From Asterionella formosa (taxonomy: Eukaryota), in NCBI GenBank assembly GCA_002256025.1, contig NKIB01006075.1, positions 62,001-126,000 of the forward strand: a DNA stretch of 64,000 bases, written 5' to 3'. The translations under genes and the position numbers were made by a program. Shown here one piece after another: positions 1 through 64,000 of the stretch. The first letter of the stretch is position 1. Every line of letters starts with the position of its first letter. The notes below the pieces were generated by a model, which searched no databases, was not told where the DNA came from, and saw only the letters and a program-made list of their open reading frames with translations.

Positions 1-1500
1 GAACATTAGATAAAGAAATTGCTATACTTAATACTTTTAATTCCACCAGTACATGCAATAAGACTAGTGTACAAGAAGAACGGAAATCACCAAACTGGAG
101 AAGAACAACTAGAGATGGAGGTTACGGAAAGAAGCAGCAACTACTACTATATGAGTATTGCTACAGAAGGAGGGAATAAAGGGATCTGAATGTTCGACAG
201 AAGTGGATACTGATTCATTGTACCAATTCGAAGACTTGGGACTGAGAATAAACATCCAGTGAGACAAGAACTCATCATTCGAGCTTGTCCCCCTGAAATC
301 ACCAATACCTATAGCAATAGCAACAGCAACATCCATCAACAAGCAAAGACATATTTGGACTCCACTGAATCCAAGATAATGTGCCCATTTGAATTCACCC
401 TGCCTTCAATCAACAACCAAATCTAAATCCTTAGTATGCAAATTAATGTCGCCAGCTCTGGATAGTAGCTACCCCCACCAATTGATTCTGAATCTCAAGC
501 ACCAACTAAAAAGCCAAGAAGACGACATCAGCCCTCCATCCCCACAAGTGTACAATCCACAACAGAAGTGCCAATACATTGCTCACTTACTCTAAAACCA
601 TGAAAACAAGACCTGGGAATGATGTTGCACCATCACCTTCAAGCGATTAACAAACCAAAAACTCACACTGACCACACATGCATACATTGTCTCCAATTGA
701 AACTGCAATTTTCGAAAACACGGCTGCAATGCATATCCAGTCAAATGAGAATAAATTCCAAAGATTAGAAGCATGGATTTATGAAAGAATCTAGATTGGA
801 GGACTACAAATTGCATGGAAATCAGGAAGAGCGAATTTGGATTCATTCCAAAGAAAAGTTTCCTTTGAAGTGGTTCAGCATGGGAAACTATCTTGATTTT
901 GAGGAAAAGGAGACACTATTGCAGTCAATGGGAAGGAAGAGAAATGGGAGTACTTGTTGACATCGAAATGATACTGTTAACTTGCATGAGAGGGAATCGA
1001 TCATTCTTGGGGTTGCGCGAAAATTTTCTACCATTGGGTTGCTCTGATGAGGAAGAAAAGGAATGAGAACCTCAGGACTGCTGTGGTGCAAGAGAGGATC
1101 ATGGTGTCAAGAGACAAAAGTGTTAACGGCAAAAAGAATTTTGAAGGCAAGCAAGACAATACATACGTGCATACTTCAAGATTTGGAAAGATCTTGTTGA
1201 CAAGCAAATGACAACATGACAGGATGGATGCCAAAGTTGACACAACAACCCATGAAGCGAACCCCATCAGCATTGAGAAGCTTTCAAAGCCAATGATTCA
1301 AAACTCACCACTGTGTCCTTGATTTTGATAAAACCTTCTGCAAGGTAACCTGTGTTTATGATCTAATGTAGTAGCGAACAACAAAACAAGAAAGCAAACA
1401 AGAAACAAGCAGCAAAATCAATAAACATGACCAACAATACCAGATCAATGTTACATTTCTTTTGCAGGGAAATGAGAGGTGTGCAATATGTATACCTTGT
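1..1500. other. Decayed, CpG-poor, probably TE-derived sequence; family not assignable
   Basis: Short protein-like frames broken by many TGA/TAA stops, few CG dinucleotides, no recognisable domain. Confidence 0.25.
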
Positions 1501-2487
1501 TAAAGTGAGCTCATCTACGTAGTTATGACTTGGATTCAAACGAGTCAAATGATTTGAATAAGTAAACTTTGATGTACCAAGCTCTCGTCAACCACACATT
1601 TTACGTTGTTACTCCGTCTATAATGAGCCGGACGATATAAGCTATTTCGGAAGAGCGATAGTTTGAAAATGAATGATAATGGTTAAAAACCTATGATCAT
1701 AAAGTGTGAGATAGACATGGGTCTATCTATGATTGCATGCTTCTCGAAATGCAAACAGCATTTGGAGAATAGTTTGTTTGTTTGTTCAAACAGAACAACC
1801 TAAACTAGCTTGATTAGTAAACTCACAATAAGAATATAGAAACGGAAAGAGAAATGAACGTCGCTTTCTATAGTCTTCTTTGTCTAACAATATAGATCTA
1901 TCTAAAAGGTAATACTTTAACATACCTAGCTAGTAGATCAAAAGAATTTGCATCAATTTTTGTGTGTGTCACAATTTTTTACTCTTAATTATTAAATGCA
2001 AAAGAAAATCTATACTGAGGCCTATGTATCCTATGTACTATTTAGATCTTCAGGTTGCAACCAGCCATACATACGTCGATTACGTTCCAATGTCTGTGCG
2101 TTGTCCGCGGCCATCCTCATAGCCACCAATGAAACCACCATTTTCATTTTGTTGGCTGGCTGATGATAGTGATCGAAACAGCACCTGGTACCAGATCGTC
2201 CCAGCACAAAAATGTGCTGAAGCAATATAATATTATCGATGCTGCTAGCCTATTTCCCCTTGAAATAGTCATAATTCATCGAGGTATTGGTGTAAATATA
2301 ACACAAATATAGGTAATATAAGTACTTGCACATACCGGTAGTATGCTAGATAGAATACGTAGTAGTGGGTGGTACCTGGTGCCAGGTACTAACTGGTAAC
2401 AAAGGTATTGTACAGTAATAGTTCAGGACTGTCACAACAAGAAAGAACAAAACGCCAACAAGGAATCCAACCACCCAACTGTTCAAC

Positions 2488-4110
2488 ATGGTGAAGAAAA
2501 AGGGAAAGTCCAAGCGTGTGACGCTCAAAGACAAGTACAAGATGCAACGTCGAGTGATTGAAACGGGTCGGAAGCGCAAGAAGCAAGTGAAGCGTGATGC
2601 CAAGGATGGAGTGGTCAAGCATGACAAGACCAAGAAGGACCCTGGTATTCCCAATTCTTGGCCCTTTAAACAGGAGCTCTTGAAGGATATTCAGAAAACG
2701 CGGGAACGCGAGCAAGAACAAGAAAACGAGATCAAAGAGAAGCGCAAGGAGGCACTGCGAGCGCTGAAGGAACACCAAGCCAGCGGAGGAACCGCAAGAA
2801 CCATTCAGCAGCTCATGGAACAAGCCAACAAGAGTCGAGCGGACTTTGAAGCAAAGGAATCTGGCGTTGAGGAAGAAGAAGGCACAGAGAAGAGTGAGGG
2901 ATTCAACGATCCAGGACAATCCTCGCGACGAGCTTATCTTCGAGAGCTCAAAAAGGTGATTGACAATTCTGACGTGCTGCTACAAGTATTAGATGCTCGT
3001 GATCCCTTAGGATCGAGAATTAATCCTTCTATTGAGAATGCCATCAAATCACGCTCAGATAAAAAGATGGTTTTGGTTCTCAACAAAATTGATCTTGTCC
3101 CCAAAGAAGTTGTCGGAGAGTGGCTCACTTACCTCAGGCGATCCACACCAGCGATCGCCATCAAAGCGTCTACTGAGAAGAGTATCGCCCAAGGAACTAC
3201 CCAGTCGCTTGACGACATGAATAACACACCTGTTGGAATGGAAGGACTGCTTCAACTATTAAAGAACTACGCTAGGACTGGAGGTACTGGAGGCAAGTCC
3301 AAAACGACCATTGTGGTTGGAATCATTGGATACCCAAATGTTGGGAAATCTTCCATTATCAATGCACTGAAGCGAACCAGAGCCGTCGGTGTATCTCCCA
3401 GACCTGGATTTACCACGTCCATGCAAGAAGTCGTATTGGACCGAAATGTGCGTCTTTTGGACAGCCCTGGAGTCGTATTCAACGATAATTCTGCCATGCT
3501 CGGAAATTGTGTCGATGCTGACTCCGTCGAAGATCCTATTCCAGCTGTGGAAGCATTGCTTGTCAGATGCAATCCAGCCAGTTTGGTCATGACTTACAAC
3601 ATTCCTGCCTTTCCTCCTGGTAATGTTATGATGTTTTTGGCAATGGTGGCCCGGAGTTATGGCCGAGTCTTGAAGGGAGGTATTCCTGACAAGGTCGCTG
3701 CGGCAAGAGCAGTCTTGAGGGACTGGAATTCTGGAAAGATCCCATACTATACACCTGCTCCTAAGAATGTTCCACTAACAACACACAATGACGCGTTGAT
3801 TGTCTCACAGTTTACAAAGGCCTTTGACATTACCAAGTACGATGAAGAGTTGATGAAATCTCTGAAGAACAGTGATGAGATGGACTTTGTAGAGTTAGAT
3901 CCGGAGGTAGAAGTGGAAGGTGAAGAGGAAATGACAGAAAGAACACAAGAAGTCATTGACTTTTTGAATGGAAAGTCTGCTGATGACGAAGAAGACGAGG
4001 ACGATGATGATATGGAGGAAGACGATAGTGATCATGAGGATGCCAAGGCTCCACACATGGCGCGAAAGGCACTCGCCGCTGCTGAGGATTATGATTTTGA
4101 TGACATGTAA
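2488..4110 (+). CDS. GNL3: Nucleolar circularly permuted GTPase (GNL3/nucleostemin/Nug1 family), 540 aa
   Basis: Basic N-terminus with KDPGIPNSWPFK; DARDP, NKID, GYPNVGKSS and DSPG in permuted order; DWNSGKIPYY; acidic tail. Confidence 0.93.
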   Translation: MVKKKGKSKRVTLKDKYKMQRRVIETGRKRKKQVKRDAKDGVVKHDKTKKDPGIPNSWPFKQELLKDIQKTREREQEQENEIKEKRKEALRALKEHQASGGTARTIQQLMEQANKSRADFEAKESGVEEEEGTEKSEGFNDPGQSSRRAYLRELKKVIDNSDVLLQVLDARDPLGSRINPSIENAIKSRSDKKMVLVLNKIDLVPKEVVGEWLTYLRRSTPAIAIKASTEKSIAQGTTQSLDDMNNTPVGMEGLLQLLKNYARTGGTGGKSKTTIVVGIIGYPNVGKSSIINALKRTRAVGVSPRPGFTTSMQEVVLDRNVRLLDSPGVVFNDNSAMLGNCVDADSVEDPIPAVEALLVRCNPASLVMTYNIPAFPPGNVMMFLAMVARSYGRVLKGGIPDKVAAARAVLRDWNSGKIPYYTPAPKNVPLTTHNDALIVSQFTKAFDITKYDEELMKSLKNSDEMDFVELDPEVEVEGEEEMTERTQEVIDFLNGKSADDEEDEDDDDMEEDDSDHEDAKAPHMARKALAAAEDYDFDDM

Positions 4111-4673
4111 TCATTAGGTCTAACATTAGTTGTTGAAACAGGGTGTGGTTTGTAGATTGTTAACATGCAGTGAATTTGACCGGCAAGTCTATTGCTACTT
4201 TACCCAGACCGACCCGAAACGACTTGTTGTCCTTGCCCTTTATTACTTTATTGCCCATCCCGTCCAGTTGGTATCATCAATATCAACCGCGGTATAGCAT
4301 ATGTGTCCTTGATCAAAATATTGGCTCGTCAAGTACGCGCGAAACAAGGAACATTCCACCACAAGACTATTTCGCATAGTTGATACTCCTGCAGTTTTTC
4401 TAGTAATGCATAGTCATTATAACTGACAAATGAACTAAGTAGTGCGCTAAAGCGAAATAAAACTGTGATCATGTTTTCAATTCTTGACTTAATGTGGAAA
4501 TATTTTAAATCTTGAGTCAAGCCAAAACCAGTACACGTGCACCATACCGCGTGATCCTTCCTTTATGCAGTCTGTAAAATCGAGAAGAGTGAGCAAAAAC
4601 ATCAGGACGTGATCAAGAAATTCAATGAAAACTGACTCCCATGATGCTTCGCTGAAGCAAAACGATGAGATGA

Positions 4674-5700
4674 TCATTCCCCTTTATTTCCGGACTTGGT
4701 GTTGCTCACCTGAAAGGTTTCCACTGGTTGCTTAAAGTTGATGACTCTCGCAAACTTCTCTACCGACAAGGATGCCCCGCCCACAAGTGCACCATCAATA
4801 TCTTGTTGAGCCAACAGATCGTCCACAGATTCAGGACTGACACTTCCTCCATACAAGATTCGAGTGTCGTTGGCAATGGTTTCTCCATACATGCGCACTA
4901 GGACACCACGGCACATGGCATGGACCTTTTGAGCAATCTGAGGCGTTGCCACTTTTCCAGTCCCAATCGCCCAGACTGGTTCATAGGCGATTGTAACCTT
5001 GGCCATGTCTTGCGGACTGATACCTGACAAGCCCTTCTTCAGTTGAATTTCACAAACAGCATTTACCAAGTCCTCTTCAAATTCTGCCAAAGTCTCACCA
5101 ATACAAAGAATAACATTCATTCCCTCCTTGAGCATAGTTTTGCACTGAGCGTTGATATACTCATTGCTCTCCTTGTTAATCGTTCGACGTTCCGAATGAC
5201 CAGCCAAGGCCCAGGTGACGCCAATGGATTTCAACATGGGTGGCGATATTTCTCCTGTGAAAGCTCCATTCACCTCTGGATTGACAAACTAAGTTAAGGG
5301 TAAAGTAGGTGCAGAATGAACATTTTACAAAACAGGAAATGTGGTTTAGGCCTGGACGGACTGGCAGCATATATGAGTAATGTGTGAAACTTACCTCGGC
5401 TCCTACAAGGAGCTTTCCATTCACAGCTTGTTGGGCCGCTTCAATAAACGGATACGGAACAAAGAGGGCAACATCACATGGCGAATCGGAAGTGATGGCA
5501 TTAGCAATTCCAGTGGCCAACTCTACCGCTTCTTGGCGTGTCGATGGGTTCAGTTTCCAGTTTCCAGTGATGAATGGTTTCCGTGCCATGAATAGTCTAC
5601 CGGTAGTCATTGAAATTGGCGATGACGGATGCTGCGGCATAAACGCCGAGGCACCAGCACAAGAGAGGGCTACCAGGACTACTGTAGCTGCGATCTTCAT
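4674..5700 (-). CDS. TPI: Plastid-targeted triosephosphate isomerase, 2 exons (5700-5395, 5288-4674), 306 aa
   Basis: Signal peptide ending ASA-F; GNWK, GHSERR, AYEPVWAIGTG, LYGGSV, LVGGASL; 106-bp GT-AG intron 5394-5289 restores the frame. Confidence 0.95.
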
Positions 5701-7321
5701 TGCAATACAATTCCTTGACTTTTTTCTCGTGAGAATGTTCTGTTTTTGTGTTGGATTGAATGGAATACCACCGCGAGGATCAGGTTTGTGTTTTGTGATT
5801 TCCATACATATTTCATATAAAATATTAACATATTTCTGACGTATTCTTTTATCCAATAGATACATGACGACTGATGAGGATGGGAAGTGACGAAGCAGTG
5901 AAACATCGCTATTGACTCGGAACACACACGTACTTGTAGGTCGAATTATTTAGACTGAGGATGCGCAAAGCGGAGAACAAAAATCGCGACCAGTACATGC
6001 ATACACCTTAAAAATACCTACCGGTACATTATACATACAGTACATATAAAAGATTATAGAAAAGGACATGGCATCCTCAGAGCGACCCATCGCCAAGTAC
6101 GACTCACTCGACTTGTACAACATGCACCACGCACATGGTCTGTATAATCCTCCACGGAACTACCAGCTGCCAATTTTTTTCTAGTACCAACAGTTGCAGA
6201 AATTTTGCACCTTGTGTGTCCACAATACTGATTCCAATTCAAAATTTTGCTACATCTGTATATATTTGACATTCCTATTATCCGCCACCCCACCACTTGC
6301 TTGCTCTTCCAAAGTTAATTTGGCTTCAATCTGATTTAGCCAAAGCTATTGAAACCAAATTTATTGTGGAGTTTTCCTTCCCTCAAGCATGTGGCACCAT
6401 TTCTTGCTTGCTTAAACTAGCTATGCATTAATAACCTTCGCTTATACTAGCAATTTATTTATTGTGTTATGACATCACCATTTCAAACCAGCTGCCACCT
6501 CACCCACCTAATATAATGATACTACCAGCATACATGAGAAGGATGAAATTAAAAGTTATTGATCATACTTAAAAATTGTTTGATCTAAGGTTTAAAAATC
6601 TATCTGATCAAACAAATATTCTTATGTATTGAGCTGAACATTTATCTTGTTAAATCAATAGAGTAATAATGAGCTCCATCCTGAGCTTAAACAATATCAC
6701 CAATCAAGCAGAATAATTTATCTGCTGGTCATTGGGAAAAATGTCTTTGATCATTTACTGAAATATGTTTGGTCACACATAATGAAGGTTGTATACATCT
6801 ATGTATGTATTCTTAATGCATTATGCTGTTCATGTTGCATCATGCAGCATGCAATGGGAACCCAGCCATGGCTACAGTTTTGCTGAGTCTGATGCACAGC
6901 ATGTTTGAGACACGAAAAATGGTTACCGGTAATTGCTTTGCCATATGTGAGATATACCGGTATTTGTGAAATGTCTCTCTTTAAAGATTTGATTTTTAAA
7001 AATACAAATAAATTAATTCATTGGTAAAATTAAAGAGTGCACTTAAAAAATACCCTATTTTTATCTTGTACCGGTATACCGTTACTATATCATGAGGATG
7101 CATGATTCCAACGGCACGATATATACTAGTAGGTCGAGTACCTACCGGTATAACAAAACCAGGCACCATCAGATTACATGTCTAGCAACAAACCTACCGA
7201 CAGTACAGCAATATGTATACTCGTATGTAATCCCTTTTACGTCATTGGACGTCCTCCGTTTGTTCATCCAAAAACAGTCGCCTGCAACAGCACCTTGATT
7301 ACTACTCCCCCCGCACCAAGC

Positions 7322-7702
7322 ATGACATATCGATCAAGAGGCCGTTCTATTACAGAAGTCATCATTGCCGTCACGTTTGTTGGTTTTCTTACTGGCTTTG
7401 TTGTGGTATTATGCGTGGGCAACTTTTATCGAGCCAAGAATGCCATGGAACGTCAAAAACAACGACGACTGGCTAGACTCGCTGGAGTAAATGGATTGGT
7501 GGAAAGTCCAAGGTCACACACATCGTCATCTAATAGTGAGCAATCATCTCTTTTGTCAAGACAAACACCAGCTCCTTCAACCCAACATTCCACCATGAGT
7601 TCACGCGGAAGCCGGCAACAACGACAGCAACACGGTGCCGTATCTGGGACTGTACTGTTTGATGTCGAAGAGCATCATGTTAAGCAAGTCATGAGTGTAT
7701 GA
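7322..7702 (+). CDS. Small single-pass membrane protein of unknown function (~126 aa)
   Basis: ATG 7322; one hydrophobic helix (VIIAVTFVGFLTGFVVVLCVG) followed by a basic stretch and Ser-rich tail; no family recognised. Confidence 0.5.
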   Translation: MTYRSRGRSITEVIIAVTFVGFLTGFVVVLCVGNFYRAKNAMERQKQRRLARLAGVNGLVESPRSHTSSSNSEQSSLLSRQTPAPSTQHSTMSSRGSRQQRQQHGAVSGTVLFDVEEHHVKQVMSV

Positions 7703-8458
7703 TGTGTACAGTGTTTTTTCTTTGCATCTTTAGTAAGATTTCAAGGCACTGAACCAAGGTGGTGCGTCGTAGTGCTGATTCCATGTGTAGCAGGAATCCG
7801 CCTAGCCTGAATTGCTCCTCTGGTGGCTGTTGGATATATTCATAATTCTATCCTTGTGCATCTTTTACACAAAGTGTCATTGCTGATTATAATTTCTTGA
7901 GGATAGAAATAGAACTGAATTCAGAAGGAGATTGTGCTACAAAGTCGGTAACGTTGAAGAAAACAATTCTCGCCTGGACACAAAGGCTTTGAAATTATGT
8001 ACTTCTTCCATTCACTATTGATTTACGAGACGCGCTGCACCTATACTGCAGTTCAGGACAAAAGAGATATGAGTGAGATTGTAGTATTTGGAAATTTCTG
8101 CAGTGTTCCATTGTTCTATGTAAAGTTGGCCTAAGGAGTACATTTGTGGTGAATGGCAAGAAAAATCGTGCTACAATGGCAGTAATAGGTATAGGTAGCA
8201 TGTCAGGCCTCCTGGCTCCCTTTTGCTTAAACATGCATTTCAATCATGTTTTTCTGCTGTCATTGTTGTTCAGCATCCTTGCCATTACACATATAGCTTG
8301 AACCAGTCTTGCCTCGAGGAAGCAAATTGAACGGAAGTCCCAGATTGATATGTGCCAGATATTGTACGTAAATCGGTACCAGTAGACTACAAGGTGCTAC
8401 GGGTATACAGTTACGACATGGATCAAAGCATAGTATTACCGCTAGGTTACTCTGCAGT

Positions 8459-8620
8459 GGTACCAGGTACCTGGTACCTGGTACCGTTACACTGAGGAAT
8501 TTATATTACCCCGTACCAGGTACCTGGTACCTCGTGGTACCACATGTATGTTGTTCTCACTATCTTCCTGTATATATATCATTACTGGTACCAGGGTTTG
8601 TACCTGGTACCTGGTACCAT
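8459..8620. repeat. Arrays of the 7-bp unit GGTACCW (overlapping TACCWGGTA palindromes)
   Basis: TACCWGGTA at 8461, 8468, 8475, 8514, 8521, 8601, 8608. Confidence 0.9.
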
Positions 8621-8845
8621 GGATATGATCAGCACAGTTTACATAGATAGGATCAGGTTTGCTTGGAAGGGACATAGCGATCAACTCCCGCCGTTGTTTT
8701 ATTACACTTTTGACCAACCTCGCGGCTCCTCAGGCTCATTCAAGAGTAGTTGCTGCCTTAGTTCTATTGCATTACTTCTAAAGTGGAAACCAGATTCAGA
8801 ACATCGGTTGTAACAAACGAACGGAACAAAGCGAAACAATCAAAA

Positions 8846-9241
8846 ATGGGATTCTCATTATGGAACCTCTTTAAGGTACACACATGCTACTACATTCATG
8901 AACTGTTATTGTTTTTGAAATCGCATTTTGTATCGTCACTTTTGTTCTACCGAATGACTCATCTCGACTCTTTCCTTTTGTTCTCTCTTTCGATTTTCAT
9001 GCATAAATATATTTACAAATAGGCCGGCCTCCTCTTGGTAAATTCTGTAATGATTTTGAATCGACGACGATTTTTGGCCAACTATGGATTAGACAACCCC
9101 AACAATGCTAATTATGGCGATCCAAGTTCACTGAAAGTTCAAGCAATTGGTCTCTTACAAGCTGTCCAATATCTAAAAGTTCCAGTCATTGTTTGCAATG
9201 CTATTACGATTATCTTTGAATTGATTTTGGGAGGAGCGTAA
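8846..9241 (+). CDS. YOS1: Yos1/IER3IP1 family ER-Golgi membrane protein, 2 exons (8846-8875, 9023-9241), 82 aa
   Basis: MGFSLWNLFK spliced to AGLLLVNSVMILNRRRFLA...LLQAVQYLKVPVIVCNAITIIFELILGG; 147-bp GT-AG intron 8876-9022. Confidence 0.88.
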
Positions 9242-9829
9242 CGTTTGTTGTTGGTTGATGGAGTTGTACTACTGTGGGAGAATGGGACCTAGTGTACGAG
9301 TCAAGTGGAAACAGACTGAGACTTTATGGTGCATGCTTGTTTCTTCCCCAATATATATATATCATAGGAATACTACGAAATCCGATATTGTAGAAACTCA
9401 CATGAGGTGTGCTGAGGAACATGAAATTGTAGCTGACTATGATCAACTGTTTTATATAGGTAAGGTGCCACTAAAGGCTGAACTACTGTGTATCATGCAA
9501 TTCTTTAGACTGCCATACCATATGATGGATATGGTTCCTATCTCTTTTTTACAACATGCACCGCATTTCATAATACTGGTACCAGGTAGCTGAGAAAAAG
9601 GGTGCTGGTCAACAAAAAGGGGGCATTGGATTCAAATTGTTGCATAGCAGTGGCTTACAGTGCATATTCCACTATCTGTATATGGATGTATTTTCCCCCC
9701 AAACCATGTTTATTTTTACTCCATTTATACTGCAAAAAATTCTTTTCTTATTACTTTAGGTTTTAAACTTTTCCAGGGCAGTATCATCATCAGAGAATTC
9801 TTCTGATGAATTATACAAATCACGAGCTT

Positions 9830-10480
9830 CTCATTCAATTCTTACTTGCGGAGTCTCAAACTTCATCATGGAATGGTGATCAGCAATAGCAGTCATAGCA
9901 GGAGAAAGAACAGCAACAGGAGGAGGTGCAACAACAATGACCAAAGCAGGAGGAGGTGTATGGAGTGGGAATGGTGGCTGTTGGTCACCACATTGATTGG
10001 AGTTGTCAAATATTGTAATTAGAGCTTGCCTTGTTAATGGAACCAGCAAATCACCAGATCATTTGTGCCAACGCACCATTAATTTGAATTTTGCCAAAGA
10101 ACTTTGTTCTATTCCTTTGATGTAAGTACTTTTCTGCAAAGTGTATTGAATTCTTGTTGCCTTGTTGTTTCTGTTGCACTAATGACAATGTATGAAATTA
10201 GCTTCCGTTCCAGTGTAGCAGCAAGAATATTAGGTCCAAGGGCAAAGGTTTGTGCAGAGGCCAGTAGTTCTGGTGTTATCCTCTTGTATGTCCCTCAATG
10301 TGGGCATATGCTGTTGCTCTTTCTCTTTCTATCTTGGGCCTCCCAGTCGATGCCATTTTGCACATCCTCACATTTGCAAAACTTGTTAATTCTTCCAACA
10401 ATTGTTCCAGCAAAGCCAGTACAGAAGTTTAACCCATAAGGAGGGAGAGGTGGCAGTGGCTTTTCTGTGGGAGCATTGCC
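9830..10480 (-). mobile_element. Decayed C-terminal part of a probable pogo/Tc1-mariner-type transposase
   Basis: Broken minus-strand frames LNFCTGFAGTIVGRI...RKRK...KRITPELLASAQTFALGPNIL and MVRWHK*SGD...GDQQPP resemble, from memory, tails of diatom DDE_1 transposases; CpG-poor; catalytic core not seen. Confidence 0.4.
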
Positions 10481-10880
10481 TTAGGTGTTTATTTTGCATG
10501 TACCTGTACATATATACCGCTTATTACAAGTTGTAAATACGGTATGTGCCCATCGTACCACCTTCGGTTACGACAACGACGACCACCAACCATTTCACAG
10601 AGCAGGTTGTTTACCGTACATGCATAATAGATACATGTAGGTAGGAGTACCAGGTACATCTACCGATATCATACTACCGGTACTGGTTGACAATGATGGC
10701 AAACAAGGTGATCTGTTGATGATTTGTTCTACATAGCCACGCGCATGTAATACAATAACCGGTACATGCGTATCATCAAACCCTCTACACCAGTACTGAA
10801 CATTCATTTTCGTTGGCTATTGTGTTTCATAGATTCTGTTTCTGCCCAAGGAATAACAAACGTAATCAACGAAACGAACA

Positions 10881-12056
10881 ATGAACTACTCCTCCTGCTT
10901 CCATAAGCACTGCTGGCTTCTGGTGGCCATGATGATGTCGTTGGTTCCACAAGGAGCTTCCTTTCATTCGCTGCGCAATGCTGCACTGTCATCGCCGTTG
11001 CACCAACATGGACTCTGGGCAACATCAGTCGGCACAGCATCAAAAACCTCTCCAAGCGACTATTCCAGTGTTACAAATGTCACCCTCCTTGTCCCACCCT
11101 ATGCTTCCTCTTCATCGCCTCTCGCATACCCGTCTGTGTTGCATTACATTCATGTCGAATCACTCTTGACGGATGCAGAAACCCGCACCTGTTTGGATCT
11201 GGCAACGTCCCACGGCAAAGACTCGGGGCGATGGGAGCGTCCCGATTCTATCCGACATGCGACATATGCAACTTGTGATTTTGCCGTTGAGGAATGTGCC
11301 ACTATGGAACAGTATTTGCAATCTATACACTTTGATCGTCGTGTAATGACAAGACTGGAAGCACGATATGGAATTCCAGTACACGACATGAGTTATTTAG
11401 ATTTGTTTTGTGCGCACTATCAGGGTGGTGCCGCAACGAATGGTGGGATGGATCGTTTGGAAGCGCATAGAGATGGATCTATCTTGTCCTTTACTATCAC
11501 TCTAACACCCCCCGAAATGTATCAAGGTGGGGGCACCTTTTTTGATGCACTACGAGACGAACCACCTGATGGTGTCGTTTTGTGCCACAATGGAGTGATT
11601 AGACCTCCCCGGGCGGGTGATTGCGTCTTGCATTGCGGGAAAATATTGCATGGTGCAGATGTTGTGACAAGTGGAGAACGGACCGTGCTAGTTGGCTTTG
11701 TGGAAGTGGCAAGCCCGTGGCAACGTCCAGGCGTACTGGGTGAAGCATGTCGAGACTTTGGCCGAATGGATGTCGCGGCCTTGCGACACAACAAGCAAAA
11801 AATCATGACAAACAATGGGAAGCTGCGAGGATGGATATCCAGAAACAACAAGTGGCTGTCAGCTAGTGGTAGTCACCTTCGTGGATTCCTTCCTGCGTTT
11901 CATGCAACAGGAAAACGAGCAAATCCGGAGTTCCAAAGGTGTCAGAAGTTAGTGGCAGAAGATCAGTTGCTGAGGAATATATTGATGAAGGAGAAGCCAG
12001 AAAATTTTATTTCCCTCCAAGCACTTTTTGAAGGCGAAGAAATTTCAATTCTTTGA
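10881..12056 (+). CDS. 2-oxoglutarate/Fe(II) dioxygenase (prolyl-hydroxylase-like), probably plastid-targeted, 391 aa
   Basis: HxD (AHRDG), YQGGGTFF, distal His (LHGA), Arg (GERTVLVGF); N-terminal signal ending GAS-F. Confidence 0.85.
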   Translation: MNYSSCFHKHCWLLVAMMMSLVPQGASFHSLRNAALSSPLHQHGLWATSVGTASKTSPSDYSSVTNVTLLVPPYASSSSPLAYPSVLHYIHVESLLTDAETRTCLDLATSHGKDSGRWERPDSIRHATYATCDFAVEECATMEQYLQSIHFDRRVMTRLEARYGIPVHDMSYLDLFCAHYQGGAATNGGMDRLEAHRDGSILSFTITLTPPEMYQGGGTFFDALRDEPPDGVVLCHNGVIRPPRAGDCVLHCGKILHGADVVTSGERTVLVGFVEVASPWQRPGVLGEACRDFGRMDVAALRHNKQKIMTNNGKLRGWISRNNKWLSASGSHLRGFLPAFHATGKRANPEFQRCQKLVAEDQLLRNILMKEKPENFISLQALFEGEEISIL

Positions 12057-12779
12057 TGGACCTTTGACTTTTGCTATACAGTGGCCCCACATCAAGGGTG
12101 ACACTGGTACCTTCGAAGCACTGAAGGGGTTGTGACTGAGTTGAGTGCCCTCTTTTGATTTAGAATGATTTGCGCCGACATGGTTTCTGGAAGATTTCAC
12201 AGAAACAAGGAATACATGCGCCAATGGAATACTCCTTGCACATTCTCACGGTGGCATCAGCCGTGTTCTATTGTCGCCATCCGCCTGGGGTGGCAAGTTC
12301 GATCAGACTTCCAATTGACACAAACACTCAGATGGGAGGTGAAATCAAGACCGTACTAGATGTGACATGATATTATTGATAAATCACCCCTCGCACGAAG
12401 TCCACCACCATCGGGAAGGGATACATCGTAAGATACATTGTATTTAATTTATTATAATAAACCATCCATTGTACACCACATGCCAAAAAGCTAGATCGAT
12501 TCGGGATTCTTTGGATGAAAGTAATGGGGAAGAGAGAAGCAAATTACACACAAATGATTTTGACACGGTAGCACTGTGCAATAGACATAGCAGTCCTTCC
12601 TTCCTTTTCGTGAACCTTTTCCGTACAAATGAGTGCCCTTCAATCACGAAGTCAAATCGAGAGTTAATTTTCCGTAAGATCACGGAGTTTACGAAGTCAC
12701 CTGTATTGTGTCGATTGTGATGGCGGGACTGGGTGAAGCATCAGTTTATCTACATTTTGTATCGCGACGGGTTGCTGTT

Positions 12780-13337
12780 TTACTCATGCAACAAAATGCC
12801 ATCAGCCCTACCTCCATCACGACAATTACACAGAAACAGAAATTGACAAGAGCACATGCTATGAGAATCGAAATCAGGCACCACAAGTGTCGATTGACAT
12901 GATGGTGGAGGAATGCTTTCATATCCGGCTTACAGGAAACCAAAATCGCCCCCTCCCCTGAGACCAGCAATACTAGGTATCGCCGATCTATGTTCACAAT
13001 TTGCCTTAAAAGGCCCCAATATTGTATGAGCGTCAACATGTTCTTGTATATTGCAGGTATCAAGTATGTCGTTTGAGTTGGAAGTATGAGCATTGAACCA
13101 CACAGCAAGGTCCGCCCAAGGAAAAAATGGCTACAGCGCGAAGAAAACAAATTCTTCCCCCTTTCCTTCTATAAACTGTACGTTGGATACATCGAATTCA
13201 TTTAGTGCACTTAGTGTGGTAGGTTGCCGTTTGTATTGCATTGCGACCTGTGGCTGATGTGCTGGTAGGTGAAAAAGATACTTCATTGAATTTGTTTGGC
13301 GCAGTTGTTGGATTACCACTGGTAACTTTTGTGTCAC
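12780..13337 (-). pseudogene. Fossil Cys-rich C-terminal domain of the upstream giant secreted protein
   Basis: One continuous frame ...EEFVFFAL*PFFPWADLAVWFNA...DTCNIQEHV...GPFKANC...GFL*AGYESIPPPSC...SMCSCQFLFLCNC...HE* with stops at 13133-13131 and 12932-12930. Confidence 0.6.
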
Positions 13338-13413
13338 TTAGGTCAGCACATTGAATTTGTTTGGCGCAGTTGTTGGATTGCCACTGGGTCCTGTTGCGTC
13401 ACTTAGGTCAACA
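13284..13413. repeat. Tandem duplication of a 65-bp unit spanning the stop codon of the giant ORF
   Basis: CATTGAATTTGTTTGGCGCAGTTGTTGGATT...TCACTTAGGTCA starts at 13284 and 13349. Confidence 0.9.
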
Positions 13414-16400
13414 CAGAAAGAAAAATCAGCGATTGCACCAGGGCCAGAAAGGCGAACTATGACACTTGAAACCCCTGTCGCGTCAATTGCAATTCGTTGA
13501 AGCGCATTCGTGCCAGCGGCAGGTACAATAATGACCTGCTCATCTCCGAGAAAAGTCAGAACCACAACCTCGTTTAGACCGGGCCCCATTCCCAACAGCC
13601 CGATATTGAACACTTGATTAGCCGATGAGTCGAAGTGAAATGAAATGGTACCACCATCATTGTCATCATCAAGCCCTAATGAGCTGCTCGTCTCTTGAAT
13701 GATTAAAACGAGACCTTCCCCTAAGCAATTGGAATATTCAGAAGTGGGACCCCCCTCCGCACCAAAGCCACCTCCAGATGGTGTACAGTGAATGTTCGGA
13801 CTGCCAAGATTCGTGTTAGCCCCAGGATTCGCAGAATCAAAAATACGTGGCCGATCATCAGGAGTGAGTCCGCTTTTAGCGGAGGCTGATAGAGTCAATC
13901 CATAGATCTCAAACCACTCATACTTTACATAAGATCCCGGAGTAAGAGCAACCAATCTGTCATTAGTCTCGAAGTCAACGATTTTATACGAACACATGTT
14001 CCTTAGATTCTCAGTTAAAGGTGACGAAGAAGGGGAATTGAGTGAATAGGATAGGGAATGAGGAAAAAGGAATTGTGATGGCTTAGAAGAAGAACTGACG
14101 ATCACACTGGGACGGTTGCTCGGCTTAACAGATGAGAATATGCTGGTACTTGGAAGAGCGCTCGGTTCTAGGCTCGGATCAAAACTAACACTTAAAACCT
14201 GACTTGGCAACGCTGATGAAACTGTGCTGGTGCCTAATCCATCAGAAGCAGACAAGGTGGGGGAAGTACTGTCACTTGGCAAATACGATGGAGGGCCACT
14301 GGTTGCGATTGTAGGGTCATGCGTCAAAGTAGGGGCCATGCTTATCGACAAAGCATCTGTTGGGTTGTTACTCTTTGAAGGACCTAATGAGTCACTGATA
14401 CTGGGAGGTCCACTGGAAGGTCCACTAGGTTGTATCGCAGGCGAAAACATAGGAAAATACGAAGGGGATGTAGTAGGAACTGTGCTTGGCGCAAAAATTG
14501 ATGGTGCACGACTAGGGAGTTTCGTCAGAAGGGACGATGGGTTGGCACTGGGCCGACCTGACGGGGTGTTGCTCAAACTGGGACCAATATTAGGCTCCAC
14601 AGATGGGAAAATATTGGTACTTGGAAGAGCGGTCGGTACTAGGATCGGCTCAAAACTAACACTTAAAACCTGACTTGGCATCGTTGATGGACCTGTGCTG
14701 GGGCCTAGTCCATCAAAAGCAGACAAGGTGGGGGAAGTACTGTCACTTGGCAAATACGATGGAGGGCCACTGGTTGCGATTGTAGGGTCATGCGTCAACG
14801 TAGGGGCCATGCTTATTGACATAGCATCTGTTGGGTTGTAACTCTTTGAAGGACCTAATGACTCACTGATACTGGGAGGTCCACTTGGAAGTCTACTGGG
14901 AGGTCTACTGGGAGGTCCACTGGGTTGTAACGAAGGCGAAAAAGTAGGAATATACGAAGGGGATGTAGTAGGAATTGTGCTTGGCGCAAAAATTGATGGT
15001 GCACGACTTGGGAGTTTCGTCAGAAGGGATGATGGGATGGCACTGGGCCGACCTGACGGCGTGGTGCTCAAACTGGGACCAATATTAGGCTCCACAGATG
15101 GGAAAATTCTGGTACTTGGAAGAGTGCTCGGTACTAGGCTCGGCTCAAAACTAACACTTAGAACCTGACTTGGCAATGCTGATGGATCTGTGCTGGGGCC
15201 TAATCCATCAGAAGCAGACAAGGTGGGGGAAGTACTGTCACTTGGCAAATACAATGGAGGGCCACTGGTTGCGATTGTAGGGTCATGCGTCAAAGTAGGG
15301 GCCATGCTTATTGACATAGCATCTGTTGGGTTGTTACTCTTTGAAGAACCTAATGAGTCACTGATACTGGGAGGTCCACTGGGTTGTATCGAAGGCGAAA
15401 ACGTAGGAATATATGAAGGGGATGTAGTAGGAATTGTGCTTGGCGCAAAAATCGATGGTGCACGACTAGGGAGATTCGTCAGTAGGGATGATGAGATGGC
15501 ACTGGGCGGAAATGACGGCGTGTTGCTCAAACTGGGATCGATGTCAGGCTCAACAGATGGGAAAATTCTGGCACTTGGAAGAGCGCTCGGTACTACGCTC
15601 GGCTCCAAACTAACAAATAAAACCTGACTTGGCAACGCTGATGGAACTGTGCTAGGGCCTAATCCATCAGAAGCAGATAAGGTGGGGGAAGTACTGTCAC
15701 TTGGAAAATACGATGGAGGGCCACTGGTTGCGATTGTAGGGTCATGTCTCAACGTAGGGGCTATGCTTTTCGACAGGGCATCTGTTGGGTTGTTACTCTT
15801 TGAAGGACCAAATGACTCACTGATACTGGGAGGTCCACTAGAAGTTCCACTAGGTTGTAACGAAGGCGAAAACGTTGGAATATATGAAGGGGATGTAGTA
15901 GGAATTGTGCTTGGCGCAAAAATCGAAGGTGAAAAACTCGGGAGTTTCGCCAGAAGGGATGATGGGTTGGCACTGGGCCGACCTGACGGCATGTGGCTCA
16001 AACTCAGGCCAATGTTAGGCTCAAGAGATGGGAAAATGCTGGTTTTTGGAAGAGCGCTAGGTACTAGGCTCGGCTCAAAACTATCACTTAGAACCTGACT
16101 TGGCAATGCTGATGGACCTATGCTGGGGCCCAATCCATCAGAAGCAGACAAGGTGGGGGAAGTACTGTCACTTGGCAAATACGATGGAGGGCCACTGGTT
16201 GCGATTGTAGGGTCATCCGTCAACGTAGGGGCCATGCTTTTCGACAGAGCATCTGTTGGGTTGCTACTCTTTGAAGGACCTAATGAGTCACTGATACTGG
16301 GAGGTCCACTGCGAAATCTACTGGGAGGTCCACTGGGTTGTAACGAAGGCGAAAACGTTGAAATATATGAAGGGGATGTAGTAGGAATTGTGCTTGGCGC

Positions 16401-19400
16401 AAAAATCGATGGTGCACGACTAGGGAGTTTCGACAGAAGAGATGATGGGATGTCACTGGGCAGAAATGACGGCGTGTTGCTCAAATTGGGATCGATGTTA
16501 GGCTCAACAGATGGGAAAATTCTGGCACTTGGAAGAGCGCTCGGTACTACGCTCGGCTCCAAACTCACACTTAAAACCTGACTTGGCAACGCTGATGGAA
16601 CTGTGCTAGGGCCTAATCCATCAGAAGCAGACAAGGTGGGGGAAGTACTGTCACTTGGAAAATACGATGGAGGGCCACTGGTTGCGATTGTAGGGTCATC
16701 CGTCAACGTAGGGGCTATGCTTTTCGACAGAGCATCTGTTGGGTTGTAACTCTTTGAAGGACCTAATGAGTCACTGATACTGGGAGGTCCACTGGGTTGT
16801 AACGAAGGCGAAAACGTTGGAATATATGAAGGGGATGTAGTAGGAATTGTGCTTGGCGCAAAAATCGATGGTGCACGACTAGGGAGATTCGTCAGTAGGG
16901 ATGATGAGATGGCACTGGGCGGAAATGACGGCGTGTTGCTCAAACTGGGATCGATGTCAGGCTCAACAGATGGGAAAATTCTGGCACTTGGAAGAGCGCT
17001 CGGTACTAGGCTCGGATCAAAACTCATACTTAAAACCTGACTTGGCATCGCTGATGGAACTGTGCTGGGGCCTAGTCCATCATAAGCAGACAGGCTAGGA
17101 GAGGCACTCGTGTTGGAAACATGGGATATTTCAGCACTCGGCTCTGTTGAGTTAAATGCTGAAGAAGGGAAAACCGAAATGGTAGAACCTGGAGTCAAAG
17201 ATTGCTTTACGGCAGGCTTGTTCGTAGGGGTTTTCGTACGTAATGTTGGCTGATGATGCGACGTGTACAACGATGAATGTCCGGAAGAAAATGTGGTCGG
17301 GATTTCTGAATGACCTGTGCTTGGCATACTCGAGAGATCTCGACTAGGGAATGTCGTTGGAAGGGGTGATGGGGGTGGAGTTGGTCTAGCTGCACTTGGA
17401 TTCGACGAAATCGACTTTCGTTTAACGAAATCTTGATCTGACAGTTCTTCACCTGATTTCAGGGAAACCATGATGATGTTGTCTGTTGGGTCACCTTCTG
17501 CATCATCGACATCGTAGAACCCAGGCAGACGAGATTCAATGATGGTATATTGGCCAGGCAGGAGATGACGGAATTCGTATGTACCATTATTGCCAGTCAG
17601 CATAGATTGCACGACAATTCCATTATAATTGTACAAAGTGATATTGACCCCATCCATTGGCAATTCTCCTTCAGAATCACCGTTTATGTCTTGAGTCACT
17701 TCTCCTTTGATCAATGCCTCTCTTTCATCAAAAAAGTCAAGACCAGTTATGTTTTCACAAGGAGAAAGAATGAATGGAATTATATCATCTCGAGGATCAC
17801 CCCTGCACATGAATTGGGGAGGATTTGTCTCGACCACAATGTAATTGCCTGCTGGTAGATCATGAAAGATATAGTTTCCACTTCTGTCCGTGGTGGCTGT
17901 GTTAATCACATTCCCAACCGCGTTCAACAGAGTAACCAAGACACCAGCAAGGCCGAAATCACCTTGATTGTCTATGTCTATATCCTCGCTAACATTTCCA
18001 GACACAGAACCAAGGGAGCATGACAGTAGTAGCGTTGGCACAGTTGTGGTACCAGCGGCAGGACCTTCATTCGGCAGTTTCGATGGTAGTAAACTTAAGC
18101 CCTTACTGTCGATTGGCGTACCAGATGGTGTACCCGATGGATAGACTCTTGCATTTAGGAAGTTGGCAGGAGCTACACTAGGCCTAACAGTTGGAATAGT
18201 CGTCACTCTAGTATCACCAGGAGCGCTCGGCGTTGGAGCCAGACTCCGAATGTGGTTGTCGAATGGAGCCTTTGACAGGAGCGGCACGGGGCTAGTTGAG
18301 GATCCAGATGTTGGATTATGGCTGAGGAACGGGGCCAATGGTGGCTTGGGTCTTCGTGATGGGAATGTTGTACTTGGATGGTCGGAATCCCGACTAGCTG
18401 GCTTGGAAGGTTTTGTTGGTGACAAAGAAAATTGTGGTGTAGTTGGAGACGGCATTCTAGATGGATCAGCAATTGTATGAGATGATGGACCAACAATCGG
18501 CCTCGTTGAGGGTTGTGGTTTAGTTGGAGACGGCATTCTAGATGGATCAGCAATTGTATGAGTTGATGGACCAACAATCGGCCTCGTTGAGGGTTGTGGT
18601 TTAGTTGGAGACGGCATTCTAGATGGATCAGCAATTGTATGAGGTGATGGACCAACAATCAGGCTCGTCGAAGGCACACCACTGATGGGGTATGGAGACC
18701 TGGTATTGGGTGACGACGGTTGCTGCAATTCCAATTTACTGTTTGGAGAAGGCATCACCGGGAATACTGTACTAGGCCGCTGGGAATCCCTATTAGTTGG
18801 CCTAGGAGTATTTGTTGGTGAGGAGGAAAAAAGCGGTTTAGGCTGAGATGGCATTCCAGTTGGATCTGCAATTAAACGAGAAGGAGAACTACCGATCGGC
18901 CTGTTTGATGGCACACCACCAATGGGGTTGGAGGACCCGGTAAGGGGCGACGACGATGGACGCAATTTTACCTTCCTGTTTGGAGACGAGGAAACCGACT
19001 TCAACAGAACAAAGTTTTTTCCGGTCATTGTTTCCCCAGGCTTTAAAGAAACCTTAATCTTGTAGTCAGTCGGATTGCCTTCTGCATCCGCCACATGATG
19101 AAAAAAAATGGTGTAGTCCCTTGGAGGGAGCCCACGGAATTCGTATTGACCGTTGGCTCGTGTCCGTACTGACTGCACAAGCTTATCGTTAACATCGTAT
19201 AGAAAAATCTTCACCCCTGAAAAGTCTACACCTCCTTGAGTCACCTTGCCTCTGATTGCAGCAGACCTTTCGTCAACAAAGTCCAGCCCAGTCAGGTTTT
19301 CACCAGCGGAAAGGACAAATGGGATCAAATTATCAAACTCATTTCCTTTGAAATCCCATAAATAAACAAAATCAGGAAGGTCCGTCTCGAAAGCTACATA

Positions 19401-21791
19401 ATTGCCAGCAGGTAGATTATAAAATGCATAATTTCCAATCCTGTCGGTTGCGGTGTTGGCAATCTCGTTTCCGGTCGAACCCACGAGAATGATACTAACC
19501 CCAGAAAGTCCTACTTTGCCTTTATCATCTCGATCAATTTTTTCGCTGACATTTCCAGAAGCTGAACCTAGCAAAGTATTGGAAACAAGAGTCGGATCTG
19601 TCGGCGATTTCATTGGATGAGGTTTGGATGGTAGTTTCAGCGGGCTGGTGCTGGGAATGACAATTTCTGAGTCTTCGGTTTCGGTTTCTTCAAACGCTTT
19701 AGTCGGCAAAGTAATTGGTGTCAAAGTGGGTGATGTGGACGGAGAGAAAGAAATGGGCAAATGTGTCTTTGCCAAAGGTGCGGTCGGAGTAGAACATTCT
19801 TTTATTGGAAGAATAGTGGGTTTTGTGGCTTTACTGTTTCTTAATTCGTTGGAATGACTATCAGCGCTCAGTTGCGGTTTTCTTGTTGGAGAAACAATTG
19901 CTCGATAACTCAAGGAGGATGGAGAGAATCCAGAGTTGCTATTTCTATTCGATTGTCCACTTTTGGAAGGTCCTGCATTGCCCGCCTTTGATTTTACAGT
20001 CTCAACTCCCAGGGATGCCGATGGAATAATATTTTTAGGAAACAATGGATCAAAAGTCAAAGGAGACGGCGTACCCTTGCCAAAGTGGTCTAGCAGTGAA
20101 GCTGAAGGTTTGATACTAGTAGTGCCACACAAAGCATGGTCCAGAGGAAGAATTGCGACGACAGAGCGAACCCCTTTCTGGAATAGAGTGAAAGTTGCAG
20201 TCTTACTGCTTGACTTGGACTTGAATCGTGCCTTATTGCTGGTGCCTTTCTCTTGTCTATCAGTTTGGGACTCAGCATCCGATGTATGTGAAATATAATT
20301 GCGCAGCTGCGTAACACCTGGAGGCTTGTTAGTGCTCACGAAAATTTCAGAGCGCACGTTCGATTGATAAGGATTGTAAAATTTTGATCGAGTGATGTGC
20401 TGCGAGTCCGGGGAGCCTGGCGCGGAATGGAGGAAATTATGCCTCAACTGTCGCCCAGATTTTCCACTCTTCTTGTTAGGATTTGAGCCATTGATCCCAT
20501 CCGAAATTCCGGCTTCATTTGAGGCACTGAATATATTTGCACAAGGAAAGCTCCATAAGTCGCCATCAACGACTTCACCTGGGCAAATGAATTTGACTTG
20601 CTGGCACGCCTCATGGAAGGAAGGCAAAATGGCTTGTCCTTCCTTGTAAACCAAAGTTTGCTTAGATGATTGCCCCGCGCTTTCCTTACCAAGGCGACGC
20701 CAGCGGTCCAAGTTGTCACCATAACGGTCTGTAGATCCGCTTTCAAATTTCCATTCGCTTCCGCGATTTGCCTGGACTGACTTACTTCTTTCTGCAACCC
20801 TGCGGTTGGGCGGATAAACCTTCTCTCCTGGGTATTCACAACGGCACGTAGAAGTTCTGTTGTAGGTAGCTTGAAAAAGTCGACCTTTAGAGCTGGGAGG
20901 CGAGTGTTGAGACGACGACGCGGAATGTGCTGCTCCAGTAGTTTTCTCACCGTCGTCTAATTTTGTTGTCTTGCGCGACAATGCTTCCACTCGTGGTAGT
21001 CGGCGCCGGTTCGATCTTGGTGATGATGACACTTTGTTGGATGATGGTGATGATGCGATATTATTTTGGCGCGCCAAATCGGAAACCCGGATAGTGTCCT
21101 TGCTTCCAAAATGATTGTAAGGCACGAAACTGATGTCAAGGACACTGGTGGATGTTGTGGACACATCAGAATTTCTGGAATTTGCGAATAATTGCTTCTC
21201 CCGATGACGAATATGACGGCGGCCAAGAATAGGGAGATGGGAGGACTTCTTGGCACGCACGGCAGCTTTGGAAGATTTGTCAGAAAATCGGATGGACTCA
21301 TGATACTTGATGCCGTAACGACTGTCATCATGGCTGCGAATGGCGTTGATGGCGATGCTTGGGTCAGTAGACCGTAGAGCAATCAATGCTGGAAGATGCA
21401 TAAATATAGCTTGGGTCGTGGAAGCTGGATCGGTGTCACTATCGCTTGTTTTGGAAGAGGGAACGATGGTGAAGGGAGACGAGGACGAAGGACGAGAAGG
21501 ATCGCCGCGAATAGGATGCATGGCGGCTTCCGTCATTCCACCAGTAGCTGTTGTTGTCATCATTGTCGCTATCATGAGTTCAGGAGACGCAAGACTCATA
21601 GTAGTCACCATCCTTTCGTTTTCTGCGAGAATTTCTTCAGAAGTTGGCAATGGGTTAACAACGTTCGAAGTAATGGAATCATCGACAACACTGGCGACGT
21701 CGTGCTTGTGTGGCACATGCGATTTGCCAGTGACGCGCACCAGGAGAAGGAGACCAACGAGAAAGAGGGCGAAAAGTTGAAGGTTCTTCAT
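13338..21791 (-). CDS. Giant secreted Pro/Ser/Thr-rich adhesin/mucin-like protein with four SdrD-B/CnaB-like domains, ~2817 aa, intronless
   Basis: ATG 21791 and signal peptide MKNLQLFALFLVGLLLLVRVTG; SGNVSED...GV.VTL...TTD.SGNY.F..LPAGNY...DF.DE domains at ~19570-19000 and ~18020-17420; long PS/PT repeats; C-terminal VDFE...PRIFDSANP...LGSPN...VLIIQE...GGTISFHF domain. Confidence 0.85.
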   Translation of the reverse strand: MKNLQLFALFLVGLLLLVRVTGKSHVPHKHDVASVVDDSITSNVVNPLPTSEEILAENERMVTTMSLASPELMIATMMTTTATGGMTEAAMHPIRGDPSRPSSSSPFTIVPSSKTSDSDTDPASTTQAIFMHLPALIALRSTDPSIAINAIRSHDDSRYGIKYHESIRFSDKSSKAAVRAKKSSHLPILGRRHIRHREKQLFANSRNSDVSTTSTSVLDISFVPYNHFGSKDTIRVSDLARQNNIASSPSSNKVSSSPRSNRRRLPRVEALSRKTTKLDDGEKTTGAAHSASSSQHSPPSSKGRLFQATYNRTSTCRCEYPGEKVYPPNRRVAERSKSVQANRGSEWKFESGSTDRYGDNLDRWRRLGKESAGQSSKQTLVYKEGQAILPSFHEACQQVKFICPGEVVDGDLWSFPCANIFSASNEAGISDGINGSNPNKKSGKSGRQLRHNFLHSAPGSPDSQHITRSKFYNPYQSNVRSEIFVSTNKPPGVTQLRNYISHTSDAESQTDRQEKGTSNKARFKSKSSSKTATFTLFQKGVRSVVAILPLDHALCGTTSIKPSASLLDHFGKGTPSPLTFDPLFPKNIIPSASLGVETVKSKAGNAGPSKSGQSNRNSNSGFSPSSLSYRAIVSPTRKPQLSADSHSNELRNSKATKPTILPIKECSTPTAPLAKTHLPISFSPSTSPTLTPITLPTKAFEETETEDSEIVIPSTSPLKLPSKPHPMKSPTDPTLVSNTLLGSASGNVSEKIDRDDKGKVGLSGVSIILVGSTGNEIANTATDRIGNYAFYNLPAGNYVAFETDLPDFVYLWDFKGNEFDNLIPFVLSAGENLTGLDFVDERSAAIRGKVTQGGVDFSGVKIFLYDVNDKLVQSVRTRANGQYEFRGLPPRDYTIFFHHVADAEGNPTDYKIKVSLKPGETMTGKNFVLLKSVSSSPNRKVKLRPSSSPLTGSSNPIGGVPSNRPIGSSPSRLIADPTGMPSQPKPLFSSSPTNTPRPTNRDSQRPSTVFPVMPSPNSKLELQQPSSPNTRSPYPISGVPSTSLIVGPSPHTIADPSRMPSPTKPQPSTRPIVGPSTHTIADPSRMPSPTKPQPSTRPIVGPSSHTIADPSRMPSPTTPQFSLSPTKPSKPASRDSDHPSTTFPSRRPKPPLAPFLSHNPTSGSSTSPVPLLSKAPFDNHIRSLAPTPSAPGDTRVTTIPTVRPSVAPANFLNARVYPSGTPSGTPIDSKGLSLLPSKLPNEGPAAGTTTVPTLLLSCSLGSVSGNVSEDIDIDNQGDFGLAGVLVTLLNAVGNVINTATTDRSGNYIFHDLPAGNYIVVETNPPQFMCRGDPRDDIIPFILSPCENITGLDFFDEREALIKGEVTQDINGDSEGELPMDGVNITLYNYNGIVVQSMLTGNNGTYEFRHLLPGQYTIIESRLPGFYDVDDAEGDPTDNIIMVSLKSGEELSDQDFVKRKSISSNPSAARPTPPPSPLPTTFPSRDLSSMPSTGHSEIPTTFSSGHSSLYTSHHQPTLRTKTPTNKPAVKQSLTPGSTISVFPSSAFNSTEPSAEISHVSNTSASPSLSAYDGLGPSTVPSAMPSQVLSMSFDPSLVPSALPSARIFPSVEPDIDPSLSNTPSFPPSAISSSLLTNLPSRAPSIFAPSTIPTTSPSYIPTFSPSLQPSGPPSISDSLGPSKSYNPTDALSKSIAPTLTDDPTIATSGPPSYFPSDSTSPTLSASDGLGPSTVPSALPSQVLSVSLEPSVVPSALPSARIFPSVEPNIDPNLSNTPSFLPSDIPSSLLSKLPSRAPSIFAPSTIPTTSPSYISTFSPSLQPSGPPSRFRSGPPSISDSLGPSKSSNPTDALSKSMAPTLTDDPTIATSGPPSYLPSDSTSPTLSASDGLGPSIGPSALPSQVLSDSFEPSLVPSALPKTSIFPSLEPNIGLSLSHMPSGRPSANPSSLLAKLPSFSPSIFAPSTIPTTSPSYIPTFSPSLQPSGTSSGPPSISESFGPSKSNNPTDALSKSIAPTLRHDPTIATSGPPSYFPSDSTSPTLSASDGLGPSTVPSALPSQVLFVSLEPSVVPSALPSARIFPSVEPDIDPSLSNTPSFPPSAISSSLLTNLPSRAPSIFAPSTIPTTSPSYIPTFSPSIQPSGPPSISDSLGSSKSNNPTDAMSISMAPTLTHDPTIATSGPPLYLPSDSTSPTLSASDGLGPSTDPSALPSQVLSVSFEPSLVPSTLPSTRIFPSVEPNIGPSLSTTPSGRPSAIPSSLLTKLPSRAPSIFAPSTIPTTSPSYIPTFSPSLQPSGPPSRPPSRLPSGPPSISESLGPSKSYNPTDAMSISMAPTLTHDPTIATSGPPSYLPSDSTSPTLSAFDGLGPSTGPSTMPSQVLSVSFEPILVPTALPSTNIFPSVEPNIGPSLSNTPSGRPSANPSSLLTKLPSRAPSIFAPSTVPTTSPSYFPMFSPAIQPSGPSSGPPSISDSLGPSKSNNPTDALSISMAPTLTHDPTIATSGPPSYLPSDSTSPTLSASDGLGTSTVSSALPSQVLSVSFDPSLEPSALPSTSIFSSVKPSNRPSVIVSSSSKPSQFLFPHSLSYSLNSPSSSPLTENLRNMCSYKIVDFETNDRLVALTPGSYVKYEWFEIYGLTLSASAKSGLTPDDRPRIFDSANPGANTNLGSPNIHCTPSGGGFGAEGGPTSEYSNCLGEGLVLIIQETSSSLGLDDDNDGGTISFHFDSSANQVFNIGLLGMGPGLNEVVVLTFLGDEQVIIVPAAGTNALQRIAIDATGVSSVIVRLSGPGAIADFSFCVDLSDATGPSGNPTTAPNKFNVLT
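14130..17100 (-). repeat. Coding tandem repeat, six full units of 459-495 bp plus a partial unit
   Basis: DGLG anchor at 14236, 14707, 15202, 15661, 16132, 16615, 17074 (spacings 471, 495, 459, 471, 483, 459). Confidence 0.92.
18430..18660 (-). repeat. Coding tandem repeat, 3 x 81 bp (IVGPSxHTIADPSRMPSPTKPQPSTRP)
   Basis: GGCATTCTAGATGGATCAGCAATTGTATGA at 18451, 18532, 18613. Confidence 0.92.
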
Positions 21792-22918
21792 GACTTCGCT
21801 ATGGAATATCAATATTTTTCGGAGGATGATTCTGGGGTATGCGATCTAGATAGGGACAGCGTTGACAGCGAAGGCACAGCTGATTCAGTTGCTGACTATG
21901 TAGAAGGGAGCAAAAAGATGTGGAAGGAAAAACGATGTCGTCTTGTACTTTGCTTTATCGGTATGTTGTGTGTAAAAAAGTGAGCAATGTCGGCACATTC
22001 TGAGCTTTTTGGCAGTTACATTTTTCATGCTTCTATCTGGTCGTTAGCATATGGAAAGTATTTGGACTCATGAAACATCCGCAAATCACCTTTCCTGTTC
22101 TGTTCTCTTTGCACTTCTCTCCAAACTTGACTCATTATTACTATTCTACCTACTACTTAAAATGCATAGTGTAACTCTCACCATACTTCTACGATCAAAG
22201 GAATGATGGGGCTGACTTCTCGCTCCAGTGCTCAAATGAATTCATGTATGTATTGAAGCAAGATCAAATTTTCTGATGGGGCACCAAAGTTGCAAAATCC
22301 ATTGGTTCTACCGGTATATTACTACAAATTACACGATTTCATACACACATACATACTGCATTATTTTCATGTTCTTCGTATCAAGGTATTTCCTATGTTC
22401 AAATATGTGCATATAAAACATGTTGTTTGACTTTGACAACGAGCGAATCAATATTTTAACCATTTTTGACAGCCGGTAATATACCCGGTACATATTATAC
22501 ATTTACATATATACAAGGTATGAATATTATAAAACTCTATTTAAATAATAATCACTGGAATCCAGGATTACCGAGTCCCAGATTAGCTATAGTTCAGGTG
22601 AACCTGGTAACCTAATATATACATAAGAATACAAACCTGTCACATCATATTCATTGAGTACGTAATACACATTACAGTAGGAACCAGGCATGGCTGCATA
22701 CTGTATCATGCATTCATGATTTTTCATAATACTCTTCCAGCAGAACAAAGGTCGTCAAGAATGTATTTATACTTTTTATTAGACCTACAGGTATTTGTAT
22801 ATATACCACGGCTTGCTTCTTTCTCTATTATATAGACATGAATTAGTATGAGACGCCTGCCATCAATCAGAATAAATTACTTGACTCTCACCACAATCAT
22901 GTCCAACAAGTACATAAA

Positions 22919-24184
22919 ATGACAGTCGCCAGGTCCGAACATTCACCACTGCAACCAGAGACTCGCCGCCCTACTACATGCACGTGTGGTCATCATAGGA
23001 GTAGTTCCACGACAACAGAAGATGGCCTGTGTTTGTTGTCCAACATGGAAGCTTCTTTCGTGCACCTTCCTAGTACTGAGGGATTCACCCTGGGGACAAC
23101 TCTCAATCATCAAGATGGCTTTCTCTGGACATATCAACATGTGAATCGCATGATTCGGGCCGCCGATGGACCGCATGATGCTGCTTTGTGTGTGGATTGT
23201 GTGCATCGAGTCATGAAAGCGCTTCAGGATGATATTCATCGCATCCAGGCAGAAACGGTAGCGTACGATGCGGCCGTTGTCGAAGAAGAAGAGCGCTATC
23301 AAAGTTTGAGAAAGGCGGTGTCTTCGAATTTAGTTCCTCCTGGAGAAGTCACGATGAATTTAATTGAATGGACACAAAAGTCCTTTCGAGATGAAATTGA
23401 TGAACTAATGGAAGCATGTCGACTTCACAAAGAAGAACTCGAGCAACTGAGGCAAGGGCAGCGAGAGCAATTCTTGATCTCTAAGCAACTAGATATGTTG
23501 GAAGATTCAATGGCTCAAGAACAAAACACGCTGGAACTAGAAGCTAGAGCCTTTGACAATGACATGGCGCAAGTTTCATATCAGATCCGTAAGGTCCACG
23601 ATGAGATGGATTCCCTCGCATCGGTACGTTTGCATTCCGCCCTATTTGAGCTGGTCGTCGACAAACGAGGTTTGCGGTACCCTCTTATTAATGATCTGCG
23701 ATTAGCATGTAGACCCAAGGGCGATGTGCAATGGGCCGAAATCAATGCCGCGTGGAGCCAGGTGTTGACCTTTTTGCTACTGGTTGGAACTAGCGTTGGT
23801 TTTCGTCCCAAGAATTGGAGGATTGTCCCATTAACTTCGTGTGCAAAGCTCATGTACCTAGAGTCAAATCGTCGAGAGGTCTATACCATGGGTGGAAAAG
23901 ATGGAGGCAGAGATCACATGCCATCATCCTTAAGAGCACTAACCGCTTTGTTGGATCCATTGGTGCAACATATTGCCAAATTGCTACCTGAGTGCTCCAC
24001 TGTCATACCATATGACATGTCGAGGAACCGAATCGGTTCATGGGACTTGTCGAGAATTGAGGATGGTGATGATTCTGGATGGTCCAATGTTATTCAGTGC
24101 ATTTCCCTGAACCTACGCTGGGTCCAAGACCGTGCATCGGATTGGGAAACTATCCGGTTGCTGGATGCATCTTTTACTTCTTAG
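22919..24184 (+). CDS. ATG6: Beclin-1/ATG6/Vps30 family autophagy protein, 421 aa
   Basis: LCVDC motif, long coiled coil, INDLRL...VQWAEINAAWSQ...WRIVPL (BARA domain). Confidence 0.85.
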   Translation: MTVARSEHSPLQPETRRPTTCTCGHHRSSSTTTEDGLCLLSNMEASFVHLPSTEGFTLGTTLNHQDGFLWTYQHVNRMIRAADGPHDAALCVDCVHRVMKALQDDIHRIQAETVAYDAAVVEEEERYQSLRKAVSSNLVPPGEVTMNLIEWTQKSFRDEIDELMEACRLHKEELEQLRQGQREQFLISKQLDMLEDSMAQEQNTLELEARAFDNDMAQVSYQIRKVHDEMDSLASVRLHSALFELVVDKRGLRYPLINDLRLACRPKGDVQWAEINAAWSQVLTFLLLVGTSVGFRPKNWRIVPLTSCAKLMYLESNRREVYTMGGKDGGRDHMPSSLRALTALLDPLVQHIAKLLPECSTVIPYDMSRNRIGSWDLSRIEDGDDSGWSNVIQCISLNLRWVQDRASDWETIRLLDASFTS

Positions 24185-25588
24185 AATGTGACCTTTTCTT
24201 GATATTGAGTGCTGTCATTATAGTGCAGGGCTAGAGATCTGGAAATACATGTTTTCTCTCCCTTCTGCAGACGCACTGATGGCTTTTCCAATGTCAAAGG
24301 TTTGGGTCATTCTTTCATTTGCTACGGAAACTTTTCGAACCTAATATTGTTATCAATTCTATCGGCGGGCATTTTGGAAATAAATGAATTTATGTGAATA
24401 AACCCAATCCGTATAGCCCTGGAGAGTAGACCACAGACTTGAGCTAATATAATGGCATTCCAAGAGAATTTTGGTCTTAACCTTGAGTATGGTGGCAGAT
24501 ATCATGGTAGCAATCACATGTTATCACAAGCTAGCTAGGTACATGCAATTTCTTTGCTTCAGTTGCCTCACTTTTTTGCTCAATATTGCTGCTGTTCCTT
24601 TTGCAGGCTTTCAGATTTGTTCATCTAGTCATGAGTGAAATGCTTTTTGGGGATCACTTTTCAAATGATATTCAAAAAATTATAGCAATATCAGTTATGG
24701 CTGCCATCAGCAACCTGCCATTCACGGTGTTTGGTTGCCAGTTAATCAATTCAGGAAACATCTTCATGACAAGAACTCTTTTGGTGAAAACATACAATAT
24801 AATACTCATAGATTGACAAGATATCTCAATCAGGTGTTTACAAATATATCTTTGGAAGCAAATGAGGTCAATATTTCTACAGACAAGAAGATGATGGTAT
24901 TTTGACATGAGTATCAAAGAAGGGCAAAAGTAGGCAAATATTTTTTTAATACAGGAAAGGCAGCATCAGCGGTTCCTAAGCTTCCTACATTTAGAATGTA
25001 TCTGAATGGGACGATAAATGTGTTCCATTAAGGAGGCTGCTAAGAAGAAGAAGAAGCCAGGGTCATGAGGAAGGTCAAAAAATTGTGATGATTACGTGCT
25101 ATCATCTAGTGGTAGTAGTACTTCAATTTGACTATGAGAGAAACAAGTTTCTCTGTGTACTAGTTATGATTTCAAGAGTAAAATTAATATGACTAGTCTA
25201 GGAGAAGAATTTAATCCAAGAAAAAGGCAATAGATAAGTGAAGAACAAAGAGGAGAAGGAAAAGAAGCTAGATTCGTAGTGCTGCAGTAGGAGGGAATGA
25301 AAACTAGAGGGGGCGGGACTGATGTTTTATCAGAACTAGCTAGCTACTGCTTCATTGTCCCATGTCTTCGACTTGAAATGACTGAGCAAAACATCCAGCT
25401 AGAGGACTCATCATTACCAGTGCAACAATCATCCATACCTCTCAGCAGCAACAACAACATCCAGAAACAAAAAATAACATAATGGGACTCCCCTGAAGCC
25501 TAGAAACTCATCAACCCCCTAACCAAAGGAATCCACCCTGAATGAAATCAGAAAATAAATAGGCACCCAATGGAAGGTTACCAGTTAA

Positions 25589-26775
25589 GGTTGCTGCATG
25601 AAACCGTTGGCAAAAATTAAAAAATTGCTTAGGGTTGCCAGAATTAAAAATTTTATTCGCTATTTTTGAATGATGTGATTCCATTTGAAATATTTAAATC
25701 AGTGGAAATTTGCGAATATGTACATAGATTCGTTTTCGAAATCACTAAATACATCTATAAACATTCTACATCGCCATATGTGTATATACCCGAAAATGCG
25801 ATCAATATGTATGCATAGATGATGCTCCATCCTCCTATTGACCATTTTATGTGCTAATAACAATGAATCCATTTGAAATACAATTCAAATCACTGAATAT
25901 ATATATGTTATAGATTCTACATCGCTTTTTGTGTATGTACCGGAAATACAATCTATACTCTGATTGAAAACTATGTGTCATACATACAACCCAGTGGCTT
26001 GGCAAATATTTGAGAGTGCACTCAAGGAGTGGTATGCATATGTGAAATGATGATCATCTACTGGTACCCGTAGTGAATATAGTACCGGACTGCTGTCAGT
26101 ACACCCAAGAAGATGTTACATGCTGTGCATCCAAGAATGTGGCCGGCATGGGTTTGCAAGACCTCACAAACTGGGCCAATCAAATGGAGGACTGTAATTC
26201 ATATTGACCAATCATATTATGTATGTGAAAGCGGGCACTTACAATGGAATTTGTTGGACAGGTGATTTTAGGGCTGAAAATTCTGGCACATGACTACTAT
26301 TCTGTTGATGATGTTTTTCAGCTCATAGTAATTCTGATTCCGATATTTTGGCAACCATAGAAAAGGCCGACTTTTGTCGAATTTTTGGACAACAATAGCT
26401 CAATGTTGGCTGGGTCTGAAGGGGATTTAGATACATAGGTAACTTTCAAATAGCATCAGTATAACTTCTGGCAAGAAGCTGCAGAAAGGACTTCGGTTTT
26501 TGTATTATACCAAATAAACAGATTTCCCCCGAATTTTCAAGTCTTTTTAGCATAGTTAAAAAACCGAAGTTCCTTTCTGCAGTTTCTGGCCAGATCCTAT
26601 ATCCTGACAATATATAGAGATGACCAACATCCCTACTTTGTCCGAAGACTGTTTGAAAGCATATGGAAAAGGTGTCTGTGTAATAGTGAAAGCTCCGTTG
26701 GGCATTATACATATTTATTTTAAATGTGAAAAGTATGTGTTTGATTAGTCTGAATAAATATAATTTTTTAAACCC
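25589..26775 (-). mobile_element. Non-autonomous DNA transposon copy A (homologue of 57463-58482, opposite orientation)
   Basis: Begins TTAA|GGTTGCTGCAT; colinear similarity to the reverse complement of 57463-58482; distal terminus degraded. Confidence 0.8.
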
Positions 26776-27646
26776 TACCTCGAGCTAGGGGTTCAAATGG
26801 AGCATCATCAATCCCACATTTTGAGAAAGTTAGAAATCGCCTCTATAATAAAACGTCGTCGTCAGAATGTATGCTATCTGGTACTGGTACCATTAGGCTC
26901 TAAGTACCAGGTACTGGAGTAGGTAGCTATTTACCAATGACCAATTCTTCCTCCTCTTCCTCAGCAGATTCGTTTTGTGAATCCTGTTTCGAATCTCCAA
27001 AGCAGACAAGAAAGGAGGAGAGCGAGTGAAACGAAACTCTTCTGCAGTATTCGATCCTCCATCTTGCTCTCGTCTCTATTTTTATATACCCTGGTCCCTG
27101 GTACTACATATGCATAGAGCATTTGATAACCGGTACATACATGGATATTCGTACCTGGTGCTACCACGACCAGGTACACATGTGTCGATGTGTCGAGAGG
27201 GTGAGACAACAGGTATATCGGTAATATAGTCAGTCAACCGGTACGCAAGATGGAGATTATTTCCAGCATCAGGTACACGTATGTACAACTACATACATGA
27301 CGATATCACCGTAGCTTTGAACTCAACTTATGTACTGGTACAACCGGCGTGTAGGTTTTGTTCGCCCCTTGCTTCCGCTCTCTGTGAAAGCTCCTAAAAT
27401 GTTACTGTAACTTAGCGTACTACCGGGTATTCTCTCTCGGCATTGAGCGGTCGTATATACCACCGGTATTTTGATACCGTTAGATCCAATTGCGATTCCA
27501 AAACTGTCTCATACATGCATTGCTGATGATTCATCCTCCTTTTGCTCGTCAGATCTGATCCACAGCCAGCCGACACCATATAACGTATTGAGCACAGGCA
27601 GAACCGCGCACTGCAGTTTCTAACATTGCTGTGCAAGCCACTCAAG

Positions 27647-28459
27647 ATGCTGAAATCAACTCGCTCCCTCCTTATTTCTAACCCTCAATGGCGACGACGC
27701 ATTTTGTCACAGCAGCAACAGCTGCAACAACGCAATATGTACCACATTCCATCGTCACCGTCAGCACAAGGGGGATCCATCTTTCATGTCCTAGTTTTAC
27801 CGCCGCAACGAGAGGAGTATGGCCGGAATCATTACTTGTACACAAATGGACGATGCTTTTCCGACAAACATCAAGACAAAGACCGTCATCACAGCGCAAC
27901 AAGTGATGGTGATTCATTACCAACAATGCGGGAACGAGCAGAACAGCATGCCCGGAATATTCGAAAAAGCAGTGCCAAAGCCGCACGAAAGGGGGCCAAA
28001 TCAGCAGGTGCCATGGCGAAACAATATGGACCTGTCTTTATTGGCACCTATTTCACCATTTACTGGAGTTTCCTGGCCTTGCTGTATGGCGGAGTCGATT
28101 CAGGTCTCGTGGACCCCTTGACCGTCATTCAATTCATCAAGAGCAACAGCACCGAAACCACTGAAACTTCCATAACCACGGTCGAGTATGTGGTGGGAAT
28201 TATGAACCATTATTCCTTGACAGCTCCGTATGCTCCGTACATTGAGAAGAATCCGCACTTTGCAAATTTAGGGGTGGCGTGGATTGGAGTTAAGTTTACT
28301 GAGCCTGTTCGATTGGCAATAACGATAGCGGTGGTGCCCAGGCTTGCACGATATTTTGGTTTTGTCAAGAAGGATGAAGAGGACGACATTGTTCACGAGA
28401 CGAAGGGAGAGGAGACGCCACCTGCCCCCGCCTCCAAGGAGCCTGCCAAGAAGGAGTGA
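27647..28459 (+). CDS. DUF1279/FAM210-like membrane protein, probably mitochondrial, ~270 aa
   Basis: KQYGPVFIGTYF...LYGGVDSG...NLGVAWIGVKFTEPVRLAITIAVVP; Arg/Ser-rich presequence. Confidence 0.82.
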   Translation: MLKSTRSLLISNPQWRRRILSQQQQLQQRNMYHIPSSPSAQGGSIFHVLVLPPQREEYGRNHYLYTNGRCFSDKHQDKDRHHSATSDGDSLPTMRERAEQHARNIRKSSAKAARKGAKSAGAMAKQYGPVFIGTYFTIYWSFLALLYGGVDSGLVDPLTVIQFIKSNSTETTETSITTVEYVVGIMNHYSLTAPYAPYIEKNPHFANLGVAWIGVKFTEPVRLAITIAVVPRLARYFGFVKKDEEDDIVHETKGEETPPAPASKEPAKKE

Positions 28460-28956
28460 AGGAGCGCCTTGTCTCAACATGGAGAGCTCCATTTTTCTTA
28501 GTAGGATACGTATAGATAATAATGTAACACAAACACTGAGCCAGATGAGCAAGTGTGGTTTCGGCAACCCCATATGCTCTTTTTCCTTACATATGAGTTG
28601 CTGCCGCCTTAGTGATTGTTGGCACCAATGGCTCCTTATCAGAGCACTGCAACTCTTACCCTAATGTGGTCACATCGCCACGTTGGGCCGCGATTATTGC
28701 TAGCAAATAACTTTGATTTGAAACTAGAGACTACCGGTATTATAGTTGAGGCTGTAAGCATCTGAACTCTCGGTAAGCAAAAAATAAACTAAACTATTCG
28801 TTTATAAAAATAAATTTAACTACCGGTATTCGTTTTTATCCTCGAGGAGCTTTTCTCTAACTAAGTCATCTACGAGAGACCCATAAGTTATACGTTTCCT
28901 AGCATTTCCATGGACAAAAAGAGCAAAAAAAGTAAGTATGCACCGGCAAATCTACA

Positions 28957-29227
28957 CCGTATCGGAAAAAGATATTTCGTCCTGCCTACCGGTACTTCGA
29001 TATTTCCTCCCTCGAACCCTAACCCTTATCTTCAGGTGCTCCCTTATGATACCCGGTATGGGGACGAAATATCATTTTCCTGCATACTGATATATATATT
29101 TATATACCGGTATTCGAAAAGGATATTTCGTCCCCCTAACCCCAGACTATCGGCATTCATTGTACCAGGTTAGCATCTGATGAAGGTAAGGGTTAGGGGG
29201 ACGAAATATCTTCTCCACATACCGGTA
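28957..29227. mobile_element. Pair of ~120-130 bp palindromic micro-MITEs containing CCCTAA/TTAGGG motifs
   Basis: GATATTTCGTCC 28971 / GGACGAAATATC 29062; perfect 21-bp inverted repeat GATATTTCGTCCCCCTAACCC at 29122-29142 / 29190-29210; second unit bounded by TACCGGTA at 29105 and 29220. Confidence 0.75.
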
Positions 29228-29279
29228 TATGTATTATATTTATATATATTTCGCATTGTTAGGCAGAATCTAATTTAAA

Positions 29280-30201
29280 TTAAAACATTGGGTTTCCAGC
29301 GAGGGCAGGAACAGCTCCTTCAATGTTGGCTTCAGCACAGAAAGACATAATGGCGATCATAGCAAGACGTCCGTTATTCAATTCACGAGATTGTTTTGTG
29401 GCAAGGGTTGTAGCATCAACACCGGAGAAATCAATTGGGGGGAAAATCATGGTAGGAAGGGGTCCGCCCTTGGTGTAGTGAGTGTTGGCAGACTCGGAGA
29501 TGATTTCCGCAAGGAATATCATTCCAACGATTTGGGCCTTGCCTACATGGAGGATATCAAGAATTAGAATTTTTTCGTGTTGTCGAAATTGAATAATCAT
29601 AAATATGTAAAACATGAACATACCTGCATCAGGAACCGCGGACCAAGCATCAAGAGGCTTCATGGTGGAAAGTGACGCAAAGGAGACATCCGACGAGAGC
29701 ATACCAGGAAAGTGGATTCCGGCAGCCTGGACGAGGTATCCAGTGGTGGCAAGCATGGCAACACGAGAATGCTTGAGCTCAGAAGCGCGGAACCAGGCAA
29801 AGGTGGAATCGGATCCCAAAGTTGCAAGGTTCAAAGGGTCGAATCCCTTGAAAGGGGCAGTGGCTCCAGGCATACCCTCAAGTCCCATGCGAAGAGCAGT
29901 GGATGATCCCTAGATTATGAGAAAAAGAGGCAGTGTTAGCAATCAATATGGCTATGAAACTTCACGTACAATGGCAGCGAGAGCCAATCATGGAATAAAG
30001 AAAAACAGACCGAGACGCTTCATGGTACAGTAGACGAATTTAGGCTACCCTTAGAAAGTCAAAGACATGAATCACCAACCAATCAACAAAACCCAGTTCT
30101 TTCCCCACCCATGTAAAGAGCGAGAAACACACCTTTGTGGAGGAAGGGGCGAAAGCAGCGGCAGAGCCGGCAAGAGCGAGGAGGGTAGCAGTGGTCTTCA
30201 T
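29280..30201 (-). CDS. Fucoxanthin-chlorophyll light-harvesting protein (LHC/FCP; subfamily uncertain), 3 exons (30201-30133, 29909-29624, 29542-29280), 205 aa
   Basis: MKTTATLLALAGSAAAFAP presequence; FDPLNL, ELKHSRVAMLA, ELNNGRLAMIA; GT-AG introns of 223 and 81 bp. Confidence 0.95.
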
Positions 30202-31164
30202 GGTGTCGGCTGTTTTCGTTTGATTATAAACATAATTCGCGAGGTTCACATTCAGATCAAAACCCATGCCGTGTTGTTTCATGGCACGCCGACGTAGGCA
30301 ATATTACCTCCATCAAATCTTTCAACATCAACATGGAATCGCATGTTTTGCTTTGAAGATTCCCTGATGGGGGGGGGTGTCTTAGCCATGTATCTATAAT
30401 ATCCAGCTTCGCCCGTCCCTCGCCGTCTTATTTGAGGAGGGTAGTGTTGGAATTCGAGCAGGCGCGCAAGATGGGTGACGAAGGCAAGCTTGGTAACCGG
30501 TATGTGTATAAGGTATAACTATCATGATGTCATCACAATGTGTGAAGTATCATCATCATTGTGTTCTGATGTGTGATATCATCGTCACATCGTCAGCGTC
30601 AGCGTAAGCGGAATGATGCTACAGATACTACCGGAGGTACTTGGACCTTGCACCTGGTACCAGGGTACCATGACGCATCAGTCATTATACTGGTTCCGCG
30701 CGCCAGCCAGTCGACACGTGCATAGAAAAGGCGCGCCACCGACAAAATGGCTGAATTATAGTCTATGTAAGTATATCTATACCGGGATACCGCAACAACC
30801 TCTCCATGCATAATATATATACCGCTTACCTGGTTCCCTGGTACCTGGTGTGCACACCGGAATATCAAATGGTTTTAATCAAAAAGATATTGGCTGAAGT
30901 TAAACGTCAGTACTCCCTACCTGGTACCAGGGACTTGTAAGTGGTATACCGTATGTACCGAAAATTAATTATAACGAGCAATGATTGTTTACCGTTTATC
31001 AATGCAGAATGGCATCATGATGACGAGGAACCCATATTTTTTAAAAATCCTTAAGTGCCTCGCTTACGACATATCCTCGTCCCACCACCCATCAAACATC
31101 GCATCATTTCTATCTACTGGTAAACTACGCTTATCACCGAGCAACAGAGCAGTCAATCACCACG

Positions 31165-32082
31165 ATGAAGGATCGAATAATGTCATGGCTGCCGGTGCTA
31201 CTGGTTCTCCAATCGGGAATGTTGTTGCCTGCCTGCACTTCATTTCCGACCACATCGGGTCCCAAGAGAATGGCACAGACTTCTAAATTATTGGTCGAGA
31301 ATGCTAGAAGGTCATCATCGCTGTGCATGGCAGTACCTGCCATTGTCACAACGACCATGGATACGATTAATTCATTTTCTAAATCCTCCTTGAGCAGTCA
31401 ATTGACTCAAACCGCCTTCGCCACACCGCCACTGGCATACTTTTTAGCTCTCATGGCGGCTGGGTGTGGTATTCCAGTCTCCGAAGATGGCCTTTGCCTG
31501 TTTGCAGGAGCCGTTTGGTCCAAATTAACAGTACGTCATCGAGTTCGCTTGTTTGTTGCCTTGTATCTCGGGGTGGTGGGCTCGGATGCCTTGACCTTTG
31601 GGATTGGAAGGGCGTTACGAATGGGAGTCTTTCCACGAATTCGAGAGCGACTTTTACCTTGGAACCCCATGAACAGCACAGACGACGCGACTATCGTAGT
31701 CGCGTCGAACCGCAAACGAGATAAATTGAAGCGCAGTTTAGAACGCTCTGGCGATTGGGTAGGGTTCGTGATTCGGTTCAGTGTCGGTACTCGTGGACCA
31801 CTCATGCTTTTGTCGGGATTTACGAATCATGTCCCCTTTCTGAAATTCATTCTTGGATCTTCCCTTGGAGCCCTCATTACGCTACCACTGCAATTGTATA
31901 GTGGTCACGTCCTGGGACATCGTCATCCTGGTGCCATTGCAGGTCTGGTGGCAGGTATTTCCTCCTTTTGTTTGTTGGCATTTGTGGCCGTGGGTCTGGT
32001 GTCCTGGGGTGCATTTCTCGTGACGCAAGTGCATCAGCGAAGAATCAGACGACAACAAGGGAATGCTAATAGTACATTATAG
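31165..32082 (+). CDS. DedA/SNARE-associated (VTT) family membrane protein, probably plastid-targeted, 305 aa
   Basis: GIPVSED..LFAG, LGVVGSD...FGIGR, IRFSVGTR...LSG...FLKF motifs; signal ending CTS-F. Confidence 0.82.
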   Translation: MKDRIMSWLPVLLVLQSGMLLPACTSFPTTSGPKRMAQTSKLLVENARRSSSLCMAVPAIVTTTMDTINSFSKSSLSSQLTQTAFATPPLAYFLALMAAGCGIPVSEDGLCLFAGAVWSKLTVRHRVRLFVALYLGVVGSDALTFGIGRALRMGVFPRIRERLLPWNPMNSTDDATIVVASNRKRDKLKRSLERSGDWVGFVIRFSVGTRGPLMLLSGFTNHVPFLKFILGSSLGALITLPLQLYSGHVLGHRHPGAIAGLVAGISSFCLLAFVAVGLVSWGAFLVTQVHQRRIRRQQGNANSTL

Positions 32083-32921
32083 TGAAGGGCAAGACTTGAA
32101 TTCCATTATAGTGATTGGCATGTTGAATTTACCTTTCGGCAATGTATAAATATTGTACATCTACACTTTATGTACTTCATTATTTGCTCCCTCATTCAAT
32201 CAATCATATAAAATCATATTATCAATTTTGTTGGCATTAATTAACACACAATCATGTATTAGTAGTTGCTATGACAGTTTAAATGTGCGTGGTCGTCCAT
32301 AGATCTATCCTCTACTGCCTGGCAAACTACCGGTATGTACCGGTGGCAAACTACCGGTGGGGGTTTCATATACCGGTAAAGGAAAAAGAATACCGGTAAT
32401 AGCAGTTGATGGCTGACCTACCGGTATGCCGGCTTGTACCCCGGTTTTATCGGTGAACCCTGGTAATGATAAAATAGTAATAAAAATGACAGTAAATAAT
32501 GTATGATATTCATGTAATTTTACGGAGATGAATAAAATAATACCGTGGAATGCTAATGTAGTATGTGGTATACGAGTACCGGTTGTACATTTAGAGTGGC
32601 ATGTTGATGACAATGCGCCGCTGATGATGGCCAACCCAATTTGTTCATGATTGCCATGTCTGATGATATGCATGGTTTTCTTCAAAAAATTCTTATTACT
32701 GTCCTGGCATGATTTAGAATTCAATGAAAAACTGAACTATACCGGCCGCCGCAGGTATGCATATCAGTCCTTGGCTGTATTTCTGTGTCAAACCATTTAT
32801 GCAGTAATAGATATCAAATATGCCATATAACTAACTGCCATCACTATTCCAAGTTGGGGAAATAAATCATTTTGGAAACTGATTCTTTCAAGATTTCAAG
32901 AAAGCTCTCAAGTCCTTCAGA

Positions 32922-35900
32922 ATGTCCAATCCTCGCCCAACGAAGAAAGCGAAGACGACTTTGTCGACGACGACGACGATCAACAGGTGCCACAGAGGAC
33001 CATTACCCGTTCCATTTGCTCCTACCAAACTATCGTTTCAATTTCCGCCACGGTTATTCCCCCCTACCATTTTCACCAACGCGGTTTATCGGGACGGCGT
33101 TCGACTCTCGACCGAGACGTGCCAGACTGGACTACTCAAGAAGCCATACTTTGGGACCCGCAAAGCATTCTCAAGAGTTTTCAAAGTAGATGCATCGTTG
33201 TATGAGCTTGATCAAAATCACCAGATCCCCATGCTCACTTCAGAACAAGTATTGCTTTGGCACCACACTTTTGCTGCAACGGCGGCAGCACAATCGCATT
33301 TTCCGAGCAATGTTGGGCGTTTGTTAGGGACCATTACCAGGACTCTCACGACAGATAAGGGGCGACCGAAGCTTCCAAAACCTTTCCTTGGAACATATCC
33401 TATGAAACCGGCTCAATTGAGGAACATATCAAAACAAAAAGCCACCTACGAAGCTAAACAAGAAACAGATAATGCGAATACGATTGAAGCTCGAGCCACA
33501 GCCATTCGAGAGCAATGGCAGCAAATAATAAACAACGGAGTTCAAGTGCATGGGTGGGACATACGTCATGGAAGCTTGCTTACTTCGGCCGTGAATGATC
33601 CCCACTATGTTCCTGTCCCAGCATTACTGAAATGGGCTGCCAAAGATGACCACCAGGGACAGTGCAAGGACCTGTACCATGGTCTCTTGTCGATTCCAAC
33701 AGATACACGTTCGATCCTAACATCCTTGGCAGAATTATCAAGTCCCATTGGATTGTACGATATTCCATTAATCACACCCTATCCTGTTTTGGAAGAAATG
33801 GAACAAATTACGCGAGAAAAACTTCCGGCACTCCAACGCTACCGCCTGACCATTGCTGTGTATGCCAATCGACTCCTCCCTGAAGTCATGATGGCACGAG
33901 ATTTACACATTATCATGTCGGCTCTAGACGAGTTTTCCTATCGACTGACACAACCTTTAGAGTCCTGTCCTGTCCCTCAAAAGCCAGTCTTTGCGTCTGC
34001 CGAATATCCAAAAGTAGTCGTGGAGGACACACTCGATGACGACACAGAAGCAGAAGAGAAGAAGGAACAGGACTTGACCATTCTAGGGTCCACTAGAGAC
34101 GATGGCTTAACAATTTCAGCCTTTACTATTCCTGGATTAATGAAACTTCTAGAGCATAGAGGGAATGATATATCCAACTGGAAACAACCAAACAATTTAC
34201 AAATCGATCTGATGCTTCATCAAAAGCATGCTGTCTGTTGGATGATGCAAATGGAATCCCTGGGTGGATTTGGTATCAATAGCATTCTTTGGGAAGAAAG
34301 GGAATTCTGGGATGGAGGAAAGTACTATTACTCACCGGCCTTGGGGCAAATACGACTGGCACAGCCGCCTACGTGCAAGGGTGGCATTTTGGCAGATCAA
34401 ATGGGATTGGGAAAAACCATGGAAGTGATGGGATTAATTTTGGCCACCTTAGAGATTCTGAAGTCCGAACAGAGAGCAGGGATGATGTACCTGCAGACCA
34501 CATTGATTGTGGTACCTCCTGCCCTTGTCAGTCAATGGATTTCTGAGATTCACAAGTGCTGTGGCGATTATCTTGTTGTTCAGTACTATGATCCAAAATC
34601 TCAAGTCTTTGAAGATAAGAGTAAAGCTAGAGGCACCCCTGATATTGTGGTCACCACATATAGAAGCCTTGAATCGCATGCGGCGTCTAAGAACTTAGCC
34701 GACAAGGTTTGGGGCAGGATAGTTCTGGATGAAATGCAAGAGATTCGTTCTTCAACATCGTTGATTGCCAAGAATTGTGAGAAACTAATTTCTGAACGTC
34801 GTTGGATGCTGTCAGGGACACCATTTTTTGAAGGAATTGATGACCTTCGTGGTGAGCTCAACTTTTTATCCGTTGTCCCCTTTTGTGCGAAATTGGAAGA
34901 TGGATTCTTCGACTTCGCCATTCTCGACCACTGGAAGCAACGGAGCAAGTATGGTCTGGAAACTCTGAAGATTATTGGATTGCTAGCTCTTCGACGATCA
35001 TCGAGTATGACAATTTGTGAGACTGGTGCCCCATTGTTGGGTTTGCAAAATCTCACGATTGAATTTGTTCCCGTGACACAACGTCCTTCGGAACGTGCCT
35101 TATACTGCTATCTGGAGCACTTGGTGGCTCGCGAACTTGAAATGTCGGAAGGGCATACATCGGCCGCACTTTGCCTTCGCTTATTGCGGGAAATGAGCAT
35201 ATCACCAGTATTGCTTAATGGTGGACTTGGAGTCTCCTCACAGCTTCAATCGCTCAACGGTATATTGATCCGGGAGAATAGGCGTCGCCTCCAAAGTGCT
35301 GGCCTGGAAATAGCCGTTGATGAAGACCCCAAAAAGATTCTTAGTAGGAGTGACCTAGTTGACGATATGTTCGACGCAAACCGTGGTCGCACAATTTTAT
35401 CATGTTGGGATGCCATTCGGTACCTTACTCAAGTGCAAGAATCTGTTCATACAGAGGCTGACTTTGTATCTGAAATGACGTTGGGTACTGGCGGAGGAAT
35501 GGCTCGGCGCAACCGAGCGACTACTTCCGTTGATGCTTTAATTATCGATTGTAAAATGAAGTTGGCGGAGGCAAACAAAAAAGTTAGTGCTGCGCGTTCA
35601 GAAAGGGCCAGGGCTCGTTGGCACCTAGCTCTGGAACTTGTCACCATTGGTGCTTGTCCAGAATACCCCAAGTGCATCAAACGATCGGTGGCGACACTTT
35701 GGAAATGGCGTTGGTTAGTAGAGAAGAGGAGCCACATTGACAAGCATAGAAGCACGTCTTGTTTCTTGAGGCGAGGGTGGCGGCCAAGTGAAAAGTTTGC
35801 CGCCATTGATTTATATGCTACAAATCCAGGCTTTGCATGGGCCCATGCAAGGAGTGTTGAAATAAATGAAATTCCAAACGAAGTCACATTTGAGGAAATA

Positions 35901-37667
35901 AAACGATCGATTCTTGAAGGGATTAGCACTGAAGGAAAAGCTAATATTGATGTGTCGGTTGCGATCTACTCGTACAAACGAAAAGGTTCATGGAATGCTG
36001 TCGTTCAATTTGAAGATCTAGTTCACATGAATGCACTTGTTCACAAAGCGGCGATGAAAGGTGGGGTCACTATTTCCCATCAGCAAGTTATTCCAAGCAT
36101 TCTTGAAGGGCAAGCCGAGTCAAAGGCAATCCTAGATGAAATTAAAGCTGAGCATTCCGTGTACCCGACTATCACTAGTCGACAGAAACTGAAAGATATT
36201 ATGAAACAACATAGAGAGGCAATGCTCGGGCTACGCATCGTTTCAGATAGCATCCACATTGATAAATTCTCATTTCATGTGGTGCTCAAGCAGAAATCTT
36301 TTCGATCAGCACACCCACCGTCCAGTACTAGCCTCCTCGATTCATCCTCCGCCACCATCGACGAAGCGAATGCTCGACTTACGCAGTATGTACCTGTCCT
36401 TAAAGAAGAGCAAGACAAGCTGCAAAAATATCAGCGAGGATTAAAGATTCCCGACCATGTTAAGGAAATGAGTGCCTACGAAACTCTCGTGGCGCTCGCG
36501 GAGAAAGACTATGAACATACTTGGTGCCCAATTTGTATGGATCAATTAGGGGAAACTAAGAGAAACAAAGCGCAAGCAAAACTTGGGATGATATCATTGA
36601 CGCATTGCGGACATATATATTGCCAAATGTGTCTCAGTGAGTATATGTCAACGCGCCAAGCGTCTCACCTGCAGACACAGTGTCCAACTTGCCGGAAACC
36701 CTTGGGTATTGCCCGAGAAGTTACCGTCGTTGACCCTAATCTGACGGGAGAGCTCGAAAACGTAGACGAGAAAAGAATAAGAGCCAAGCGGATTATTCAA
36801 GCAGCGTCCAAGCTATTAGAAACGAGCAACGGGCAACTGGAAGCAGCAATGTGGGAGCAATTGTACTTGTCAATTGACTTACCGGTTGGTGTATCACGAG
36901 CCGGAGAACCTCGGTTGACGGCCATTCCCCTTGAAGTGCTACAACATCTTCGTTCAGCAACTTGCATGAACACCCACAACAAACCGGCAAGCACCCCACT
37001 TTCGGGACCCTTGGGATTTCAAAATGGTCTGTCCAGCAAGATTCAGGCTCTACTTTCTGACCTTCCCAAGGATGAACGATGTGTTGTCTTTTCCAGTTAC
37101 GCTACATGCATAAACCATCTTACGTTCTGTCTCCGCAACTTGGATATACCACATCAATCTCTCTACAAAGGTCAGAAGGTGGCTGCCCAGGAAGAAGCCC
37201 TGGGAGATTGGAAGAAATCTACAACCAATGCTGATGGTAGCACTTTTATCCCATTCCCAATTCTCGTCGTGCAGTCTGGGGCCGCAGCTTCTGGCCTTAC
37301 TTTAACTGACGCTTGCAAGATTTTTCTTCTTGAACCTTTCGTCAGGCAAGAAGAGGAGCAACAGGCGTTTGCTCGGTGTCACCGATATGGTCAGACACGA
37401 CCAGTGCATGTCAAAGTATATTACACTCCAGTCTCGGTGGAGTCTCGATTGTTAGAATGGCGTAAGAAGGCCTTGGAAGGGCCTTCTCGATCTGATTCAA
37501 ATGTCACAACGAGATTTACTTCTCTAGATGTTGTGGACAACGAGGAGGAGGACGACGAGTGTGACTATAGCAGACCAGAGATGGTTCGTGACGACGAAGA
37601 ATTCAATCAGACACTATTTCTGCTCGGACTCATGCAAAGTAGACGAGGTAAAGAGGCAGGGGATTAA
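32922..37667 (+). CDS. SNF2-family ATPase with embedded C3HC4 RING (Rad5/Rad16/SHPRH-like), 1581 aa
   Basis: GGILADQMGLGKT, VVPPALVSQW, DEMQ, SGTP, CPIC...CGHIYCQMC...CPTC, GLTLT, QAFARCHRYGQ. Confidence 0.9.
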   Translation: MSNPRPTKKAKTTLSTTTTINRCHRGPLPVPFAPTKLSFQFPPRLFPPTIFTNAVYRDGVRLSTETCQTGLLKKPYFGTRKAFSRVFKVDASLYELDQNHQIPMLTSEQVLLWHHTFAATAAAQSHFPSNVGRLLGTITRTLTTDKGRPKLPKPFLGTYPMKPAQLRNISKQKATYEAKQETDNANTIEARATAIREQWQQIINNGVQVHGWDIRHGSLLTSAVNDPHYVPVPALLKWAAKDDHQGQCKDLYHGLLSIPTDTRSILTSLAELSSPIGLYDIPLITPYPVLEEMEQITREKLPALQRYRLTIAVYANRLLPEVMMARDLHIIMSALDEFSYRLTQPLESCPVPQKPVFASAEYPKVVVEDTLDDDTEAEEKKEQDLTILGSTRDDGLTISAFTIPGLMKLLEHRGNDISNWKQPNNLQIDLMLHQKHAVCWMMQMESLGGFGINSILWEEREFWDGGKYYYSPALGQIRLAQPPTCKGGILADQMGLGKTMEVMGLILATLEILKSEQRAGMMYLQTTLIVVPPALVSQWISEIHKCCGDYLVVQYYDPKSQVFEDKSKARGTPDIVVTTYRSLESHAASKNLADKVWGRIVLDEMQEIRSSTSLIAKNCEKLISERRWMLSGTPFFEGIDDLRGELNFLSVVPFCAKLEDGFFDFAILDHWKQRSKYGLETLKIIGLLALRRSSSMTICETGAPLLGLQNLTIEFVPVTQRPSERALYCYLEHLVARELEMSEGHTSAALCLRLLREMSISPVLLNGGLGVSSQLQSLNGILIRENRRRLQSAGLEIAVDEDPKKILSRSDLVDDMFDANRGRTILSCWDAIRYLTQVQESVHTEADFVSEMTLGTGGGMARRNRATTSVDALIIDCKMKLAEANKKVSAARSERARARWHLALELVTIGACPEYPKCIKRSVATLWKWRWLVEKRSHIDKHRSTSCFLRRGWRPSEKFAAIDLYATNPGFAWAHARSVEINEIPNEVTFEEIKRSILEGISTEGKANIDVSVAIYSYKRKGSWNAVVQFEDLVHMNALVHKAAMKGGVTISHQQVIPSILEGQAESKAILDEIKAEHSVYPTITSRQKLKDIMKQHREAMLGLRIVSDSIHIDKFSFHVVLKQKSFRSAHPPSSTSLLDSSSATIDEANARLTQYVPVLKEEQDKLQKYQRGLKIPDHVKEMSAYETLVALAEKDYEHTWCPICMDQLGETKRNKAQAKLGMISLTHCGHIYCQMCLSEYMSTRQASHLQTQCPTCRKPLGIAREVTVVDPNLTGELENVDEKRIRAKRIIQAASKLLETSNGQLEAAMWEQLYLSIDLPVGVSRAGEPRLTAIPLEVLQHLRSATCMNTHNKPASTPLSGPLGFQNGLSSKIQALLSDLPKDERCVVFSSYATCINHLTFCLRNLDIPHQSLYKGQKVAAQEEALGDWKKSTTNADGSTFIPFPILVVQSGAAASGLTLTDACKIFLLEPFVRQEEEQQAFARCHRYGQTRPVHVKVYYTPVSVESRLLEWRKKALEGPSRSDSNVTTRFTSLDVVDNEEEDDECDYSRPEMVRDDEEFNQTLFLLGLMQSRRGKEAGD

Positions 37668-37765
37668 TTGGATGTATGATGAGATGAAGCTCTACTAACT
37701 TGTACTGAGTGTGTATCCAAACATATTTAAAATATCCAACGAGAGTTTAAAACCGCATTATGGAA

Positions 37766-38677
37766 TTATACCAAAAGTTTAATGCGATACATGTTCGGCC
37801 ACTGCTTTCCAGTAACCCATAGTTCATCCTCCATGTCCGTTACACTAATTCCATTGAAGCAGTCTGCAGATTGCGCTCGGTTCTGATACAAGTTCGAGAA
37901 ATCGTAAATGTGCGAAACAGATCCAGTCGCCGGATCAATTCTCAACAAGTAATCTTGATACCAAACATTGGCCAGGACGGCACCCTTGTGCCACTCTAAT
38001 TCATTCAGTAAATTCATTGGTTGCTTTAGACTATCATCTTCTACGGAAAACTTTATATGTACCTCAACGTGTCTCTTTTGTTCCAAGGTGTCTCTGTCCC
38101 AGAAGAAGAGATGGCTGGAACCATCACTAACGATAAATTCGTTTTCATTTTCATTGTAGGTGATTCCCCATCCCTCCGTAGTCTTGGTCGAGTACGTGAA
38201 TTCCTTAACAATTTCAAAAGTTTCAGCATTATAGATCCACCCAACCTGTCGCTTCCACGTTATTTGAATAATTCTTCCATTTCCGTCTTTATCTGTGAAA
38301 TGAGCAATACCTTCTCCAAAGTACTTGCTTTCCAGTTTGTGCGTTTGTAACACTGTTCCAGTATTCGGGTCGACTCGTCGAAGTTCCGATTCGTGATACA
38401 GGCCTGTCCCTTCCCATAGATTTCCATTAAAGTAAGTAAGTCCTTGTGTAAAGGCTCTGTCGTCGTGTGGCAACACTTGTAGAACGACGTAGTTGGTGTC
38501 GGGAGTGTCGTTGTCCATCGTTGAGCCATCCATTGAGAGTTCTACAGAATCTTCTTCCATCAAATCGTCATGAGTGCTTTCAGGAGGAAATGCTGCTACA
38601 GACAGTAGTGCGACAAGGAGGAGGATTAGACAACCAAAGAATGGTCGATTGGCACGGTGAGTGCCTGGAAGATTCAT
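37766..38677 (-). CDS. Glutaminyl-peptide cyclotransferase, plant/bacterial beta-propeller type, with signal peptide, 303 aa
   Basis: PHD..AFTQGL, EGTGLY, FGEGI, QITW, EGWGIT, SDGS, LNELE, ANVW, NGI, TGK.WP. Confidence 0.92.
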   Translation of the reverse strand: MNLPGTHRANRPFFGCLILLLVALLSVAAFPPESTHDDLMEEDSVELSMDGSTMDNDTPDTNYVVLQVLPHDDRAFTQGLTYFNGNLWEGTGLYHESELRRVDPNTGTVLQTHKLESKYFGEGIAHFTDKDGNGRIIQITWKRQVGWIYNAETFEIVKEFTYSTKTTEGWGITYNENENEFIVSDGSSHLFFWDRDTLEQKRHVEVHIKFSVEDDSLKQPMNLLNELEWHKGAVLANVWYQDYLLRIDPATGSVSHIYDFSNLYQNRAQSADCFNGISVTDMEDELWVTGKQWPNMYRIKLLV

Positions 38678-39249
38678 ATCTGAAATGTTATTAACAAATA
38701 CAAAAATAGCTTTGCTTTGTTGGGGTTAACTCCTTTTTGCTTCGATTTGCGTTGTTTGTTGCAACAAAGAGTAGACTCTATTCAGTCAATTGAGTATACC
38801 TGCGTGTGAATATTCGGGCGAATGCTTTATAACACCATGGTGAGGCCGATTGATGTGTCATGGCTGCCTCCTCGCATCGATATGCATCGTTATACTACCG
38901 GTATTTCTGGAATTTCAATCGTCGTTGCTACGATGCGGCGGCCAGAAAAGTTTCAAAACTTTGCTCCGGGCGGAGAGGAGGGGGTGTGGACGAAGCAAAC
39001 AAAGAAGCAGCCAAAGCGAAATCCGCTATGTACTTACTACCAACAAGTTGCGGTCATTTGGCTTAAATAAACAATTTAATAGAGGATTAAAAAGCTACTA
39101 TTTTAGCTTCGGCACAATGAATGCAAGTTGCAGTCATTTTGCTGAAATAAACATTTTAATCATGGATAAAGTGTTGATAAACCCATTGGCACCAACTGTC
39201 TTTATGTGTTTGAGTTCATCAATACAAAGATAGCTAAACCTTTAGTTTT

Positions 39250-40140
39250 AGCAAAATTACCAAAGCAACTTGCAGATACTGATATTGGTACTTCATTGTA
39301 CCCACACCCCGCCCATTGTGCGCATTGTACGCATCACCTCATTCATGACAAGCAAGTAGGTTTGACCATTTGACTGGCACCTTACTGTGAGAAGGTCACG
39401 CTATGAGTGCCAACCCTACCAAGTACACATGTTAATGAGAAGGCATCTAGCCACAGGAAGGGTATTGATGAGGCATTTCACAACTTGCATAGCTATTTTC
39501 ATATCATGTCACTTTTAGCTTGCTAGAATTCTTGTTCATCATGTAAAATATATTTGGTATATTTCCTATATTCACATATTGCAATCTGCAATGGGTCTGG
39601 TATTGCCCATAATATGCTGTGATGAAATAGTATTTATACCAATTGCCCCATAGCCTTTCATGCCAGATAGTGCTAACACTTTATGCTAACAATCTAGATT
39701 TCTTCTTCCCAATATCAAGACCTGGAGATATGCTGGAGAGGTATTGGTCAGCAACTGTCAATATATTGCTCGAAGGTATGAAACCAACCTTAGTAATGAT
39801 TTTCAGGGATGACTAATGTTATGTCAGGGAGCACTTAAGACATGCTATTAGCTAGGACAATGTTCCCGTTTGGAGAAAAGAAGCAATTGCTACATGTGAG
39901 GATGCTGTTCTTTATTTGTTTTCAATATCATATATATAATAATAGGGAGTATAGTTATCCTGGCTAATTCTTCAAGTATTCCTAAAGTACACAGTACAAA
40001 TACCACATCTTTCTTAACATGCCACATCTATGTAATGCATCTGCATTGCTTTGGCATGTTTGATACAACAGTGCAAAGAGTACAAGCCAAGAACTGCTCA
40101 AGACCACTACTGTATTATCCCATCTTTGGACTAGTAGGTA
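39250..40140. mobile_element. Heavily decayed CpG-depleted repeat, possibly a non-LTR retrotransposon relic
   Basis: About 6 CG in ~900 bp; broken minus-strand frames (TFEQYID..., MKGYGAIG..., VKCLINTLPV) only loosely LINE-like. Confidence 0.25.
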
Positions 40141-41002
40141 AATGAATTCGCCCATCTACACTCACCGGTAGTCTAACGGTTCTTTTTGAGCGATGTGACA
40201 TTTTACTGTACATGCCAATGGTATGATACCTTTTCGGGGGAGCGAGGCTGATGACTTCAATTCTTGTTTACTTATTTTACGCACATCATCATCGATAGTA
40301 GCATGTGTAGCCTGGTACCTGGTACCGGTATGCTGCAACATCATTGGATTGCCACCTACTTCAGTGGGGAGGAGTGCGACGTTGTCCGTACTATACACGA
40401 ATAACTCAAAGCCAATGCAAGGAGGCGGGCCAGCTTCAATGGCTCGCTTTGTCACACACATACATAGGTCTAGTGTACGTAGGTAAACACTCCGAGTGCA
40501 CCGGCATCTGGTACCACCGCAGTTGTAAGTTTGTATGTGAATTGTTATTAGAGAGGGAAGCGATAGCTGTTAAAACAAAGCACAGCTACACTGTATGTAC
40601 CTACTATTACGTCGCACATATAATTTGGCTAACAATGAAAATACATGGTGCTTTATAACACCCCCTCCCCTGCATGAAGCAAACAGCATCGAAAATCCTC
40701 TCCACTTTCTTGTATTAAAATATATCGTACAATTATAACGTTCAAGGGAGTTTGTTTGTCCTCTGCCGATTCGGTCGAAACCCACCCTCTTCTTGCCACA
40801 GTTAGATTCACAACCCCCATTACTTCTTCTCGTTGACCTACAGTATTAAAGCCTTGGTTGATCAGACCTGACGTTCTCATCCATAGACTTGTCTGAATTG
40901 TTCCACTCCAACCTAGGTTTCTCAGCGGCCGGTTGCCGCGTCATTCTGCCTCGTCCAAGCAATCAGATCTGTGCATACTTTGAATAGAACTAACTTGAAA
41001 GC

Positions 41003-44000
41003 ATGTCTATTCTCAGTCGCCTTTCTCAAGACTTATCGAACTCCATACAAGACGCCTACGGCTCCTTATTCCTTGGCGATGATGCCGGCAAATCCGCAAG
41101 GACATGTTTGGTGCTGAGACCACCACAAAATTCCAATTCATCCAAGCTCGACCTTGGCATGACATTTATAGAGATTAATGGACGTGCCTATGTTCGAACA
41201 GTAACACCTCATTCCGAAGCAGCCAAACTGGGAGTCCTACCCAGAGATGCCGTCCAATTTGCACTAGTGTACAAGAAGGAGTGGATGATGGAAAATGACA
41301 TATCCACGGATCAAGATCAAAGAGCTAGATTATATGCAACAGACTGTGAGAACCAGGGCATCAGAATTTCGTATGAAGAATTGCGAACTATATTGGCAGA
41401 AGGCATGGATCCATTACAGTCTGCTTTTACTTCCCCAAACCCCGTGGCTCCCACATGGAAGGCACCGCCAATTCCGTCCACTATTAATGTGTGCGCCTCG
41501 GATATAGAGGAGTTTGAGCGTCCTACCTCTCCGTATCAACAAAACACACCAAGACCTGTTGTCCTTATTCTTCGGCGGACACGGCAACGACCGTCCAGGG
41601 CATTGGTCAATTTTAGGTTGGACGATGAATGCGACTTTGCAGCTTCATTAATTCGAAGACTGGCGCCCACGTCAGACATGGACATGCCGTCACCCGATAC
41701 GTGGGAAGAGTTGGTACATGATGGGACGGATTGGTTGCTAGGGACTGGTAGTATACTGCCACCGAAGAATTCTATCAATGGGAATAATACCAGTTCGTAC
41801 AGAAAAGATGAAAGTGGTATTCCACTTGACGACTATGAAAAGCAGCGGTCCATGAAGTTAGCGAAACTGAAATCACGGATGAATACGGAGAATTTACACG
41901 CGCACGATCGAGCTGAAGATGTTGAAGCAAGTACAATTCGAGGCATGATTCAAAAGGCTGTTGGTTTGGCATTTGTCAGAGCAACAAAAGTTGTCCTGGG
42001 TGTATCCATTCATGGAGGATCCGGGATAGTCATTGCCCGGCTCGACGATGGAACTTGGTCGGCACCAAGTGCGATTGGGACCTGGGGGTTGGGATTAGGG
42101 ATTCAGTTTGGACTGGAAGTGGCGGAATACATTTTTATCTTACAAACGGAAGAGTCACTGGATCATTTTCGGAAGGGTGGATCCTTCACAATTGGGGGCA
42201 ATATTGGTGCTGCCATTGCTGGAATGGGGCGAGAGGCATATGGAGCCGCATCGGTTGGTAGCATGTGCCAGTCGACCGCGAATGGATTAGAACCAATGAA
42301 GGAGGATGAATACAATGATGACGACTCGAGAAATGACAAGAGAACTTCTTCTCTAGGAATTGCTCCGATTGTGGCTTATGCCAAATCGCAAGGACTTTAT
42401 GTTGGTGTCAGTCTAGAAGGGTCACGAATCTTTAGTCGCGACGATATCAATGCGCGAGCGTACAAGTTTGCGACAGGGCGAGAAGTAGAAGCAAGGGATA
42501 TATTGTCTGGCAAGGTGGCTACTCCTCCCGACGCTGAGGACTTGTATGCGTCCTTGCATAGTGTTGAGTTCACCCATGAAATGAATTGCCTGCCTCGACC
42601 ACCGGAATGCTTACGTAAAGACTCACCCAACTCGTGGTTCTATGATCAATCGAGTTTGGCGGCTTTGAATAACAACAACGATGACCCATCGATGAATCCC
42701 TTCTCATTCCTGGATAATCTTAGTAAGGAGGACGCAGAAGAAGCTGCTTCCTTTGAATTGCAATTCAAAAAGTTCATGTACGGAGGTGTTTCTGTCCAGA
42801 GACTGATACCAAATACAGAATCCAGGTCCGGCAAAACACGAAAAGAACGGAGGACATTGTGGCTTATGCTTCCCGAAGTGGGAGCCTTGCGACTTGGATT
42901 TGTCTCAAAACTGAGTGACGGAGATGCTCCAGTTTCGAACAAGAGCAGCACTCGGGAGGCCAGGCGCGATACGAACGATTTCAATTCTGTTAGTTTGGAT
43001 AACGATATTGGTACTGTCGCTTCTGAAGAAGTCACTCTCGATTCGATATTAGTCGAGAAAGAAGGAAACTTGGGTCATATTCGGACTGGAAACGTCCAGT
43101 TATCAATTAAACATTCTTTAGCTCTCACAGACGTTACGCTCCTGTCGCAAGAACCTCACATCCCGGTGAAGTTCAGCCAGGAAGATCAGACTGAGCATCT
43201 AAGAGTTATTTCAATTCAAGACGCCGCAGGTACTTCATTGTTGTTCTTGGCTAACAATTTTCGAGAGGCAGAGCTTTTAGTATGTGGCTTGAAACTTTTA
43301 TTGGAACGCGAGACTGCCAGACTTGGTGTCCGTGGAGGGCTTCCAATCACAGCTTTAGGAGGGGCAGACGTTGCAAGCGGCATGTCTCCAGCAGCAGCAA
43401 GGGGTTTCAAGGACGCTGCTGCAACCAATAAAATTGCACGACGGCGTTTACCCTCTGGGTATTCGTCATCTGAAATGGATGATGATCATTCTACTTATTT
43501 TTCGGGCGATACTGCTGCAGATCTGAAAGGCCGCCATGCTGTCCCTGAAGGACGCAAAAGCTGGGGTAATGTTCCTGGAAGGGATTACATGCGAGGGCAA
43601 GCCTCTCAGAACGACTCATTTGACGTTGGCAGGTCTTCGAATGGCCAAGGCATTCCCAAATATGTACACGGTCAATTGTTGGTTCGCGATATTGAATCCA
43701 ACTTGGTACTTCCGTTGCCTTTGCCTCTCTGCCGAGTCCTTTTGCTAGACTCTAGCTCCCCTGTGATTGCCAAGTGGGAGCATGATCGAGGCGACACAAA
43801 CTTTTCGAAGACCGACTGGACCTTTCCCCCGGCAACGCCTCGAGAAGTTGAACGCCACTCATCCGAGCATCAACTCATTGCAAGTGGCTCAATGTTGGGT
43901 GCGCACAGGACGACCTCATTCGATCGACTTCGAAATGGAATTATTGTTCGATTATCGGAAACGCAGATTATCGATGCCGACGACTCAGAAAAACTTGCTT

Positions 44001-44719
44001 TTACGGTAACGGAGCGTATGCCTCGTCGTGGATTTGCAATTAAGATTCGTATCCTGCTGAGAGCGGCAAAGGAGAATTCTTGTGAAGCAACTATCTTGGG
44101 TGAAGTAAGACCCGTTGGCAAGAACATGACAAACCAGGCAGCGGTTCACAAGGCATTTACCCTAGTCCTGAATGAAATCAAGATCAGATATGGAATTGAA
44201 GGAAATGGGCTGATGTCTGGCTTTCTAAGCGTTGTCGATGGGTTTCCAAATTCTGGCCTTAGCAGTATGCCTATTTCTTCGCGGAATAAATCTAGCAGCT
44301 TATCTAATCCATTTCCAAGAACCGAACCGTCGAAGATGAGCCCGAATCGAAAAAAGTCTGGTTTGGTGTCTCTTGAGGATGTCATGCGTGAGAAGCAAAT
44401 GGAACGGCATCGCCCTCCTACTCCATCAGTGCCGATAGCGAAACCAAGCACGCCTCAACGGCCATCCTCTGCACAAAATACGAACGAATTTGACTCTCCA
44501 GGAGATGAGATGAACTCCAGGGACCCTGGAGTGACAATTGAAGTCAAACCTTTGCCAAAGATTCGACTATCCTTGATGCCAGCACCCCGAGAAGAAGATG
44601 AAGACGAGACTAGCTCGGCTTCTCAACCCGCGCCACCGGTGGTTGTGAAAAAGAAGAGAAATAAGTCCTTCAGGCGGAACTCCAGTGGACCAATGTCAAC
44701 TCGTAGCTATACGCAGTAG
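41003..44719 (+). CDS. SYLF (Ysc84/SH3YL1, DUF500) domain protein with PDZ-like, PH-like and VASt-like regions, 1238 aa
   Basis: GSGIVIARLDDGTWSAPSAIG...GIQFGLE...YAKSQGLYVGVSLEGS...RDDINARAY; the other domains are pattern-level calls. Confidence 0.85.
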   Translation: MSILSRLSQDLSNSIQDAYGSLFLGDDAGKSARTCLVLRPPQNSNSSKLDLGMTFIEINGRAYVRTVTPHSEAAKLGVLPRDAVQFALVYKKEWMMENDISTDQDQRARLYATDCENQGIRISYEELRTILAEGMDPLQSAFTSPNPVAPTWKAPPIPSTINVCASDIEEFERPTSPYQQNTPRPVVLILRRTRQRPSRALVNFRLDDECDFAASLIRRLAPTSDMDMPSPDTWEELVHDGTDWLLGTGSILPPKNSINGNNTSSYRKDESGIPLDDYEKQRSMKLAKLKSRMNTENLHAHDRAEDVEASTIRGMIQKAVGLAFVRATKVVLGVSIHGGSGIVIARLDDGTWSAPSAIGTWGLGLGIQFGLEVAEYIFILQTEESLDHFRKGGSFTIGGNIGAAIAGMGREAYGAASVGSMCQSTANGLEPMKEDEYNDDDSRNDKRTSSLGIAPIVAYAKSQGLYVGVSLEGSRIFSRDDINARAYKFATGREVEARDILSGKVATPPDAEDLYASLHSVEFTHEMNCLPRPPECLRKDSPNSWFYDQSSLAALNNNNDDPSMNPFSFLDNLSKEDAEEAASFELQFKKFMYGGVSVQRLIPNTESRSGKTRKERRTLWLMLPEVGALRLGFVSKLSDGDAPVSNKSSTREARRDTNDFNSVSLDNDIGTVASEEVTLDSILVEKEGNLGHIRTGNVQLSIKHSLALTDVTLLSQEPHIPVKFSQEDQTEHLRVISIQDAAGTSLLFLANNFREAELLVCGLKLLLERETARLGVRGGLPITALGGADVASGMSPAAARGFKDAAATNKIARRRLPSGYSSSEMDDDHSTYFSGDTAADLKGRHAVPEGRKSWGNVPGRDYMRGQASQNDSFDVGRSSNGQGIPKYVHGQLLVRDIESNLVLPLPLPLCRVLLLDSSSPVIAKWEHDRGDTNFSKTDWTFPPATPREVERHSSEHQLIASGSMLGAHRTTSFDRLRNGIIVRLSETQIIDADDSEKLAFTVTERMPRRGFAIKIRILLRAAKENSCEATILGEVRPVGKNMTNQAAVHKAFTLVLNEIKIRYGIEGNGLMSGFLSVVDGFPNSGLSSMPISSRNKSSSLSNPFPRTEPSKMSPNRKKSGLVSLEDVMREKQMERHRPPTPSVPIAKPSTPQRPSSAQNTNEFDSPGDEMNSRDPGVTIEVKPLPKIRLSLMPAPREEDEDETSSASQPAPPVVVKKKRNKSFRRNSSGPMSTRSYTQ

Positions 44720-45042
44720 CAAAGTTGGCGACTTGTACGATTTGGTTGTGTATGTAAAATGTTAGCTATTTGTGGAAATATTCTAGACATTACAAATAAT
44801 TTTTTCTGAATATGATGGTAGAACTCCACTCTGTTCTGGAAAGTTGCCTATTTTCTATGCACCTGTCAGCTCAGTGACCCTAAATAATGGACAAGGGGAG
44901 CAAAACATCATCGTAGCAAGCCCATCAAAAATCGAGTTCAAGAATTAAAAATCTTCTTTTATAAGTCAATAAAAACGTCCACAAATTTACTGATACCGGT
45001 ACTTTTAAGAGTTACTGACCGTTTTCCTTCCTCTGTTGAATA

Positions 45043-45402
45043 TTAGTTGTTGATAGACCACGTATGTCTACATTGAGGATTGAAGCATTCATAAAACACA
45101 GTCTGACCTTCATCGACACTTCTCATCTGAACTGTGTAAAACCCAACTTCGGGAGCGCTGCATTTGACACATGCCTCTTCCACGGTAGCTCGCGAAGGTT
45201 CTCGGTTTTGTTTCAATGCTTGCTGTTCCTCGTCGGATTTGGCCCAAAGGGGAACGGGTCTATCAATCGAATAGGTGGTGCTTGATGGGATTTCCTGCAT
45301 GTTTTTCAAGTCTGATGAGTACGAGCAGACAACACAGTTGATTCCGCCGGTTGAATGGACATTTAGAGTTGCTTTGCACGAAGGACAAAAGGGCCAAGGC
45401 AT
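45043..45402 (-). CDS. RPA12: RNA polymerase I subunit RPA12, 119 aa
   Basis: N-terminal FCPSC...CVVC ribbon; C-terminal TFIIS-type ribbon RATVEEACVKC...QMRSVDEGQTVFYEC. Confidence 0.9.
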   Translation of the reverse strand: MPWPFCPSCKATLNVHSTGGINCVVCSYSSDLKNMQEIPSSTTYSIDRPVPLWAKSDEEQQALKQNREPSRATVEEACVKCSAPEVGFYTVQMRSVDEGQTVFYECFNPQCRHTWSINN

Positions 45403-46294
45403 GATGCTGGGTCGAAATGCGTTTTTTCAATTGGCAAGAGTACCAGTATTACATTCTTGACATGAATGATTGCAGGAATATTCTTTGCATGTTTCTTTAT
45501 TCTCTTATACCGGGGTATGTCAGCCGGACTGACGGAAAGTAGAAATTCAATTTACCGGTATGTGCACATAATGGTCTGTTCGGCTACCGGTATACTCCCT
45601 TTGGTGTTCATTGCTAGTTGCAACCAAGAAACTTTAGGTCACTGCCTTTCATAAAGCGCAAGCTCCGGTAATTATCCACCTACTAACAGCCATTCCTATT
45701 AAAAATGATTCAAAATGAATTGGTGTTTAATAGATATGTTCAATCTCTTCTTCCCTTTAATCGAAAATGATGGACACACCACAGGAAAGAAAAATGACTT
45801 GTACTGTTATCCAAGACAAGGTAAAAAATTGGCTAGCTTTGTCATAAGGGTTGCGAATTCGTGCTCTTGTCAATCCTGCTCTATCTTTTTCAATAGAAGG
45901 CAATTTTTAAAATGACCCTCCAATACAAGGTAATGTGGATAGTTTTCCCGAACTAGGGTTTAATCCAATGCCTGCAAATAGAAAGTGTCATAACGATGAG
46001 ATCCCATGTACCGTACAGTAACTGGCACAGAATTTTCCGCCACATTATAGTTATCCCGTTGTAAGTATGATAAATACATACTATAAGTATAAGATCAGTT
46101 CAAGCATGCTTATAATACACAGCACACCATTTAATTATCAAATCATTATCCTCTGATCTACATTCTTTCATCATATATCTATCTTAACATGAAAGTAAGC
46201 AATTCTAATTGAAATCACTGTTGAAAATAGGCTGAAATGGATTGTAATTATTATGCTATAACTAGAAATGATTTTATTTTTCTATATTCTGTGC

Positions 46295-49200
46295 GGTTAT
46301 GCAATGTTACCCTTTTCTATTGTCTCAATGCTCTTGATGCATGATGCCTCCCACCTCCCATCAAAGCTCTTGATGCAGGTTTTCACTCTAATCCTGAAAC
46401 TCACCCATCTGACTGCCTTCTGCAAATTCCCTTTCATTTTGATCTGATTCTGAATGTGCATATGATATTCCGTTGTATATCCATTTTGTTTTCCTAATCA
46501 TACGAACAATGAGAAGGAATTGCGTTAGTGAGCCATGTTTTGAGTAAAAATCAACGTGGCAGTTCCGTTTTATCATGCTTCACTTACCAGAAATTGATAT
46601 ATTCTTCTGTTAAAATAATGTGTCAGACAAATATCACATAATTACACATCAATAAATCGTTCCACTAATGTCATTTATAACTTGCAACAAATACTGTGTG
46701 CTTAATTAAAATTATCCTGAAAGATAAACATGAATAAGTCAGATATGTTCTAAAAGTTGTGCATTGATCTAAAGAGAGCACTTGCTTACCTTTCTTGTTT
46801 TGTCTACAATGGTGGTTTCCCACCAAATGCAAAATGAGCTTTTGAATCATGTGAAAGGAAGCAATCATGATTTAGCCTTTGTGAGCCCAACAATCGATCA
46901 TCCTGGCATGTGCCCTTGACATAGCTACCATAGCTAGATTCCATTCACTTTCCCATTTTCAATCATTCTAACCAACCAGGTGTATCATAATTGTTTTGTC
47001 GCGTCACTTCAGTTTTCCTCGTCATGTGGCTGATGTGATCTTTCATTTCAGGATTTGTACCAGTATGCATGAAAAGAAACCTTTTAACATGATTTCAAAT
47101 GTATTAGCTATATGCATTTATTTATAAAAATTTGTAAATGTAGAAATATATGGACAGGAGTGGAACATTTGCATTGTTCAAAGACACTCATTGTTTATAT
47201 CGCATATCATGTGTATAGTACTATCATCAGTTTAACTTAGACATAATTCAAATATACACAATGCATGAGAATATCATTGTTTTCTACAACCGGATGAAGT
47301 ACTGTTTTTGAATTTTCTCCACATCAATTTTTGTATCTACAAGTCAGTGATTTAATTAATCAATTCATTTAACGGGATTCATACAGCATTTTTCATATGG
47401 TGCAAATCATATTATAATTTGATCATTAGCTAATTCTCTCATATCAACGACACCATTTATGATATGATCACTATGCTTTGATCGAATGTATAGGATATGC
47501 AAATCTAACTGTATCGATTACAGATCATACTTTCTGGTTAGAAATGATAGCTAGTAAAATTGAATAATGGATAACGATATTTAGTTCCTTTGATCTTACT
47601 TTTAACATCCATATATCCTATTACTTAATATTAATTTTAATCAATCATTCTTTTATGTTAATGTCATGATTTATCATATGATCAATATGCTTTTATGGAA
47701 TGTATAGGATACTATAAGAGTCAAGCTTTACAGATCATGCTTTGTTCTGGTCCTCAGAAATGATGATTGCCAGTGGAATTAGATAACCACCATAAGTATA
47801 CATCCCTTAGGATTTTTTGATACTAGCATGAGTAAGCACATGAAAGGGAGGAGTCATGCATGCACCACCTGTATATAGAATACAGAAATGATCACTGGGC
47901 TACCAAAACAAATTATCCACGAGGTACTCGCCTCCATTCCCTATAGAACCTAAGCAATGCTAGGTTGTTTCTACGAAACGCTGTTATTCATTACCCTCCA
48001 TCTGTTTTACACAAATGCTAGGTTGTTTCTACTTGATACCAATATTGCCTATCCTCCATCTGTTATAGATACTAATGCTAGGTTGTTTCTACATCACCAC
48101 GGTGTTAGCTATTGGTGTTCCAGCGATAGTTTTTTCTATTTCAAAGTTATTGTCACCCACATCATCTCTGTTTCTTCCGATTCTCATTTGTGTTGATTTC
48201 ATGAATCCTTCTGAGAACAAGATTTTTGAACATCAAATCAAAGTGGAAAAGAAGAAGGGAACGCAAAGAGGTCAATGTGCGGGGCCCGCACAACCTCTCC
48301 TTCATTGCTGAGACTGGGTACTCCCTTACTCCTGTATTTCCAAAGAACAGTAATGTCTCCTATTTCCTGGCCAACACTGACACAAAGAAATTTTTAGGGG
48401 GTGCAAGTAGGAGGCACCAGGGAAAAGGAGCAGGAAAATATGTGCATGATGAATAAAGTGACACAACAGATCGATTCGATTTGTTCAGGAGGAAAAGGAT
48501 GATACAAGTTTGACATGACAGCTGTGTCTAAAATATTCAATAAGATTGATGAAATACTTGTAGTGCATACCACGCTATTATGGGTAACTGTCAGGGGTGA
48601 ACTTGCTATTTAAATGGAAAAACAATGCTTCAGGATTCTACAAAATATTACGCAGAAGAAAATGATGTAGTAGTACATTGCGTTTATTTGAATCATGTTA
48701 AATTAAAATGATGACATTACACACAAGATTGGCTATACAACTATAATGAATTTACAAATTTTCAACTGCATATATTTATATTTTACAAATTTTATTTCTA
48801 AATTCATGATGGTTACTATATTTTAAATATCGTCGTTTGCATGCTTACCTCGTACAATCATGGAACCAAAAACATAACAAGGGAAAGTGCAGTGACGAAC
48901 CAACATAAGAAGGAAGCACCTTGTGGATTCTTACTAGGTTTGAATGGCTGTGGGAATTTGAAAGGAATCTATGGCATGTGAAGGACTTACGCCGGGGGGG
49001 GGGGTGATCAATTGATGCTTTAACAGCCCGAAAATGATAGATTTAATAGTAGCTCAATTTGCATTTGGTGGGAAACTTCCGATGTGGGCAAATGACATAG
49101 TATTAGGTACTAGGTTCTTTAGGTTGGAGAACAGAAAATAGAATACTTATACTGACACATGCACATTGCCTCTTTCTGGATAATGGTAATCAAACAGTAT

Positions 49201-49572
49201 TTGTTAGTGATACATGACAAAGTTGGAACAATTTATTCATGTGGTGTCTACTTATTGCAATACTAGACTGACACATTATTTTACAGAAATATTCAAAAAC
49301 ACAGTTTTGTGGTAAGTGAAGATGAAATGAAAATGCATGTTGTGGTGTAAACAAAACATTACTAACAATTAGTTGCTTATTATTATTGGGATGAATAGGG
49401 CAAAAAATGGATTTGCAAATGGAAAAGTGTATGTGCACTCAGAATCAGAGTAAATGGAAAGGGGGGAAGAAAGCAAGCTGTGAGACAAGATTCAGAATTG
49501 GGATAGAATGAAAGTGTGCAGGACAGCAGGCCCAAGCAGTGATATAAGAGAGAACGGTAACATTGTGTAGCC
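46295..49572. mobile_element. Old fold-back structure with ~1 kb diverged inverted arms (~46295-47330 and ~48600-49572)
   Basis: Colinear inverted matches, e.g. TTTCCCACCAAATGCAAA ~46816 vs TTTGCATTTGGTGGGAAA ~49058; CTTCACTTACCA ~46578 vs TGGTAAGTGAAG ~49310; TCTGATTCTGA ~46443 vs TCAGAATCAGA ~49439; no TSD seen. Confidence 0.75.
47930..48092 (+). repeat. Minisatellite, three ~59-bp units
   Basis: AATGCTAGGTTGTTTCTAC at 47956, 48014, 48074, each preceded by CCTCCAT. Confidence 0.85.
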
Positions 49573-50239
49573 AATCAATGTTTTTTGTTTCAACATCCTG
49601 GGGCTTGCAACAACGCACTGCACATTCTGGAATTACTCCTCCACACTGGAGCTATAGCTACCAGGTGGTACCCTACTGGTATATGTATCCATGACATATC
49701 GCTCGCTTTGTCATCAACAAAAAGCACTCACTGGGGGGCTCAAGGGAGTGCAAGACTCAGAAAAATGCAAATGTCACCCAAGACCAAAGTCTGAAGTTGC
49801 AATGACGTACTCCATCCTGTTACCGGTATTCGTTAACTCATCTCAGAGCAAGGATGACAACACTATTTCCCGTATGTAGCACCCTATGACCCACTCGGAT
49901 GATTGCTCATGCTGCATCCAGGTCTGAAACAAACAACCTACCGGTACTGGGAAAACTTTTGTAATTAGTATTCCCGATTGCAACAGGTAGTCTAGCTACG
50001 ACAAGGCACGTTTCATCAGATTATTGCTTCATAGTGGTAAAATCCTGGTGATGTATTCCATAGGGAACACCAGCAATCTGTTCTGTGCCGTCTATACCTG
50101 CTTGTGACTCCATGACTGGTCATTTATTTCTTGATTTTGTAGTTGAAATTCATTGAGGGTGCGAATGTAAAATGCATGTACATACCACGAATGATTTCGT
50201 TTCGTGCGAATCGGTCTGCTGGTAGGTGGATATTTCAGA

Positions 50240-50602
50240 GGTCATTGTCATTTTCTTGAAAATATCTATTACGCACATACCACACGATAATCAATATCTG
50301 TATACTCCCTGATGTTCTATCGTTTTCAGGTGGGATTCTGCCAACATGCAATATGTCATTCGGTCTATCTATACATGTATATATGAATGCAATTTTATGC
50401 AGGCATTCATGAAACATTTAAAACGTCAGATTGCATATAAACATAAGATTGGTGGTCATTGTCATTTTCTTGAAAATATTCATTGCACACATGAACATTA
50501 ATACTTGGTATACCAGTTTTCTGGTTGGATTCTGCCAACGTACATTATGTATTTAGACCTATATATACATGAATATATTCATGTTATTTCAAGCAGGCAT
50601 TT
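50240..50602 (+). repeat. Diverged direct repeat with 214-bp offset
   Basis: GGTCATTGTCATTTTCTTGAAAATAT at 50240 and 50454, followed by shared GGATTCTGCCAAC and GCAGGCATT. Confidence 0.8.
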
Positions 50603-50784
50603 TAGTAACGACTAAAATGAAAATAAATTTCACAAAGACCCAATGGTCGCGAGGAACATGAAATATGAGTAATATTAAAATGCCATTATCTGGCGTACAC
50701 ATCAAAGGACGAGCAACAAACTTATAACAATGCTCATCAGTGCTTATATTTCCATTTCATCGTCGCATTGATAAAATTTTTAGC

Positions 50785-51337
50785 ATGAGCCAGGGGAACG
50801 TCCATTTTCTTTCACCATCGTCTCGTCAGATTATGGAAGGCCAAGTCGCTAATGATGATTCATGTCGTACACCCATGAAGGGTCAATCGTTGGATGAAAC
50901 ATTGAAATCACCTGTTTGGTATTACAAAAGGCAATTCAATCATCTCCGGAGGATCATGGATAAATCCGATCAGAATAAGCAAATCGAAGAATATAATATT
51001 TCAAACCAAAGATCATGTCGCCGAGGTAGCCTATTCGTTGAGCTTCAAAACTTGGGCGTAGAGGAATCTACTTGTGACAGACGTCAAAGGATGTACTCCC
51101 TTCTGAAGGCATCTCTTGGTTACTGTGAGGATCTTTCTTAGAAAACAAACGGGAGGGAAACGTAAAATAGAACATTATAATTCATATTCTTCGCTGTTTA
51201 AGTGGTCGGTTCTTCTTCTTCTTGGTAACCTTATTTGTGTCGGAATGTTCGACTTAAGCCTTCAAAAGAAGGATGTCCATCGCTCCTCTTATTCACCGTG
51301 TCAACTTTCGTTTCCAACCTATGTTACTTTTAACTGA
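50785..51337 (+). pseudogene. Possible short gene or frameshifted pseudogene of unknown product
   Basis: 118-aa ORF from ATG 50785 with a hydrophobic segment continuing in another frame (51116-51337); no family recognised. Confidence 0.25.
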
Positions 51338-51787
51338 AAATCCATAGGTCGAGCCCACTAGAAAAGCGCTGGAATTTGTTTACAAAGGTGACTCATTTGT
51401 GTATCAGTTTATTAACACAATTAATGGTAGAAAAATGAAGCTAAATTCTCCCTCAGATAACACACTGCACACTTCCTCAGTCTATCCTATCATTCAGGCA
51501 ATTGATTTTGTTTTTAGTGGTTCGTCGGTTTACTAGTGAACCTCGACAGAGGGGCATTGATTCTAGAGCAAGGTTTGCTAATCATTTCAATTCATCAACT
51601 AAGTCAATTTCAAATGCGCAATGCAGATCTTGCCCTCCAGGCATTGAAGAAAAAAAGCTAGATTTTGGATGTAGATAGGTTGGGTGAATACATACATAGG
51701 GCAACATCTATCCACAGGAATGCGTTGATTGCTATTAAGTCTTGAACCAACACTGCAGGGTCATAGCGTTAAAGCAATACAGCAAGT

Positions 51788-53384
51788 TCAAGTGATTTCA
51801 GGAGCATGGTCAGTCAGATCCTCGTCCTCGATATCAGAGCTACATGGTATTGGGTCACTGCTTGGACGCGGGGGTGCGACACAAAATAGGCCGAACAAGG
51901 AAATCATAGATAGGGCAGTTAAAATGAACCCAGGACTATTCACCCCAACTTTGTCAACTAAGGCAGTGGCAATTGCTGGTGTGAAACCACCTGCGAGTGC
52001 TTGGGACAAGTTGTAGCCCAATCCAACTGATGTCAGTCTCGCCTCTGGCGAGAAGGCTTCAACCAGCCATGCCGTCATAGGACCTCCCCAGAACGACAAT
52101 GAAACCCCCATAATACATTGAGCCACGATTGCAACTCCTGGATTTCCTTTCCCGATCACAATAAACATCAAGGGCGACAGAATTGCCATACACACACCTC
52201 CAAGACCCATTATGGTCCGTCGGCCAAATCTGTCAGAAAGAATACCCGCAACTGGAAAAAACAAGCATACGCTTAATAGTAGTGACGTGGAGTTGACGGC
52301 AAAAGCATATGGCACCGGTGGCTCGATCAACTTATTCATATAAATTGCCATCCATACAAAGCTCAGATAAAATCCACCTGACCAGAGCATGGGAACCATT
52401 GAAGCTGCTAATAGGGAACTTCGATTGCCTTTGCTGAACGCCGTCATCAAAGGGTTTATTGGCGGCGCCTTTTCGTCTTCTAAATGATTTTCATCGTCAA
52501 CGTAGTACTTGAGGTACAGACCTGAAAGCACAACAAAGATTCCTACCAGAAATGGTATTCTCCAACCCCACGTCATCATTTGTTCGTCACTCAAAATGCA
52601 CCTCATGAAAAAGCTAAACAAGCCTCCCAGCAGCGTTCCAAAATTGGCAGCCGCCATGACGAAACTCCCGTACAAACCCCACTTGGCCTTTGGTTTGCTT
52701 TCCAATGTAAAAACCAGGGATGACACGAGCTGTCCACCGACACTGAGACCCTGCAACAATCGTACAATGATTAAGAGAAAAGTTGAAAACCCACCCACCA
52801 TGTCGTAGGTTGGCAAACATCCCATGGCGAACGTAGGACCTGCCATGAGAAAGATGGAAACTTCCAATGCTCGTTTTCGTCCGTACTTGTCCCCGATCCA
52901 ACCCATCATGATTCCGCCAATCGGGCCTAAAGGAACAAACCAGGGATGAGTATCTCTGGAGCTGACTCCCGAAGCACATTATTCGTGATTTAATACAACT
53001 CACGCATGAAAAAGGCGCCACCAAAGACAAGGAAACTCTCGATGAGTGCTACATTTCCTTCTTGAGGGGGGAAAAATACTTTGGAAATGATATCTGAAAA
53101 GAAGCCAAACACCGCGAAATCATACCTAGAAAAAGGCAGATAGTTCCATCACAGGTGAGTTATTATCATACTGGATTTACAGCAGTCGAACTGATATTGC
53201 TGGTTCGAACGAGATCAAGAACAAGAAACGATTCCGGTACTCACCATTCTAATACATTTCCGGCCATACCAGCAACGGTCTTGAAAATCTCTTTTCTATT
53301 ATGCTTCACCTCATCACACACATGTTCCACTTCGTTGTCACTATCATCCCCATCAAATGTCGGTGTGCCCTTATAGGTATCCAT
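51788..53384 (-). CDS. MFS metabolite:H+ symporter (ProP/MHS-like), 3 exons (53384-53245, 53125-53004, 52926-51788), 466 aa
   Basis: GNVLEWYDFAVFG, FFMRPIGG, GDKYGRK, RLLQGLSVGG, WGWRIPFL, SDRFGRR; GT-AG introns of 119 and 77 bp restore the frame. Confidence 0.92.
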
Positions 53385-54801
53385 TATTCTCGATTGTGAT
53401 AGCGGAACTCATGCAAAGTGTGCTGCAGTGGCAAACGGATGGAGTTCGTGCCCTGTGAGAGAGGCTCCTTAATACGATCTGCTGTATGTGTCTTGTCTTC
53501 CCAGAAAGAAGAAAGAAGTAAGGGCGGTTGATGCTGTGTAAATATATGTAATACAGTGTATTCTTTAGTACATGTCGATACTTTTAGAAGATCATTGTCA
53601 GGAATCATTACGAAATGCATTTTTCTTGTCACCAAAAGTGATCACCGGCAGTCGGCCGTATGCATTGCGGAAGAACTGTTCAAATGGTTTTTGAGTACCC
53701 TGGTACCACCAGGTACCAGGTACCAAGGTGGTTCCTGTAACCATGAGTACCGTCAGGTACAGGTAATACCGGTCGGAGCAGTCCTATAGTTCGCATACCC
53801 GCAAGTGATACTACAAGCAAGCTATCTGGTACCGGTGTACCTGGACCCAGTAAGTGCGGCACGCCAACGGAAGTGGTACAGACTCAACAGGTAGGAACAC
53901 TTCCATATTGGCAGAATTGCGGTTATATGCCGTGTTTTGAGTTTATATGCACCACAATCTTCTTTTTCTGAAGAGTGGTTCAGACTGGTGTTGTTGATTG
54001 TTGATCCTTGTCCTGAGAAGTTGTTGGAAAGGCACTTGATAAGGCTTGTCCTTTTGGGAGCAGAGAATGCCTGCTAGCTAGAATTCCAGTATTTTCATTC
54101 TTGCATGATAACTTTTGCACACATTGTAAACATAATCTAGGCTACTGGTAGTCTACTCAAATATAAATGTATAATATATTATTGCAAACCCCCAACTGGA
54201 GGTTCAATTCTATGTTTTAAGTGCCATGGTAAGTTTAATTTTTGCCTGTGAATTGGCAAGGACCATGTGTGCCCTGATGTCACTGCACTCTGTGAAGTAG
54301 CTCTGAGACATGTAGGAGATTCTCTCAACAGCAATGGCTTGTTTGTATTTACTGTTTCATTTGGAAATCAATATAAATAAAAACAAATTATGGTGTTCAA
54401 TTGTCAGTACATATACCATACATACATAAATAGTTTTGTGGATTGACCCCAGGACACATTTAAAATTGATTATTAGCTACTCCTCAATGCAAATAAACAT
54501 TTTCGAGTTCCATAACAACATTTCATCAATATTTCATGATTGCCACTCCATAACATAAAACGGTTTGCAAAGGTAGGTAATACCCTGACTTTTGAGGAGC
54601 GGTAATGACACAAGGGCGTCAATGTGAGCTAGTGAGAACGATGAGGATTTATGAATCATCTGGACAGTCTCTTGACATGTTTCATAAGCCAAATGGATTG
54701 AATACATGATTCAATCGAAACAACATATCATGGTGCAATGCAATCTTTCAGTGCAACTTTGCCGGCATCACACGTTCCTTGTATGCTTTGCATGTTCCGA
54801 C

Positions 54802-55536
54802 TTATACGACATAATCCAGCGCAGCCTCTGGCTCTATCAAGTATTTTCTCAACAAAACAGTAGTATCTTGTACTCCAAATATATGATGTCCCGATGGCTC
54901 ATACCCCAGGCCATTGTACATTTGAACCGCAGCTGTATTATTTTCCTCCACTCGAATGTACAATTCACGACGGTTCATATCGTGAGTTGCGATACGTTCA
55001 CATTCTTGCACCATGTGTTTGGCAATCCCTCGTCGTCGACAATCGGGTCGAACTGCCAGGTCCGATAGATATGGCCGTGGTGGATCGATTGCTCGTGTGG
55101 CAGGCCGTGCGTCAATATCACAAAAGGCAACAACTTCATTGTTGCCAATCGTTGTGGCTACCAACATGACGTGACGTTGGGCATCATTGTAGGGGAAATT
55201 TTGTTGTAGTCTGTTGAGTTCCGCCAATAGATAGAGATGCTTAAACGGATAAGGGCTGGTTTGGTAAAACGAGTTGATTATAATGTCAGAGACAACGGGC
55301 AGGTCGGCGTATCGGCAGGGACGAATAGCAAAAGAGGCTGGTGTTGTGCCATTGTCAGAACTCTGACAAGCTTGTGTTTTATGCTGTTGAGGGTCAACAG
55401 TAGAATCAAGCCTCGTACTATAGCGAAGGTTGGACGGGCTCCATGAAGCGGCCAGTAGAATTGCATGTAGGAGGAGGATCAAACGGGCCCATGCACGACC
55501 GGTCGAGCTAAGGGAGATAACCCGTTGGATTGGCAT
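54802..55536 (-). CDS. GNAT-family acetyltransferase with predicted signal/plastid presequence, 244 aa
   Basis: YLSDLAVRPDCRRRGIA, LYIRVEENNTAAVQMYNGLGY; signal ending AAS-W. Confidence 0.87.
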   Translation of the reverse strand: MPIQRVISLSSTGRAWARLILLLHAILLAASWSPSNLRYSTRLDSTVDPQQHKTQACQSSDNGTTPASFAIRPCRYADLPVVSDIIINSFYQTSPYPFKHLYLLAELNRLQQNFPYNDAQRHVMLVATTIGNNEVVAFCDIDARPATRAIDPPRPYLSDLAVRPDCRRRGIAKHMVQECERIATHDMNRRELYIRVEENNTAAVQMYNGLGYEPSGHHIFGVQDTTVLLRKYLIEPEAALDYVV

Positions 55537-57462
55537 GATATCTGTCTGATTGACGATGTTGATATTTTGGATGATAATAGATTTGCTTTTGATGATTCAA
55601 TGGGCGCTGGAATCGCAATATAATAGCTCTTGAGATGCGCTGCCTGTAAAAGCTTTCTATCATAAAAACTAAGCAAGATTACAGGAGGTGTTGACTAAAT
55701 ATGCAAGAGGATCTTGTCCTCCGAGACCATCAATGAGCAGTTACTCTAATCATTAAAAATAAATAATTAATGCTCCGGAGTGCGTACCGGTTTTACCATA
55801 ATTACTGGTAGTATTGTGAATTTTTATGATATGCACACCACCCGAAATGTATACCGGTTTACCTACTGCCAGCATGACGCATCATGATAATACTACAGGT
55901 TAATGTGTACAGCTGCGAGCAATATAAAAATGCGTCCTATTGTGTATTAAATTTTTTTTAAATGTGTGCGGCTACCAGTTGCTATGATGATATCATGCCG
56001 CTCTTGTTGTGAACGCCCAGCTCTTCTTTTTGTTTTCCGACTCACATCACAGATATCGTCATGCGTACGTCTGTCAGTCTGTGAAGGATAATAACGAAAA
56101 GGAATTCAGACACATAGGTGCTTATTGTGTGTCTGTGCATCAAATTTCATTTTGTGCGTCACCTTATTATCCAATACAATACCGGTACACAGCACAAACG
56201 ACAAAATTTCTTGTGTGGCCACACAAGAATCAAATAGAATATATTCGATTTTAGTTTTAGACTAACATGACTAGTAGAAATGTTGTGTTGCTGCATTTTA
56301 GTTTATATATGTATGTAGTATAGTTGCTACACTTACCAGTACTTTATTACAAAATTTGTTGTTGCATCCTCTGCTGCTGTAGCCATTGCATTCATGATTG
56401 TTGCTTCATTTCACTGAGTTGCCTTTGCTTGTTGAACAATCCCGTACGAGCTAGCTACCTTCTTGCAGGGACGACGATGATCTCAGTCTTATAATGAATG
56501 ATATGGTCTCGATATTGATGGGGAATTATGCTGGCGAAGTTTGATTGTTTGTTTGTTACTCGAAATCAAAAGCTTTGGTCAATTTATATGACAGAATTGG
56601 AGAACGATGCATTGAAGGCCATACCCAATTCCAAATTTAACCGAAATCATGAAGATAATACCTTTTGATCATAATTCGCCCATTGCGAACATCAATCTGT
56701 ATTTCGAATCTGTTCTTTAAGATGAGATGTGTATCAAAGTGAAGACGGACCAGATGGCGGCGCAGTTTGTTGCTCATGGCCTCAATCATGGGTCTTCCGT
56801 TCTCATTGACTAGCTTTTGGCGAGCACATTTGTATGCTGCAGAGGATTTAGAGCTGCAACATCACTAATCAGGAAGGAGCTTCATTTCATTCAGGAAATA
56901 GTAGCACCACATGAACCTTGAATAGCAGGGGGGTCGAAATAACAATTGTAACTTTGCTTAATAACATTGTACTATCCCATTGTTTTAAGAAATCTCTTTA
57001 TCGGCAACATCAGAGGCACTATATAGGACAGCCTAACCCCATTGCCACACATATAGTACTACTTTCCACAAAGTGACCGCTTTATATATATAGCTTAAAT
57101 ACTATAAGTAGTGTAGCTTGCCCCACACACATGTTCTCGCCACTCCGAAGAAGTGTAAAATATTTATGAGGGTTCCAGAACCATTATTCAATCAATAGCT
57201 AAATTCCAATGTCGTACAGCAACAATGGTTGTCGAAATGAGTCCAATGATGTTGATAAACTTCTCCGTTATTGGGGAGTTTCAAATGATCCCTATTGTTT
57301 TATTAAAATTGTTGGTGCTGGTATTGATACAGAAGAAAAGAGGAACAAGCTTCTGTGCACCATTACGGCCACATTTGAGAAGCATAGCCAAAAATGGGAA
57401 TTTTTCTCCTGACAAGCCGATGGAATTCGTCATACCTGTCAATAGGGAGTGTATCTTAGTAA

Positions 57463-58482
57463 GGTTCCTGCATTTCAAAATTGAGTCAGAGTAATCAATC
57501 ACACACTTCTTAAAAGTAAAACTTAAATGTATATCGCTAAATGGAGCTTTCACCAATACACACCCTTTCCATATGCATAAATACAGCCATTGATCAAAGT
57601 AAGGGTATTGGTCAATTCTATTAATTGTCAGGATATAGGATCTGGCGAGAAACTGCAGAAAGGAACTTGGGTATTTTTAACTATGCTAGTATAAAGACCA
57701 GAAATTTCGGGGGAAATCACTTCATTTGGCATTGTAAAAATCCGAACTTCCTTTTTGCAGATTCTTGCCAGAAGTTATATACTGATGCTATTTGAAGGTT
57801 ACCTAGTATGTATCTAAAATCGCCTTCAGATCCAGCCAATGTTGAGATATCATTGTCCAAAAATTCGACAAAATCGGTCTTTTCTACTGTCTCTAAAATT
57901 TTGGAATCAAAACCACTTAATGCAGAAACGTCATCATCTGAATCAGAGTCTTGTGATGCAACATTTAGTTGTTAAATTTCCTGAACCAAAAATTCCATTG
58001 TAAGTGCGCGCAGTAATATATATGTGCTGATTGGCTATTGCAAAATAGTTACTTCTGTTTGATTGTGCAAGGAATTGCAAACCCACACCAGCCACATTGG
58101 ATACACATGTAACATTTCCTTGGGTGTATGTACTGGTAGGCCAGTACTATATCTACTACGGGTACCAGCAGATGATCATCATTGGACATCATACATGTAC
58201 CACTTGTTGAGTGCACTTTCAAATATTTGCCAAGCTGCCATGTCATATTTAAGAAGCATAATCATCCGTATTTATACATTTAGCAATGGACAACGTCTAT
58301 GTATATATTTAGCAAATTCGAAAAGGAATCTATGCATGTACACGCAAATTTCCACTGATTTGAATATTTCAAACGGAATCATGTCATTCAAAAATAGCTC
58401 ATAAAAATTCTTAGTTCCAGGCAATTTCGGCAACCCTAAGAAATATTTTAATTTTTTGCCATAGGGTTGAAATGCAGGAACC
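57463..58482 (+). mobile_element. 1020-bp non-autonomous DNA transposon copy B, Kolobok-like (TTAA target, GG...CC ends)
   Basis: Perfect 16-bp TIR GGTTCCTGCATTTCAA 57463-57478 / TTGAAATGCAGGAACC 58467-58482; right flank TTAA, left flank TTA[GTA]A; second copy at 25589. Confidence 0.85.
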
Positions 58483-58500
58483 TTAAAGGGAGGTTTGGTA

Positions 58501-58974
58501 CCAGTAAAAAAACTGCCATGACCCATTGAGAATATTTTTGAACTGCCGTGACCCATTGAACGCAAAATAACACATTTTGCAATCAAAACTTAAATAAATG
58601 TAAATTTTGAGAGTTCTGGCTCCTTCCCGAGCATATAGGCTAGTCAGTATGTAATTAGTTTGAGATTTGGAGCATGACAATTGCTTTAAAACATGACCTA
58701 ATCCATCCTTGAAAATGTATATAAATGTATATAAATTTATCTAGAAAAAAGTATTCACTGCTCAGTGACCCATTGAAATCACTTTTTAGCTGTTTTATTA
58801 TCATCGTATCTTCTGATGAAATTGTTCAATCAGAATTCTAACATGACAGCTTGATTGATCGATGCTGCTCTGACACTATCAAACAAATGGATCCGCAATT
58901 CGGTAGAATTTACCATTAGTCAGAGGAGTCAAACAAACACCCTAACTCAATGGGTCATGGTAGTTTTTTACTGG
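58501..58974. mobile_element. ~474-bp MITE with ~30-bp TIRs and internal TGACCCATTGA motifs
   Basis: CCAGTAAAAAAACTGCCATGACCCATTGAG 58501-58530 vs CTCAATGGGTCATGGTAGTTTTTTACTGG 58946-58974; left flank TA, right flank CA; extra motif copies at ~58549 and ~58766. Confidence 0.8.
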
Positions 58975-59753
58975 CACTACCGGTGTGTGGTCTGAGAAAC
59001 GAGGACTGCAACTTCGTTAAAAATCCACGCAGTATTGCCGCGATCTTTTCTTTGCGCAAAACGAAGCCTTTCTGGTCAGGCCTATGTACTATGTATACGT
59101 ATGGTTTACAACAACTGCATAAGAGCTCGTCATACTTTACGACGAGAGGGCGGAGGAGCGAGGAAGGAACAAATGAATGTATTGTGTACGACAGCTGCAG
59201 TTCACCCTTTGTATGAATATTTGCTTACCTGTGCTACATACATACCACGGTACCTGGTACCGTATATACGACCGGTGAGATATTCTCACTCAGTTCCGCC
59301 ATACGTAGCTATTTCTTGTACCGGTACTTACAGATACAAGTACCCGCAGGTAGCTTATCACGTATGTAGCCTTTCGTTATCGTTGAGATAACGGTTTCCG
59401 TTTCTTCCTCCGAACACCGAATTATCGCCCGTTGTTTCATCGATCAAACACGCCAGCAACTACTACCGCATTGTTAGGCACGACTTTTGATCCCATCGTC
59501 AACAAGACTGTAGTTCTAGAACTAGCAAACACACATTCATCAAATCAATATCTAGAAGTCAGTCACTCTGTTGCTGCTGGTTAGATAAGATTCCTTGCTT
59601 CTTGATTGCAGTTACATTATTGTGGTCAAATCGTCAAGCGAATTCCATCGTGCTCAACGCTGTTCCGCAACCGTTTCAAACAACCCAAACACAACAGCGC
59701 AACCTTGTTTGCCTGCCCACTGGTCCACGTCGCACAACTAGCCGCTATCGAAT

Positions 59754-60440
59754 ATGAGTTCAAGACCAACATCCGCTGGGGCCAAGCCCCCTCTGTACAA
59801 GATTGTCATGTTGGGCGATTCTGGTGTTGGTAAGACGTCGCTGGTAGCTCGTCTTACGAACCCAGAACGACCACTGAACCATGATATTTCGGCCACCATG
59901 GGCATTGAATTCGACACCCAAATGCTGGACACGCCGCAGGGAAAGGTCAAGGCGCAGATTTGGGATACAGCAGGGCAGGAGAGATTCGCCCGCGTCCTGC
60001 TCCCTACCTACTTTCGGAAGGCGAAGGGAGTCATTCTCGTCTATGACATTACCAATCAAAAGTCCTTTGAGTCCTTGAGTGAACGGTGGATGGCACAATT
60101 GAACGACCATGCTAATTCGGAGGACCTGGCCAAACTGTTGGTGGGGAACAAATCAGATTTGGAAGCAAATCGTGAAGTCAGCGTGGACAAGGCGAAGCAA
60201 TTTTGTGCTGAATTTGGAATGGATATGCTAGAAACATCGGCAAAGTCCGGAGAGAACGTCTTGCAGTCTTTCGAAAAACTGGTGGGAATAGTTCATGACA
60301 GAGCTCTTGTTTCAAACAAGACCAAGGGCGGAATCAAGGGCATGAATGCAGGAGGGCAATCCCAAAATGCTGGTGGCAACACTATTGCATTGAATGCTGA
60401 TCAAGATACTCCGTCTGCGTCAAATACATGTGGATGTTAG
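59754..60440 (+). CDS. Divergent Rab-family small GTPase, 228 aa
   Basis: GDSGVGKTS, GIEF, KAQIWDTAGQERF, VGNKSDL, ETSAK, C-terminal CGC prenylation motif. Confidence 0.93.
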   Translation: MSSRPTSAGAKPPLYKIVMLGDSGVGKTSLVARLTNPERPLNHDISATMGIEFDTQMLDTPQGKVKAQIWDTAGQERFARVLLPTYFRKAKGVILVYDITNQKSFESLSERWMAQLNDHANSEDLAKLLVGNKSDLEANREVSVDKAKQFCAEFGMDMLETSAKSGENVLQSFEKLVGIVHDRALVSNKTKGGIKGMNAGGQSQNAGGNTIALNADQDTPSASNTCGC

Positions 60441-60838
60441 AGTATGCTTATGCTGTAGTGGTGGTTGGTTCATCAAAGTGGCATGAATTGCGGCAACTTT
60501 TTATTCGTTTTTGAGACAGCTGCTAGTGTCATCCGGATTGAATCGAACAGCAGCGCACAGCGAGTTTGTATGAGAAGAACAAATCCTTTTCTTAGTCCTT
60601 ATCGCCGTTTATAGTGCATGGTTTAGTTGACTTGTATTTTTCAAGTGTAGTCGGTGTGACTATACCGGTAGCTCATTATAGATTGTCACTCTCAATTTTT
60701 AAGCAAAGGAAGGATCTTGGTATGAATGTAAAGAAATGAACCATGGCGTGTCCGAAGCACAAGGCGCTGCGCTTTGATATGGAATCCTCATTATAAGTCA
60801 GGACTCCATGGATACCTTCGACTACCAGTAATTCAAAC

Positions 60839-61869
60839 TCAGCTAGCTCCGCTCCGACAGTGAATATTGTCAAACTCCACTTGGTGCACTTGCCATCGAA
60901 ATGCTCCTACATCATCTTCCATGAGTCCCAAGTCAATGCAACAAAAATCACCATGTTGCCGTAATGACCCTGGAGATACTACTCGTATGGACCCATCTGG
61001 AGCACAGTCGATCGTCTGCGCCGTACCACCCACAAGGTTCAAACATACGTTGGTGTCGGTAAGGGAGGACACGTAGTCCGCCATTGGAATCGTTGCCAAG
61101 TTAACGTTGGTTGTCACTAAAATAGTTTGAGAGTGGTCTGTGGTGAATGATATGTCCGTGTTTTTTGTTTCGGGGGCTAGTTCAAGTAGCTGCTGCACCT
61201 GTCGTGACAGTTCGGGCCTGGTGGATAGGTCATGAAACATGAATTAGGAAAAAAAGAGTTGCAATTTTCCAAAGCAGGTCTGTTCTTGACCTGTTCTGGG
61301 TTGCCATAATTTGTGCAGCAATATCTAGTAGCGCCGACTTACCTATACTTCTGAAACGTCTCGTCCGCCATGACAGACAAACCACCACACCCCAACGCCG
61401 GCGCTAATTGCAGCCACTCGGCATGAATGTTCCTAGAATTGGGTGTCAGTCGAAGCGGGCCCTCTTTTTCGCCTAGTACCAACGTCGTTTCTGGGTCTTG
61501 CGGCCCCGCTGGACAAAAGCATACCCGACAAACGATGGACTCCAGTTGCGACAGCGCGCCGGTCATGAGTCCTTCCAAGGCAGCCGTCAATTCCGGTGTT
61601 CGTCGACGAATCATTGGTTGTGGCCGTCGCCTCGTCATGTATTGGGCCAAGTCCTCATCGCGGCAGAAGGGTCCACACGCAATAATGACATCCACTTGTC
61701 CACCCGAAATTCGTGAATCCGTGAGGGCGTACTCGGCTAGTGCAGAGGCAGAAGGAAGGTCAAGGTCGGCGACAGCTACGATGCGGATGGAGGCTTCATC
61801 GCGGGGTAGTTGGAGGCTTCCAACCAAGTCGAATGCTGCTGCCCTCTCTGCTGATGTTTCTTCCGTCAT
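60839..61869 (-). CDS. Metallophosphoesterase-fold protein with degenerate metal ligands, 2 exons (61869-61343, 61217-60839), 301 aa
   Basis: RIVAVADL, DVIIACGP, RVCFCP...DP, NSRNIH, VVSPGSL; 125-bp GT-AG intron with CTAAT branch point restores the frame. Confidence 0.7.
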
Positions 61870-62438
61870 GTTGTTGTGATAACCAATTCGCGTCTATGTG
61901 ACTGCTGTCATTGATGTCGTGGTGGTGGATTGCTTTCGTTTTGTCGAATACCGAAAGATAATTATTTATTACCTGGTAGTCAAGGTAATTTGCTTTACGA
62001 CACACCGGGTAGCTAGTCTTAAAGCTCGCTCAGCATGACCACATTTTCCTATGCTGTGGTAATTGCTTACCCGTAGAATCAGACATCAATATACCATGTA
62101 ATCGCGGTAAAAAGGAAATATAGCTCGGTTTTCCCGCAACTCCCAGGTACAGGTACAGCATATGTACCCTGGTTTTGAAATAGCTATACGGCGCTTCTTT
62201 CTAAGAGTGCTCCCCTACTTGCTCTGAAATGACCGGTCAAGATCTCTCTCGCGCCGCTCGTTTGCTAATTATTATGCTATATAAATACTGTCTATTTCCT
62301 TTTGGACATTCCTCAGACTACATCTAGTCTTCGGATACCTGTCGACATCAACAGCCTAACAGACACATTCTGACAACCTGGTACCCGCCCTACATACAAC
62401 ACTTCTTGTTCTTTTACAACCACTTCACCTTGTAATAC

Positions 62439-62840
62439 GGTACCTGTGTTGCCCTTCAATATGTGGCCAACCTCCCTGGCAATGATTGTGCTGTGTATCA
62501 GGCTAATTACACCCAGAGCTGCTGTGTTGGCCTCTCAGATTCGATGGCCCCAGTGACGAGTGCTCCTGGAAATACTCTTGCCCTAATCACTACTGCTCCT
62601 GATGTTGCTACTCCTGGGCCTGATGTTTGACATCTCATCCCAACTGGTACCCCAACAACTGGCCCTCATGGAGATACGCTTGCCCCAGTCACTACAATGC
62701 CTGATGCTGCGGCTACTACTCCTGGACCTACTGCTTAAGCTCCTGCTAGATCGCCGAATAGTGTCACATTCACAGCATCTTCCAGAGCCAGTTATGTTGC
62801 AGCTAGTGTAGTCACTATGATGACACTCATTCTTGCCTAG
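62439..62840 (+). pseudogene. Truncated pseudogene of a Cys-module + Pro/Thr stalk + GPI-signal-like surface protein
   Basis: GTCVALQYVA...DCAVYQ...SCC, TAP/TP-rich stalk, hydrophobic tail ASYVAASVVTMMTLILA*; in-frame stops at 62628 and 62736; no signal peptide found. Confidence 0.6.
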
Positions 62841-64000
62841 TATGTGGAATGAACACTTCAAAAAATTAAAATTTGAATGTGACAGTTTGAAATTGGTAAC
62901 TTTTTGGTTAAGACAGGGTATGTAATTTGAATCGAATCAAACTGCAGCTTTTAGTCTTTTAGTTATACTGTGTGTTTCTGAAGAAATTAAAGAATACATA
63001 CATAAATAGCCAATGTATGATCACCCAATTGAAGTTACTAGTACTTAAATGATGAAATTCAAACCAAGTGAAAATTTTATCGTAGATGATCATGTAATCT
63101 GTTATAAAGTAGAACATACAGTTATAGATTTTATGTCATCCATTTGTCTTTGACTCACAACATTGTCAATTGTACATATTTTACATCTTTACAAGAAGAT
63201 TTCCCACCCAAACCAAGTTTTATTTTACTGGATTGTTACTTGTTGATACTAGAATAACTGGTACCCGGTTTTTATGTGCATGTCATAACACCAGTATGGC
63301 TGGAATCATGTTCAGGGTACTGCTTACCACCCAACGACAAGGTAGCCATTGTAGTCAATAGTATATAATTTTTCAACTGTGATAATGCCATTCTTCATGA
63401 AATTCTTCTCACCTCACATATCAATCACTTGAACTTCTCATCTGTCAGATCATCCCTCTTTTTTTCAACTCGTTTTATGGGTGATTGTGGAGTTTTCCAT
63501 GAAAATATCTCACTATGTTTAATTAGTCATGTCAGGAATTTACAGTTGATATGCTTCATTTCGAATGTCATTGATTGTTATGGCACAGGAACATGCAACA
63601 TTTTGTTAGTGTGTATTTGGGAATGTCAAAATAGTCTATTTTTACACAAAGTCAATTTTCTGTTGGAAACTTGCTTATTTTAATTCCCCGTTTAAAAAGA
63701 AGGTGATGCCAGCTGAATGGATTGAATTCAGTCCTTTCTCATCAACAGCAACCGTAGGTCCTACTTATGTAACTAGTGCAAGATACATGATGAGTTCTAA
63801 TGCCAATATCGGTCAGTATATAAATCGCTATAACATTGCTTGAGTAATTGTGTTCGTGTCTAGCATATTTAGTTCAAAACATGAATTTACTAGATATAAC
63901 ATTGCTTGGTTCCAAGTTCAAAATCTTAAAGCATTTTCTCTCAGGTCTTGTTAGATGGTGAAGTCCCCACAAGCTCCTCACTCGTTTGCTCTACATCTAC

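Follow-up and report, generated by a model that had tools for sequence, protein, structure and literature searches.

Promoter motifs of oomycetes are the closest described counterparts of the word considered here. Roy et al. (2013, PMC3597505) list TACCGGTA as M94, a 'high-confidence' promoter motif of Phytophthora infestans, and Seidl et al. (2012, PMC3520976) describe motif-9, an inverted repeat upstream of 1,284 genes in three Phytophthora species that survived a filter for conservation across them. In PMC10031896 motif-9 is written GTACCGGTA, and streme-5, ATACCGGTAT, is placed upstream of 206 genes of Plasmopara halstedii. As far as the available parts of these papers go, the word was discovered through over-representation in promoters together with correlation with expression (PMC3597505, PMC3520976), and it is one among about 100 motifs, linked to infection and hyphal stages; no binding factor was found assigned to it in those parts of the literature. 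A literature search found no published report of TACCGGTA in diatoms.

In the window, by which we mean the whole 64-kb stretch of diatom DNA analysed here, the identical 8-base palindrome is again abundant, again upstream of genes and again in a stramenopile host, but its density is far higher than in oomycetes: about 37 kb of non-coding DNA contain 27 perfect copies, which exceeds one per gene. It also differs from the oomycete motif in being accompanied by two palindromes of a sister type, TACCWGGTA and TGGTACCA. M93, TACATGTA, its partner motif in oomycetes, is not clearly enriched in the window (3 vs 1.2 expected).

Two other binding sites offer further comparisons. In Drosophila, DREF and BEAF-32 bind the DRE, TATCGATA, at housekeeping promoters and domain boundaries. 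Like TACCGGTA, the DRE is an 8-bp TA....TA palindrome present at many promoters and boundaries, and a general rather than pathway-specific factor reads it; its core differs and its host is an animal, and the likeness is an analogy that implies no kinship. The Grainyhead/CP2 site, consensus AACCGGTT, is read by a CP2-domain dimer and shares the palindromic ACCGGT core, but has AA...TT as outer bases where TACCGGTA has TA...TA. The window contains 48 ACCGGT cores, 28 of them flanked by T...A and none by both the A...T flanks of AACCGGTT.

Number and placement of the palindrome

An exact search of the whole window returns 28 perfect copies of TACCGGTA. They are given here singly or in groups, without strand, the first coordinate being the start.

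2333..2340: one copy, upstream of a GNL3/Grn1-type GTPase gene at 148 bp from the ATG; GGTACC on either side, at 2187 and 2371
5598..5605: the sole coding copy, in codons MTTGRL of the transit-peptide part of the presequence of plastid triosephosphate isomerase (TPI)
6019..6026: one copy, 319 bp upstream of the TPI ATG (gene on the minus strand)
6924..7150: four copies (6924, 6955, 7069, 7143), 28-247 bp upstream of an unconfirmed 182-aa ORF
10675..10682: one copy; 199 bp downstream of it begins a 396-aa ORF that matches no family; TACCAGGTA at 10648
22309..22316: a single copy in a divergent spacer, 518 bp from the gene of a 2835-aa repeat protein and 603 bp from a Beclin/Apg6 gene
28732..29227: cluster of five (28732, 28821, 28987, 29105, 29220) between the 3' ends of a FAM210-like gene and an FCP gene, partly enlarged through local duplication
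29102..29230: local inverted repeat whose arms of 41 nt (88% complementary) are separated by 47 nt; TACCGGTA near both outer ends; includes GATATTTCGTCC units and telomere-like CCCTAACCC
32328..32426: four copies (32328, 32371, 32391, 32419) and two of TACCGGTG (32338, 32352), 496-587 bp upstream of the ATG of a SNF2-RING gene and 299-397 bp outside the 5' end of its RNA contig
38896..38903: one copy, 171 bp outside the RNA contig of the glutaminyl cyclase gene and 219 bp upstream of its ATG
40314..40330: composite GGTACCTGGTACCGGTA, two GGTACC and one TACCGGTA (40323), 673 bp upstream of the ATG of a Ysc84-domain gene and about 450 bp outside its RNA contig
44994..45001: one copy between two 3' ends, within the RNA contig (3' UTR) of the RPC11/TFIIS-ribbon gene
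45553..45592: two copies (45553, 45585), 151 and 183 bp upstream of the RPC11/TFIIS-ribbon ATG (gene 45043-45402, minus strand), 142 and 174 bp outside its RNA contig
49821..49946: two copies (49821, 49939), 118 bp apart, in a stretch without a callable gene
56180..56187: one copy, 644 bp upstream of the ATG of a GNAT acetyltransferase gene
59319..59326: one copy, 428 bp upstream of the ATG of a Rab GTPase gene; GGTACC at 59249 and 59256
60663..60670: one copy between two 3' ends, 223 bp past the stop codon of the Rab gene

In 100 dinucleotide-preserving shuffles of the window the word occurs 0.34 times on average and never more than twice, and it is the top over-represented 8-mer of the window (56 on both strands vs 0.7 expected). 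In non-coding DNA the 27 copies compare with between 0.2 (order-1 Markov) and 2.4 (order-3 Markov) expected. Called coding sequence makes up 42% of the window and holds one copy (binomial P = 4e-6), and that one falls in a plastid presequence of the typical signal-plus-transit type, beginning MKIAATVVLVALSCAGASAF. The same exclusion is seen for related words: neither the 16 sites of the variants TACTGGTA and TACCAGTA nor the 15 of TACCWGGTA touch called coding sequence. An earlier note on this DNA had counted 28 copies by eye, had placed only the one at 5598 within a CDS, in the TPI transit peptide, and had proposed a genome-wide comparison with a Markov background; its count and all of its coordinates are exact, the single coding copy stands against the new gene list, and the enrichment holds when run on the non-coding DNA of the window.

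The note had also placed many copies close to gene ends, at a distance of a few hundred bp, and this is borne out: 18 of the 27 non-coding copies are at most 700 bp upstream of a facing ATG, while seven lie solely between two 3' ends and two in a stretch without a callable gene. For four genes with RNA contigs the word is 142-458 bp outside the contig 5' ends, which mark transcript ends only imprecisely. Counted by hand from the motif map, 12 of 19 spacers hold TACCGGTA and 17 hold TACCGGTA or GGTACC; the two spacers with neither are 3'-3' gaps of 99 and 564 bp. By the same kind of count, 3'-3' spacers carry 7 copies in about 4.0 kb (5 of these in one cluster), a density not below that of spacers with a 5' end, where about 14.7 kb hold about 17; the word is therefore better called 'intergenic' than strictly 'promoter'.

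Flanks, clusters and sister palindromes

When the 28 copies are compared, nothing beyond the 8-mer is conserved apart from a bias in the flanking base (A 24, C 16, G 10, T 6 over 56 flanks). Since the copies have no common flanks, TACCGGTA is a free-standing word and not a fragment of a longer repeat. T is disfavoured at position -1, in agreement with the oomycete forms ATACCGGTAT and GTACCGGTA. As in oomycetes, the window shows a palindrome with a preferred non-T flank that is over-represented upstream of start codons.

The copies are strongly clustered. Pairs no more than 50 bp apart number 6 (1.1 expected, P = 0.002); those no more than 125 bp apart number 14 (2.6 expected), a total reached in none of 5000 simulations, and degenerate copies adjoin perfect ones. 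The commonest one-mismatch forms are the CpG-transition variants TACTGGTA and TACCAGTA, with 16 sites, 10 of which are free of GGTACC (about 1.35 expected). Both sister palindromes, which share spacers and half-sites with TACCGGTA, are enriched in the window (TACCWGGTA 15 vs 0.30 expected, TGGTACCA 14 vs 0.96), and so is CTGGTACCAG (5 vs 0.04). Three places are rich in them, again without strand.

8459..8618: sister arrays built of tandem 7-bp GGTACCW units (TACCWGGTA, TGGTACCA); a Yos1-like gene lies downstream at 9023-9238
30656..30928: an FCP and a VTT-domain gene diverge here, and their spacer has four sister motifs of GGTACC type and no perfect TACCGGTA
53702..53836: four GGTACC-type sister motifs and two ACCGGT cores upstream of an MFS transporter gene

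Transposons, mutation and boundaries as possible explanations

Tc1/mariner excision leaves footprints, e.g. TACATGTA, with a TA + 2 + 2 + TA layout. Read as TA-CC-GG-TA, TACCGGTA has this layout too, and the earlier note had accordingly seen in it the footprint of a TA-duplicating DNA transposon with CC...GG ends. The inverted repeat at 29102-29230 can be read as TA + CCGG...CCGG + TA, and three copies have the longer word TACCGGTATTCG in common. However, the search for TA-flanked elements with CC...GG terminal inverted repeats that the same note had proposed found none in the window: all 16 candidate pairs match solely through the motif itself or through GGTACCW arrays, the DNA bounded by paired copies is mutually unrelated, and inverted repeats are absent from the repeat region at 45400-48600. 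Sequencing depth over the bin with most of the 29102-29230 repeat is 24.3 in the deepest run, X3, only about 1.4 times the 16.9 of a long single-copy contig, whereas true repeats of the window reach 300-600 in that run. In two X3 contigs, from another population, whose gap letters are all explained by the differences listed (12 of 52 indels and 40 of 336 substitutions), six copies are without indel. Local paralogues likewise lack a 6-bp indel, as those at 32328 and 32352 differ by point changes (TACCGGTA vs TACCGGTG) and that at 29051 by a 1-bp insertion (TACCCGGTA), and for four perfect copies to arise within 100 bp an element would have had to insert again and again at the same spot and excise precisely each time. 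With neither a CC...GG element nor a 6-bp indel at the six checkable sites, the footprint reading is unsupported, and we consider it very improbable for a word that is so clustered, has no parent element in the window and is a promoter motif in another lineage, where it was kept by the filter across Phytophthora species (PMC3520976, as far as the available part goes).

Two other readings would make the word a product of the DNA itself. Cyanobacterial HIP1 commonly occurs within genes. A HIP1-like mutational system was an alternative in the earlier note; it would write the word through biased mutation, repair or methylation, blind to function, and there are points in its favour: like HIP1, GCGATCGC, as described in the available part of PMC4390886, TACCGGTA is an 8-bp palindrome that recurs very often and has a methylatable core inside (here CCGG with its CpG), the commonest variants are CpG transitions, and CpG observed/expected in non-coding DNA is 0.67. 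HIP1 is prokaryotic, however, and a blind system should also write synonymous and weakly constrained sites; the spread over coding and non-coding DNA alike is not found here. Because TACCGGTA is almost absent from coding sequence, and clusters near 5' ends besides, the fit is poor and we give this origin very little credence. Neutral growth of simple sequence, in which slippage of GGTACC(W) and small local duplications scatter TACC and GGTA words in spacers, would agree with the tandem arrays at 8459-8618, the composite at 40314 and the motif-bearing duplications at 28810/29094 and 32320/32344. Yet most of the 28 copies are solitary with unrelated flanks, and slippage accounts neither for isolated perfect 8-mers in 12 of 19 spacers nor for the same word in oomycete promoters, which leaves it a marginal prospect. 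A protein could also bind the word as a boundary or termination element, of insulator or roadblock type, that divides transcription units, and not as an activator site. The copies solely between 3' ends point this way, among them 44994 between two convergent genes and 29220 just 18 bp past the end of the FCP RNA contig, as do the cluster at 32328-32419, which has the 3' end of a gene on one side and the 5' end of its neighbour on the other, and the presence of TACCGGTA or a sister motif in almost every spacer. Against it, the majority of copies face a 5' end, RNA contigs place transcript ends imprecisely, and the oomycete word, in the available parts of its reports, came from promoter over-representation and expression correlation; we regard a pure boundary role as rather unlikely.

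A candidate site of a dimeric factor

The selected protein-binding site, another alternative of the earlier note, is the best-supported reading, the same 8-mer being a conservation-filtered promoter motif in oomycetes. We put at roughly 0.65 the probability that TACCGGTA is a site for a dimeric sequence-specific protein and would act as an upstream promoter element or as a 'general regulatory factor' site, roles that follow from its position, mostly 100-700 bp upstream of a start codon. Enrichment, exclusion from coding sequence, clustering, position outside RNA contigs and identity with the published oomycete motif carry this reading, and from them we infer protein binding, the dimeric state and an effect on transcription or chromatin opening. 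A symmetric DNA-binding protein would read the word at the DNA level, as a cis element, and would thereby mark the untranscribed spacers between genes of the diatom. Its half-site would be TACC/GGTA, abutting in TACCGGTA, one base apart in TACCWGGTA and everted in TGGTACCA, and these forms share spacers, where they are often stacked as homotypic clusters. Oomycete bZIPs bind abutting 4+4 palindromes, and for this reason a non-canonical bZIP may be named as a candidate reader, by analogy and as one guess only.

A wider proposal is more tentative, and we think it possible but doubtful: TACCGGTA, TACCWGGTA and TGGTACCA might together form the docking code of an ancient stramenopile general regulatory factor, common to oomycetes and diatoms, which in this diatom lineage expanded to almost every intergenic spacer, with more than one perfect site per gene, and which sets promoter opening and the limits of transcription units. 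Diatom cis-regulatory codes are poorly known, and a perfect 8-mer of this frequency would give a very simple handle: it could serve as a bait for purifying the factor, a landmark for annotating promoters and transcription-unit limits, and a building block for synthetic promoters. As the word is also an abundant promoter motif of oomycete plant pathogens with no factor assigned, identifying its reader in either group would answer the question in both. It would also tell whether some of the promoter code is older than the divergence of photosynthetic from non-photosynthetic stramenopiles.

A search of metagenome contigs gave no orthologous locus; the best protein identity there was 83%. In a strain contig with 14 substitutions over 4.7 kb three copies of TACCGGTA are unchanged, a powerless comparison since only about 0.2 changes are expected there. 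Other diatoms have two independent copies in 58.9 kb (0.32 expected, P = 0.04), so the hyper-abundance is not general to diatoms. On a contig of another diatom that carries two copies, one is 360 bp upstream of an ORF's start codon.

Abundance and gene context of the palindrome

The earlier note counted 28 perfect copies of the 8-bp palindrome TACCGGTA (half-site TACC/GGTA), and a pattern search returns exactly those 28, named here by their start coordinates. In 100 dinucleotide-preserving shuffles of the window the mean count is 0.34 and the maximum 2, and under an order-1 model TACCGGTA is the most over-represented 8-mer of the window. The window has 48 ACCGGT cores, 28 of which carry the T...A flanks. 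When all copies are aligned on both strands, there is no information outside the eight bases apart from a bias in the neighbouring base (A 24, C 16, G 10 and T 6 over the 56 flanks of both strands). As flanks are not shared, TACCGGTA is a free-standing word and not a fragment of a dispersed repeat.

Genes of the window
Long ORFs with a family match: GNL3-type GTPase, triosephosphate isomerase (TPI), Beclin/Apg6, chlorophyll-binding protein, SNF2-RING helicase, glutaminyl cyclase, Ysc84-domain protein, MFS transporter, GNAT acetyltransferase, Rab GTPase
9023-9238, + strand, Yos1-like gene, small and easily missed
45043-45402, - strand, RPC11/RPB9-like gene with a TFIIS zinc ribbon, 119 aa, small and easily missed

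Among solved structures, the chlorophyll-binding protein matches fucoxanthin chlorophyll a/c proteins (FCPI, Lhcq5) with E = 1e-81 to 1e-82; we take these structure entries to be from a diatom. Its gene (FCP) has a GT..AG intron of 81 bp at 29542-29622, which is skipped in the RNA contig and across which the frame is open. The N-terminus of TPI, MKIAATVVLVALSCAGASAF..., reads as a signal peptide plus a transit peptide, a presequence of the type used by algae with secondary plastids. Based on the gene content, this presequence and the labels of the runs containing the stretch (freshwater, lake or algae metagenomes), we infer that the window is from the nuclear genome of a diatom-like stramenopile alga living in fresh water. 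It also contains a single ORF of 2835 aa (13338-21845, - strand) with many beta-sandwich repeats of the SdrD_B / SpaA / CarboxypepD_reg type, domains that are better known in bacterial surface proteins.

With genes as callable in this analysis, coding sequence makes up 42% of the window, and a single TACCGGTA copy falls within it (1 of 28, binomial P = 4e-6). This is copy 5598, as had been claimed, and it lies in the TPI presequence codons MTTGRL. Among the 27 non-coding copies, 18 have a facing start codon at most 700 bp downstream, seven lie solely between two 3' ends (five of these are the cluster 28732-29220), and two are in a stretch without a callable gene. Transcripts were taken from a poly-A library of the sample that best contains the stretch, and the ends of RNA contigs only approximate transcript ends.

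Position of TACCGGTA relative to RNA contig 5' ends
32725, SNF2-RING gene, cluster 299-397 bp outside
38725, glutaminyl cyclase gene, one copy 171 bp outside
40781, Ysc84-domain gene, one copy about 450 bp outside
45411, RPC11-like gene, copies 142 and 174 bp outside

Copy 44994 lies within a 3' UTR, and copy 29220 is 18 bp past the 3' end of the FCP RNA contig. By a hand count from the map, 12 of 19 spacers contain TACCGGTA and 17 of 19 contain either TACCGGTA or GGTACC, so that TACCGGTA marks spacers that are not transcribed, for the most part on their promoter side; in a rough hand count its density in 3'-3' spacers is no lower. Since most copies are outside the RNA contigs, a structured RNA is an unlikely reading. 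Scanning the window for Rfam families and tRNAs gave no match.

Sister layouts, variants and clusters

The same half-sites also occur in two other symmetric layouts, here called sister motifs.

Sister motif counts in the window
TACCWGGTA, 15 observed, 0.30 expected
TGGTACCA, 14 observed, 0.96 expected
CTGGTACCAG, 5 observed, 0.04 expected

Part of these are 7-bp tandem GGTACCW arrays at 8459-8618, and GGTACC-based palindromes are also found at 9576, 26063-26905, 30656-30928, 53702-53836 and 62380-63260. Sister motifs occupy the spacers upstream of the Yos1-like gene, of the FCP/VTT pair and of the MFS gene, all of which lack a perfect TACCGGTA, and they adjoin TACCGGTA at 2187/2333/2371, 40314-40330 and 59249-59319. 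The commonest of the 24 one-mismatch variants are the CpG-transition products TACTGGTA (10 copies) and TACCAGTA (6 copies); the others have 0-4 copies each. All 16 are non-coding and 10 of them do not involve GGTACC, and they fit either sites decaying by CpG transition or weaker sites that are tolerated. In the composition of the whole window, the observed/expected ratio of CpG is 0.67 in non-coding versus 0.82 in coding sequence, and TpG+CpA is 1.28 in the non-coding part; these ratios hint that spacer CpGs are to some extent methylated and decaying.

The copies are clustered. Relative to a null in which 27 copies are placed randomly on non-coding TA dinucleotides, there are 6 pairs within 50 bp (1.1 expected, P = 0.002) and 14 within 125 bp (2.6 expected, and 14 reached in 0 of 5000 simulations). 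Imperfect neighbours are found as well: TACCGGTG occurs twice next to the four perfect copies of 32328-32419, and TACCCGGTA at 29051 is an imperfect copy within its cluster. Small local duplications produced some of the cluster members, as in 28810/29094 (87% over 23 nt) and 32320/32344 (the 14-nt repeat GGCAAACTACCGGT); within both duplicates the motif differs by point changes, with no 6-bp block difference. A longer word, TACCGGTATTCG, is common to copies 28821, 29105 and 49821, a pair of local duplicates plus one copy 20 kb distant, and it is also present at 32391 on the other strand with one mismatch.

At 28959-29230, between two convergent genes, GATATTTCGTCC occurs five times, in both orientations, in a local nest that also has telomere-like CCCTAACCC / GGGTTAGGG and an inverted repeat with 41-nt arms (29102-29230); by DNA depth the nest is low-copy. 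Allowing at most one mismatch, GATATTTCGTCC has five copies at 28971-29210, and the Rab gene contains one further match, at 59883, with one mismatch; there are five two-mismatch matches, and the matches outside the cluster fit chance expectation. A MITE was considered and rejected: the copy pairs 115-118 bp apart (28987/29105, 29105/29220 and 49821/49939) have no common internal sequence, and in the window the GATATTTCGTCC unit is confined to this one local cluster.

Other diatoms, another population and oomycete promoters

The FCP protein, used as query for a metagenome scan, matched 16 loci totalling 69,220 bases; at 63-83% identity they belong to other diatom-like organisms, and the orthologous locus is not among them. 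They contain three TACCGGTA, two of which are the same site in contigs identical at 10,295 of 10,296 bases, so that 2 independent copies are found in 58,924 bases versus 0.32 expected (P = 0.04). One of the copies sits 360 bp upstream of the ATG of an ORF, and TACCGGTA is not among the top 8-mers of these loci. It follows that the hyper-abundance belongs to this lineage and not to diatoms generally.

Strains were compared using four runs, all of them in the form of assembled contigs, with 40 of 336 substitutions and 12 of 52 indels listed. In run X3, which is from another population, the 14 substitutions and 16 gap letters of the piece 41496-46188 are all listed and fall outside copies 44994, 45553 and 45585, and a single 10-bp deletion, at none of the copies 28732, 28821 and 28987, accounts for the 10 gap letters of the piece 28501-29020. 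With every gap in these pieces accounted for, there is no indel at the six copies; the comparison is without power for selection. A contig of run X8 over 28604-29732 has 18 gap letters, with positions relative to the copies that are not among the indels listed, and the cluster 32328-32419 is outside all listed DNA pieces.

In full-text searches, TACCGGTA appeared as a motif in oomycete papers only. Roy et al. (2013; PMC3597505) count M94, which is TACCGGTA, and M93, TACATGTA, among the Phytophthora infestans promoter motifs labelled 'high-confidence'. In the study of Seidl et al. (2012; PMC3520976), motif-9 is a novel and abundant inverted repeat found upstream of 1,284 genes; it survived filtering for conservation across Phytophthora species and correlates with expression during infection. 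A 2023 study of Plasmopara halstedii (PMC10031896) found ATACCGGTAT upstream of 206 genes and equated it with Seidl's motif-9, spelled GTACCGGTA. According to a 2024 study that assayed 123 P. infestans factors on protein-binding arrays (PMC11267843), several predicted motifs are still without a linked factor, and abutting 4+4 palindromes, GTAATTAC and GTTCGAAC among them, are bound by oomycete bZIPs; its text contains no CCGG, GGTA or TACC strings, and two of its supplements no TACCGGTA, ACCGGT or CCGGTA. String matches in PMC6032779 and PMC13002877 were discarded as primers, and a 2026 preprint on a diatom Myb network has none of the motif terms sought. No report from diatoms was found, where figure-logo motifs or the supplements of PMC3597505 could hide one. 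This known promoter motif of oomycetes thus appears to be new for a diatom, and at such density.

Possible roles of the palindrome

The best-supported reading is the protein-binding site that the earlier note offered as an alternative, with a probability of about 0.65: TACCGGTA is a putative site that a symmetric DNA-binding protein would bind, and its role would be that of an upstream element of promoters or a general regulatory factor site. It is supported by the oomycete promoter motif (M94/motif-9), which is the same word, conservation-filtered and without an assigned factor; unlike there, the diatom window has more than one perfect copy per gene and two sister layouts. The main rival, the same kind of protein site with a boundary or termination role, is rather unlikely. 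The note itself had favoured the excision footprint of a Tc1/mariner-type element with CC...GG ends, and its sole favouring feature is the single low-copy inverted repeat at 29102-29230 with TACCGGTA near each outer end. No such parent element is present in the window, the checkable copies show no indel polymorphism, four perfect copies within 100 bp are hard to explain by excision, and the word passed the filter in Phytophthora promoters, which leaves this origin very improbable. The HIP1-like writing process, also raised there, fits poorly and has very little to recommend it, as the near-absence of TACCGGTA from coding sequence is hard to reconcile with it. Slippage without function would account for the GGTACCW arrays but leaves the isolated copies unexplained, and we give it hardly any credence. 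As a putative protein site, TACCGGTA, known here from the sequence of one window, offers a clean and testable way into the promoter architecture of diatoms.

Two high-copy repeats of the window have no relation to TACCGGTA. One is a very high-copy dispersed repeat (39044-39081 and 39226 onward, with a partial second copy at 39121-39158) that has a summed contig depth of 619 in run X3 versus about 16 for single-copy sequence and is matched by neither Rfam nor tRNA models. In many contigs 39081 is joined to 39226, and the copy in the window therefore has a 144-bp insert. The other, 45842-47842, has a contig depth of 180-400 versus about 16. It contains direct repeats of 58 bp and 214 bp and no inverted ones, matches no Pfam family, and is probably non-autonomous repeat DNA.
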